Source of the DNA: Macrostomum lignano
Taxonomy: Eukaryota
Reading direction: 5' to 3'
Assembly (NCBI GenBank): GCA_002269645.1
Contig: NIVC01002255.1
Span: 125,510-189,509 of the forward strand
Length of the DNA stretch: 64,000 bases
Under the pieces are notes generated by a model. It saw only the letters and a list, made by a program, of their open reading frames with translations. It ran no database searches and was not told where the DNA came from. How positions within the stretch are numbered: the stretch's first letter is position 1; every line of letters begins with the position of its first letter. Of this stretch, positions 1-64,000 are shown piece by piece. The translations under genes and the position numbers were made by a program.

Positions 1-338
1 CATTATCATCTCGAACATCCTCTCTCAACTCCATCACCATCTCGAACATCCTCTCTCAACTCCATTATCATCTCGAACATCCTCTCTCAACTCAATCACC
101 ATCTCGAACATCCTCTCTCAACTCCATCACCATCTCGAACATCCTCTCTCAACTCAATCACCATCTCGAACATCCTCTCTCAACTCCATCATCATCTCGA
201 ACATCCTCTCTCAACTCAATCACCATCTCGAACATCCTCTCTCAACTCAATCACCATCTCGAACATCCTCTCTCAACTCCATCATCATCTCGAACATCCT
301 CTCTCAACTCCATCATCATCTCGAACATCCTCTCTCAA
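1..338. repeat. 31-bp tandem minisatellite (~11 copies, truncated by window start)
   Basis: Unit CATCACCATCTCGAACATCCTCTCTCAACTC repeated head to tail with minor variants. Confidence 0.95.
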
Positions 339-344
339 CAAACC

Positions 345-558
345 TCCACCCCCGTCGGACAAGGCGACAGCGAATGTATAGAAAAGAGTTAAGCAGATCA
401 GTGTATTCGTCAGCTGATGGATGGCAGTCAAATTCAATGGGAGAGTTTGCAGCAATGGAGTTCACAGGGTGGATATCAACATATGAGGACTTATCAATAG
501 CAGTCTGTAATTCGGAGGTTTAAACTAATCGAGTCGAAGGTTGTATCCGTAAGCCATG
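345..558 (-). pseudogene. Polinton/Maverick major capsid protein (PY/hexon-like) N-terminal fragment, disrupted
   Basis: Not in the ORF track. Manual minus-strand translation gives LD*FKPP, a frameshift, then QTAIDKSSYVDIHPVNSIAANSPIEFDCHPSADEYTDLLNSFLYIRCRL. This matches the recalled Polinton MCP N-terminal pattern (LDLF..PP.QT.I....V...P......PIEF......Y.DL..S.LY.K..I). It runs into the 31-bp repeat. Confidence 0.75.
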
Positions 559-559
559 T

Positions 560-934
560 TCAAGATAGGGAATCCAAAACACGTTTCACTTTTTTTCTGC
601 TTGCTTTTTGTTTTCCCTTAGCTAACTTCTCACTTTTTGTTTTGGTTAGCCTTTTCTTAAGTTTCTTTCGGCTACCCGCATCAGTTTGCTTTTTTGATGT
701 TCTCTTTCTACCACTTCGCCCAACTATCTTCCGTGTCTTATTCTTTTTACTACGATTTTTCGGTGCTTGTTTTTTTCTGCTGCTTGATTGAGCTGACTTG
801 GCTGTTAAAATTGACGATGGTGTAGTTGACGGCGGGGGCTGGTATGTTGCAATTCCTGGGAGACTCTCGCACCCATGCAGTGCGGGCTTTTCGCTGGCCC
901 CTGAATACTGTCGAATCAGCTGTTGATAGTTCAT
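560..934 (-). CDS. Small Lys/Arg-rich basic protein between penton and MCP; putative Polinton core/DNA-condensing protein
   Basis: ORF MNYQQLIRQYSG... has a very basic C-terminal half (RKKQAPKNRSKKNKTRK...). Its ATG overlaps the penton stop (ATGA) and its stop abuts the MCP remnant. Confidence 0.5.
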   Translation of the reverse strand: MNYQQLIRQYSGASEKPALHGCESLPGIATYQPPPSTTPSSILTAKSAQSSSRKKQAPKNRSKKNKTRKIVGRSGRKRTSKKQTDAGSRKKLKKRLTKTKSEKLAKGKQKASRKKVKRVLDSLS

Positions 935-1678
935 TGAAGGCATTTCTCTCGAATCTGGATGGTAAGCAAAACAGGACTGCAACACTGCGAGGTCAGTGGA
1001 CAGCCAAATATATCAAGAAGCTGAATACGAATGTTGTGTAAGATATAATCATTTTCTTAAACACTTTGCTCACGTAGCTACCCCATTGGATTTCAGAACC
1101 CATCCCAACAGTCCGCAGCAGAGAGTTCCTGTTGCAGTTACTTGGCTCGATAATGCTGCAGTGAATGTTAATTAGATCCGTGGATGAGCAGCCAATGCAT
1201 TGGCTTGACTCATGGCGTCCGGGTTGGATTTTCACGGGCTGGTTCTCAAAGCCCAACCAGTGAAGAATTTTACTAGCTGGAATAAAAATCTCCGTTCTGG
1301 CTGTGTTGTTGTGTACGACTGTCCTCTCATTGATAATTTCAAATTTTATGCCGAAATCTTTATTGCTGCGTCCCATCAGACCGGACTCATCAGCCTCCAT
1401 ATTTCGGTATCCCTGTCACTCATCGCATCAAAGAACAGCGAATCAGAGTTGGCCAGCAGCTCATTCATGCGCTCCACCAGTTCCTCCACTCTAGCAAAGC
1501 GTCCGGGTTGAAGAACCAGGGCCTCATGCTCTCTTCCATCTGAGACAGTGAAGCAGTAAGGCTCGTCAACATTGAACCATGCAGCAGGCAGATGGATTTC
1601 AGCCAGACCTGCCTCATAGTCCACATTTCGATCCAAGTAAATAGGTGAAGGCAGGTGAAGATTAAAGTCATTCGGCAA
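931..1678 (-). pseudogene. Polinton/Maverick minor capsid protein (penton/PZ-like), frameshifted and 5'-truncated
   Basis: FNLHLPSPIYLDRNVDYEAGLAEIHLPAAWFNV matches F...LP..I.L...WEVGL.EI..P..W.N. It is followed by INIHCSIIEP...LLRTV and, after a frameshift, IRIQLLDIFGCP...VLLTIQIR, the typical penton C-terminal strands. Split over ORFs 1376-1678 and 993-1400 plus a third frame. Confidence 0.75.
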
Positions 1679-2230
1679 ATGCCCGGCTTACGGCAAAAGC
1701 TGCTCAAAATGCGGAAAGCGCAATCATTTTGCCTCAGTTTGCCGCTCGGCTGGGCTGAAACCAGTGCATCACTCGGATGTCCGACCTGATGAGGCCTGTG
1801 ATGACAATAAATCTGAAGTTCTTCACCTTACGGACACGAACAGCGTTCACGCTATAGCTGAAGCATCTGAGGATGCATCGTAGTCAATGGTACTAAAGTG
1901 CCCATGCAGCTCGACACTGGGGCTTCCGTCTCGGTGCTTTCAAGCAAAATCTGGAAGTCTCTCGATTGTCCTATTCTTACTGCATGTCATCGCAAGCTCG
2001 AGGCCTATGAGGGACACACAATGAAAACGCTCGGGAAGCTTTCCGCGACCGTCGAAATGAGAGGCCGGCTGCAACCTGCGGAGGTTATTGTCGTTTCATC
2101 TGAGAAGCCTTTTGGTCTCTTAGGACGAGACCTGCTTGATGCAGACGCAGCTTTTCATGCAACTTCGAAATCGTCTTTGCCTTCGGTGGCAAAGACGATT
2201 CGAGAATGTACGAGATGTCGTTTGAGCTGC
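1677..2230 (+). mobile_element. Ty3/Gypsy LTR retrotransposon remnant (gag zinc knuckle, aspartic protease, internally deleted)
   Basis: CPAYGKSCSKCGKRNHFASVC (CX2CX4HX4C) at ~1680-1745; in-frame stop at ~1882; protease motif MQLDTGASVSVL; ends with AKTIRECTRCR, resembling the CxxC half of an integrase zinc finger. Confidence 0.85.
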
Positions 2231-2591
2231 TTCAGTTTCTCCCATTGGTAGAGATTCAAATTGAAGCCAGGGATGCCGGGCTTCAAGCCTCCTTCAGTTG
2301 GACAAAAAAACGCCGAATAGCGAAGAAGCGATGCCTTAAGAGTTATTTAGATATTGATCAGAATAGCTGAAGTCGTTTAGCTAAGCATCAGAGAAACTGC
2401 CCCCCTTATATATTATCGGAGAGGAGTGGCGTAGGTGTTTGATATAGCTGCTTGTTGGAACTATGGTATTAGATTAATGTAGAACCCTGATCAGTTTATT
2501 CTTTTCAATGCTAACACGTAAGTTAAAGCAGTTATCCTGATACTCTGTTTAATTGTCACACTCTTTGTTTCATTATCTTATTAAAGGTAAT

Positions 2592-3078
2592 GCATTCATT
2601 ATCTAACGATTTTGTCTCATATCATAGTCCAAATTTAAGAATTCATTATCTAACGATTTTGTCTCATATCATAGTCCAAATTTAAGCATTCATTATCTAA
2701 CGATTTTGTCTCATATCATAGTCCAAATTTAAGCATTCATTATCTAACGATTTTGTCTCATATCATAGTCCAAATTTAAGAATTCATTATCAAACGATTT
2801 TGTCTCATATCATAGTCCAAATTTAAGAATTCATTATCTAACGATTTTGTCTCATATCATAGTCCAAATTTAAGAATTCATTATTAAACGATTTTGTCTC
2901 ATATCATAGTCCAAATTTAAGCATTCATTATCAAACGATTTTGTCTCATATCATAGTCTAAATTTAAGCATTAATTATCTAACGATTTTGTCTCATATCA
3001 TAGTCCAAATTTAAGAATTCATTATCTAACGATTTTGTCTCATATCATAGTCCAAATTTAAGAATTCACTATCAAACG
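2592..3078. repeat. 47-bp AT-rich tandem repeat (~10 copies)
   Basis: Unit G(C/A)ATTCATTATCTAACGATTTTGTCTCATATCATAGTCCAAATTTAA; period 2592 to 2639. Confidence 0.95.
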
Positions 3079-3683
3079 TTTGATAATGACAGATTAATTA
3101 TTCAACACACTTTTACTGCGAAATCATGTGACAATAATATTATGTATACGGTTTCATAGGTAGATAATGATCAAAGTCACTCGTAGCTCGCCACTCGTGA
3201 CAATTGATCATTATCTCTGAAACCGTGTATATAACTAACCATTATGATAATCTTTATCAATCAAAACAAAGCACACACATGGTAAACAGTTAACCACCAA
3301 CAAACTAGCAAATTCGGCAGGGTGCTGCTAATCTTCAACCTGACCAACACACTCGCACAGTACATTGCGCGCTGGGCCTCTCCAATTTCTCCAGTTCAAC
3401 CGACCCCACGCTCTGCCTTGCATGCATCCCTACCCCGATCGCCCCGTACGCTCGCTCTCCTATCTCCGCACTGTTCGGCAGTGTTCTGATAACCAATACT
3501 AATGGCGCTTTTCAAAAAAATATGCATCGCTTAAGCAATGAAATATTTCGTTGTGATATTGAAAAAATCTATAAGTGTAAAGTCGTTACAAATTTGTGAT
3601 ATATAAGGGTGATAAATAAATTGGCTAAATTGTTTAAAACAGACGAAGTACCACAGCACGAAATTAGCGGCATTGCAAAGAAA

Positions 3684-6055
3684 ATGTTAGCTCGACTGTT
3701 TCTAATTATTGTGGCTGCAACAGCGCTGACGCTGGCCAGCCAGGGAATGCCTCGCTTTGACTACTCAACGTCAAGAAAGATCATGCTGACCTGGGATGAC
3801 CGCTGGGAGGTGGGCGGTTCTAACATGCTCGCCATCCTTAGCAAAGACAAGAAGATCATCATTCGAGTGAAGGTTTCCGGTGACACTGGTGGCGGTATGA
3901 AGCGAATGCTCTTCTACAAGTGTCCAAAAAACACTGCAGAAGAAAGCATCGATCTCAGCTCACTGGCCACCACATCGACCACAGACAGGTGCTCGAGCAC
4001 CATCTCCTTCCAGGTGTCGGCACTAAAATCGGTAGACGACACGGACTTCCAGCTTGCGATGGGGTCTTCAAAGCTGAGCTACACAGAGGTGTTCCGAGAG
4101 CGCATCGAGTTCTTTATAAAAATTGAATATGCGACTGGAGAATTAGTGTCCAACCGGCTGTTTGTCTGGAGTTTGGACGCAATCAGCAGCTTCAGCTCGG
4201 CATCAACGAGCACCTCTTACAAAAAGAGGTTCCTAACCGATGCAGCCGTGAATTACATGAAAAAAACGTCCACGGCTACCTCTGGATTCGACAGTATACA
4301 GTTTCTAGAGCCGGCAATCAGCCGAGTTCTCAAGGAGGCTCCCGACTTTTTCAAGGCAAAGATGAACCTCGGCTCAATTCTGTACTTTGATGCTGGCTCC
4401 TGCTTGACATTCCAAATGGGAAAGTCCATCATGTTTGTGAACTATAATTCCAAGCTCGATGACGATAACCAGAACTTCCAGAAGCTCATGAAACTAAACA
4501 TTGATGATGGAAAGCTGTGGTACTCTGCTTGCGGACTCAGAAATGAAGTCAAACGATTTTATGATGAGAAAAAGCCTGCAACATCTATTGGAATCTGTTC
4601 GATTGTGTCGTTCTCTGGTGAAGTTGAACCGTACCAAAACACTGAAGCTGTGGAACAGCGAGTTCCAATTAGCGTACCTCCTACTCCACCTGTGTCTCGT
4701 CTGACAAGACCTGCGAAGTGGTCCCTGGCATCAGTCCGAACGTGACTATCTTGTCTGGCATGGATTTTACAGCCATCGTGTGCCCGATCATCTGCAACGA
4801 TAAAACGGAGGTGTTTCGCTTCTACCGCAACGACGTTCAGATGGTCGGGTCTGGAGATGAATGGACCTACGTGGACGGCTTACGAATTTCTAGGACAGGG
4901 AACATTGTCGAGTTTCCGCACACACTGAGTAACCGTCACTCAGGTGTCTACAGGTGCGAAGCCGGGTCAAAGAGCTTCAGCTTCAAAGTGAAGGTAATTT
5001 CTCTTCCGCAGTTCCAGACTGAGACCTTCGTCTCCGACAGTCACGCCAAGATTACAGGTCTGTTGCCACCAAAAGTGTACGCCATCGAGGACGAGTACGT
5101 TTCCTACAGCTGCATCGTAAACTTTGCCAGTCTGGAAACCGTCAAGATCGAGCCAGTGTTCTATTTTGTAGAGACGGTCGGAGGGTCCCAATCTTGGACA
5201 AAGATGACCCTTGACGAGTTCCGATCCAAGGTCAACACAGATGGTTCCAACTTCTTCCTGAACGCGACTTCGGCAGGAAAAGACTCAAAGCGCTTGACTG
5301 CTACGGTTCGCCGTGTTCCGCCAGTGTACACAACGTACGGCACAAACTTCTCTCACAGATTTGTGTGCGACGTGTCCATCGATCGCTCCGAGTCTATGAT
5401 GGTCGGAATGCCGACCTACAAAGTTCAGAGCGGCGGTGACGTCGTGTTCATTCCGAGACTCACTCGCAAACAGTTCGTGCTCAACCCGAACAACAACTGC
5501 TCAGTGCAGGGCTGCGGATTCAGCAAGGGTGCGTTTTTCGAGTTCAGTCTCACGGACGAGTTCATGGCCTACCTGACGAGAGTCGGAGTGGATGTCGAAT
5601 CCTACCTTCGACTGGACAATGACCTGCTCGACAATGTCAAGATTCTGTTCAACAACGCGTCGGAGATCTCGACGACGAATGCGCCGCAGCGACTCGCTTA
5701 CAAAATCTACCCCGTGAGCAGCCCGGATGTGGCGAAGGAGCTCGTGAAGAGGAAGCGACTCATTCCGGTGTACAACTTCCGCTATCGGACTGGCTCGAAC
5801 ATCGCCAACCTGAAGCTGGACAAGGAGCGTCACGGAGAACCGATCGCCGCGCTGGGTCAGTCGGACTGTCGGCAGGACAGCCTGTGCTTCTACTCGACCG
5901 ACTTCGACATCGGATCATCCTTGTCGTTCCTTCCAGTGTCGCTCACATTCACAATGCCGGAAGCCGCGTCTTCGTTGAAATCCGCTGCCAGCGAGGTTGC
6001 CGTATTCGCTATGGCCATGTTTGCCTTTCTCTCTGAGAAAGTCTGCAACTCTTAA
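3684..6055 (+). CDS. Intronless Ig-domain cell-surface protein, copy A (GPI-like or short hydrophobic C-terminus), one 1-bp frameshift at ~4672
   Basis: Signal peptide MLARLFLIIVAATALTLA. Ig I-set motif (C...SGVYRCEA) and a second Ig-like domain (SYSC...FVCDV). ORFs 3609-4745 and 4718-6055 join if one A is restored (AGCGTACC here vs AGCGATACC in copy B). C-terminus AASSLKSAASEVAVFAMAMFAFLSEKVCNS. Confidence 0.8.
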
Positions 6056-7030
6056 AGAAACTCTGACAAAGCAGTAAAACTCTATAATTTTGTTTATACG
6101 ACCTATCATGACGGGTTGAAATCTTTTATTGCACTTTGTCCAGTAATCAAATCAAAATTTCTTTTGACGATTTTCTAAAATTGTATCTAATGTACAACTC
6201 GATTTGCAGAACTATATGGTGAAATATTCTTTCAGATTTTATTATATAGCTTTTCAATACAAGTTGATTACTCGTTTGAGTACCGAAGCTGTGTCGTAGC
6301 GATCGTGTGTTTAATTGGATTTGATAAATTTTAAACAATGTTTTATATTAAACTTATTCACGTATGCAAAATTCTGACGCATAATAGCTAATCCCCTGCA
6401 TTAAAAAATCGTTTTTATTCAATCTCTTTAACGACATGTGTGATTAAATTTAAAAGAACAACTTTTTAAACGGAAATATACTCTGATATTTTTACTGTTA
6501 GTAGTGCAAAAATTAGTTTAGCACTGTTTCTTACTGTTTCAACTCATATATAGCTAGCCAATTAGTTAATGACGCAAGTTTTGCGTCTCTAAATTATCGC
6601 TATTGGTTCTTTGGCTCTTAAATAAAGAGTTAAGAGCGGCTACTCTCGTAATTAAAATTGAAATGATTACATATGGCTATAGCTTAGACTTTATTACATT
6701 TTAAAGAGTTTAAAATGTAATAATATTCTCTATTTTCAGTTTAAAGTGTACACTAAAGCGACCTATTTCTCCGATTTAACAACTGTACTGCATATGGAAA
6801 ATTGGCTCTATTGAATTTAAAACAACACACGAAGAAAACAACATGCAACATTTTGCGCACGAATTGCGGGTCTCCGCGCGAGCAACCGGAACTCTTAGAA
6901 TAAAGATTGTCGAGAGTTGATTCTGCGAATTTATCTGCTCGTGTTTTTTTTGAAGCTTGTACAGTATCGACAACCTCTCCCCAGGCGTTGGCTCACCTGG
7001 CACAGAGGATGTGATACGATTGGTAATTCC

Positions 7031-7300
7031 GGTGCTGGCGCCCCTGGTGCTGGCGCCCCTGGTGCTGGCGCCCCTGGTGCTGGCGCCCCTGGTGCTGGCG
7101 CCCCTGGTGCTGGCGCCCCTGGTGCTGGCGCCCCTGGTGCTGGCGCCCCTGGTGCTGGCGCCCCTGGTGCTGGCGCCCCTGGTGCTGGCGCCCCTGGTGC
7201 TGGCGCCCCTGGTGCTGGCGCCCCTGGTGCTGGCGCCCCTGGTGCTGGCGCCCCTGGTGCTGGCGCCCCTGGTGCTGGCGCCCCTGGTGCTGGCGCCCCA
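7031..7300. repeat. 15-bp GC-rich minisatellite (GGTGCTGGCGCCCCT) x18
   Basis: Perfect tandem copies; these produce the GAGAP/LAPLV/QGRQH repeat ORFs. Confidence 0.97.
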
Positions 7301-10263
7301 GGTTAGGGATCAATGAATTAACTAATCAATTATCAAATTAATCAAGTTAGCAGCTATAGTCAAATGAAATGGTGTCAATTTGTCTCCGCCACTGCACGCT
7401 GTGGAGAGTGGCTAATAATGTACATGTATGTGTCGCATTTCATTTGTGGCCATTAAGGGCAGCTGTGGATGTAAGGGCACCGTGGGATTAAGGATATGAT
7501 GGGCATAGAGGCACAGGCAGAATTTTCGCCCCAATATTTAGGCCGATCGAGTTTAGTCATCTTTTATAATGGCAGACTATATACCATGTGTAGCTAGAGA
7601 CAATATGCAGACATCTAGCTGTTTGCCTAGAACTGCACAAAAACAGTCTCGCGTCGAGGGTTTGTAGTTAAAACTCGTTGCTTGCACAGTGGCACGCTGT
7701 TCACAGTTTTCTTCTATTGTGCTGCTGCTTTATGTAAGGTATAATAGTCGTACAGCAAGGCATGGGTAGGAGAGAGTATAGCCAAGTCTGGTTGACCAAA
7801 CGAGCAATTGTCTTGCTTATATAATTAAGTACGCACAACATGCAAGCAAAGGCAATCGTCAGAAGCAGAAGCGCGGCGATGGAGATGCGAATTCTATGCT
7901 TTCGTGCGAACTCTGCTGCTGCATGGGGTGAAAGCCGGGGGAAGGTCTGAAGTAAATACAGTAGTGACTCAGCACCCAAAGACACCACCTACCTAATCAG
8001 GGACGCCAACAGTTAGACATCTGGCAGCTCTTATTGGGGCTATGCAGCTAGCTTCACCCTACCTAAATATAGGCATCCGTACAATGTCTTTAGTTATATT
8101 TGATGAAATATTTTGCACATGATAAAAAACGAAGCTAAAAAAGTGTTAGTGAACTCGAAGAAGAACTTGCAAATTCTTCCAATGTGCTCTCAACGCAAGT
8201 GAAGAGAAGCAGCGTTTCACAAGCTCGAAACATCACAAGATCAAAGTCTCTTTCCAGCTGCCTTTCTGGCATTGAGATGAGGAGAATTGCCCCCCCCCCC
8301 ACTTCAAATATGCTTAATCGCAATCAGGCACTGGCACTCCTCTATGGGTCTAGGGGAAGTCATGCAGTGTGGTCAAAGAGCCACGGAAACGAACTTAGCT
8401 CTACAAAATCCAGACATTGGCGCTAAATTGGCGCTACAATTTAGTTTCTGGCGCTAAAATATAACTTATAAAAAACGGCATTTAAAAAAATTGGTAGCAA
8501 AACAGCGAAATTAATCAAAGCTTCACTTGGGCATGGTTTGCATGGTTTGAAATTCGTCAAACCAGATTCTCTCTCTGAGACACACTCAGACTGCACACAC
8601 TCAGAGTCTCAGACTATAGGCAGTAAATTTTGCTGCAGAATTTTTAGCCTTTCTTTACTTCTCTTATTCTTCTTCTCTCTTGTCTCGAGACTGGGGCGCA
8701 CAATACCCTGTAAGCTCTGGCTTAGCTAGCCAAAGAGACCCGCCCGCATGCAGGCAATGGCTCAGCGCTAAGCCTCACAAGCTAAAAAACCCCCGAACCA
8801 CTGAGACATACAATATGAGAGTTCGGTATTTGTCAGCAACTGCCATGAATGGAGAAGGCCACGATGGCGCAGCTACGGCTCGTAAAGCGCGTGAAGGAGT
8901 CAGGAAAATAGAAAAAAAGGCATTTTTAGATGTCAAAGCTTTAGGGGCCGTTTGGAGACTGCAGTTGGAGACCAAAAAACTGCGCAAGAGATAGCTAGCT
9001 AGTCGCATTTTCAGACCACTTTGGCTGCTTTTGCTTCTAAAAGAGAATTTTCTGGCTTGCAATAGCAATAATTGCTTTCTAAGAATCTCTGAAGTGAATC
9101 GACTCAATCTAAATTCAAATAAAATTAGAACACATACTCAAAGATTTTATTCCGTAAGCAGAAAATATCCATTCCAACATTCATTATGCAATAATAAATG
9201 TGATGGAATGACAGCTTAATTTAGACATTATAAGTATTTGCAACCAGGTGATCAAAGAGTTACAAAAGAATTATAAAACCTTACGCAGCTATAAACTTTA
9301 GTGGCACAAAAACAGGGGACAAAGGTTTGCAAAGAAATTGGTGCTTATAATTTTCAGGCACAGCAATCACTCATAGGTTCCTACAGTAAAGCACGTGGGC
9401 ATTTATGCAAGCAAAATAAGGCCGAATATTGTAGCTGGCTGCATATTACCTAACAAATGCGCAGTTAGACGCAAATTAAAATTAGATTGAGAGAGAAAGG
9501 GTATGCTCCAAACGTAAGCATATTTCGAACTAAGGCCCTATATTTAATGGCTGATTTCTTGAGTCTATAATTTCATGATATAGACATTTTTCACCTAATC
9601 ATTTGTTATTGAGCTAGCATTACATTAAAATAAAAATATTGCTTTACGCAATAACACAGCAGGCGGGGAGTTTGTAGCAGTACATGTATTAATGACACGA
9701 AACAAACTAAAAACAATAATAATCGCTTCTAAGCGTAAAGAACCTCCGATATGATAAGCTGTTTATAAGTCTAAAAGCATATCAAAAACAAGCAAAACCG
9801 TGAACAGCACACAACTTTACGAGCTAATGCGTGTACCGTAAGCTTATTGATCAGATAAATGTACATGCAAGTTGAAAATGAGAGAACGCGGACGATGTCG
9901 CGGATGCTTTTTCCGTCTGCATGTAAGTTCCATCGAATAAAAAGGCACTAAACAGATTTCATTAAAACTACCTAGCTCAGAAACTATATGTAAAGAAGTA
10001 GTTAAAATATACGTTGTACACAACACAAGTTTAAAAAATATATGCGCATTTAAACTGACGCCTCGTTGCCGCCGGCAGCTTCGAATACTTCCTTTTTGCG
10101 CGGATCGTTCTGGTAGCCGCCAATAAACGAGCCCTGTTCACCGAATTCTTCTGCAAAATTTCGGATCAAATTAGTCTAGATTAATCTACGAGCGCATAGA
10201 AAGTGAATTGGTGCAATCGTGGTGGGGTTGGAAGGCATGTGACTAATACTACACTCAAGAAAA

Positions 10264-12900
10264 TCATACCAGATACTTACTGAAATCAATATCGTCCTTA
10301 TATTGGTCCAGTTCCTTATCGTCGCCGCTAGCTACAGAGAGGCTGGAGCCGAGCGACATCCGGTTGCCCTGCAGAGGAACAACAGCAGCGCCATCCTCGT
10401 CTCCGGCCTGATTTGGCACCCGCTGATACTCCTTGAAGACTTCGGCCTTGGCCTCCTCCTTAGGGTTGTGGCCCAATTGGATCTCTTTCTCTTCAACTAG
10501 ATAAGCGCGTTCAGGCTGGCGCCTGACCCAGTAAACGATAAGTATGATGACGACAATAAGACAGATTATTCCAATCACAACGCCGATGATGATTGAATTG
10601 GCTGCGGCTGGTTCCGGCTCTGTAGGCATTTTGAAGTTGAGCGACACCGGAAGGAACGACAAGGATGATCCGATGTCGAAGTCGGTCGAGTAGAAGCACA
10701 GGCTGTCCTGCCGACAGTCCCACTGACCCAGCGCGGCGATCGGTTCTCCGTGACGCTCCTTGTCCAGCTTCAGGTTGGCGATGTTCGAGCCAGTCCGATA
10801 GCGGAAGTTGTACACCGGAATGAGTCGCTTCCTCTTCACGAGCTCCTTCGCCACATCCGGGCTGCTCACGGGGTAGATTTTGTAAGCGAGTCGCTGCGGC
10901 GCATTCGTCGTCGAGATCTCCGACGCGTTGTTGAACAGAATCTTGACATTGTCGAGCAGGTCATTGTCCAGTCGAAGGTAGGATTCGACATCCACTCCGA
11001 CTCTCGTCAGGTAGGCCATGAACTCGTCCGTGAGACTGAACTCGAAAAACGCACCCTTGCTGAATCCGCAGCCCTGCACTGAGCAGTTGTTGTTCGGGTT
11101 GAGCACGAACTGTTTGCGAGTGAGTCTCGGAATGAACACGACGTCACCGCCGCTCTGAACTTTGTAGGTCGGCATTCCGACCATCATAGACTCGGAGCGA
11201 TCGATGGACACGTCGCACACAAATCTGTGAGAGAAGTTTGTGCCGTACGTTGTGTACACTGGCGGAACACGGCGAACCGTTGCAGTCAAGCGCTTTGAGT
11301 CTTTTCCTGCCGAAGTCGCGTTCAGGAAGAAGTCGGCACCATCTGTGTTGACCTTGGATCGGAACTCGTCAAGGGTCATCTTTGTCCAAGATTGGGACCC
11401 TCCGACCGTCTCTACAAAATAGAACACTGGCTCGATCTTGACGGTTTCTAGACTGGCAAAGTTTACGATGCAGCTGTAGGAAACGTACTCGTCCTCGATG
11501 GCGTACACTTTTGGTGGCAACAGACCTGTAATCTTGGCGTGACTGTCGGAGACGAAGGTCTCAGTCTGGAACTGCGGAAGAGAGATTACCTTCACTTTGA
11601 AGCTAAAGCTCTTTGACCCGGCTTCGCACCTGTAGACACCTGAGTGACGGTTACTCAGTGTGTGCGGAAACTCGACAATGTTCCCTGTCCTAGAAATTCG
11701 TAAGCCGTCCACGTAGGTCCATTCATCTCCAGACCCGACCATCTGAACGTCGTTGCGGTAGAAGCGAAACACCTCCGTTTTATCGTTGCAGATGATCGGG
11801 CACACGATGGCTGTAAAGTCCATGCCAGACAAGATAGTCACGTTCGGACTGATGCCAGGGACCACTTCGCAGGCCTTGTCAGACGAGACACAGGTGGAGT
11901 AGGAGGTATCGCTAATTGGAACTCGCTGCTCCACTGCTTCGGTGTTTTGGTACGGTTCAACTTCACCTGAGAACGACACAATCGAACAGATTCCAATAGA
12001 TGTTGCAGGCTTTTTCTCATCATAAAATCGTTTGACTTCATTTCTGAGTCCGCAAGCAGAGTACCACAGCTTTCCATCATCAATGTTTAGTTTCATGAGC
12101 TTCTGGAAGTTCTGGTTATCGTCATCGAGCTTGGAATTATAGTTCACAAACATGATGGACTTTCCCATTTGGAATGTCAAGCAGGAGCCAGCATCAAAGT
12201 ACAGAATTGAGCCGAGGTTCATCTTCGCCTTGAAAAAGTCGGGAGCCTCCTTGAGAACTCGGCTGATTGCCGGCTCTAGAAACTGTATACTGTCGAATCC
12301 AGAGGTAGCCGTGGACGTTTTTTTCATGTAATTCACGGCTGCATCGGTTAGGAACCTCTTTTTGTAAGAGGTGCTCGTTGATGCCGAGCTGAAGCTGCTG
12401 ATTGCGTCCAAACTCCAGACAAACAGCCGGTTGGACACTAATTCTCCAGTCGCATATTCAATTTTTATAAAGAACTCGATGCGTTCTCGGAACACCTCTG
12501 TGTAGCTCAGCTTTGAAGACCCCATCGCAAGCTGGAAGTCCGTGTCGTCTACCGATTTTAGTGCCGACACCTGGAAGGAGATGGTGCTCGAGCACCTGTC
12601 TGTGGTCGATGTGGTGGCCAGTGAGCTGAGATCGATGCTTTCTTCTACGGAGTTTTTTGGACACTTGTAGAAGAGCATTCGCTTCATACCGCCACCAGTG
12701 TCACCGGAAACCTTCACTCGAATGATGATCTTCTTGTCTTTGCTAAGGATGGCGAGCATGTTAGAACCGCCCACCTCCCAGCGGTCATCCCAGGTGAGCA
12801 TGATCTTTCTTGATATTGAGTAGTCAAAGCGAGGCATCTCTTGACCAGCCAATGCTATTGTTGTCACAGCCGCAAGTATTAACAATGTTTTCGTCAACAT
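10264..12900 (-). CDS. Intronless type I membrane Ig-domain protein, copy B (878 aa from the likely ATG)
   Basis: Uninterrupted ORF (10264-13017). Signal peptide MLTKTLLILAAVTTIALA, Ig domains as in copy A, TM IIIGVVIGIICLIVVIILIVYWV followed by RR, and a ~85-aa tail ending FSKYLV. Confidence 0.9.
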   Translation of the reverse strand: MLTKTLLILAAVTTIALAGQEMPRFDYSISRKIMLTWDDRWEVGGSNMLAILSKDKKIIIRVKVSGDTGGGMKRMLFYKCPKNSVEESIDLSSLATTSTTDRCSSTISFQVSALKSVDDTDFQLAMGSSKLSYTEVFRERIEFFIKIEYATGELVSNRLFVWSLDAISSFSSASTSTSYKKRFLTDAAVNYMKKTSTATSGFDSIQFLEPAISRVLKEAPDFFKAKMNLGSILYFDAGSCLTFQMGKSIMFVNYNSKLDDDNQNFQKLMKLNIDDGKLWYSACGLRNEVKRFYDEKKPATSIGICSIVSFSGEVEPYQNTEAVEQRVPISDTSYSTCVSSDKACEVVPGISPNVTILSGMDFTAIVCPIICNDKTEVFRFYRNDVQMVGSGDEWTYVDGLRISRTGNIVEFPHTLSNRHSGVYRCEAGSKSFSFKVKVISLPQFQTETFVSDSHAKITGLLPPKVYAIEDEYVSYSCIVNFASLETVKIEPVFYFVETVGGSQSWTKMTLDEFRSKVNTDGADFFLNATSAGKDSKRLTATVRRVPPVYTTYGTNFSHRFVCDVSIDRSESMMVGMPTYKVQSGGDVVFIPRLTRKQFVLNPNNNCSVQGCGFSKGAFFEFSLTDEFMAYLTRVGVDVESYLRLDNDLLDNVKILFNNASEISTTNAPQRLAYKIYPVSSPDVAKELVKRKRLIPVYNFRYRTGSNIANLKLDKERHGEPIAALGQWDCRQDSLCFYSTDFDIGSSLSFLPVSLNFKMPTEPEPAAANSIIIGVVIGIICLIVVIILIVYWVRRQPERAYLVEEKEIQLGHNPKEEAKAEVFKEYQRVPNQAGDEDGAAVVPLQGNRMSLGSSLSVASGDDKELDQYKDDIDFSKYLV

Positions 12901-13508
12901 TTTGAGTCTGTTGGTGATAGTTTTAAAAAGTGTTAAAACAGTATCTACTTTATGGCATACTATTGCATTAATAAGGTACATGTATATATAAAAAGGTAAA
13001 AGCATATTCTTACTCATAGGTATCCTTTAATTGCAAGCTAATATATAGGTTAATGGATTTATATTTGTTCAGTATTTATAAAAATTATCTGCATTAACAG
13101 TAGGAATACCAAGCCATTTTTCCGCCCGTCGAACTACCAAGGGGGGGGGAAAATTTCCCCCCCCCCCTGACAAATTTTTTTGCTGCGCCGGAACGGAGCA
13201 ACGCAGACACACAAAATTCAAGAACACGGGCTAACTTTTTGTTGCGCACCTTCTCAAACAAGAATCAAGTCGCCAGCCCTCCGGACCGTCGAGATATTCG
13301 ACGATTCTGCCAGAAGGTCGGATTTTTCCCATAAGCGCTAGTGTATTCAGTACACCCCTGTGCGCCAATCAGCACTGCGCCTCAGTGCAGCCTTGCCAAG
13401 TCTCCAAATTTCATCAGCACGTCGACCACATGTGTCTGCATCAGCTCTGACTTCGTTGGTCACTAGCCTTCACCCAGGCGGAGCTTCTGGACCTTCAACA
13501 GGTGGCAC

Positions 13509-14414
13509 CAAGTGACTATGGACACTCTGATACGAATTTCTCGAGTTTCGCTGATCAAGCCTCGACAGTGGGCATACCTCAACTGCTAGGTATCCTCAGC
13601 TAGTCTCTCGAGCCTTCCATCATCACCCCGACGCCGTCGGCACCTTCAACGGATTACACCAGGTGACTATGAACACCCTGATGCAAATTTCTCTAGTTTC
13701 GCTGATCAAGCCTTGCCAATGGGCAAGCCTCAACCGCGAAACATCTTCAGCTAGTCTCTCAAGCATTCAGTCATCACCCCGACGCCGTCGGCACCTTCAA
13801 CAGATGACACCAGGCGACTATGAACACCTTGATGCGAATTTCTCTAGTTTCGCTGATCAAGCCTCGACAGTGAGCAAGCCTCAACTTCTGGACACCCTCA
13901 GCTAATCTCTCAAGCATTCAGTCATCACTCGGACGCCGTCGGCACCTTCAACAGATGACACCAGGCGACTATGAACACCTTGATGCGAACTTCTCGAGTT
14001 TCACCGATCAAGCCTCGACAGTAGGCAAGCCTAAACTGCCGGACACCCTCAGCTAGTCTCTCAAGCATTCCGTCATCATCCCGACGTCGTCGGCTCCTTC
14101 AACAGATTACAACAGGTGACTATGAACATCCTATTGCAAATATGTCAGGTTTTTCTGATCAAGCTTCAATATTGGGCAAACCTCAACTGCTGGACATCCT
14201 CAGCTAGTCTCTCAAGCATTCCGTCATCATCCGGACGCCGTCGGCTCCTTCAACAGATTACAACAGGTGACTATGAACATCCTATTGCAAATATGTCAGG
14301 TTTTCTGATCAAGCTTCAATATTGGGCAAACCTCAACTGCTGGACATCCTCAGCTGGTCTCTCAGGCGTTCCGTCGTCGTCCGGACGCCGTCGGCTCTTT
14401 CAGCAGATGACACC
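13509..14414 (+). repeat. 151-bp tandem units x6 in the left arm of the foldback element
   Basis: Unit starts CA(A/G)G(T/C)GACTATG at 13509, 13660, 13811, 13962, 14113, 14264. Confidence 0.92.
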
Positions 14415-14745
14415 AGGGGAGTAAGGACACCTGAGCGTGATTTTTCATCATGCTCTTAACATTTCTGAAGCTCTCAAAATTTTTCAAGCACGGAAATTGC
14501 TATAGTTATGCTTGAACTCATGTTGCTGTATATTTATATTATTATTACACATACTTTTATGCATACGAGCTACATACATATTTTATTCGAAAAGCTGCTT
14601 AGTTTATTCAGCTATAATATTGAACCCAATGCAGAAAGGGTTATGCTTTTAAAAAGCCAGTAAATTCAGTCGGTTTTTTCATTTTTTAATGATTCAGAAA
14701 TGTTAAGAGCATGATGAAAAATCACGCTCACGTGTCATTACTCCC

Positions 14746-15502
14746 CTGGTGCCACCTGTTGAAGGTGCCGACGGCGTCGGGGTGATGACGGAATGCTTGA
14801 CTGACTAGCTGAGGATGTCCAGCAGTTGATTTTTGCCCACTATCGAGGCTTGATCAGCGAAATTAGAGAAATTATTATCAGGCTGTCCATAGTCAGCTGG
14901 TGTAATCTGTTGAAGGAGCCGACGACGTCGGGATGATGACGGAATGCTTGAGAGACTAGCTGAGGGTGTCCGGCAGTTTAGGCTTGCCTACTGTCGAGGC
15001 TTGATCGGTGAAACTCGAGAAGTTCGCATCAAGGTGTTCATAGTCGCCTGGTGTCATCTGTTGAAGGTGCCGACGGCGTCCGAGTGATGACTGAATGCTT
15101 GAGAGATTAGCTGAGGGTGTCCAGAAGTTGAGGCTTGCTCACTGTCGAGGCTTGATCAGCGAAACTAGAGAAATTCGCATCAAGGTGTTCATAGTCGCCT
15201 GGTGTCATCTGTTGAAGGTGCCGACGGCGTCGGGGTGATGACTGAATGCTTGAGAGACTAGCTGAAGATGTTTCGCGTTGAGGCTTGCCCATTGGCAAGG
15301 CTTGATCAGCGAAACTAGAGAAATTTGCATCAGGGTGTTCATAGTCACCTGGTGTAATCCGTTGAAGGTGCCGACGGCGTCGGGGTGATGATGGAAGGCT
15401 CGAGAGACTAGCTGAGGATACCTAGCAGTTGAGGTATGCCCACTGTCGAGGCTTGATCAGCGAAACTCGAGAAATTCGTATCAGAGTGTCCATAGTCACT
15501 TG
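14746..15502 (-). repeat. 151-bp tandem units x5 in the right arm of the foldback element
   Basis: Reverse-complement units with markers at ~14746, 14897, 15048, 15199, 15349, 15500. The right arm is ~150 bp shorter than the left, consistent with one unit fewer. Confidence 0.9.
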
Positions 15503-16820
15503 GTGCCACCTGTTGAAGGTCCAGAAGCTCCGCCTGGGTGAAGGCTAGTGACCAACGAAGTCAGAGCTGATGCAGACACATGTGGTCGACGTGCTGATGA
15601 AATTTGGAGACTTGGCAAGGCTGCACTGAGGCGCAGTGCTGATTGGCGCACAGGGGTGTACTGAATACACTAGCGCTTATGGGAAAAATCCGACCTTCTG
15701 GCAGAATCGTCGAATATCTCGACGGTCCGGAGGGCTGGCGACTTGATTCTTGTTTGAGAAGGTGCGCAACAAAAAGTTAGCCCGTGTTCTTGAATTTTGT
15801 GTGTCTGCGTTGCTCCGTTCCGGCGCAGCAAAAAAATTTGTCAGGGGGGGGGGGAAATTTTTCCCCCCCCCTTGGTAGTTCTACTGTTAATGTATGAAAT
15901 AGTTATATGAAAACTTAAGGCAGTTTTATAATACTTTATAGATAAACAAATCTTTATTATATTAATTACCTTATTGCTAAATGGATTGCTATGGCAATGA
16001 AATTGAAGAAAATTTTCAGTGTAATATATTTAGTCTGTATTAGCATTGTAAAATAAAAAGTATTTCTACTTTTTTGCATAAATCTGATTCAGTCAATACA
16101 ACAAAGATAGGATGCAAATAAAAAAGTCTGTCTTTGTAAATACTGAAATTTAATTGTATAAAGTGCAATAAAAATAGTTCATAAAATAAAATAGCTTCAA
16201 ACTGTGTATAGGCAAGCAATTTTATTAAAAGGAAAGTTTAGCCCTATTTATTGTAGTATGTCAAATAAATAGGGTTCTAGATGAATTGACTTATACGAGC
16301 CATAAATAGCAACCAAACGGATACCAATGTTGATACCAGTATAAGAAGTTCAAGTGCTCTATAAAAACTAGATATCTAAACAAATGACTCATAACTGCTA
16401 ACATACTTAGACATACAGCAGGTGATAAATCATTACAAAATATTTTTTCTGAAGTTCTTAATGAGACAAAAGTTATGTTTGTATTTAGAATGCTGTTAAA
16501 TTTCTTTTGGTAAGAGGCAACGAAAAGGGAATTTGGATTAAAAAATACAATTTGTATGCACACGAGCAAAGGCAAAGTGTAGACCCCGTGTCGGCCATAG
16601 CTCAATCGGGACCGGACATGGCGAACAAATTCAAATTATGATGTCTTTTACTGCGATAGTATGTTGCTTTAATTATGTTGCTTTCCGACTTAAAGTTTTT
16701 TAACAAGCTTTAAAAGAAGTAACTTTTTATATTTTAATTTAGAAAATATAGAAAATTACTGTATACATTGTTAGACTATAACCAACTAAAACATCCGGAA
16801 ATGTTCTAAGCCATTTATTT

Positions 16821-17367
16821 GGGAGCACGAGAATCGCCCGCAGACAATTTGCCCGCCAAGATTCGCCCACAGGAGATTTGCCCGTCGAGACTTGCCCGCT
16901 GAGATTTGCCCGTGTAGTGCATTTTTGCCCGCTAGCGAATTGCCCGTCGAGTTTTTTCCCGCCGAGGTTGCCCGCAATGCTTAATTTTTCCTGCAGCGCA
17001 TTAATTTGTCACGCGTCAGATTCTTCGGATTCGTCAGTCTTAATAACGAGATTTACCTGATCTAAATATTTGGATAGTAACTGCATGTAAAATGTTTTTT
17101 CTTCGTAGGCTTTTTCATTTCTATTTTCTATATACATAACCGCACAGGGGTACATGTGAGCTATTAATTCATGCATATGCCATGTCGCTAATTTGTCTCC
17201 TCAATCTCTTTGTTAAAACTTCAATTCTTCAAGAGTAAGCATTGAGGGGGAAATGCAGACAGAATCTGACGCGTGGCAAAATGCGCTGCAGGAAAAAAGC
17301 ATTGCAGACGAACCTCGGCGGGAAAAACTTAGCGGGTAATTCGCTCGCGGACAATTCTCATGGACCC
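16821..17367. mobile_element. MULE-like MITE with subterminal short repeats
   Basis: Imperfect TIRs GGGAGCACGAGAAT / ATTCTCATGGACCC; many TTGCCCG subterminal motifs; internal inverted blocks (CCTGCAGCGCAT...GCGTCAGATTC vs GAATCTGACGCG...ATGCGCTGCAGG); flanking 9-mers CATTTATTT / TATTTATTT (8/9 match, possible TSD). Confidence 0.7.
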
Positions 17368-18033
17368 TATTTATTTATATTGACTTCTATGAACCAGCCA
17401 ATATAAGTTACTCTCATTTTTTGAACTTCGCTTTTAATCGCTAATCATGTATCAGTAGTTTAAAAAAGTTTAATGCTTAGCGTATTTGCTTTATTGTATT
17501 GTAAAGGATCCCCAAATTATCGAAAAGTACATATTTTTATCTATAATAAAGCCATGGCAGTATTAACGCTGCTTTCTTTTTAAGAGCTTCGATCCATTCT
17601 ATAGAGAGCTCACAATTGAACTAAAAATCTTTTATTGGATAGCTCTAACGTGTACATAGTGCATATAAAATGATGCACATTTAAGACTATCTGGACAAAA
17701 GAGCTGAGTATTATTGAGCACTCGGTGGGTCCTTGTTGGGCTTAATTAGGTCCTTTTGAAGCGTTATACCTAGAGAGTACCGGCATGTCATAACTCCGTC
17801 AGGAACAATTTCAGCTAGTCGATAAATATAGACTACCACAGCTACCACAGCTACAAAATCAGAATTAATTACTCAATTAAATTGAATTAATTTAATTACT
17901 CATTAAATTACGAAACTATATGAGTTAGGTCATAGACAGCCGTCAAAAATAGTTTATATTAAAATTTTGTTTTGCTATTGTAATTTTCCGTGTCGGTTTT
18001 GTTAGAATAGCCTCTATTCTGGCTATTTAAGCC

Positions 18034-21000
18034 ATGTCCGACGAGAAGGCTGCCGACGACTCCAGTTCTACATTCAGCCAAGCAATCCATCTGTTGCGGC
18101 TCATGCTCAGGCTAAAATTATGGAAGTTCCTCTTCTGGATCCTACTAATACCAACTCTATTTTTAAACTTTCTGATAATGCAGAGATTGGAAAAAAAGAA
18201 TCCAGACACGGTGTCGGGGCCAAGCGTCAAGTCGTTGTCAGCTGCTGAAGCGGCCAATTGGAAGGTGCTCATTGCCAGGCAAGCAGCCATCGAAGCAGGT
18301 ACATTAAAAGCAATCGCGCAAAACAGAGGAGTAAAAAGCGGCAGCAGCTGGTTGACAAGGTGCGGCGAAACAGAAGCGTGCCAGATTCGACTTTATGGAG
18401 TCAATAGTCTCGCTGTCCGATGCGAACTCGAGCATTCATGAAGTTTGAGAGGCGAGTTACCGAGTTTTATTGTTTGGACGGCTCTAGATCAGATCTAATC
18501 TGTTCCTATCTGTTTCACCTGATGCATCAGTCCATGGATTCAGGTGGCGCCACCGCCGCCTCAGTGTTCAAAGATGTTAATTTTATCAAGCTGTATGACC
18601 GATTCGAGAGTGAAACAATGAAACGAGAATGGTTGAAAGCAAAAATCGACGCTCCGGATTCGTTGTGCACGCGATCGGCGAAAAACAGTGGCGCATTTTT
18701 CGACTATTTTCCTCGTTACTTTATGTTGCACCTTCTGGTGGTGGCATCAGCAATGACGCTCTACTTCACTGTCAGCACACTGTCAGGAGTCGCCGGGCTC
18801 AAGGAAAATGGCTTCCTGCAGCTGATGTTCTGCAATGGACTCTCCGTAGCTGCCTACTGGATTGTCATGTGGCTTATTACCTTAGTTGAATTACTCACCA
18901 TGTCTGCCCTATTTGTTATCTCGTACGGCATACAGTGTCCCGGATTCTTCTCTCCTGAAGGCCTGTTCAAATCATTTCTTACTCTGCTGTGCTTTTTCGT
19001 ACTTCTAGCCTCGCTGGGACTGCTTGTAACAACGCTTGTGGGCTCATATTTTGTAACTTTACTAGTGATGATAGTCTTCAATGTGATACTGGCATTTTGC
19101 GCTCTGGTCTGCAGGCAACAAGTGGCTTCCGCCGCTGGTAGGCGGGGCAATCACGTAGCCGGAGCCATGGTAATGCTTGTGTTCCCGCCTGGCAACATTG
19201 TTGAGTACCTGCTAGAGGCTATGCTGCCAAAAAGTCCAGCTAACAGAAGACCCACTGGGTACGAGCCATACTACCAGAGTATAGAGGTCTTATTATCCGT
19301 GCTTCCAATTATTTTCATCATACTGACGATATACCTAGACTTCGTAGTAAAGAATGGGAACGGACTGTGTCTGCCTTTCATGTATCCGTTCAATCCGAGC
19401 TTCTGGAATCCTCATCGGCAGAAGCTCATCGAGATGGTTGACGAGCAGCCCAAGCGGGCCAACGTTGAGCCCACAGTCGGCGTTCCGGCGGTCATTGCCG
19501 ATGACATTCACCTGACTTATCCGTCCGGCTGCTGCGAAGCAAAGAAGCCTCCAGTTCTGAAGGGCATCACATGTGAGTGTCCTTGCATGAGTTAGCTGCT
19601 GCTTTTCACATCCAACTGGGGGTAAAAGCAACAAAGGACCTTTGAAACGCATTTGCACTCCAGGCACCGTCTACCAGGGACAGATCACTGCACTGATCGG
19701 ACACAACGGAGCGGGAAAGACTACGCTTATTCGAGTGCTCATGGGCGAGGAGATTCCCAGCCGCGGCGTCGCCGTCATCAACGGCCACCGAGTGACGGAT
19801 CCGTACCAGCGACTCGCGCTCAGAGGCAGCGTTAGCATCTGCAAACAGGTCGACGTGCTCAGCAACTACCTCACCGTGATGGAGAGCATGAAGCTGACTC
19901 TCGTAGCCAAGGGTTTCAGTCCGGATAGCCAAGTCGCAAAGGTGCTCGACATGATGAAGAGGCTGGGACTCGCCGGCAAGGAGAACGTGCAGGCCATGGA
20001 CTTGAGCGGAGGTCAAATGCGAAAGGTGTGCAGCATAATTTGCCTGTTGGGGAACCCGAAGCTCGTGATCCTGGACGAGCCAACGAGCGGTCTGGACCCG
20101 GTGTCGAGACGAAATCTGTGGCAGATCCTCCAAGATCACAAGGCCGGTAGATCCATTATCCTGTGCACGCAGTTCATGGACGAGGCAGACATTCTGGCAG
20201 ATCGCAAGGTATTTCTGTCAGCTGGCAAGATTATATGTGCCGGCTCGTCCATGTTTTTGAAAAACGCATTTGGCTGCTGCGTGTCTATCAATGTTTCCCT
20301 GAAATCGGTTGAGTTCGCCCGGCCGCTAGTGAAATGTCTTACAAAAGTGAAGCTAGTGAGCCAGATGCACACTGAGCTGCTACTGAACGTGTCAGCCGAC
20401 AAACCGCAATTCCTAGCAGATGCTATCCAAGTTTTGGAGGAGCACAAAGAGTGGGTGGAAGCGTTTGGAGTCTCCCAAGCCCAGCTGGACACCATATTTA
20501 TGCGTTTGCGGCACATCGATCTGGAAAATATTGAAGCGTCATTCAGGTCGAAGAAGCTCCGGAAAGCTGGCAGAGCTGAGCGAGCAGAAGCGGCCGTAGT
20601 TCCGGTAAACTATGACGCGCTGTACAACTTTGAGTCCAAGTCGCCGATTTTGGCCACTCAACGGCAGCAGTTTTGCACCCTGCTGGCTATGAACTTCAAT
20701 CGGCAGAAAAAGTTTGGCGTCAAGTTTAGCCTTCGATTTCTTTTTCCAATAATACTCGTCATAGTAGTAGCTTCGATGGTTGACAGTGAGAGGACTGAGG
20801 AGGCAGACGCGCAACAGGCAGCAATCGGAGGCAAAAGCTCAAAGGCGATGGTCCGAACCCTTGTTCAGGACTTTCATCCGATAACTCAGTTTGGCATCTG
20901 TGTGTTCGACAGCGACAACAATGACGCAAGCGCTACAGATCTGGTGACGAAGGAGTGTAACGCAATGTTTGACGTAACAGAACCGGAAGCGAATCAAGTG

Positions 21001-24000
21001 AAAGTAGTTCCAAAAAGTCCCAGCGTCACTATGAAGGACTTTCTAAAGCAAGCTGACGTGTTGCAAACGATACGAAAGCTGTGTAGAATTTCGTTTTGCT
21101 TCATTTTGCATTCGTCCTCTTGGAATAGGAACGACTCCAACCGGGTCAGAGAGGTGCACATTGGTCAATACACGGTTCCACCGGATGTTGACATCCCAAA
21201 TGCAGCCGCCATCTCTGTCGGACACATGCTGACTATCTACCTGAAGTTTTCAAAACACTTCAAGGCTGTGCCTCGCAGTAACGCGCCCAATCTTACTATA
21301 AAACGAGCATACACGTTCAATACTTTTGAGAGCTTCGAATTTACAAAGAGTTACGAATTGCTCATGTTCATAACAGCGTTCTCCATTGTGCCGATCACGT
21401 ACCTGAATGATCCCATTGAGGACAGGGACTGCGGTGTGCGTCAACAGCTGCGGTCGATGGGAATGCGGTCTCTGGCTTATTGGTTGAATAATTTTATCCT
21501 GCACTGGACTCACTACATGATCTATTTCTTACTGTCCGCAGCTGCCTGCATGGTGTGGGACCGGTACCAGAGTCAGTTCTTCTTTGTCAATGTGTGCCTA
21601 CCAGTGCTCATCTTCGGCACTGCCAGCTGTCTGCTGTCAGTCTACGTTGTCAGCGCGCTTATGAAAAAGTCCAACCCGGTTGTAATTGTCAGCTGCTTCT
21701 TTTTTGCTCTGTTTCTTGGCGTGGTTGCCAACATTGCTCAGAACAGTAGCACAGCTATGCTCATTCTGATCTGCTTCCTTCCGCAGTTCACGCCAGTGGC
21801 TTACATACTACTCAGTGTGAAATTAATGATCTACTCGTTGTACTTTCTCGAAGTGAAAAACCCCGACAACGTGCTGAATTTGGCTAACTTGCATCTTAGC
21901 AACAGTAATATCTTAGTCTCTTTGATTGCGATGCCTGTGCACTGTGTTCTTCTGGTACTACTACTGATATTGGCAGAGAATCCTGCTGGTATTAAACTTG
22001 CATTCAAAAAGCCTGACCTCGAGAAAGGTTCAGAACTGGAAAAAACAATAAAAGACACTGGCGTACCATTGGAAGCCGAGCGAATTAACAAGACGCCAAG
22101 GAATCCATTGAACATGCTCGAAGTCCGCGACCTTCAAAAGGTCTATCCGAACGGAGTGCACGCGGTGCGAGGCACCACCTTCGGCTCCTTCTCCGGCGAG
22201 ATTCTCGGCTTGCTGGGCCCCAACGGAGCCGGAAAGACCACCAGCATGTCCATCATTGTCGGCGAGGAGGCCAGCTCGAGCGGCACCAGCGAAGTGCACT
22301 TCGGCGGCACTTGGATGTCCGGGATAGACGGCGCCAGATGCGGCGCCATTGGCTACTGTCCGCAGCACAACCCGCTGTTCAACAGCGTCTCTGTGTTCGA
22401 GCACCTCCGCTTCTACGCGCAGATCCGCGGCATCCCGGACCAGCTGGGCAGCGCGCAGATCGCCGGACTCATCGAAGGTCTCGGACTGAAGCCGCACCAG
22501 CACAAGGCGGCCGAGCAGCTGTCCGGAGGAAACAAGCGGCGCCTCTGTCTGGCCATCGCGCTGCTCGGCAACCCGTCGCTAGTGGTGATCGACGAGGCCT
22601 CGACCGGAGTCGATCCGGAGAACAAGCGCTTCATCTGGGGCGCCATTCGAGGCATGGCGAACAAGCAACGCTCGGTGATGATCACCACGCACAGCATGGA
22701 GGAGGTCGAGGCGCTGTGCGCTCGCGTCGGCATCATGAACAAGGGCCTGATGATCGGGTTCGGCACCGTGCAACAGCTGCGCAGCCGGTGAGCATAACAC
22801 TTTTCAGTGTTTTCTGGTGCTTCCTAGTTCTAGACTTTAAAAAATACTAAAAAGGAATTCCTAATTTCCAAACGAAAAGCTTTATGAATATCAATAGAGC
22901 TACAAGAAAGGCAATACATATCAAAAAATGAACACTGGGTCTTCCTTCTTTTAAAAACAATAACAATGTTTTTGCTGAAACTAAAAAACGCCCATCTCCG
23001 AAGTGCATATTTCGGTTAAACCTGTCTCTTAAACCATCTCCGAAGTGCATATTTCGGTAAAACCTGTCTCCTAAACCATCTCCGAAGTGCATATTTCGGT
23101 AAAACCTGTCTCCCAAACCATCTCCGAAGTGCATTTTTCGGTAAAACCTGTCTCCCAAACCATCTCCGAAGTGCATATTTCGGTAAAACCTGTCTCCTAA
23201 ACCATCTCCGAAGTGCATATTTCGGTAAAACCTGTCTCCTAAACCATCTCCGAAGTGCATATTTCGGTAAAACCTGTCTCCTAAACCATCTCCGAAGTGC
23301 ATTTTTCGGTAAAACCTGTCTCCCAAACCATCTCCGAAGTGCATATTTCGGTAAAACCTGTCTCCCAAACCATCTCCGAAGTGCATTTTTCGGTAAAACC
23401 TGTCTCCCAAACCATCTCCGAAGTGCATATTTCGGTAAAACCTGTCTCCCAAACCATCTCCGAAGTGCATATTTCGGTAAAACCTGTCTCCTAAACCATC
23501 TCCGAAGTGCATATTTCGGTAAAACCTGTCTCCTAAACCATCTCCGAAGTGCATTTTTCGGTAAAACCTGTCTCCCAAACCATCTCCGAAGTGCATATTT
23601 CGGTAAAACCTGTCTCCCAAACCATCTCCGAAGTGCATATTTCGGCAAAACCTGTCTCCCAAACCATCTTTGAAGTGCATTTTTCGGTAAAACCTGTCTC
23701 CCAAACCATCTCCGAAGTGCATTTTTCGGTAAAACCTGTCTCCCAAACCATCTCCGAAGTGCATTTTTCGGTAAAACCTGTCTCCCAAACCATCTCCGAA
23801 GTGCATTTTTCGGTAAAACCTGTCTCCCAAACCATCTTTGAAGTGAATTTTTTCGGTAAAACCTGTCTCCCAAAAATTTTCAAGAAACGTATCTTCTCAT
23901 CGATTTTTTTCTCGCCGAGGTTTGCCTGCAATGCTTTTTTTCCTGCAGCGCATTTTAGCCATTCGGCAGATTATATATCTGCATTGCCTCCTCAATGCTT

Positions 24001-24642
24001 AGCAAATCTTAATTATGAGATTTACCCGATCAAAACGTTTGGATAGTAACTGCATATCAAATTTAATTTTTTCTTGTAGGTATTCAGTTTTATATACATG
24101 CTGAATACATGCTGGTACATCGGTGAGCTTTTGATTCATGCGTACGCCGTGTCGCTTTGTTTCCCAAATCTCTTTTTTAAAGACTTTATAAAGGGCAAAC
24201 CTCGGCGGGAATAGCTCGGCGGACAATTCTCGTGCTCCCAAACGTCGGCCTTCTACTTGAGTAGTCTTTGAGCATTAACTGTAGCTTGTCTTGCAATCTG
24301 ACTAACAACCCAGTCATTATACTAACCCACCGTTCTATTCAGGCACGGGGAAGCCTACACCCTCGACGTGCTCATGCAAGCCAAGACTGCTTCAAAGTTG
24401 GCCGTGAAAAAGCGGAAGCTGACCAAAATGATTCTGAAACAATTCAAAGGCGCCGTCGTTATGGAGGATCTGCTGCGGTGCATGCAGTTTGTCATACCGA
24501 GATCGGCTGTAAAAATCTTTTCAGAAGCAATTCGGCTGCTACTATTAAAGAAGAAAAAATGGGAATTCGAACGTTTTGTCTTTATCAGATGTCGCTGGAC
24601 CAGGTGTTTGTGAAGCTGGTTAAAGAGCACGATGATACTTAA
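18034..24642 (+). CDS. ABCA-subfamily full transporter, copy 1 (type P); exons 18034-19572, 19664-22787, 24343-24642; two 1-bp frame disruptions (~18420, ~24558)
   Basis: TMD-NBD-TMD-NBD layout. Walker A GHNGAGKT and GPNGAGKT, signatures LSGG, Walker B VILDEP and VVIDEA, ABCA-type C-terminal QMSLDQVF. GT-AG junctions keep the frame. The exon sum is 4963 nt, 2 short of the 4965 nt of copies 2 and 3. Confidence 0.85.
22992..23872. repeat. 42-bp satellite (~21 copies) in intron 2 of ABCA copy 1
   Basis: Unit CCATCTCCGAAGTGCAT(A/T)TTTCGGTAAAACCTGTCTCC(C/T)AAA; produces the 14-aa repeat ORFs. Confidence 0.97.
23890..24239. mobile_element. Right portion of a MITE of the same family as 16821-17367
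   Basis: Shares TTTTTT(C/T)(C/T)CGCCGAGG...CAATGC...TTTCCTGCAGCGCAT and ends in ATTCTCGTGCTCCC, the reverse complement of the left TIR at 16821. A duplicate lies at ~31925-32273. Confidence 0.75.
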
Positions 24643-24884
24643 AAAGGTTCAATTCTTATCTAGCCTTAAACTTTACTTTTTTTTAAGTAATATTTTACCG
24701 ACGTAACGTATTCAAACTTGCGCATTCTTAAATAACAATATACGCGCCTAATATATATACCACATAATTACTATGAAAATACAAACAATTCACAAATATT
24801 TAAATGAAAAAATAATCAACATAAATGAAAATAACTATATTCAGTTTGTTTGGTGTCGTTTGGTCTTTTCTCGATGGATTTTGC

Positions 24885-25080
24885 TCTATTGAGTATAAAA
24901 AAGAACGAGAAGTTGTTCTAGCTCGTAAAAAACCTCAATGTTCACATTCGTGTTGTTTTTCGCACCGAAAAGATTGCGCGGTTTTTGAGCAATCTGAAAT
25001 CTAGTGGGCCTCGACCTCTCGCTGCAGGTGTTGTTTACAAATTTAGTTGTTTCGATGACCAGAGAATTTCCTACATAGAA
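24885..25080 (+). mobile_element. Penelope-like retroelement fragment (GIY-YIG endonuclease N-terminal region)
   Basis: Translates as VHIRVVFRTEKIARFLSNLKSSGPRPLAAGVVYKFSCFDDQRISYI, matching the PLE pattern V.F....L...LS..K......GVVY.F.C....YIG. A duplicate lies at ~32920-33115. Confidence 0.6.
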
Positions 25081-25828
25081 TCAGCTATAGAATTTACTGT
25101 GCACTCTCAAAGATGGCGATTTCTTAATGTTGTTCAGTATAGTTCTTTCCTTTTATGTTTATTATTGCTTTCATTTATTTGCTCTTCGTCAAGCGAGCTT
25201 TACAGGCATCCTGACTCAACGCCCTCAGCGACAACGCCCCATAACCAGTTGTTGTTGGAGGCAGGGGCTTTGTGCACCTGGCAAACTTTAAGCGACATGT
25301 CACACAAGCGGTGAGAGGCATCACTGCCCATTGTCGGCTGATTTTCCATGCAAGAATGGCATTCTTGCACTCTTTTGCGTGCAGGAATGGATGTCTATGG
25401 TAAAATCTCACTGAAAAAGCATTAGGCGCAGAAATGCATTCCTGCACGGTTTTGTGCATTCCTGCACGATGAATCATCCGACAATGGAATTCCTTCACGT
25501 TCACTCGTGCGTGAAGGACATCGTGCACTCGTGACCGTGCAGGAATATATCATTCCGCCGATTCCCCTGAGCAGGCACACAAGCGCGCGGATACGTACGC
25601 AGTCATATGCACAGGCACACACTCACACAGGAGTGTACAGCAGCCCCAACTTTATTTATAGTTAGGCATGTACACTTCACTTTATTTATCGTTAACCGAT
25701 AACGATGTACGTAATTTTCATCGGCGGTATGCGGCGGTGTTCAATAATTGTTTATTTAGGTGAAAAAATCCGTCCCAGCATTAAAAAGCGGACTATGGAT
25801 GCAACGAATTCAAGTTATCAAGTAGAAG

Positions 25829-25873
25829 CCAAGGACAACTTGATAACTTGACAAGTTATCAAGTTGTCCTTGG
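25829..25873. repeat. Perfect 22-bp-arm palindrome with 1-nt spacer, ~190 bp upstream of the ABCA copy 2 ATG
   Basis: CCAAGGACAACTTGATAACTTG-A-CAAGTTATCAAGTTGTCCTTGG; duplicate at 33864-33908. Confidence 0.95.
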
Positions 25874-26066
25874 TAGAAGCAATAAATTTAGTTCGGCCAT
25901 AGACAATATTTTTGAATTATGACCGCAGAAAAGTAAAACTATAAAGTGCCTAATAGAAAAATTTAAAAGCCGTCTAAAGTAATTTAGCTAGCTTAAAGCC
26001 TAGCTATTAAACCGCGACTATATCTCCTGAGCAGTTATTGTGTACTAACAGCAGCTCAGCGTCTTC

Positions 26067-29000
26067 ATGGCGGAAGGACAGTCTGGCGCATTCGGAACTC
26101 AGTTCGCGTACCTGCTGTTTCTAGTACTGCGCCTCAAGTCCTGGAAGTTCCTGCTCTGGATACTGCTAGGACCCAGTCTGTTCTTCAACTTCTTTCTGTA
26201 CAGGAACATCGAGGACAAGGAGGAGGGCGGCGTAAAGTCGAACGGCCTTACTGAACTGAAAATGTCGGTGGCCATGGCTCACGGAGCTCTAGTGCCTACC
26301 AGCAGTCGCGAGAAGAAGTCCCTGATTGAAATAATGCAGCTGAGAAAAGCGAAGAGCCGGTCTTGGTTTAAAGACTGCAAAGACATCAACGACTGTCGAA
26401 TCCAACTGGCAAAGGCTGTCTCCGCAAAGAGTAGTGAAAAAACCTCCATTTTTATTTACGGAAAGAATAAAACGATCCGGCTTTATTGCCTCAAGGACAA
26501 AAATGCTGAGATTCTGTGCCCGTTCCTCTATCACGCAATGTCGCAATCGCTTGAGTCCTACGAATACGCCAGGGCAAAGAGTTCAAAAGCGCAAACCGCT
26601 CTGTATAAGGATATAATGTTTGCTAAATTTTTCGACAAGTTTGGATCCTCGAGCGACGGTGTCGGTTTAAATATTTCTAAACCAGATTCCATGTGCACTC
26701 GAACAAGCAAGTCTGGTACGTTTTTTATCAAATTTATAATGTACTTCATGGGTCACATGATCATCGTGCTGGCATCCTTCATTTTGTACACGACCGTCGG
26801 GTCTCTGTCTAGCATGAGCAATCTAAAAGAGAATGGCTTTCTGCAGCTGGTATTCAACAATGGCCTGTCCGTAACAGTGTATTGGTTAGTGTACTGGACC
26901 ATTGGAGCCATCGAGGCGCTGATTCCAGCCACATTGTTAGTCATGTCCTACTCATTTCAATGCCCCGGCTATTATGAATCGTCCGGATTAACAAACTTCT
27001 TCATCACGGTGGCTGCCATGTTCTTTTTTCTGACTGCTCTCGGCTATTTATTTGCGACGCTTATTGCATCATTTTTTATCGTACTACTGCTCATGATTGT
27101 CATCCAGATCGTCTGCTGTGGAGTGATCATAATGGCCAAACTTTGGATTTTCCAAAAGAAGCCGCTGAGCACAATTAACACTTTTCTAGCATTTCCTCCT
27201 GGTTGCATCGTAGAGTATGGCACAAAATATTTACTACCAAAAGAGGCCCCCTTTCACAAGTATTTCAAGCCGTACGGAAGCTTTTTTGACAGCGTTCAAA
27301 TCAATATGATCGTATTCGCAATTCTTATTATAATAACTACTATATACCTGGACTTCGTAGTAAAGAATGGGAACGGACTGTGTCTGCCTTTCATGTATCC
27401 GTTCAATCCGAGCTTCTGGAATCCTCATCGGCAGAAGCTCATCGAGATGGTTGACGAGCAGCCCAAGCGGGCCAACGTTGAGCCCACAGTCGGCGTTCCG
27501 GCGGTCATTGCCGATGACATTCACCTGACTTATCCGTCCGGCTGCTGCGAAGCAAAGAAGCCTCCAGTTCTGAAGGGCATCACATGTGAGTGTCCTTGCA
27601 TGAGTTAGCTGCTGCTTTTCACATCCAACTGGGGGTAAAAGCAACAAAGGACCTTTGAAACGCATTTGCACTCCAGGCACCGTCTACCAGGGACAGATCA
27701 CTGCACTGATCGGACACAACGGAGCGGGAAAGACTACGCTTATTCGAGTGCTCATGGGCGAGGAGATTCCCAGCCGCGGCGTCGCCGTCATCAACGGCCA
27801 CCGAGTGACGGATCCGTACCAGCGACTCGCGCTCAGAGGCAGCGTCAGCATCTGCAAACAGGTCGACGTGCTCAGCAACTACCTCACCGTGATGGAGAGC
27901 ATGAAGCTGACTCTCGTAGCCAAGGGTTTCAGTCCGGATAGCCAAGTTGCAAAGGTGCTCGACATGATGAAGAGGCTGGGACTCGCCGGCAAGGAGAACG
28001 TGCAGGCCATGGACTTGAGCGGAGGTCAAATGCGAAAGGTGTGCAGCATAATTTGCCTGTTGGGGAACCCGAAGCTCGTGATCCTGGACGAGCCAACGAG
28101 CGGTCTGGACCCGGTGTCGAGACGAAATCTGTGGCAGATCCTCCAAGATCACAAGGCCGGTAGATCCATTATCCTGTGCACGCAGTTCATGGACGAGGCA
28201 GACATTCTGGCAGATCGCAAGGTATTTCTGTCGGCTGGAAAGATTATATGTGCCGGCTCGTCCATGTTTCTCAAGCATGCATTCGGCTGCTGTGTGTCTA
28301 TCAACGTGACTCTTAAACATGAAAAAGACGCTACCAAGGTTGTAAAAATGCTCAAGAAAGTAAAGCTAGTTGGTAGTTATCAAACTGAGCTGCAGCTTCA
28401 AGTTTCGGCGGGTAAGCCGCAGGCACTCGCCGATGCAATTTACACTTTGGAGCAGCACCCGGAACTTGTCGATGCTTTCGGAGTGTCGCAAGCGCAGCTG
28501 GACGACATTTTTATGCGTCTAAAATTCATCGACTTGGATAACATCGAGGCGTCGTTTAAGTCGAAGCAGCTAAGGAAGCTGGGAAGATCGGGAGGCGGCG
28601 GCAGCGCTGGAGTCGAGCGAGTGAACTTCAGCTCGCTGTACAATTTCGAAAGTACCAAACCGCTGAATGCCACTTTTGCGAATCAGTTTTTGGCCCTGAT
28701 TCGAATGAACTTCAGCCGACAACTCAAAGCAAAAATGACATTTTGCTTTCGAATTATATTTCCTCTAATAATGATTGGGATTATTGGCCAAATGTGCTAC
28801 TTGGAAAACAAGGACAAAGAAAAGAAGCCAGGCAAAGACAAAGACAAAGAGCAAAACGCTGCAGAACAACCTTCCGTCGCAATCATTAATATGAACTCGA
28901 GCGACATGCGGAACTCCTTGGCTATATCTCGGGGAGTCTGTATCGCGGACAAGGAGTCTGGTGTGACAAATACGACTCTGACAAGGTTGTGTGGTATGGC

Positions 29001-32000
29001 ATTGAATACGCGGTATCTTGAGGTGGCAATCAAGGATATGAAGACCAGCGTTGGCAAGTTCGTTCAGACGCCGGAAGTAAAAAAGAAGTTTCGCAAAATC
29101 TGCCCAAAGTCGTCGAAAAATTTTGTTATTAATTGTTTTTTCGTTTATTCTACCGACTGGAACAGTCACTCGAATAACTCGAGACGGCTGCTCTACCACG
29201 GTGTTTATGAGAACCCAGTCGATGAAGAGGATGAAAGCGCTAGAGAAAAGGGAGTTTTTGCTGCTATGCAGTATTACGACTTTGCAGCTGAGTACTTTGA
29301 GGCTAATGCCAAATCAAAATCCAGAAACTTCACCTTGGCGAGCGTCTATTTAGCTGAGACAATCGACTCTTTTAAGTTTGAAAAGTGCCAAGAGCTGTTT
29401 ATGCTGCTGGCCGCTTTCGCGTTGGTGCCAGTAACGTATCTGAATGACCCGATCGAGGACAAGGACAGCGGCGTTCGTCAGCATCTAGCGTCCATGGGAA
29501 TGAGCAGTATCGCCTACTGGTTTACCACTTTTGTGATGCACTGGTTGCACTATATACTTTGCTTCTTTTCCATGGCCTTGACTTGTCTGATGGTAGAAAA
29601 GTATCAAAGTGCCTACTTCCTTGTGTACATGGTGCTGCCACTGACATTCTTGGGTACATCGTGTAGTCAACTAACAGTTTACGTTGTCAGCGCAATGATG
29701 AAGAAGACGAACGCAATTGTTTTGGTTCTTTACTTTTTCTTTGCCATGTTTTTAGGCATGGCGGGCAGCTACTTTCAAGACAATGAATCGGTTCTGTATG
29801 CCATGATGATAATAATACCGCCCTTCCCGCCGCTGCTTGTGATGCTGATGGGTACAAAGATGCTGCTCTACACAATACTGCTATTTGAAACATCAAACCC
29901 GGCCGACGTGCCTAATATTAGAGACGTATTATTTGCCAACTCGCACGTGGTCTACTCTTTTATTGTGATGCCCATACACATTGCGATTTTAATTGGCCTC
30001 ATTTTCATAATTGAAAACCCGGGAGCTCTTGCCAGTTTGTTTGCAAAGAATATCGAAGCATCAAAACAAACGCCAAAACCGCTGAAAGACGAAGGAGTTG
30101 GAATTGAAGCCAACAGGATCAGAAAGACGACGAGGAGCTCGGTGAACATGCTCGAAGTCCGCGATCTTCAAAAGGTCTATCCGAACGGAGTGCACGCGGT
30201 GCGAGGCACCACCTTCGGCTCCTTCTCCGGCGAGATTCTCGGCTTGCTGGGCCCCAACGGAGCCGGAAAGACCACCAGCATGTCCATCATTGTCGGCGAG
30301 GAGGCCAGCTCGAGCGGCACCAGCGAAGTGCACTTCGGCGGCACTTGGATGTCCGGGATAGACGGCGCCAGATGCGGCGCTATTGGCTACTGTCCGCAGC
30401 ACAACCCGCTGTTCAACAGCATCTCTGTGTTCGAGCACCTCCGCTTCTACGCGCAGATCCGCGGCATCCCGGACCAGCTGGGCAGCGCGCAGATCGCCGG
30501 ACTCATCGAAGGTCTCGGACTGAAGCCGCACCAGCACAAGGCGGCCGAGCAGCTGTCCGGAGGCAACAAGCGGCGCCTCTGTCTGGCCATCGCGCTGCTC
30601 GGCAACCCGTCGCTAGTGGTGATCGACGAGGCCTCGACCGGAGTCGATCCGGAGAACAAGCGCTTCATCTGGGGCGCCATTCGAGGCATGGCGAACAAGC
30701 AACGCTCGGTGATGATCACCACGCACAGCATGGAGGAGGTCGAGGCGCTGTGCGCTCGCGTCGGCATCATGAACAAGGGCCTGATGATCGGGTTCGGCAC
30801 CGTGCAACAGCTGCGCAGCCGGTGAGCATAACACTTTTCAGTGTTTTCTGGTGCTTCCTAGTTCTAGACTTTAAAAAATACTAAAAAGGAATTCCTAATT
30901 TCCAAACGAAAAGCTTTATGAATATCAATAGAGCTACAAGAAAGGCAATACATATCAAAAAATGAACACTGGGTCTTCCTTCTTTTAAAAACAATAACAA
31001 TGTTTTTGCTGAAACTAAAAAACGCCCATCTCCGAAGTGCATATTTCGGTTAAACCTGTCTCTTAAACCATCTCCGAAGTGCATATTTCGGTAAAACCTG
31101 TCTCCTAAACCATCTCCGAAGTGCATATTTCGGTAAAACCTGTCTCCCAAACCATCTCCGAAGTGCATTTTTCGGTAAAACCTGTCTCCCAAACCATCTC
31201 CGAAGTGCATATTTCGGTAAAACCTGTCTCCTAAACCATCTCCGAAGTGCATATTTCGGTAAAACCTGTCTCCTAAACCATCTCCGAAGTGCATATTTCG
31301 GTAAAACCTGTCTCCTAAACCATCTCCGAAGTGCATTTTTCGGTAAAACCTGTCTCCCAAACCATCTCCGAAGTGCATATTTCGGTAAAACCTGTCTCCC
31401 AAACCATCTCCGAAGTGCATTTTTCGGTAAAACCTGTCTCCCAAACCATCTCCGAAGTGCATATTTCGGTAAAACCTGTCTCCCAAACCATCTCCGAAGT
31501 GCATATTTCGGTAAAACCTGTCTCCTAAACCATCTCCGAAGTGCATATTTCGGTAAAACCTGTCTCCTAAACCATCTCCGAAGTGCATTTTTCGGTAAAA
31601 CCTGTCTCCCAAACCATCTCCGAAGTGCATATTTCGGTAAAACCTGTCTCCCAAACCATCTCCGAAGTGCATATTTCGGCAAAACCTGTCTCCCAAACCA
31701 TCTTTGAAGTGCATTTTTCGGTAAAACCTGTCTCCCAAACCATCTCCGAAGTGCATTTTTCGGTAAAACCTGTCTCCCAAACCATCTCCGAAGTGCATTT
31801 TTCGGTAAAACCTGTCTCCCAAACCATCTCCGAAGTGCATTTTTCGGTAAAACCTGTCTCCCAAACCATCTTTGAAGTGAATTTTTTCGGTAAAACTTGT
31901 CTCCCAAAAATTTTCAAGAAACGTATCTTCTCATCGATTTTTTTCTCGCCGAGGTTTGCCTGCAATGCTTTTTTTCCTGCAGCGCATTTTAGCCATTCGG

Positions 32001-32677
32001 CAGATTATATATCTGCATTGCCTCCTCAATGCTTAGCAAATCTTAATTATGAGATTTACCCGATCAAAACGTTTGGATAGTAACTGCATATCAAATTTAA
32101 TTTTTTCTTGTAGGTATTCAGTTTTATATACATGCTGAATACATGCTGGTACATCGGTGAGCTTTTGATTCATGCGTACGCCGTGTCGCTTTGTTTCCCA
32201 AATCTCTTTTTTAAAGACTTTATAAAGGGCAAACCTCGGCGGGAATAGCTCGGCGGACAATTCTCGTGCTCCCAAACGTCGGCCTTCTACTTGAGTAGTC
32301 TTTGAGCATTAACTGTAGCTTGTCTTGCAATCTGACTAACAACCCAGTCATTATACTAACCCACCGTTCTATTCAGGCACGGGGAAGCCTACACCCTCGA
32401 CGTGCTCATGCAAGCCAAGACTGCTTCAAAGTTGGCCGTGAAAAAGCGGAAGCTGACCAAAATGATTCTGAAACAATTCAAAGGCGCCGTCGTTATGGAG
32501 GATCTGCTGCGGTGCATGCAGTTTGTCATACCGAGATCGGCTGTAAAAATCTTTTCAGAAGCAATTCGGCTGCTACTATTAAAGAAGAAAAAGATGGGAA
32601 TTCGAACGTTTTGTCTTTATCAGATGTCGCTGGACCAGGTGTTTGTGAAGCTGGTTAAAGAGCACGATGATACTTAA
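26067..32677 (+). CDS. ABCA transporter, copy 2 (chimera: Q-type body with P-type last intron and exon); exons 26067-27585, 27677-30821, 32377-32677; 1654 aa
   Basis: Exon sum 4965 nt, in frame. Donor GTGAGT/GTGAGC and acceptor CAG; CTAAC branch motifs before exon 3; all NBD motifs present. Confidence 0.9.
31026..31906. repeat. 42-bp satellite (~21 copies) in intron 2 of ABCA copy 2
   Basis: Same variant order as 22992-23872 (the 327-aa repeat ORFs are identical). Confidence 0.97.
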
Positions 32678-34101
32678 AAAGGTTCAATTCTTATCTAGCC
32701 TTAAACTTTACTTTTTTTTAAGTAATATTTTACCGACGTAACGTATTCAAACTTGCGCATTCTTAAATAACAATATACGCGCCTAATATATATACCACAT
32801 AATTACTATGAAAATACAAACAATTCACAAATATTTAAATGAAAAAATAATCAACATAAATGAAAATAACTATATTCAGTTTGTTTGGTGTCGTTTGGTC
32901 TTTTCTCGATGGATTTTGCTCTATTGAGTATAAAAAAGAACGAGAAGTTGTTCTAGCTCGTAAAAAACCTCAATGTTCACATTCGTGTTGTTTTTCGCAC
33001 CGAAAAGATTGCGCGGTTTTTGAGCAATCTGAAATCTAGTGGGCCTCGACCTCTCGCTGCAGGTGTTGTTTACAAATTTAGTTGTTTCGATGACCAGAGA
33101 ATTTCCTACATAGAATCAGCTATAGAATTTACTGTGCACTCTCAAAGATGGCGATTTCTTAATGTTGTTCAGTATAGTTCTTTCCTTTTATGTTTATTAT
33201 TGCTTTCATTTATTTGCTCTTCGTCAAGCGAGCTTTACAGGCATCCTGACTCAACGCCCTCAGCGACAACGCCCCATAACCAGTTGTTGTTGGAGGCAGG
33301 GGCTTTGTGCACCTGGCAAACTTTAAGCGACATGTCACACAAGCGGTGAGAGGCATCACTGCCCATTGTCGGCTGATTTTCCATGCAAGAATGGCATTCT
33401 TGCACTCTTTTGCGTGCAGGAATGGATGTCTATGGTAAAATCTCACTGAAAAAGCATTAGGCGCAGAAATGCATTCCTGCACGGTTTTGTGCATTCCTGC
33501 ACGATGAATCATCCGACAATGGAATTCCTTCACGTTCACTCGTGCGTGAAGGACATCGTGCACTCGTGACCGTGCAGGAATATATCATTCCGCCGATTCC
33601 CCTGAGCAGGCACACAAGCGCGCGGATACGTACGCAGTCATATGCACAGGCACACACTCACACAGGAGTGTACAGCAGCCCCAACTTTATTTATAGTTAG
33701 GCATGTACACTTCACTTTATTTATCGTTAACCGATAACGATGTACGTAATTTTCATCGGCGGTATGCGGCGGTGTTCAATAATTGTTTATTTAGGTGAAA
33801 AAATCCGTCCCAGCATTAAAAAGCGGACTATGGATGCAACGAATTCAAGTTATCAAGTAGAAGCCAAGGACAACTTGATAACTTGACAAGTTATCAAGTT
33901 GTCCTTGGTAGAAGCAATAAATTTAGTTCGGCCATAGACAATATTTTTGAATTATGACCGCAGAAAAGTAAAACTATAAAGTGCCTAATAGAAAAATTTA
34001 AAAGCCGTCTAAAGTAATTTAGCTAGCTTAAAGCCTAGCTATTAAACCGCGACTATATCTCCTGAGCAGTTATTGTGTACTAACAGCAGCTCAGCGTCTT
34101 C

Positions 34102-37100
34102 ATGGCGGAAGGACAGTCTGGCGCATTCGGAACTCAGTTCGCGTACCTGCTGTTTCTAGTACTGCGCCTCAAGTCCTGGAAGTTCCTGCTCTGGATACTG
34201 CTAGGACCCAGTCTGTTCTTCAACTTCTTTCTGTACAGGAACATCGAGGACAAGGAGGAGGGCGGCGTAAAGTCGAACGGCCTTACTGAACTGAAAATGT
34301 CGGTGGCCATGGCTCACGGAGCTCTAGTGCCTACCAGCAGTCGCGAGAAGAAGTCCCTGATTGAAATAATGCAGCTGAGAAAAGCGAAGAGCCGGTCTTG
34401 GTTTAAAGACTGCAAAGACATCAACGACTGTCGAATCCAACTGGCAAAGGCTGTCTCCGCAAAGAGTAGTGAAAAAACCTCCATTTTTATTTACGGAAAG
34501 AATAAAACGATCCGGCTTTATTGCCTCAAGGACAAAAATGCTGAGATTCTGTGCCCGTTCCTCTATCACGCAATGTCGCAATCGCTTGAGTCCTACGAAT
34601 ACGCCAGGGCAAAGAGTTCAAAAGCGCAAACCGCTCTGTATAAGGATATAATGTTTGCTAAATTTTTCGACAAGTTTGGATCCTCGAGCGACGGTGTCGG
34701 TTTAAATATTTCTAAACCAGATTCCATGTGCACTCGAACAAGCAAGTCTGGTACGTTTTTTATCAAATTTATAATGTACTTCATGGGTCACATGATCATC
34801 GTGCTGGCATCCTTCATTTTGTACACGACCGTCGGGTCTCTGTCTAGCATGAGCAATCTAAAAGAGAATGGCTTTCTGCAGCTGGTATTCAACAATGGCC
34901 TGTCCGTAACAGTGTATTGGTTAGTGTACTGGACCATTGGAGCCATCGAGGCGCTGATTCCAGCCACATTGTTAGTCATGTCCTACTCATTTCAATGCCC
35001 CGGCTATTATGAATCGTCCGGATTAACAAACTTCTTCATCACGGTGGCTGCCATGTTCTTTTTTCTGACTGCTCTCGGCTATTTATTTGCGACGCTTATT
35101 GCATCATTTTTTATCGTACTACTGCTCATGATTGTCATCCAGATCGTCTGCTGTGGAGTGATCATAATGGCCAAACTTTGGATTTTCCAAAAGAAGCCGC
35201 TGAGCACAATTAACACTTTTCTAGCATTTCCTCCTGGTTGCATCGTAGAGTATGGCACAAAATATTTACTACCAAAAGAGGCCCCCTTTCACAAGTATTT
35301 CAAGCCGTACGGAAGCTTTTTTGACAGCGTTCAAATCAATATGATCGTATTCGCAATTCTTATTATAATAACTACTATATACCTGGACTTCGTAGTAAAG
35401 AATGGGAACGGACTGTGTCTGCCTTTCATGTATCCGTTCAATCCGAGCTTCTGGAATCCTCATCGGCAGAAGCTCATCGAGATGGTTGACGAGCAGCCCA
35501 AGCGGGCCAACGTTGAGCCCACAGTCGGCGTTCCGGCGGTCATTGCCGATGACATTCACCTGACTTATCCGTCCGGCTGCTGCGAAGCAAAGAAGCCTCC
35601 AGTTCTGAAGGGCATCACATGTGAGTGTCCTTGCATGAGTTAGCTGCTGCTTTTCACATCCAACTGGGGGTAAAAGCAACAAAGGACCTTTGAAACGCAT
35701 TTGCACTCCAGGCACCGTCTACCAGGGACAGATCACTGCACTGATCGGACACAACGGAGCGGGAAAGACTACGCTTATTCGAGTGCTCATGGGCGAGGAG
35801 ATTCCCAGCCGCGGCGTCGCCGTCATCAACGGCCACCGAGTGACGGATCCGTACCAGCGACTCGCGCTCAGAGGCAGCGTCAGCATCTGCAAACAGGTCG
35901 ACGTGCTCAGCAACTACCTCACCGTGATGGAGAGCATGAAGCTGACTCTCGTAGCCAAGGGTTTCAGTCCGGATAGCCAAGTTGCAAAGGTGCTCGACAT
36001 GATGAAGAGGCTGGGACTCGCCGGCAAGGAGAACGTGCAGGCCATGGACTTGAGCGGAGGTCAAATGCGAAAGGTGTGCAGCATAATTTGCCTGTTGGGG
36101 AACCCGAAGCTCGTGATCCTGGACGAGCCAACGAGCGGTCTGGACCCGGTGTCGAGACGAAATCTGTGGCAGATCCTCCAAGATCACAAGGCCGGTAGAT
36201 CCATTATCCTGTGCACGCAGTTCATGGACGAGGCAGACATTCTGGCAGATCGCAAGGTATTTCTGTCGGCTGGAAAGATTATATGTGCCGGCTCGTCCAT
36301 GTTTCTCAAGCATGCATTCGGCTGCTGTGTGTCTATCAACGTGACTCTTAAACATGAAAAAGACGCTACCAAGGTTGTAAAAATGCTCAAGAAAGTAAAG
36401 CTAGTTGGTAGTTATCAAACTGAGCTGCAGCTTCAAGTTTCGGCGGGTAAGCCGCAGGCACTCGCCGATGCAATTTACACTTTGGAGCAGCACCCGGAAC
36501 TTGTCGATGCTTTCGGAGTGTCGCAAGCGCAGCTGGACGACATTTTTATGCGTCTAAAATTCATCGACTTGGATAACATCGAGGCGTCGTTTAAGTCGAA
36601 GCAGCTAAGGAAGCTGGGAAGATCGGGAGGCGGCGGCAGCGCTGGAGTCGAGCGAGTGAACTTCAGCTCGCTGTACAATTTCGAAAGTACCAAACCGCTG
36701 AATGCCACTTTTGCGAATCAGTTTTTGGCCCTGATTCGAATGAACTTCAGCCGACAACTCAAAGCAAAAATGACATTTTGCTTTCGAATTATATTTCCTC
36801 TAATAATGATTGGGATTATTGGCCAAATGTGCTACTTGGAAAACAAGGACAAAGAAAAGAAGCCAGGCAAAGACAAAGACAAAGAGCAAAACGCTGCAGA
36901 ACAACCTTCCGTCGCAATCATTAATATGAACTCGAGCGACATGCGGAACTCCTTGGCTATATCTCGGGGAGTCTGTATCGCGGACAAGGAGTCTGGTGTG
37001 ACAAATACGACTCTGACAAGGTTGTGTGGTATGGCATTGAATACGCGGTATCTTGAGGTGGCAATCAAGGATATGAAGACCAGCGTTGGCAAGTTCGTTC

Positions 37101-39344
37101 AGACGCCGGAAGTAAAAAAGAAGTTTCGCAAAATCTGCCCAAAGTCGTCGAAAAATTTTGTTATTAATTGTTTTTTCGTTTATTCTACCGACTGGAACAG
37201 TCACTCGAATAACTCGAGACGGCTGCTCTACCACGGTGTTTATGAGAACCCAGTCGATGAAGAGGATGAAAGCGCTAGAGAAAAGGGAGTTTTTGCTGCT
37301 ATGCAGTATTACGACTTTGCAGCTGAGTACTTTGAGGCTAATGCCAAATCAAAATCCAGAAACTTCACCTTGGCGAGCGTCTATTTAGCTGAGACAATCG
37401 ACTCTTTTAAGTTTGAAAAGTGCCAAGAGCTGTTTATGCTGCTGGCCGCTTTCGCGTTGGTGCCAGTAACGTATCTGAATGACCCGATCGAGGACAAGGA
37501 CAGCGGCGTTCGTCAGCATCTAGCGTCCATGGGAATGAGCAGTATCGCCTACTGGTTTACCACTTTTGTGATGCACTGGTTGCACTATATACTTTGCTTC
37601 TTTTCCATGGCCTTGACTTGTCTGATGGTAGAAAAGTATCAAAGTGCCTACTTCCTTGTGTACATGGTGCTGCCACTGACATTCTTGGGTACATCGTGTA
37701 GTCAACTAACAGTTTACGTTGTCAGCGCAATGATGAAGAAGACGAACGCAATTGTTTTGGTTCTTTACTTTTTCTTTGCCATGTTTTTAGGCATGGCGGG
37801 CAGCTACTTTCAAGACAATGAATCGGTTCTGTATGCCATGATGATAATAATACCGCCCTTCCCGCCGCTGCTTGTGATGCTGATGGGTACAAAGATGCTG
37901 CTCTACACAATACTGCTATTTGAAACATCAAACCCGGCCGACGTGCCTAATATTAGAGACGTATTATTTGCCAACTCGCACGTGGTCTACTCTTTTATTG
38001 TGATGCCCATACACATTGCGATTTTAATTGGCCTCATTTTCATAATTGAAAACCCGGGAGCTCTTGCCAGTTTGTTTGCAAAGAATATCGAAGCATCAAA
38101 ACAAACGCCAAAACCGCTGAAAGACGAAGGAGTTGGAATTGAAGCCAACAGGATCAGAAAGACGACGAGGAGCTCGGTGAACATGCTCGAAGTCCGCGAT
38201 CTTCAAAAGGTCTATCCGAACGGAGTGCACGCGGTGCGAGGCACCACCTTCGGCTCCTTCTCCGGCGAGATTCTCGGCTTGCTGGGCCCCAACGGAGCCG
38301 GAAAGACCACCAGCATGTCCATCATTGTCGGCGAGGAGGCCAGCTCGAGCGGCACCAGCGAAGTGCACTTCGGCGGCACTTGGATGTCCGGGATAGACGG
38401 CGCCAGATGCGGCGCTATTGGCTACTGTCCGCAGCACAACCCGCTGTTCAACAGCATCTCTGTGTTCGAGCACCTCCGCTTCTACGCGCAGATCCGCGGC
38501 ATCCCGGACCAGCTGGGCAGCGCGCAGATCGCCGGACTCATCGAAGGTCTCGGACTGAAGCCGCACCAGCACAAGGCGGCCGAGCAGCTGTCCGGAGGCA
38601 ACAAGCGGCGCCTCTGTCTGGCCATCGCGCTGCTCGGCAACCCGTCGCTAGTGGTGATCGACGAGGCCTCGACCGGAGTCGATCCGGAGAACAAGCGCTT
38701 CATCTGGGGCGCCATTCGAGGCATGGCGAACAAGCAACGCTCGGTGATGATCACCACGCACAGCATGGAGGAGGTCGAGGCGCTGTGCGCTCGCGTCGGC
38801 ATCATGAACAAGGGCCTGATGATCGGGTTCGGCACCGTGCAGCAGCTGCGCAGCCGGTGAGCACTCGTTATGCTGAAAAATAGTCAGTTTTGCTGTGAAA
38901 ACTAACTTGTGTTTTTATTAAGGCATTTAGGAATCGTTTTGGACTAAATTTGCAAAAACTTCACCAACTGAAACGCTCTCCCACAAACTTAAGAAACACC
39001 GTTGAAAATTTTACCTTATAATTATTTTTACCTTCCACAACAGGCACGGAGAGGCGTACACTCTGGACGTTCTGATGAAGTCAAAAAAGCCGCAAAAGTT
39101 GGCACTGAAGCGAAGCAAACTGGCCAAGCGGATTATCAAACAGTTTCCCGAGTCTGTAGTGATGGAGGACCTTGAGCGGAGCATGCAATTCAGCTTGCTA
39201 AAGAAGAGTGTACCAAAGTTCTCGGAGGCAATGCGTTGGCTAATTGCTAAAAAGAAAAAGCTGGGCATACAATATTTCTCGCTGTACCAAATGTCGCTTG
39301 ACCAAGTGTTTGTTAAACTGGTCAAGGAGTACGATGAGTCCTGA
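34102..39344 (+). CDS. ABCA transporter, copy 3 (type Q); exons 34102-35620, 35712-38856, 39044-39344; 1654 aa
   Basis: Identical to copy 2 through most of exon 2. It has a short 187-bp intron 2 without the satellite and a divergent last exon (RHGEAYTLDVLMKSKK...QMSLDQVFVKLVKEYDES). Confidence 0.9.
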
Positions 39345-41158
39345 TATTCATTTTATTGACTCGTCTTTTACCCCATGGTTGTTCAATTAGAAGGCCTACT
39401 GCACTCATTATCGTATTATATGGTATGCGGTGCATTACACGCGTTTATTTCTGAAAAAATACTGCCGAAAGTACAAATTACAAAAAATAAGTACGCATAT
39501 CTTCGCTATAAACAATGCAAGACTTTAAAACTTTTGAGTTTATTTTCAAATGATGTCATTCGACCTAGGGATATGTCAGCATGCGTATTGTCCAAGGTGC
39601 AGTGTCATCTGCAGTTAGTGAATGCTAGCTGAAGAGGTACGTGGCATAATCATTGCAACGTGTCGGTTGGTGAGCTACCCCGTTTTTTAGGGAGCGTCCC
39701 TGTATTGGTTGGCCCACTTAACCTATTTCTTAATTCCACGTCCAAGAGTTGACAAAATTTGAGCTCCTGTTACATGTATTTTCATCGTGGTTCAATTACC
39801 TCTGATTACGAGCGTAGTTTTGGCTGGAAGAGCGAAATTTTTATGGGGGTGGTTCTGACGGATGGTCGAATATATAATGTAACTTACATGGATGCTAAAG
39901 CAAGGACCACTAGAAACACTACACTAGTAGTCTTTGGCTAAAAGTATACACACTATCTCTATTTTCACCTTGGGCATATTACACAGTACATGATGGGTTC
40001 GGCCGAATTCTGAATGCATTGACCACGAAGCTTATCGGGCCTCAGAGCATAGAAATCAATCACTTTAAGCAGTGTAATAACCTGGCCTCCTCTCCTGTCA
40101 GATGGTCAGCTCAAAGGTGCAACAACAACAACAAAATACGCTATTAGGGTAGAAGTCAGCGTCGCAGGGCGCGCTTAATTCTGGGATAGGTCGCGAACGA
40201 AGGACGATTGAATCCGGGGCGCCGGCGTCAGCCAGCAGACAATCGATGAAACGCCGAATGCGTGCCTGTTCCCGCTAGTAGGGTGCCTGCAGCGTCAGCA
40301 GCATCTCCTGTACCGGCTGTGGGTAGTACGACTCGGCGCGGATGAAGTAGCCTGCTAGCTAGCGCGCTGGATTCGCCGACGGCGCAACAGTCAAGGACCA
40401 CTGTAGTAGTAAGACAGTGTCCTTGGTAATTAACAGTTTGCTTGGGGATACAGTGTCGCATTGGTGACTCACTCATCACCGGTCTTAAAGGCGGGGCACA
40501 ACAGGCCGCGTCTACTTGTTGCTCCAGCGAGTCCGTCAGCGTCCAAGTTTCAGTCTGTTACAGCAGGACAGTCTCAACCACAGCCTGGAACAAGTGACTT
40601 CTGGCGTTCAGACTGCCCTCACAGAAAGAAAGGCAGCCCAGGCAAGCGGAGCGAACCAGACCGCCGAGAGGGATGAACTGCTGAGAACACAGAAGCTCCG
40701 TCGCCTTTCAATCGACGCCTCGGCACAAAATTGCAGCATATCGATGTCGTCCGGAACGCAGAGCACGATCGACGGTCTTCCTGTGTGCATATATTGACCA
40801 CACTAGGGCCGACTCTCGCTGCAATAGCAACCAGGCTTGCCCAGTTGTCGCTGCGTATGGGTGCCTCGACAGACAAGAGGGTAGCCAAGCATACTAAGCC
40901 GCCTCTCCGGTTGGCGTCAACCTACGCGTTGCCGCAGAAGATAAGCCGTCGTCATCGGTAGATAGAGCAGTCCGCAGTATACCCATGCAGTCCAGCATTT
41001 AAAAAGTGCACCAGGAACGTACAAGCGTATGTCCCTGGAGCTCTTCGTCCACGGTTTTGCAGAAACTGCAGCTTTCGTATCACGGTTACATTTTGCCACA
41101 ACAGAGACAAAAAGCTGCTCGGGCACGTTGGGAGCATGGCCTTGCAGACGACCGAGCA

Positions 41159-43169
41159 GGGACTACTTAAACTAGGGAGGGGAAACTGGCCAAACCATGC
41201 AGAAAATAGTTGGAGGCTGGTTTTTTCTAGCGCTCCCTAGAATTTATTATTAAACTTAGAAATCTGGTTTTTCGTCATCCTGTACAGAATTTATTCCTCT
41301 AAACGACACAAAACTCGATTTTTGTCAATCTTCATTCTGAGAGGAGCAGTGAGCTTTTTTTACAGGACCCCTTTTTTTCTAGGGAGTTTAACATAGCAAA
41401 CGCCTTATTGAATTGTCTACCGGGATTCTGCACAAGCATCATCTTGCTATTCACGTAAGCTTGTAGCTGCTTCTGCTGCGTCGTCTAAAAGTTACGAAAT
41501 TAGCCTTAAATAACTTATTAATAATAAAATTTTCCTTGTCATTATACTCTGAAAGTTGCTCTGCAATTACTTTCAATCCGAGCCACGTGAATTTGGGGGA
41601 GGGCGGTAGAATTATGGAAAAGGAGCAAGGGGAAAGCAGAAGACGATTTACTTTTAACAGAGTCGCAGTCGGTGACTGTACGTACGTATTGCTAGATATA
41701 TTTTGTGGACTTAAAAGCATTCAAAATTTCACAAATATGTATGATAAACCTCTACATGGTGTCGCGTGTCAGTCAGTCTCGACTCATGGCACATTCAACA
41801 GTTGGACAGCCGACTTAGCAAGAGAATTGTTTGGCTTGCAAGTAAACAGGATATGCAGAATATTATGCGATCACATGAGTCAGGTGATGCCTCTTTGGTC
41901 TTGTACGGTAGACCTTGCTGAGGTCAGGTACAATACCCTGCTCACTGATCAGGTGTCCCAGGTACAGCACCTGGCGATGGCAGAACACGCTCTTTGCCTT
42001 GTGCAGTTTGAGACCCGCATCTCGCGGCCGTAAAAAACGCACTCCAGTCTCACCAAGTGCTCGTCGAAGGTCCTGCTTAAGACGATGAAGTCGTCGATGT
42101 AAGTCAGCAGGAGTCCCAGGACAGAACGGACATTACGAGCTTCATCAACCGCTGGAACGTCGCTGGGGCATTGCAAATTCCAAAGCCCATCTTGCGGAAC
42201 TGCGTCAGGCCGCGGTTCGAATAGAAGGCTGTCTTAAACCGGTCCTCTTCCGCCACCTCCACCTGGTGGTAGCCCTGCCGACAGTCGATGGTGGAGAACC
42301 AGGAGCACCCGACCAGAGCATTCATGCTTGCTGCATATGCGGTAGCGGGTACGCGTCCTTGACCGTGCAGGCATTCAGCTGCCTCCAGTCCGTGCATTTT
42401 GCCGTTCTTCTTGCGGACCACCAGCAGGTTGCTCGCCCATGGCGACGACGACGGCTCAATGATGCCGCTGTTCAGCATCTGTACGATCTTTTTATCCACC
42501 TGGTCTCGCACAGGGGCAGGCGGCGCTGCTTGGACTTGCCGATTCGGCCGCGTTCCCGCGGTTCCAGTTCGACCTGGTGCTGCAGCAGCTCCGAATTGTG
42601 CCCAGGTCGAACTCGTGCGTTGGCAAACAAGTTTTCGTTGCGCTCTAGCAGCTGCCGCAGCCTCGCTGCATCCGGTCCGGGTAGCTCTGCCAAATGTTCC
42701 ACCCGACGGGGGTCTCGAGCTTGGCTTGAAAAAAGTTGGCTTGCTAGAGTTTAATTTTTACCCTTAGCTAAGCTTTTCATTCATATGCATGGCTCTATCA
42801 GTCATCATCAGACAGACTAAAGCCAAGCCTTCGTTGCATGCTCAATTGATACAAAAGTGTTATATAAGTGATGCGTTTAATTATACCATAGACAACAAGC
42901 CGTCTGACTGCAGATTTTTATAAGGCATTCTCTATATAAAACACTGTAAAAGGGGGCCTACTGTACATGTACAAAAAAGCTCACTGCTTCTCTCAGAATG
43001 AAGATTGACAAAAATCGACTTTTGTATCTTGTGCAAGAGAAAAAAATTCTGTACTGGATGACGAAAAGCCAGCTTTCTACGTTTAGCTAATACTAAATTC
43101 TAGGGAGCACTAGAAAAACCAGCCTCCAACTATTTTCCCGTTTCCCGTCCCTATGGTTTAAGTAGTCCC
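41159..43169. mobile_element. ~2-kb DNA element with ~220-bp imperfect TIRs
   Basis: Termini GGGACTACTTAAAC ... GTTTAAGTAGTCCC. Inverted similarity continues inward (AATAGTTGGAGGCTGG...CCCTAGAATTTA; GATTTTTGTCAATCTTCATTCTGAGA...GCAGTGAGCTTTTTT vs their reverse complements at ~42950-43130). No clear TSD. Confidence 0.8.
41949..42720 (-). mobile_element. Ty3/Gypsy reverse transcriptase fragment (frameshifted)
   Basis: GIIEPSSSPWASNLLVVRKKNG, FSTIDCRQGYHQV, KTAF, FGICNAPATFQRLM and LTYIDDFIVLSRTFDEHL in successive frames. Confidence 0.92.
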
Positions 43170-45296
43170 AGCTGCGACCGAGTAGAAATGCCTTTTTGAA
43201 ATCTATTTCGAAGATGCAATCACTGGGGCTAGCGCGTATATGACTGCATGGCGTACCCGCGCCTCCTCGATGACTCGGCGAGAGCTGATGCATCACGTAC
43301 TGTTGCCCGCCGCGATGGCCGATGGGGCTGGATGCCGTTCTGCTCAGGACTCAATTACGGCTCCAGCATCCAGTTGAACAGCTTCGCAGCGCAGGACTGC
43401 AGGGAGATTACCTCGATTGTGTTTCTCTAGCCGTGTTGTGCCCGGCTTCTTTGGAATATAGCGAATATATCGCGTCCATTCGTTGGGGGGATATCCTCGT
43501 CATATAGACGAGCATGTACTGGTAGTTCATGTAGTAGTAGCTTTTACATGTAAACTATATAGTTCTATTGCTATATAGAATAGATAACAACAAGAGCCAA
43601 GCAAGGATCAAAATTGAAAGGTAGAGATCTGCATGCCATATCCCGAGATTACAGTAATTGCATTTGACTCACGTACCTGCTGCAAACCTCCGTGGAAATG
43701 CGCACGACCCTTTCAAAATTCAGATTTTCCGATAGTTAGCCCCTTGAACATACACTGTAATTACACTTTTATTACATGTAAATTGGCTGCTTTGCTGATC
43801 TAAAACACAGGGTGGAGCTCGTTTTTTCAATTAAATTTATTTTTTTCATTTCACTAATTGTGTATTTTCACTGTTATTTTCATATGTTGTAGAAAAATAG
43901 AAAGAATTAAAACAATTAAATAAAAGTACCTTTAATAGAAAAATCAGATAATTAGAAAAGTTCGATTCTTTGTTGCACAATTTACATGTTGTTCATTGTG
44001 AAATCGTGCGAGTCTCGCAGCTAGCCTCTGGGGGTCGAAGCTATGCTGTCGGTTGTGGTGTCCAAATAATATTCAGGTCATCGTCGTCAAATAATATTAT
44101 ATCAATCATTTTATCGTCTTCTTCAGTTTCATTACACCAATCTTTTCAAGGCAACCAGGCTTTAATACGTATAGTTAAACTATTATTAAACAAATTTGTC
44201 TCACAAACTTTGAAAAATTGCGTTTAACTATTTGCTGTAGGGTTTTTCAAAAAATTAAAATACTTTATTTCATTTTTGCTCAGCCCACCTACTTTTACAT
44301 TATGAGAAATTGAAACTGTATTGGTTTTTCAAACATTTTACAGTGCTGATCTTAAAATTTTGAGATTTTCACAATTCACCTGTTTTGTACTTAGTTATAA
44401 ATCACAGTAAACTGCTACGCATCCCGTCTAACAACAACAAATCATAGTAAACTACGCTTGTCTTACAAGATATGTTCATCTGCTTAGGCCTAGGGTTGCT
44501 CAACATTTCTGCCAGCCAGTCTATCTTATGGAATATGCTTGCTAAAAGTTTGCTAAATCAACATCCAATAGCATCAAACGGTTTCAAACCATCAATTGAA
44601 TGGCAATGGCAATCCAATCGATAAAAGTAGGCTCTAGCAGTATCAGACCTAGGCGAGCTAGGGCCTATCGTATGTCTTTCTGTTTGTTTATTCGCAATCA
44701 TGCTATTTTGTAACAGTAACAGTAGGCCTTAAACTAGACTTTTACATTTCATTCAGAAATCATAAGCTGCAGCTAAATTGCCACTATAATATAGGCACCT
44801 ATATTGTATTGAGCCTAGTTTCTAGGATCTAGTCTTAGCTTCTATTGACAAAAGTTTTCTGTAAGGTATAACAACTAGGTAAACCAAAAATATTTTTTGT
44901 TTTATAGTTTCAGCCTAATGATAGGGCCTGGCCTATTATATTATCCTAGATACCAAACTAAATTAAGAACAGTTAGGCCTAGGCTGGGTGCCAGTTGTTT
45001 TGGTATTAGGTCATTTTGGTGACAGATGTCTTGGTAAAAATGGTCATTTTGGAACAAGTTGCTTTTAAATAATTTATATAGTAAATTTATTACATAACAT
45101 AGGCCCTAGGCCTATTTCATTTTGGTTTGGCTTTGATAAAAAGTGGAAGATTCAATGAGTATGAGTTGGTCATTTTAATGACAGGAGACACTTTATAATA
45201 TTATTATTAGTTTGTAATTATTTTTGTTTTATAATTAGGCGCCTATATAGTAATATAGGTCTATCTTAAAGTTCAAAATTCTATCAAAAATATTTT

Positions 45297-45707
45297 GGCA
45301 GTTGTTATTTGTCCGGTGACCAGACAAACAGCAATGTAGTTATTTGTCCGGTTACTGGATCCTGACCATGCTTTCCTATTCATCCGGTTAATACTGGACA
45401 AATAGACATTTTGTTATTTGTCCAGTTAAATTGATAATGCTAAAATATCTAGTTTATAAAAACCACAAGGGTAAATATTCCTAGACTTCAAAGACTTCTT
45501 ACTCGTGTCTTGATTATTATATTGTTATACTAGTGTGTGTCTTATACACCAAATTATGCCGAATTGAATACACTGCTTTATATGAGAAAAGGTCTAAAAA
45601 AATCTAGAATATTCATTACAAAACAAATAAGATATTTGTGTTAGCAATTTAACCGGACAAATAGCAAAAAGGCTATTTGTCCAGTCACCAGACAAATAAC
45701 AACTGCC
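45297..45707. mobile_element. Mutator-like MITE with 9-bp TSD
   Basis: TIRs GGCAGTTGTTATTTGTC...GACAAATAACAACTGCC; AAATATTTT directly repeated on both flanks. Confidence 0.8.
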
Positions 45708-46483
45708 AAATATTTTTAAGAAAAATCCAAATTAATAATAATATTTTATTTTTATTTGTACAAAGCAGCATGCTAGCAAATTGTTTTAATTTTTTTCTGG
45801 AATATTTAGACTAGCAAAGGATCTTCATCATGAAATTTCAGACTTCTTGAACTTTAGGTACGTAAAATACTTCTGATTTTCCGATTTTTCTAAAACTTTT
45901 GCCAGAGTCTTAGAGGCTATCAAAAATGGTAATAAAGCAAAAAACTTTAAAAAATACATTCAGAGTTAACAGGAGCTCGATTTGTTAATCCTTTACATAA
46001 TTAGCAATAATTTGATGCAAGCAATTTTAGAAAATTGTATGTTTAAAAATTAAACTCTTTTTAGAATCATGACTCTTGAACATAAATATTTTCCACAATT
46101 TAAGAAATTCATTTTAATATAACATTTAGAGGGTTAGAATTTTAAGTCTGATAAAAAGAGTGTCTATTCTAATTTTTCTTCACTCAGTTTGTTATAGTGC
46201 AGCAAGAGTGCCATGTCAAATTAGTGTTTAAAAAAATGCTGATTCATGGTTTGCCACCACCCTCACCTCATACTTTTGATTTGCTGTTGTTCTATCATGG
46301 TTGTAACTAGCCATACATTCTTTACATTTTAGATTTTACACTAATCTATGTTGTCTTCTCCATTTTAAAGATAAGTATAGCTGCTGATATCAATTATATG
46401 TAGTTTGATAGGATTATAATTTTTCTCCATGGAGGTGTTTAATAACTTGCTGAATTTTTAATTTAATTAAGCTGCATTACAAT

Positions 46484-46800
46484 CTCCCCTTGGATGCCCT
46501 CAGTCTCCAAATTTATCTACCTAATCTACAATAGACCCCCATGCCTCTATTGAAGTTTAGGTACATAAAATATATTCTCATGAAGATTCTCCCTATCCTA
46601 AAATCCTCTATTCCCCATGCCCTGGTTTTTAATGATTTTCAGCCTCCCCCTCCTTCACCCATGACCCCAAGACTTGCCCTCTCCCCTTAGCCTCCCAATT
46701 TATCTACCTAATCTTCAATAGATCTCCATGCCTCTATTGAAGTTTAGGTACATAAAATCATTCCCCATGAAGATTCTCCCCACCCTAAACCCTCCCTTTT
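46484..46800 (+). repeat. Two diverged ~195-bp direct repeats
   Basis: AATTTATCTACCTAATCT...CCATGCCTCTATTGAAGTTTAGGTACATAAAAT...CATGAAGATTCTCCC occurs at ~46510 and ~46700. Confidence 0.75.
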
Positions 46801-47243
46801 CCATTCCCCAGTGGTTGGCTTTAAGCAAAAAAAATAAAAAGCAAAAAGTTCAAATTTGAAATCAGCACCATCAAAAACCTATGTAGAGACAAAATTATGA
46901 TCATTAAAACTGCAACTATTTTATCTACCTAAAGTTCAAGAAGTCCGAAATTCCTACTATAAAAAAGTATTAGGGTTTTAAAAGGTATAGGCCTAATAAA
47001 GACAAAGCACATACATGCCCAACACCCGTCCAATCCGTCCGAACTGGACGGGTGAAATGGCCGCTAGCCAAGGTAAGTTGCAAAATCGAAAATGCAAAAC
47101 CAAAAAATTGGGGAAAGAAAGAAAGGATAGGAAGAAAAGAAGAAAAGAAAGGAGGGAGAAGAGAAAGAGAGAGAAAAGAGGAGAGAGGAAGAAAAAGCAA
47201 AAAAAAAGAAAAAGGCAAGAGAAAAGTAATATACAATTGAAAA

Positions 47244-47667
47244 TTAAGTCGCAATCGAGAAGAACTAAGTCGCAATCAAGAGGAACTAAGTTGCAATCAG
47301 GAGGAAATAAGTCGCAATCAAGAGGAACTAAGTCGCAATCGAGAGGAACTAAGTTGCAATCAGTCAGGAGAAACTAAGTCGCAATTGAGAGGAACTAAGT
47401 CGCAATCAAGAGGAACTAAGTCGCAATCGAGAGGAACTAAGTCGCAATCGAGAGGAACTAAGTCGCAATCAGGAGGAACTAAGTTGCAATCAGTCAGGAG
47501 GAACTAAGTCGCAATCAGGAGGAACTAAGTCGCAATCAGTCAGGAGGAACTAAGTCGCAATCAGGAAGAACTAAGTCGCAATCAGGAGGAACTAAGTCGC
47601 AATCACGAGGAACTAAGTCGCAATCAGTCAGGAGGAACTAAGTCGTAATCGGGAGGAACTAAGTTGT
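47244..47667. repeat. ~21-25-bp tandem repeat (GAGGAACTAAGTCGCAATCA)
   Basis: About 19 copies with variable CAGT insertions. Confidence 0.92.
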
Positions 47668-47769
47668 CTTGAATTCCATATTCTTAAATGTCTCCAAATC
47701 CTCTGCAAAGCCTTTTAAATACCATATCTTCTTTTGCCCATTTGCAAAAACTGACTTCCATTGTCTAGA

Positions 47770-48446
47770 CTCAGACTCTCATGTCTCCTCTCTGCATTCT
47801 CGCCATTACTCTCTTCTACCTCCTCTCTACCTCTTTATTTATCTCTTCTCCCTCGTGTTTGCTCTGTACCCTCTCCTGTGTCCTCTCTTCTCTCTTATCT
47901 CTCCCCTCTTCTCTCCTCTCTCATATCTCATCTCTACTCATTTATCTATTGTCTCTCCTATACTCTCTCTCTTCTCTTTTCTCTCTCTTCGCTGCTCTCG
48001 TTTATCTTATTTTCTAGTACCCTCTCCTTTCTTATCTCCCATCTTTTTTGCTTCCTTTCTACCATCTTGATCCTATCTTCTCTCTTCTCTTCTCTAATAT
48101 CTAATCTCTTCTCTTTCTTATTTTCGCACACATCTCTTTTCTCATTGCATCTCACATCTCTAATCTCTGTACTCTTACCTTTACCCTCTTCTTTCTCTCT
48201 TAACTCTCTCATCTCTGACCTTTCATCTCTTTCCTCTCTCCTCTTTTATTTCAGCTGTACTCGTACACTCTCATCTCTCCTGTCTCCTGTCTGCTATCTC
48301 ATCTCTCTCCACTCCCATCTCATTTCTCCTCTTCTCTTCTCTCTCCCTCTTCATTCCTGCCTTACTCCCCTCTTCTCTCCGATCTGTCCTCCCTCATATC
48401 TACTCTCTTTTCTATTCTTTAACTTTTCTCTATACCTTCTTCTCTG
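47770..48446. repeat. CT-rich low-complexity tract
   Basis: Pyrimidine-rich degenerate (CT)n; the overlapping ORFs are L/S/F-biased artefacts. Confidence 0.9.
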
Positions 48447-49419
48447 ACTCATTTATGTGCCAAATCCATCGAAATCCTCTCCATAAAACTGAAATTTATC
48501 AAAACTCTTCATGAGACTGAACTTCATCAAAATTCCCTTTTGATAAACTACAAAAATATCTTTCTCTTGGAGGACTCTCACTTCTTTGGCCATCAGTCTC
48601 AGTCTCCAAATCTGAGTCCAAATGAATGGCTGTGTTATGGTTGGATCCATGCTTCAGTACTAGCATCAGTTGATGGTCAAGATTCTATAGCAATAGATTC
48701 AGCATGAGCAGTGCGCCATCGTACAAATCTTGTCTCAAGACTTCTAGTTTCTTCTTTATTTCAAAAACAGCTTCTCTTTTAGCTGACATTACTGGAGAAG
48801 AGCAATATACATGGGTTGTTGCATCTGCACCATGAATCTAATTTTTTGCATTCTGCATAGATAGATCTGTATTAGAAGCAACAAGTTCTGGGTTTTGCAC
48901 TGCCATTAACAGTCCCTCTCTGTGTGAGCTTGCTGAGCATTGGAATGGTGGTGCTTCTAGTTCCCTTGAATATGCTGCAGCTGCACCATCACCTGATCCC
49001 TGGGCTACGCTTAAGATTGCTGGTAAATTTTCTTCTTATATCCAATGCGCACTAGAACAATCAATAACTTCTCCAGTGAGTTACACAACCAAGTTTCCAT
49101 TGTGTAAAGAGCAATGGCTTTCACTCTTCAGCTGCAGAAAGGGGGAGCTGGTTGATAGAATAGTCTTCATGGCCTTTTTCATCCCACTCGCGTGTAGGAT
49201 TCAGTATATAATCAGGTGCAGGTCTATCTTTAAGTGAAGTATATAATAACTCAATGAATGACACGAGTGCACGAGTACAAATTTGCACAAGTACGAGTAC
49301 AAAGTGCACAAGTGTATATATATACAAGTTAGTTTGCCAGACATATACAGTAACAATACAGTATGTAGAGTGTAGCCTACAGGGTACAGGCTACAGTGCA
49401 GTTTAGTACTGCAGTCTGC

Positions 49420-49593
49420 AACATACATGTGCAACCTTAGGGAATCACCCAGCAATTTCTATTGGCAACACACATGTAAGTCACTATTGGACAGAATAGT
49501 AGTCACATGACTGCTCTCAGCCAATAGCGATTTACATGTGTGTGTTGCCAATAGAAACAGCCAGGTGAATCCCAAGGTTGCCCCCAAGCATGG
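49420..49593. mobile_element. Palindromic (hairpin) miniature element, copy 1
   Basis: Arms GCAACCTT.GGA.TCAC...TTTCTATTGGCAACACACATGTAA are inverted about a central GTCACATGAC (49502-49511). Second copy at 51162-51343. Confidence 0.75.
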
Positions 49594-51161
49594 TCTGCAA
49601 TGCTGCATAAGTGAATAAGTGAGTGAATAAGTGAACAATAAATCAATCGAGAAAGAGTGAGGGCAAGAGAAAGGGAAGAGAAATAAGGTACTTAATTTTT
49701 CAGTAAGCACAAGCATGCAAAGCGTGCTACCCCCCCCCCCCCCGGTCCTTCAGTATGGTGGTGCATAGGTAAGTCGCAAATCTTAGACAAAGCTAAGTTG
49801 CACTGGACAGGTGAAATTTTGAGGTTGGGCATGTATGACAAAGCATTGCAACTCTATGAAGTAAATAAAACAAAATTAAATAAATCAATACTTTACTATT
49901 TTAGCAAAGAAAATGTCTAAAATTTTAGGCGTTATTTAATTAAAGATTGGCAAAAAATTATATTTGAAACCATAATAGTTATCATCAAAAAGGTTTTCTT
50001 CCTATTACTGAAATGACTTTCTTTTGCTTATCATTAAAATGATTATCACTAAAGTATTCTTATAAGAATATTTTAAATCCTAGTAGGGTACCCAATTGAT
50101 TTCCTAATTGTCAAGTTTCAAATTTATATATATAATTCTAAAAATTTTTAATAGGGACTTAGTAAGTCCCTTGACCTATAATCTAGATCATGCTAAGTTC
50201 ATGCTATGCTAAAATGCTCTGAACTAAATATATATTCATACCAATGTAAAGTTAATGCCAACTTTTTTGCAATTGCAACAATTATAGTTTTTAATATAAT
50301 TAGTTAATTAGTTACAAACTAATTACAAGCCATGGATATGGCTATGGAAAGTTATACATTTTTTACTTTCAATAAAACTAGCTTGTAAGTCCTTAGGGTC
50401 AAGGACTAAAATAGCATTTTTATAGCATATGGGCCATTCCATATAATTATAGTTATAATATGACAGGCTATTTTTACTTATAAAATGAAATCTAAAATAG
50501 AATATACTAACCAATATTTTGAATAAAAGATTATTTTGTCAAGAATATGTTTATATAGTTTCATATAGATATCATCATTAGTATAGATGCTATTAAAACT
50601 TGAATGGCACTTATGGTTGTAACAATAGGATTTTTGACAAAAAGAAACTAAAAGGTAAAAGTCTTATAACATTTTTCATTTTTGATATTTTATAATACAC
50701 TTTAAAAAATTTGACTAAGAACATCTTTAGAAATCATACTCTTTTATTAGAATATATAAACTCAAAAAGGCAATAAAGATATAAAAGAAAAGGCAGCATC
50801 TGATGATGCATGTACTATAATTTTATCTATAGTTTGTTTCAACATTCCAAAGCTTTCTATTTGTTTTTAAAAGGTACACAACCTTAATGATGTCTTTTGC
50901 TTAGAAAAATGTCCAAATTTTTACAAAAATGACTTTTTGCCAATTGATAACATACTAATCCAACATTTTACCAACCATTTATTCTTAGGTTGTATATATT
51001 ACACATCAAAAACATTTGGCCAAAAAGTGGCTAATAAGGAAATGGCAAGCAAAAATATTGACTTTTTTTTCTATTTTCCAAATGTCTCCATCTTATCTAA
51101 AATGAGCCATATGCAAATTGTAGTTAATATAGTTGGTATAATGATAAAACATAGATATTTT

Positions 51162-51343
51162 AACATACATGCGCAACTTTAGGAATCACCTGGCTGTTTC
51201 TATTGGCAACACATGTATGTAAGTTGCTATTGGCTGAGAGCAGTCACATGACTACTATTCCATCCAATAGCGACTTACATGTGTATATTGCCAAATGCCA
51301 ATAGAAATGGCCAAGTGAATCCCAAGGTTGCATCCAAGCATGT
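51162..51343. mobile_element. Palindromic miniature element, copy 2
   Basis: Same outer flanks (AACATACATG...CCAAGCATG) and arms as copy 1. Confidence 0.75.
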
Positions 51344-52804
51344 ATTTTAATGTAGATTTTGGGACAAATAAAACTTTAATATGCATTCAATGTAAGTTTG
51401 CTAGTGATAGACTTTTTTGGAAAGATTTAAATTTCTCCTTTTTATAAGTGTACTAGGCCCTAGCTTTTACATGAGTAGATATTAGTTGTATTTTATTATA
51501 TTAGCTAAATATTATGCAAATTTTGCCCTAGCCTAAATTGTCTAAATTGAATTTAAACTGGTTTTATAACTTTACTTTGATAAAAATTGCATTTGAAATA
51601 GTGTAACTGTGTACTTACCCTCTGCATAATAAAGTTAATTAATAATATTTGTCTTTTGTTCTAATAAAACTTGAATGAAATTGACTTGTGTCCTACTTAT
51701 TCTAATTTAACATTAACTATAAGTTGCATTAGTCTGGTGGCAACAATTTCTACCAAATAGAAATAAAAAGTAAGAAATCATAAAGTAAAAAAAAGAACAA
51801 ACTAGTAGCTTAAACTGTGAGGAGACATGCCTATTCTTTGTATGATGATAGTGTTCTAATATATTCTGGTAGGATTCTAATGTATTCTGATAGCAGTCTA
51901 GTGTACTCTAGTAATGGTCTTAATTTGTATTTTGGCCTGAACTGTTTACTGGTACATGTACTATTCCAATATGGGTGGTACTAAGATCAGAGTGTCACAG
52001 TGTTACTCCTTTAATAAGTCTCTAAACTATTATGAGAACTCTTCACTTGAAAAGAAGTAACTCATTTTAACTCCAAATCTAAGAAATTAAATAAGTTGAA
52101 CTTATCAATTCATTTTGAGGAGCTTTGTGACTCTGCTCAAAGGTTTTTCCCAAGTTAGAGCTTATTTCTGACAAATTCGTTTCTATATATAGTCATCCCC
52201 TATCACAGGAACAAAAACTAGTTCCACCATTTTGTATAAACAGTTAAAATTTTGTGTTAGTTTAACTTGTGTACAAAATGTTCATTTTTCAATAATAATC
52301 AAGTAGCATTGCCTTTGTTGAAATTTAGCTATTTTGCCCAGCAATAGCAAAAAAGCATAGAATTTCCTTCAATGCTCTTTATTCCTTTTTTGCTTATGGT
52401 AGCATTTGCTAAGATTTTCAACTGCATATTACTGTTAGTAATACAATGTGGAATACAATTACAAAATCAAGAAGTTGAAGATCAAACAGTAAAATTATTG
52501 CCATTATAAGTTATTTTCCTTTCATTGGACCAATAACATCTAACAGCCTTAGGTAATATAACTGTTATACTATTTTGTTTCCAATGCTATTATAAAAACT
52601 TTATAGTAATAATTTTAATGGCACAGTGCCAGATTTAATCTATTTTGTTTTAGGCTGAACCTGCAGGTATTAAAAAACAATACAAATATATTAACATATT
52701 GCTTTTTAGTATGAACATATGCATTCTATCTTTAATAAGCATATATAAAACTCTTTCGTGCCATTGCATGTTACAAAGTTGTATTGCTAAGCCAACCTGT
52801 CAAA

Positions 52805-53716
52805 ATGAAGCAAGGTAGCCAACTTCGCTTGCATGTCCTAATCATGATTGCTGGTCACATTGCGGCATTCGTTTTGCTGACTTGTCTATCCTTTGCGCCT
52901 ATTGTGAGGTAAGACATACAATATCAAGGTTTTTTATGCAGCGAAAAGAACTTACACTTAATTAATAGGTCAGGGGTCAGTCAACTTGCAAAGCCTCTCT
53001 ATCCGTATCTGGCCCTAGGGTCCTTTGAAATTTCTTACAGAAATCCGGCCCGCTCAAGGTTTGTGTCTCTTCTCGGCTCTCCTCTCTAATCCCTTATCTC
53101 TCTTCTCTCGTCTTGTCTCTCCTCTGTTCCGCAGTCAGTCGCTTCTATCTTACCCTTGAGGTAATAAATTTCCATTTGATTGTAGGAGTTGTTTTATTAA
53201 TTGCACCGCAACCTTTCAAACTCTCCATTAAGCCCCAGCCTGGCCTGCCGCCTTGAAGAATTCGGATTCGACAGTAAAGACATCAAGCTGTTCCTATGCA
53301 GTAGCCTGTCACTGCTTGCCCTCCATCTGGGCATGCTATACGGTGTCACAGCTGTTCAGCCAGTGTGCATGCTGCCTGGAATGTGTGCTCAACTGACTGG
53401 CATATTGTGCACCGTACTGTCTATGGCTACATCGGCTGTTAGCTACGGCTTAGCTGGACGTGCCGTCTGGCCAATGGAATTAGCGGTTAATAATCTCACT
53501 GGCTGCTGCCTTGCCTTCCTATTGGCGCTCATAGTTGGCTGTGTAACTTTTGAAGCTTTCTATGTTGGTACGCTGTGGTGCTACTATAAGCAGCTGGTTG
53601 TGTCTGCTAAAACTGCTGCTAATGCCTCTAATTCCACTGTTACAGCGGCCTTGTCTCCGGCTGCCAAAGATGACAACAAGGAGAATAAAATCCTGCCATT
53701 CATTGTCTACAGCTAA
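52805..53716 (+). CDS. Predicted 2-exon orphan four-TM membrane protein (52805-52908, 53239-53716; 193 aa)
   Basis: ATG exon ending at a GTAAG donor, phase-2 CAG acceptor in frame with ORF 53201-53716, four hydrophobic segments, AATAAA ~70 bp after the stop. Confidence 0.6.
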
Positions 53717-53797
53717 ACTGCTGAATTGTTCGATTGTGAGACTATAAACAATCAAAAGTCTACAGAGTCCTTTTCAGTTTGAACAATAAAAAGTACA

Positions 53798-53912
53798 TGG
53801 TTGGTGCAAAAAGGTCTCCCGGATAGAAAAATGGTGTTTATTTAAAGAAACAAATACTCATCAACCCAGTTCAGATAAAACTCAGTTTGCTATCCAGGAG
53901 ACCTTTCTGGAC
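53798..53912. mobile_element. Short MITE-like inverted repeat
   Basis: AAAGGTCTCCCGGATAG ... CTATCCAGGAGACCTTT arms around an AT-rich core. Confidence 0.5.
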
Positions 53913-54811
53913 CATCCTGATTGTGCGTTTTTTTTTCTACAAACCAATTCTAAATTGTCATCCAAATCCACAGTTTATTTAATCCAATTGTCTCACAACA
54001 CTTGCTTTCTACATGTAAAAAGTGCTTTCAAAAATCACCACTTCAGTGCATCCCCGAAAAAGTGCCGGTGCTGTCCAATATTCTATTAAATTGTCTAGTT
54101 GAATTAAGCAAAACAGATTATAGCATTTTTTAGTTTTTACCTTTTTTCGTCTCTTTAATTTGCAGCAATAAATGTCAGAGAAAATGCGCTTCAGTTTACC
54201 AGTGCTTGCACGGCTTTAGAGCAGATAATGTGGTGTGTTTGATTTGCTTCATTTTTGTATTTCATTCCTGGCGCCATCGAGTTATTATTATGACTTACTA
54301 GTAGTATGCCCGAACCTATCAAGACAAACAAGCAAGTGTCAGACAGATGCCCCTTCTGCTAACTTACAAAGCAGGCCCTATGAAAAATGTTGCAATAGCG
54401 AAATTAGACGCTTAGTTAGTCTTGGTGTGAGGAGGGGGCGTTTAGTAAAAGCGCCACATGTGGCCCTAATAAGTTAAGATTGAGCAATTGCATCCAGTGT
54501 ACTCTTACAGGTAATTGCCCAATTAGTCTCTTGCGGGGGAGGGGAGCAATTTATATAACGATGGTATTTATGGCGCAAAATTGTTCTACAAATTGGTAAG
54601 ATAATTGCTGCCTACTCAAGTCCAAACCGGCTCCCTAATATAAAATGATAATTACCCAGTATGTGAACTTCAATATGGCACTAAGTACTTTTCTTTGTCG
54701 ATCTATGCTTTAGTAAAGGATGTATAGAATGTTTGTTATATCCTAATCATACTACTTTTATGCATAGAACCCAGAGACCTAGGTTTGATTGTTGACTCTT
54801 CTTAACAGTAA

Positions 54812-55025
54812 CGTCCGACTCACGACTGAAAGGTCGGGGGTTCGATTCTAGACCCACGTTTGTGTCATTGAACAAGACGCACAACTCTGCATTGCTGGGG
54901 TAATTAAGGGTGTGCCTGTGACTGAACAACCGTACGAAGCCTTCAAATGCGCAGCGCAATAGTTGCGGTTGAGCTGTCGGTTGCACATCAGGCCATTAGG
55001 GCAGGTGTAATCAATAATTTTTACT
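54812..55025 (+). mobile_element. tRNA-derived SINE, 5'-truncated and internally deleted copy
   Basis: GACTCACGACTGAAAGGTCGGGGGTTCGATTC head and 3' body (GCTGGGGTAATT...CTGAACA.CCGTACG...GCGCAATAG...GGTGTAATCAAT) are shared with 63268-63611. Confidence 0.8.
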
Positions 55026-55097
55026 GTTATTAGTAAAAAATTGCATTTTACATCGTCTTTTCATGCGCTTAGAAGTTTGCCTAAATCGAGCTTAATA

Positions 55098-55289
55098 ATG
55101 ATTATCCCAATTCGTTGTTTCACCTGCGGCAAAGTTGTTGGCGACAAATGGGAACAATTTATTAATATGCTGCAGGGCGGCTATGGCGAAGGCGACGCTC
55201 TGGACATGCTCAAAATTAATCGGTATTGCTGTCGCCGGATGCTGCTATCGCATGTGGATTTGATTGAGAAACTGCTCAACTATGTGTAA
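55098..55289 (+). CDS. POLR2L: RNA polymerase I/II/III shared subunit RPB10 (63 aa, intronless)
   Basis: [18 protein letters not shown]...[21 protein letters not shown]: canonical RPB10 CxxC/CC zinc-binding signature. Confidence 0.95.
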
Positions 55290-56213
55290 ACTTTGAGCAA
55301 GACTTTTCATTTCCAATCATGCAAAATGTTTCTGGTTGGCTGATTTTAATGTTCCAAGTATCAGGTTGAATACTTGAATTTCTTTGTCAAGGAATTTGCG
55401 ACGATTGAGACTCACTGACTCTTGTAAATCGAACGTGTCAACTACTTTTCAATCGCAAAAATGAAATTTAGCTCGTAATTGGCATTTTCTGACAACTAAC
55501 GTACTAGAAAACTTGAAGTAATATTTCTGTAGAAGTATACAGATCTACAGTAAGAGTTACAACTCGCTAAAGTGAAACCAATAAGTGTTTTTTTCATGCG
55601 TTTCACCGTATTTTTGTTAACCTGGTGAACTTAATAAACAGGCAATTGAATTGGCACTTGTGTACCAGCTACAGCTGAATTGTGCGTCCAGTTTTTTAAT
55701 TCTTAGTGTAATTTATATCAGTGTGTTTATTATTTATTTCTCCGTTTATTTAGGTAAAAGAAATAAAAGTTTCAAGGTCAATATTTCGGCTTTTTACTTT
55801 GGATAGACGGTGATAAAAGTTGAAACGAATAACATGTGCTGGTCAAGTCAGATTAAACACATAGTAATAGTGTTGAGAGTTATTGTAGGTTGCTTTAATA
55901 TAGACAAGTTATAAACCGTCAGTATAGATTTGAATAAAATTGTTTTTCTCGCGATTAACATTGGATTCAAGTACTTTGTACTAAGATAAAAACTTTGGCC
56001 CTTATGTCACATTTGCCAAAAAAATATGTTTGCTGACTAAAAGTGCAGGAGGTGGCGCGTATTCTAAAGTAAAGATGCAGTGATTTTAAGGACTTGAAAG
56101 TGTGCTTCTGTTGCGTAAAAAACTGTGCCATTCGTGTTTTGATCTGCTTCGTTTAATGTTAATTCGCTTAGCCAATTAGCTGTCTCATAAAATTTTCAAT
56201 CCGGTCTCGGGTT

Positions 56214-58770
56214 TTATTTTCCACTGCTGCTGGTCATCTCCACAGGTGTCAATTTGCTCCTAGCGTTTCCGGTGCCCATATTGTTGGCGATCTCCTTCTC
56301 CCAGGCCTGGATAGTTGATGTACTCGAAGCCGCGGAGGGCACTTGGCCTGGCATGGAGGTAGGCTTCGTAGGCGCTGCTTTGTTGTTCGCGCCTGACCTA
56401 CTCCGAGCCGAAGCCACAAAGCGCGCTACGGCTGTTGTCAGGGCGCGGCTCTGCATGAATTTGGTCTTCCACTCGATGCGCTCCTTGTATCCTTGATAGG
56501 CTGTGCGCAGCTCGGCTGATATAACAAACATTAGTTCGAATAGTTCGCAAATGGTTAGAACAGACATGCCTAAGTACAGACCGAGAATGCCGCCAATGTC
56601 TGAGAAAAGATTCGACAGCATGTAGGCCTCTACTTCCTCCACCATCATGCTGAACGAACGATAAGCGCCTAAACTGATTTGGGCAAAGTTGCTGGCAAAC
56701 TTTGTCTGAACCTGCAGATTTAAATCGGGTAATTATGGCAAGTTAACTGCAGATGCACCATTGTTTCCATCGCTTGTTTGTGAATGAAGTTTTTAAAAGT
56801 GCTTTTTATTATGTCTGGCCTTTGTATCATCGTATATATCCACTTGTCTCCCGTACTTAGTTTATTTTGCCACTTAACATTCTGGACCAATGCTAGCTAA
56901 GCTGCTGTATTTCTTTAATTGCTCCCCAATTCTATTAATCGAGTCTTGAGAGTTAGACAGGAATAAGTAATTCTTATTCACCTCATCGGCCGTTGTTAGA
57001 TTGTTCCTAAAATAGTAGAACACATCTGGCACTGTATAGTTCATTTCCAGCATCCGATTGATGTGGTCTTGCATAATGTTATTCTTGCAATACACAGCTA
57101 AACTGTTCAGTGGCCAAGAAGCCATTGATAGTATTGGCGTGTAGATTCTTTCCTTGCAGTTGTTTACACACTCCGTCATCTCGTTAAATAGCGTGCTCTG
57201 CCTCAAAAGATAGTCGTATTCGCACTGCGTTCGGCGTTTGAATTCCGTCGCATTGGTTGCCATGGAGATGTAATGACATTTCGTACCGTTAACAACCTCC
57301 GTGGCGTTGGCGTAGGCTGGCGCTACTCCGCTTGACAGGCACTTGCAGTCATTGAGAATCTTTTCTAATAGCTGGCGGTACTGACAGTCCTGCTTGCCTT
57401 TGACAAACTTGATCCGGTTCTTCACCGCGTCTTCGTAGTAGACGGACTGGTCGTCCGGATTGCACTTCTTTGAGTTGCGGCTCACGTAACTAACAACGAA
57501 TAAGGTGGTTCAAAGACGTTGCCGCCCGGGTGAATGGGAATATGAAAGATTAAAAGAATATTAAATTGCATCCTGTTTATACCTTGCTTTGAGCGATTGT
57601 CTTTTTGGTTAAAAAACAATAAGACACCATTTCTCAATAGATCTATATTACAAAAGCTACAAATCTACAAATCTAGAACAAAGGCATGAATTTCCCAAAT
57701 CAAGCGTGTTTATATGCGCTTACTGATATTCAACCATCTCAAAGTCGACGTATGAGTGCACGCCTGGCGACAGGTTGATGTAGTCTCGCGGAAAATGATC
57801 CTTTTCACCGTAGAACAATATCGCTCCGCCAGATTTGGACACATCGTAGATGCCTTCGTAGGTGACGCCGGCTGTCAGGCGACCGTAGATTGTCAGGGAC
57901 TCCGGATTGCCAAGCACTGGGTAATTGTCCGTGAAAAGTACCTGTAGTACAATGAAATCATCATAGTTACATATACATTTGAACTCAAGACAGACCCAAA
58001 CCTGTTCGCTGTCTGAAGTCTTTACCCTTCGTCAGTGAAGCCACTGAGTTCTAGAACTCATCTTTAGGTGTGATCGCTTTCACATTCTATTCTTGCTGGT
58101 CTTTAGAAATCAGTCTCTCTTCATAGAAACCCATCTTTGAAAGAAACATTATTATTGGACTTACCAGCTCAAGCGAAAACTCTGCTATTTCCTTAGTCTG
58201 ATTTAGTAGCGTCGCTGACGGCGAAAATCTGAAGCAATTTCCATATTCGCTCACCCAATAGTTTTCAAAATCAGTAAACGAACAATTGTAGCCTTTGTAC
58301 GTGCACTTCACTATAAAATATTCCTGCCTAGTGCCAAGGTATCTCAATAAAAAGCTCGGATCGAACATGTCCTTGGCGATTGGCATGAGGGTCTCGTACT
58401 GGCCACCTAGGCCAACCATCGTGCTGATGTAGGCCAGCTGAGCGGCCGATGAGTACAGATTGGCGTAGACACTCGGATGCTTGGCCACGGTCTCGTAGTA
58501 GTTTGAGTAAGAAATCGGAGTCACTCCGCAGACGGTGATGTCGGGCGTCTCAAATGGAATCGCGCCGGGACTGATGTTGGCAGACACTGGGGTGCTCATG
58601 AAGGTCAGGACCAGTTGCGACAGGTGATAGCTGAAGCCGCCTAGCGCTGTTACTAAAAACAGCGTCCACATTAGCTTCACTGGCAGCGATTCGCTGCTGT
58701 GGATTCTGCTGAAGCCGTGCGCCGTTGTTGAACGGACGAAGTCCGATATACCCTGAACACTGATCTCCAT
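56214..58770 (-). CDS. DEG/ENaC-family ion channel subunit; exons 58770-58165, 57941-57724, 57489-56982, 56711-56214; ~609 aa
   Basis: N-terminal STTAHG motif, TM1, GNCFRF, Cys-rich thumb, S.ASWP, and TM2 SDIGGILGLYLGMSVLTICE. GT-AG junctions give 1830 nt in frame; the exon 3 donor is the least certain. Confidence 0.9.
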
Positions 58771-59334
58771 TTAAAGAGATCGAATTGGACCCGTGTGTGT
58801 TAGAGTTCGATCTAAATGCCTACTATAGTTTCTAGTTCGCTTTTTTATCTCAGTCCAACGCGATGGTCCGTTCAATTGCTCTTCGCCCAGATTAAATACT
58901 CTTAGTAAAACGTCAGGTGCCACCCATATTTGTCTCGTTGCGACCCAATCAAATTAATGCATGGCTTTGTATTTTGCAACATTGGCGCACTATAAACAAT
59001 TGGTTGTCAATGGTTACGGATCTGTCTCTTGTTCACAGGCACTGTAGATCCGCAGGATTTTCCACGAAATTACTGCAAGTAGCTTAGCCTATCAAGATGA
59101 AATTATCAGGAAGTCTGTACTTTGTTAGAATCAAATAGAAACGATTGTATTTTTAGTCTTATAAACTTATTGATGAGTTTTCTTTATGCAACAAAGCTTC
59201 CTAAAGTTCTGAAAGGAATACGAGGTCTTCTTGGGAACTAAAAAAGCAAAATATTCAAATCCAAAGGTTTGCTCATTTGAAGGCGTTCAAACTGGAATCG
59301 GACAGTCTGGCGAAACTTTTGTCTCCTGTTGGGG

Positions 59335-59796
59335 TCAGCAGGGACTGCGGTCGCGCACGTCCCGGAGCCTGCAGCAGAGTTGCTGGCCCTCAGCACGACT
59401 GACACCAGCTGAATAGTTCGCTGCTGCTACAGACTCGAAATTCCCCTGCTGGTCTCCTCCAATAGAACCGCCGCCGCCTTGAAAGCAGTGCGCAACGTGT
59501 CTGCGCTTATTAACGCAAGCTAGCGATACTAGAATAAGCGCAGACAGTGGTACAATGACAAAATAGTAGCTATGAATTGCTCGTCCAATGCCGACATGCT
59601 GATCGTTGCTATCATCGACAGTATTGATGTCGTCTGGGTTGCTTCTCATTGTCGTTGTCAGCTCAAAATTGTTGTTGGTTGTAATGTCGGGCTGGTACTT
59701 CTGCCTTCTTGACGAGGCCAGCAGTGACTCGGTTCTATAAAATATTGCTGTCATCAACAGCATGGCAGCTTGCAGCTTCCAAGACAAAGATTTCAT
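59335..59796 (-). CDS. Possible small type I membrane protein (~153 aa)
   Basis: Signal-like MKSLSWKLQAAMLLMTAIFY, T/N/D-rich stalk, TM YYFVIVPLSALILVSLACV followed by NKRRH. No recognisable domain. Confidence 0.45.
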   Translation of the reverse strand: MKSLSWKLQAAMLLMTAIFYRTESLLASSRRQKYQPDITTNNNFELTTTMRSNPDDINTVDDSNDQHVGIGRAIHSYYFVIVPLSALILVSLACVNKRRHVAHCFQGGGGSIGGDQQGNFESVAAANYSAGVSRAEGQQLCCRLRDVRDRSPC

Positions 59797-60574
59797 GGCT
59801 TGATCAAAAGGGAACTTTTTCTTCAATTTTTGCAAAGCTGATTTGAGTGGTTCTCTGGCATATTTGTTCCTAAGAGATCACGGACAGTTTTCCCTTAGTC
59901 ACGACCTATCCTTCTGCGCTTTTATGCATCTCTTTCGAAGGCTTTTTTCTTTTCCCGGTAACTAGCCTGGGGGAGGGCATAAAGAGAGCGCATAAAAGTA
60001 TGCATGTATTAATCCTCTCTCCGGCTCGAATCTTGCTGATGATCAGGCTGGCGTTTCCTCGAGCTTCATCTCTTTTCTTTGATTTTTAAAAGTTTATATA
60101 GCTAGCTTTATGCCAAAATTAATTGGCATCTATCAGAGCCTACGTCTTTTAGGTTGTGTTTATCTGTAAATCTATTCCAAGTCTTTCATGTCATTTTCAA
60201 GTATATGAGCCTGCAGACGCTTCTTTAACTCCGTCAGGGAATATAAAGTGCATCAAAAAATTGTAAATCAAGAGGCATGTAGGTAGAGTCCTGCATATTA
60301 AGTTTAGTGCCGTAAACGAGGAAATGAATGAGCGAAATCTTCTTAGTCGGCTGGAATTTGGAAATAAGAGATGACTTTTTTATATTCTGACTGTAGTAAA
60401 TTCCCGTCAGAAGTTTTACTAAGCAAAGCGTACGAGCTAATTACTGTCTGCACAGATTTCCAATGAAATTTTCTACCCAGAATATTAACCTTTTTACTCA
60501 TAGTAGCATTCTTAGAGTGTCAAAGCTTTATTTTAATTCTGATTAATTTATCATTATCTAATCTGCATGAAATG

Positions 60575-60870
60575 AGGAGTTGGATATAAACATGAGATGA
60601 GGAGTTGCATACAGCATGGGACGAGGAGGCGGATAGAGCATGGCATGAGGAGTTGCATAGAGCATAAGATGAGGAGGTAGATATGCATGAGATGAGGAGT
60701 TGCATAGACCATAAGATCAGGAGTTGGATGGAGCATGAGATCAGGAGTTGCATATAGCATGAGGAGATGAGGAGGTATATAGAGCATGAGATAAGAAGTT
60801 CGATAGAGCATGAGATCAGGAGGTGGATAGAGCATGGGATGAAGTGCGATAAGGAGGTGGATAGTGAGTG
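60575..60870. repeat. Degenerate tandem repeat (GATGAGGAGTTGCATAGAGCATGA-like)
   Basis: Recurrent ~24-29-bp motif with substitutions and indels. Confidence 0.8.
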
Positions 60871-61149
60871 AGATCAGGTGGTTGATAGGTCCAAATAGCT
60901 GTATGCCATCAGTCATCAGAACGCAGTGTCCAGTAATTAGCTGAAATTGGCGTTCCAACTACGTGCACGCTCGTAACAGTTGCATTTTTCACCGTATGAG
61001 ACTACAAGACTACGAATTATTCTACAATTTTCTTTCGGCATTCCCTACTAATTGTCTAATAATTGTCTGTCTGTAGCGACTGTTGATTATAAGATTCAGC
61101 ATTGATTAGCTGGTTAGATAAGATCTTAACTTTTATGGATAATAATTCA

Positions 61150-61630
61150 GCTTTCACGGAGTGAGATTCAGCCTTGATGGAGTGAGATTCAGCCTTGATG
61201 GAGTGAGATTCAGCTTTCACGAAGTGAGATTCAGCCTTGATGGAGTGAGATTCAGCTTTCACGCTGTGAGATTCAGCCTTGATGGAGTGAGATTCAGCTT
61301 TCACGAAGTGAGATTCAGCCTTGATGGAGTGAGATTCAGCCTTGATGGAGTGAGATTCAGCTTTCATGGAGTGAGATTCAGCTTTCACGGAGTGAGATTC
61401 AGCCTTGATGGAGTGAGATTCAGCTTTCATGGAGTGAGATTCAGCTTTCACGGAGTGAGATTCAGCTTTTATGGAGTGATATTCAGCTTTCACAGAGTGA
61501 GATTCAGCTTTCACGGAGTGAGATTCAGCTTTCACGGAGTGAGATTCAGCCTTAATGGAGTGAGACTCAGCTTTCACGGAGTGAGACTCAGCTTTCACGG
61601 AGTGGGATTCAGCCTTGATGGAGTGAGAAT
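61150..61630. repeat. 21-bp minisatellite with two interspersed variants (~23 copies)
   Basis: GGAGTGAGATTCAG followed by either CTTTCAC or CCTTGAT. Confidence 0.95.
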
Positions 61631-62635
61631 GGAGTGTTAGTTATCAAAGCGAAGAAAAACGCTCTGCCAAGTAATGGCGCTTTGCAACGCGCTGCTCAGA
61701 ACTGCAGGTAGGCAGATGTTGATGAGCCGCCACTCTCTGCAATTTTGGGGCTCAGCTGTGCCGGTGACTGTAATTGTCGCGAAAATCTCTTGTGACCCTG
61801 ACAAGTCTTTGTTGGCAAGTCATATTTTATAAAAATGTGTTGTAGGAATAACAGATTCCATTCGAATGAAAACGGATTTCGTGCTTATAGTACATAGCTA
61901 ATACTTTAAGTAAAATTTTCACATCAAACAAACTCGGAGACTCTTTAAGACGAGAAAATCGAAGCAAAGTAAAAAATTGATAAAAAAAGGTGCAGCAAAC
62001 TGAGTTACTGAGGGAAGGAGCCGGTTCTGTTATATAGAAAAAATGAAGGTTGCGTACATCGAAGGCAGAAAAACGATTGCGAAAAGACAAATTTGATCAA
62101 ACGACAAAGTCGCGACAACCAAATACGCTCGTAACAAAATCGATATTCTATGAAACTGCTGTGCTGAAGCCATGAGAAAAATAAAGGGCTGTGCTTTGAG
62201 AGTGCGTCAGAATTAAAAGCCAGAATTTTGTGGACCTCGCAAATTTACTGTACTCGTACGAAATGTGCACTGGCTTCATCTGAAAAAATGGTCGAATACT
62301 TGGAAACACAAACTTCGCCAAACGTGAACCTGTGAGGTGACCTGTTAAGTAACAAAACTGCTGTGTAGTGGAATAAATAAAACGCATGATACTACAACAC
62401 CGAGCGAAAGTGAAACCGGTGAGCCTATTGGAACGCAACAGAGTTAGTTGTTTCAATTGCAACACACCAGTCAGCCTTCTTTGCCTCTGACGCATATTCG
62501 ATGATTTCAAAATGGCTACCTCTAAATGCTGCTGCACTCGCCGCTGCTGTTTCGGCTGCTTCCGATGGCGCCCATCTGCTGCTGGTGCTGCTGATGTTGC
62601 TGCTGCTGCTGCTGGTGCAGCCCCAGGCCCAGCAG

Positions 62636-63947
<1,312 letters not shown>

Positions 63948-64000
63948 CTGTAGAAGTCGCCAACTGCTGTGGGTCGTCTTTGAAAATCTTCCTGCTCCTG

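What the first reader, a model, noticed from the sequence alone, without database searches (positions are those of the whole stretch)
18034..39344. ABCA paralogues with domain-restricted concerted evolution: identical NBDs, divergent membrane domains
Seen: between types P and Q, tracts ~19331-20255 vs ~27344-28268 (NBD1, including an identical 91-bp intron) and 22109-22792 vs 38178-38861 (NBD2) are nearly identical, while exon 1, TMD2/ECD2 and the last exon differ at many residues. The homogenised tracts also look more GC-rich. An identical intron cannot be explained by protein-level selection. Inference: ongoing gene conversion, possibly GC-biased, keeps the ATPase modules interchangeable while the substrate-facing parts diversify - a 'constant engine, variable substrate module' array.
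Basis: partly seen in the sequence, partly recalled or inferred. Interest (0 to 1): 0.72.

Follow-up and report, generated by a model that had tools for sequence, protein, structure and literature searches.

The report
Gene-converted ATPase domains in ABCA paralogues
Two ancient neighbouring lipid-pump (ABCA) genes of the flatworm Macrostomum lignano have had only their two ATPase-coding segments overwritten by recent gene conversion, and one identical segment then served as the crossover point for a very recent 8-kb duplication that made a third, chimeric gene. It is a clean example of a process already known from other tandem gene families.

Summary
P and Q match at 920/925 bp (NBD1, including a 91/91 identical intron) and 679/684 bp (NBD2). 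Elsewhere in the genes synonymous sites are saturated (pS 0.77-0.82) and amino-acid identity is 37-63%. At fourfold sites in identical codons, 245/254 match inside the tracts against 62/190 outside (p=1.5e-51). Selection on the protein therefore cannot explain the identity; ectopic gene conversion can. GC3 is higher in the tracts (0.70 and 0.85, against 0.54-0.62).

- The "array" is P + Q plus an 8,034-bp tandem duplication. Its two copies have no differences over 6.2 kb, and its crossover lies inside the NBD2 tract. The middle gene is therefore a Q-body/P-tail chimera.
- A second Macrostomum lignano contig carries the two-gene state without the duplication.
- The window's P copy has three frameshift indels, so its "exon 1/exon 2" split is not an intron.

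Tract boundaries are the same in both contigs, and the four copies form a star-like tree. The main homogenisation therefore happened at about the time the two genomic copies separated, with only modest evidence for later events. GC-biased conversion fits the data but is not shown. The adaptive "constant engine" reading is untested. Close precedents are regional conversion in protocadherin clusters and the Pichia ABC11-ABC1 pair, so this is a new member of a known kind.

The parts
18034..24642 (+). ABCA gene P. Coding segments are 18034-19572, 19664-22787 and 24343-24642. It carries three frameshift indels (extra T at 18386, extra A at 18425, missing G at 24558) that are absent from the copy on contig L001.
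26067..32677 (+). ABCA gene Q1. Exons are 26067-27585, 27677-30821 and 32377-32677, giving an intact 1654-aa protein (= P0001). It is a chimera: Q body joined to P-type intron 3 and last exon ('tail-a').
34102..39344 (+). ABCA gene Q2. Exons are 34102-35620, 35712-38856 and 39044-39344, giving an intact 1654-aa protein with the Q-type last exon ('tail-b').
19338..20256 (+). NBD1 conversion tract in P (919 bp). It runs from the last residues of TM6 through NBD1 and includes the 91-bp intron 19573-19663. Four substitutions separate it from Q.
27351..28269 (+). NBD1 conversion tract in Q1 (intron 27586-27676)
35386..36304 (+). NBD1 conversion tract in Q2 (intron 35621-35711), covering Q2 residues 429-704
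22109..22794 (+). NBD2 conversion tract in P (686 bp). It ends 7 bp into intron 3. No P/Q difference is fixed within it.
30143..30828 (+). NBD2 tract in Q1. It is Q-like at 30165, 30381, 30421 and 30564, and P-like at 30807 and downstream. The crossover interval is therefore 30565-30806.
38178..38863 (+). NBD2 conversion tract in Q2, covering residues 1329-1555
22072..38863 (+). Tandem duplication of 2.09 units of 8,034/8,035 bp (22072-30828 = 30106-38863, 99.76%). There are no differences between 24559-30806 and 32594-38841 (6,248 bp).
22992..23874 (.). 42-bp satellite (21 copies) inside intron 3 of P. An identical-length copy lies at 31026-31908 in intron 3 of Q1.
31026..31908 (.). 42-bp satellite copy in intron 3 of Q1

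Best explanation
The window comes from Macrostomum lignano (assembly Mlig_3_7, contig NIVC01002255.1). P and Q are ancient tandem ABCA paralogues: silent sites are saturated wherever they have not been homogenised. Ectopic (interlocus) gene conversion has overwritten two separate segments, NBD1 plus its 91-bp intron (about 0.9 kb) and NBD2 (about 0.7 kb), so that these are more than 99% identical. Because the two tracts are separated by 1.85 kb of unalignable sequence, at least two events are required. Both tracts are equally young (0.4-1.2% divergence), which argues for a recurrent process rather than a single accident (inference).

The likely reason the tracts are confined to the NBDs is mechanical. 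NBDs are the slowest-evolving part of ABC proteins, so they alone keep enough identity to seed homologous recombination, and the diverged flanks stop heteroduplex extension (inference).

The same homology then supported an unequal crossover between P-NBD2 and Q-NBD2. This duplicated 8,034 bp and created Q1, a Q body with the P-type intron 3 and C-terminal exon. The second genomic copy (L001) keeps the two-gene state that preceded the duplication.

The high GC3 of the tracts fits GC-biased repair during repeated conversion, but this is not demonstrated.
For: Identity and boundaries. Saturated dS outside the tracts against near zero inside. Silent-site and run tests. The identical intron. Each copy has its own private variants, and the tracts recur in a second contig and in proteins from the older ML2 assembly (P0002/4/6/7), so they are not a collapsed consensus. 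Duplication: the two units differ only in the P/Q edge zone, at 4 NBD2 sites, at 1 satellite site, at 1 indel and at 30807/38842, with 6,248 bp identical. The variant switch places the crossover at Q1 30565-30806. L001 has P'-Q' only, in the same synteny. Both gene types are under purifying selection. ABCA identity. Precedents for the mechanism.
Against: No outgroup species or read data were available, so neither recurrence nor the direction of conversion is shown. Within the tracts the four copies form a star rather than clustering by locus, so full-tract conversion after the split of the two contigs is not demonstrated. Mlig_3_7 is a fragmented long-read assembly of a neopolyploid in which expanded or collapsed haplovariants are a recognised risk, so the 8-kb duplication could be a loop traversed twice. 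No Q-body/tail-a protein is seen outside this assembly. Private changes in the tracts are biased S>W, which gives no direct support for GC-biased conversion.
Confidence: 0.8

Rival explanations
1. There is no DNA exchange. The NBD segments are identical because ATPase domains are under extreme purifying selection, on the protein or on codon usage.
For: NBDs are the most conserved part of ABC transporters, and amino-acid identity in the tracts is about 100%.
Against: Fourfold degenerate sites match at 245/254 inside the tracts and 62/190 outside. A 91-bp intron is identical. Identity ends 7 bp into intron 3. Conserved but unconverted protein segments (R1, 65-75% amino-acid identity) have saturated pS.
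Confidence: 0.01
2. The identical NBD tracts are an assembly or polishing artefact, a consensus collapsed across paralogues.
For: Mlig_3_7 comes from a neopolyploid in which 93% of read pairs map to several places and mis-represented haplovariants are expected.
Against: Each of the four independent copies has its own private substitutions within the tracts (P 5, P' 5, Q 2, Q' 10). The same tracts with the same edges are present on a second contig. P-type and Q-type proteins from the separate ML2 assembly also share the NBD sequences. Tracts shorter than 1 kb are easily spanned by long reads.
Confidence: 0.03
3. The conversion tracts are real, but the 8,034-bp tandem duplication (gene Q1) is an assembly loop artefact. 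The true locus is P-Q, as on L001.
For: The two units are 100% identical over 6.2 kb and have the same satellite length. A 686-bp repeat bounds the unit. No Q-body/tail-a protein is seen in ML2-derived entries. Expanded haplovariants are a known risk.
Against: Long-read assemblers tend to collapse identical tandem copies rather than invent them. The two units carry small private differences (23863, 24558, 30807/38842). The junction shows a coherent switch from Q-like to P-like variants. The same kind of 2-to-3-gene expansion is documented for tandem ABC genes in Pichia kudriavzevii.
Confidence: 0.22
4. The reverse history applies. P and Q are recent duplicates, and their divergent parts (N-terminus/TMD1, R1/TMD2, last exon) were imported from distant paralogues, leaving the NBDs as the unreplaced remnant.
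For: It would also give a mosaic of identical and divergent blocks.
Against: It needs at least three imports per gene and donor genes carrying P-like or Q-like TMDs. The protein search found only P- and Q-type sequences in M. lignano, and the next relatives are at most 33% identical. The gene structures also differ (intron 3 is 1.55 kb with a satellite in P and 187 bp in Q).
Confidence: 0.03
5. One reading: selection favours conversion that keeps the ATPase modules interchangeable while the substrate-facing domains are driven apart.
For: The tracts coincide with the NBD domains. Both gene types are under purifying selection. Boundaries are conserved between genomic copies.
Against: Domain-limited tracts are expected without selection, because only the NBDs keep enough identity to recombine. 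There is no sign of current diversifying selection (omega 0.02-0.2 on recent branches). P-Q dS is saturated, so dN/dS of the ectodomains cannot be estimated. One P copy appears to be decaying (three frameshifts).
Confidence: 0.12

Closest known systems
Regional gene conversion in clustered protocadherin genes (fugu, zebrafish, human)
   Same: Tandem paralogues have one region more than 99% identical at the DNA level and another region divergent. Synonymous-site identity is used to exclude protein constraint. GC3 is significantly higher in the homogenised region (PMC1852091).
   Different: That case involves many variable exons within one cluster and a single converted 3' block. Here there are two whole genes with two separate converted blocks, one of which includes an intron, and the gene family is ABCA in a flatworm.
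Pichia kudriavzevii (Candida krusei) ABC11-ABC1 tandem PDR pumps
   Same: These are tandem ABC-transporter paralogues homogenised by recurrent ectopic gene conversion. Ectopic recombination between them contracts the array to a one-gene chimera or expands it to three genes (Lamping et al. 2017, as summarised in PMC6053246).
   Different: Those genes belong to the ABCG/PDR subfamily and are about 98% identical overall. Here the genes are ancient paralogues with saturated divergence, and only the two NBD segments are homogenised.
Mosaic concerted evolution of duplicated genes in general (e.g. RHD/RHCE, opsins, Hsp70; models of Innan and Teshima). Cited from my own knowledge.
   Same: Conversion is confined to part of the duplicated unit, and flanking divergence acts as a barrier. 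Conversion and unequal crossover are two outcomes of the same ectopic pairing.
   Different: Nothing differs in principle. This is a further instance in a new gene family and phylum.
ABCA subfamily transporters (ABCA1/3/4/7)
   Same: The architecture is TMD1-NBD1-TMD2-NBD2, there is an extracellular domain after TM1 and after TM7, and the best PDB matches have E about 1e-105.
   Different: The ectodomains are short (about 190 aa each), identity to any characterised ABCA is only 27-33%, and no R-domain Pfam hit was found. This is a lineage-specific pair of unknown substrate.

Membership tests
ABCA subfamily of ABC transporters | Full-transporter order TMD-NBD-TMD-NBD with two Walker A / signature / Walker B sets | tested here: met
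   Pfam ABC_tran x2 (E=7.8e-53). Motifs at Q2 residues 519/620/640 and 1365/1466/1486.
ABCA subfamily of ABC transporters | ABC-2 type membrane domain, and closest similarity to ABCA rather than to other subfamilies | tested here: met
   PF12698 E=1.8e-13. The top PDB hits are ABCA3/4/1/7 at 1e-99 to 1e-105, against 1e-33 for ABCB.
ABCA subfamily of ABC transporters | Large extracellular domain between TM1-TM2 and between TM7-TM8 | tested here: met
   The hydropathy scan places about 190 aa between TM1 (16-34) and TM2 (223-241) and about 195 aa between TM7 (862-880) and TM8 (1077-1095). This is a crude window method, and the domains are much shorter than in ABCA1/4.
ABCA subfamily of ABC transporters | Lipid/sterol translocase activity | not testable with these tools
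   No functional data.
Ectopic (interlocus) gene conversion / mosaic concerted evolution | Silent-site and non-coding identity inside the tract, with saturated divergence in the flanks and sharp edges | tested here: met
   pS is 0.006-0.05 inside against 0.77-0.82 outside. The intron is 91/91 identical. Fisher 1.5e-51.
Ectopic (interlocus) gene conversion / mosaic concerted evolution | Tree incongruence: within the tract, paralogues are as close as or closer than the same gene in another genomic copy | tested here: met
   In the tracts P-Q is 4-5 substitutions, P-P' 5-7 and Q-Q' 6-8. Outside the tracts P and Q are saturated while P-P' is 0.77%.
Ectopic (interlocus) gene conversion / mosaic concerted evolution | Independent, repeated events in separate lineages (truly 'ongoing') | tested here: inconclusive
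   The boundaries are the same in both contigs and the tree is star-like. Only site 19649, the contrast of 0 differences (window) against 8 substitutions plus an indel (L001) in 19338-19832, and the conflict at 22773 hint at later events. No other species were available.
GC-biased gene conversion | Elevated GC3/GC in converted segments compared with unconverted segments of the same genes | tested here: met
   GC3 is 0.70 and 0.85 against 0.54-0.62. The converted intron has GC 0.47 against 0.31-0.40 for other introns.
GC-biased gene conversion | Excess of W>S over S>W changes attributable to conversion | tested here: not met
   Private changes since homogenisation are 17 S>W against 4 W>S (p=0.007). 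This shows that GC is above mutational equilibrium, but it gives no direct sign of biased repair.
Tandem duplication by non-allelic homologous recombination (unequal crossover) | Direct repeat whose junction lies in a pre-existing homologous segment, with a switch of paralogue-specific variants in the junction gene | tested here: met
   Q1 is Q-like at 30165-30564 and P-like from 30807 onward.
Tandem duplication by non-allelic homologous recombination (unequal crossover) | Existence of the unduplicated arrangement | tested here: met
   L001 (contig NIVC01004193.1) has P'-Q' only, with the same upstream gene.
Tandem duplication by non-allelic homologous recombination (unequal crossover) | Read-level support for the duplicated arrangement | not testable with these tools
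   No reads available.

The most novel reading that the evidence does not exclude
The homogenised NBD islands may act as standing recombination 'sockets' that let divergent membrane, ectodomain and C-terminal modules be reshuffled between ABCA paralogues. Q1 (Q body with P tail) would be a natural product. Selection, helped by GC-biased repair, would keep the islands identical because interchangeable ATPase modules and module shuffling are advantageous.
Probability: 0.1. Interest if true: 0.6.

Novelty: new member of a known kind. Interest (0 to 1): 0.35.

Why it matters
This is an unusually clean natural example of two points. First, gene conversion can be confined to the catalytic modules of multi-domain transporters whose other domains diverged long ago. 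Second, the resulting islands of identity become substrates for unequal crossover that creates chimeric genes. In practice it warns annotators and phylogeneticists working on Macrostomum, and on ABC families in general: NBD-based trees will mislead here, and identical tracts cause chimeric gene models. The NCBI model P0003 is an example, because it jumps from P' to Q' inside NBD1. It does not change current understanding of gene-family evolution.

Tried and rejected
- **Related species.** I looked for orthologues in other species to test whether conversion recurs. The protein search returned only M. lignano sequences, and the next hits are at most 33% identical. The locus-fetching collections hold no eukaryote genomes, so the comparative test could not be run.
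- **Downstream gene calls.** I tried to look up the spliced Q2 protein to list the called genes downstream. I scanned the flanking ORFs against Pfam instead.
- **Cluster at 18845-18944.** I considered whether these 9 P/P' differences are a small conversion from Q. The alleles do not match Q, so I rejected this. They may come from a third subgenome copy.
- **Cluster at 20562-20567.** I considered this a micro-conversion, since P' matches Q' at three sites. The possible tract is bounded by fixed differences to 7 bp or less, which is too short to call. It remains unexplained.
- **dN/dS of the ectodomains between P and Q.** This cannot be estimated because dS is saturated.
- **Literature.** Searches for gene conversion restricted to NBDs in ABCA genes found no direct precedent. 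Two papers that tested ABC paralogues with GENECONV found no conversion. The Lamping 2017 paper itself is not held in the library, so I cite it through PMC6053246.
Full report
**Source and genes**

The window is Macrostomum lignano, assembly GCA_002269645.1 (Mlig_3_7), contig NIVC01002255.1. Locus L002, fetched through the annotated protein P0005, is 100% identical to window 8420-34613.

Three ABCA-type genes lie on the + strand:
- P: 18034-24642.
- Q1: 26067-32677.
- Q2: 34102-39344.

I built the gene models from open frames, splice motifs and tblastn. Q1 and Q2 each encode an intact protein of 1654 aa.

The proteins carry two ABC_tran domains and an ABC2_membrane_3 domain. Their best solved relatives are ABCA3, ABCA4, ABCA1 and ABCA7 at E about 1e-105, against 1e-33 for ABCB. 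A hydropathy scan gives the ABCA layout: TM1, an ectodomain of about 190 aa, TM2-6, NBD1, TM7, an ectodomain of about 195 aa, TM8-12, NBD2. Outside M. lignano the nearest proteins are only 27-33% identical.

**Checking the observation**

- The NBD1 tracts match at 920/925 bp and the NBD2 tracts at 679/684 bp.
- The intron at 19573-19663 is 91 bp and identical in all three genes.

A five-copy table of variable sites (P, Q1, Q2, plus P' and Q' from a second contig) places the tract limits at P 19338-20256 and 22109-22794. Dozens of fixed P/Q differences lie immediately outside these limits. Only one lies inside, at 20220.

On a codon alignment of the intact P' and Q', the three unconverted regions have pS of 0.77-0.82, which is saturated, and amino-acid identities of 37%, 42% and 63%. 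The tracts have pS of 0.006-0.05.

Two tests show this is not protein constraint:
- Fourfold sites in codons that encode the same amino acid match at 245/254 inside the tracts and 62/190 outside (Fisher p=1.5e-51).
- The longest run of third-position matches is 121 codons. The maximum in 10,000 permutations was 25.

Protein-level selection cannot explain the pattern.

Self-comparison shows that 22072-30828 equals 30106-38863 at 99.76%. The differences between the two units are:
- 14 sites in 22078-22108, the P/Q edge zone;
- four NBD2 sites (22131, 22347, 22387, 22530);
- one satellite site (23863);
- one 1-bp indel (24558);
- one site at 30807/38842.

Between 24559-30806 and 32594-38841 there is no difference at all over 6,248 bp.

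In the NBD2 tract, Q1 carries the Q state at the first four variable sites and the P state at 30807. Downstream, Q1 has P's intron 3 (1.55 kb, with a 42-bp satellite) and P's last exon. Q2 has a 187-bp intron and a last exon that is only 63-65% identical.

This is the signature of an unequal crossover between P-NBD2 and Q-NBD2, with the exchange at Q1 30565-30806. Q1 is a Q-body/P-tail chimera.

The state before the duplication exists. Contig NIVC01004193.1 (L001) has the same upstream syndecan-domain gene and is 99.4% identical to the window across P, but it carries only P' and Q', and Q' has the Q-type tail. Q1 and Q2 are identical, whereas Q2 and Q' differ by 0.3-0.9%. The duplication is therefore younger than the split of the two contigs, and the two-gene state is ancestral.

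M. lignano is a neopolyploid whose assembly mostly holds three subgenome copies that differ by 1.4-2.4% in SNPs. Mis-represented haplovariants are a recognised risk in this assembly (PMC10733133). I therefore put about 0.2 on the duplication being an assembly loop. Only reads can settle this.

**Are the identical tracts an artefact?**

This is unlikely, for three reasons.
- Each of the four independent copies has private substitutions within the tracts: P 5, P' 5, window Q 2, Q' 10.
- The tracts recur with the same edges on the second contig.
- P-type and Q-type proteins from the older ML2 assembly share the same NBD sequences.

**Tempo**

Substitution counts within the tracts:

| Pair | NBD1 (919 bp) | NBD2 (686 bp) |
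|---|---|---|
| P-Q (Q2 for NBD2) | 4 | 5 |
| P'-Q' | 11 | 6 |
| P-P' | 7 | 5 |
| Q-Q' (Q2 for NBD2) | 8 | 6 |
| P'-Q2 | 7 | 2 |

Outside the tracts, P-P' is 0.77% and Q-Q' is 0.3-0.6%.

The four copies therefore form a star, and paralogue distance is about equal to the distance between contigs. The tract edges are also identical in both contigs. The main homogenisation thus happened at about the time the two genomic copies separated. It has not been repeated across the full tract in each copy since then.

Hints of later exchange:
- Intron site 19649 is G in all window copies and T in both L001 copies.
- Over 19338-19832 there are 0 P-Q differences in the window, against 8 substitutions plus a 6-bp indel between P' and Q'.
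- Site 22773 is shared crosswise (P, Q1 and Q' against P' and Q2).
- The unequal crossover itself shows that the NBD2 tracts still pair ectopically.

Two separate tracts are both less than about 1% diverged, against a saturated background. That is hard to explain unless conversion recurs. This is an inference, not a demonstration.

**GC content**

GC3 is 0.70 in the NBD1 tract and 0.85 in the NBD2 tract, against 0.54-0.62 elsewhere in the same genes (p=2e-5 and 9e-19). The converted intron has GC 0.47, against 0.31-0.40 for the other introns.

Polarising the 22 private substitutions by majority rule gives 17 S>W, 4 W>S and 1 other (p=0.007). The tracts therefore sit well above their mutational equilibrium, so something has pushed GC up. 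GC-biased repair during repeated conversion is the usual explanation, and it has been invoked for the same pattern in protocadherin clusters (PMC1852091). Codon-usage selection or ancestral composition are not excluded, and no W>S excess is seen.

**Selection and gene status**

The recent branches show purifying selection. Omega is 0.17 for P-P'. Q2-Q' has 2 nonsynonymous and 30 synonymous differences. There is no evidence of current diversification of the membrane or ectodomains. Their divergence is simply old.

The window's P copy carries three frameshifting 1-bp indels, at 18386, 18425 and 24558. The other four copies carry none. This is either recent decay of one redundant subgenome copy or local long-read consensus error.

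**Mechanism**

Shown:
- DNA-level homogenisation of two discrete segments.
- A chimeric third gene whose junction lies inside one of those segments.
- An unduplicated arrangement on a second contig.

Inferred:
- Conversion is confined to the NBDs because only these slow-evolving segments keep enough identity to start homologous pairing, and the diverged flanks stop the heteroduplex. The domain coincidence therefore needs no selection.
- Conversion is recurrent.
- Conversion may be GC-biased.

**Comparison with known cases**

Regional gene conversion with raised GC3 in tandem paralogues is well documented for clustered protocadherins. Tandem ABC pumps homogenised by recurrent conversion, with ectopic recombination giving one-gene chimeras or three-gene arrays, are documented for Pichia kudriavzevii ABC11-ABC1 (Lamping et al. 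2017, through PMC6053246).

I found no report of conversion restricted to both NBDs of ABCA paralogues. This is therefore a new member of a known kind. It is tidy and useful as a caution for annotation and phylogeny: the NCBI model P0003 jumps from P' to Q' inside the identical NBD1 tract. It would not surprise a specialist.

**Surroundings**

- Upstream, on the - strand, lies a syndecan-domain gene (10264-13017). A partial inverted copy with a broken frame lies at 3747-5958.
- A palindromic 151-bp satellite lies between that gene and P.
- Downstream, on the - strand, there are DEG/ENaC channel exons at about 56.9-58.8 kb.
- The window and L001 are 99.4% identical upstream but only 90-96% identical downstream of Q.

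Noticed in passing
window 3747-5958 (+) vs 10625-12837 (-): A 2.2-kb inverted duplication (98.8%) of part of the syndecan-domain gene (917-aa ORF at 10264-13017, - strand). In the distal copy the frame is split into two ORFs (3609-4745 and 4718-6055), so it is either a pseudogene or an indel error.
   Followed up: partly
window 13128-15884: A palindromic satellite block: 151-bp repeats in two inverted arms (13128-14273 vs 15884-14739, 97%), lying between the syndecan-like gene and P.
   Followed up: no
window 7-339, 2594-3078, 7031-7303, 47245-47664, 60565-60842, 61145-61628: Six further short-period tandem arrays (31, 47, 15, 21, 24 and 21 bp). The window is unusually rich in satellites.
   Followed up: no
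L001 10001-26177 (NCBI protein P0003, BOX15_Mlig008953g1): This annotated 1660-aa protein is a chimeric gene model. It has the P' N-terminus and TMD1, then switches to Q' inside the identical NBD1 tract, spanning 16 kb. It is probably an annotation artefact caused by the conversion tract.
   Followed up: partly
window 18386, 18425, 24558: Three 1-bp frameshift indels, all in the window's P copy. There are none in P', Q1, Q2 or Q'. This is either recent pseudogenisation of one subgenome copy or clustered consensus errors.
   Followed up: partly
window 18845-18944: A cluster of 9 P/P' substitutions in 100 bp of TMD1 that do not match Q. The ML2-assembly protein P0007 shows a third combination (M...A) here, which hints at exchange with a third genomic copy.
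   Followed up: partly
window 20560-20567: Three adjacent P/P' differences at which P' equals Q', and at site 20562 both window copies have G while both L001 copies have A. This lies outside the conversion tract, and the possible patch is 7 bp or less. Unexplained.
   Followed up: partly
L001 17460-19654 and 14963-16516: Compared with the window, L001 has an extra 2.2 kb or so between P' and Q' and a 42-bp satellite about twice as long in intron 3 of P'. Identity between the contigs falls from 99.4% upstream of and across P to 90-96% downstream of Q.
   Followed up: no
window 56874-58770 (-): Two ORFs match the amiloride-sensitive sodium channel family (PF00858; E=4.9e-23 and 3.2e-5). They are probably exons of one DEG/ENaC gene.
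   Followed up: no
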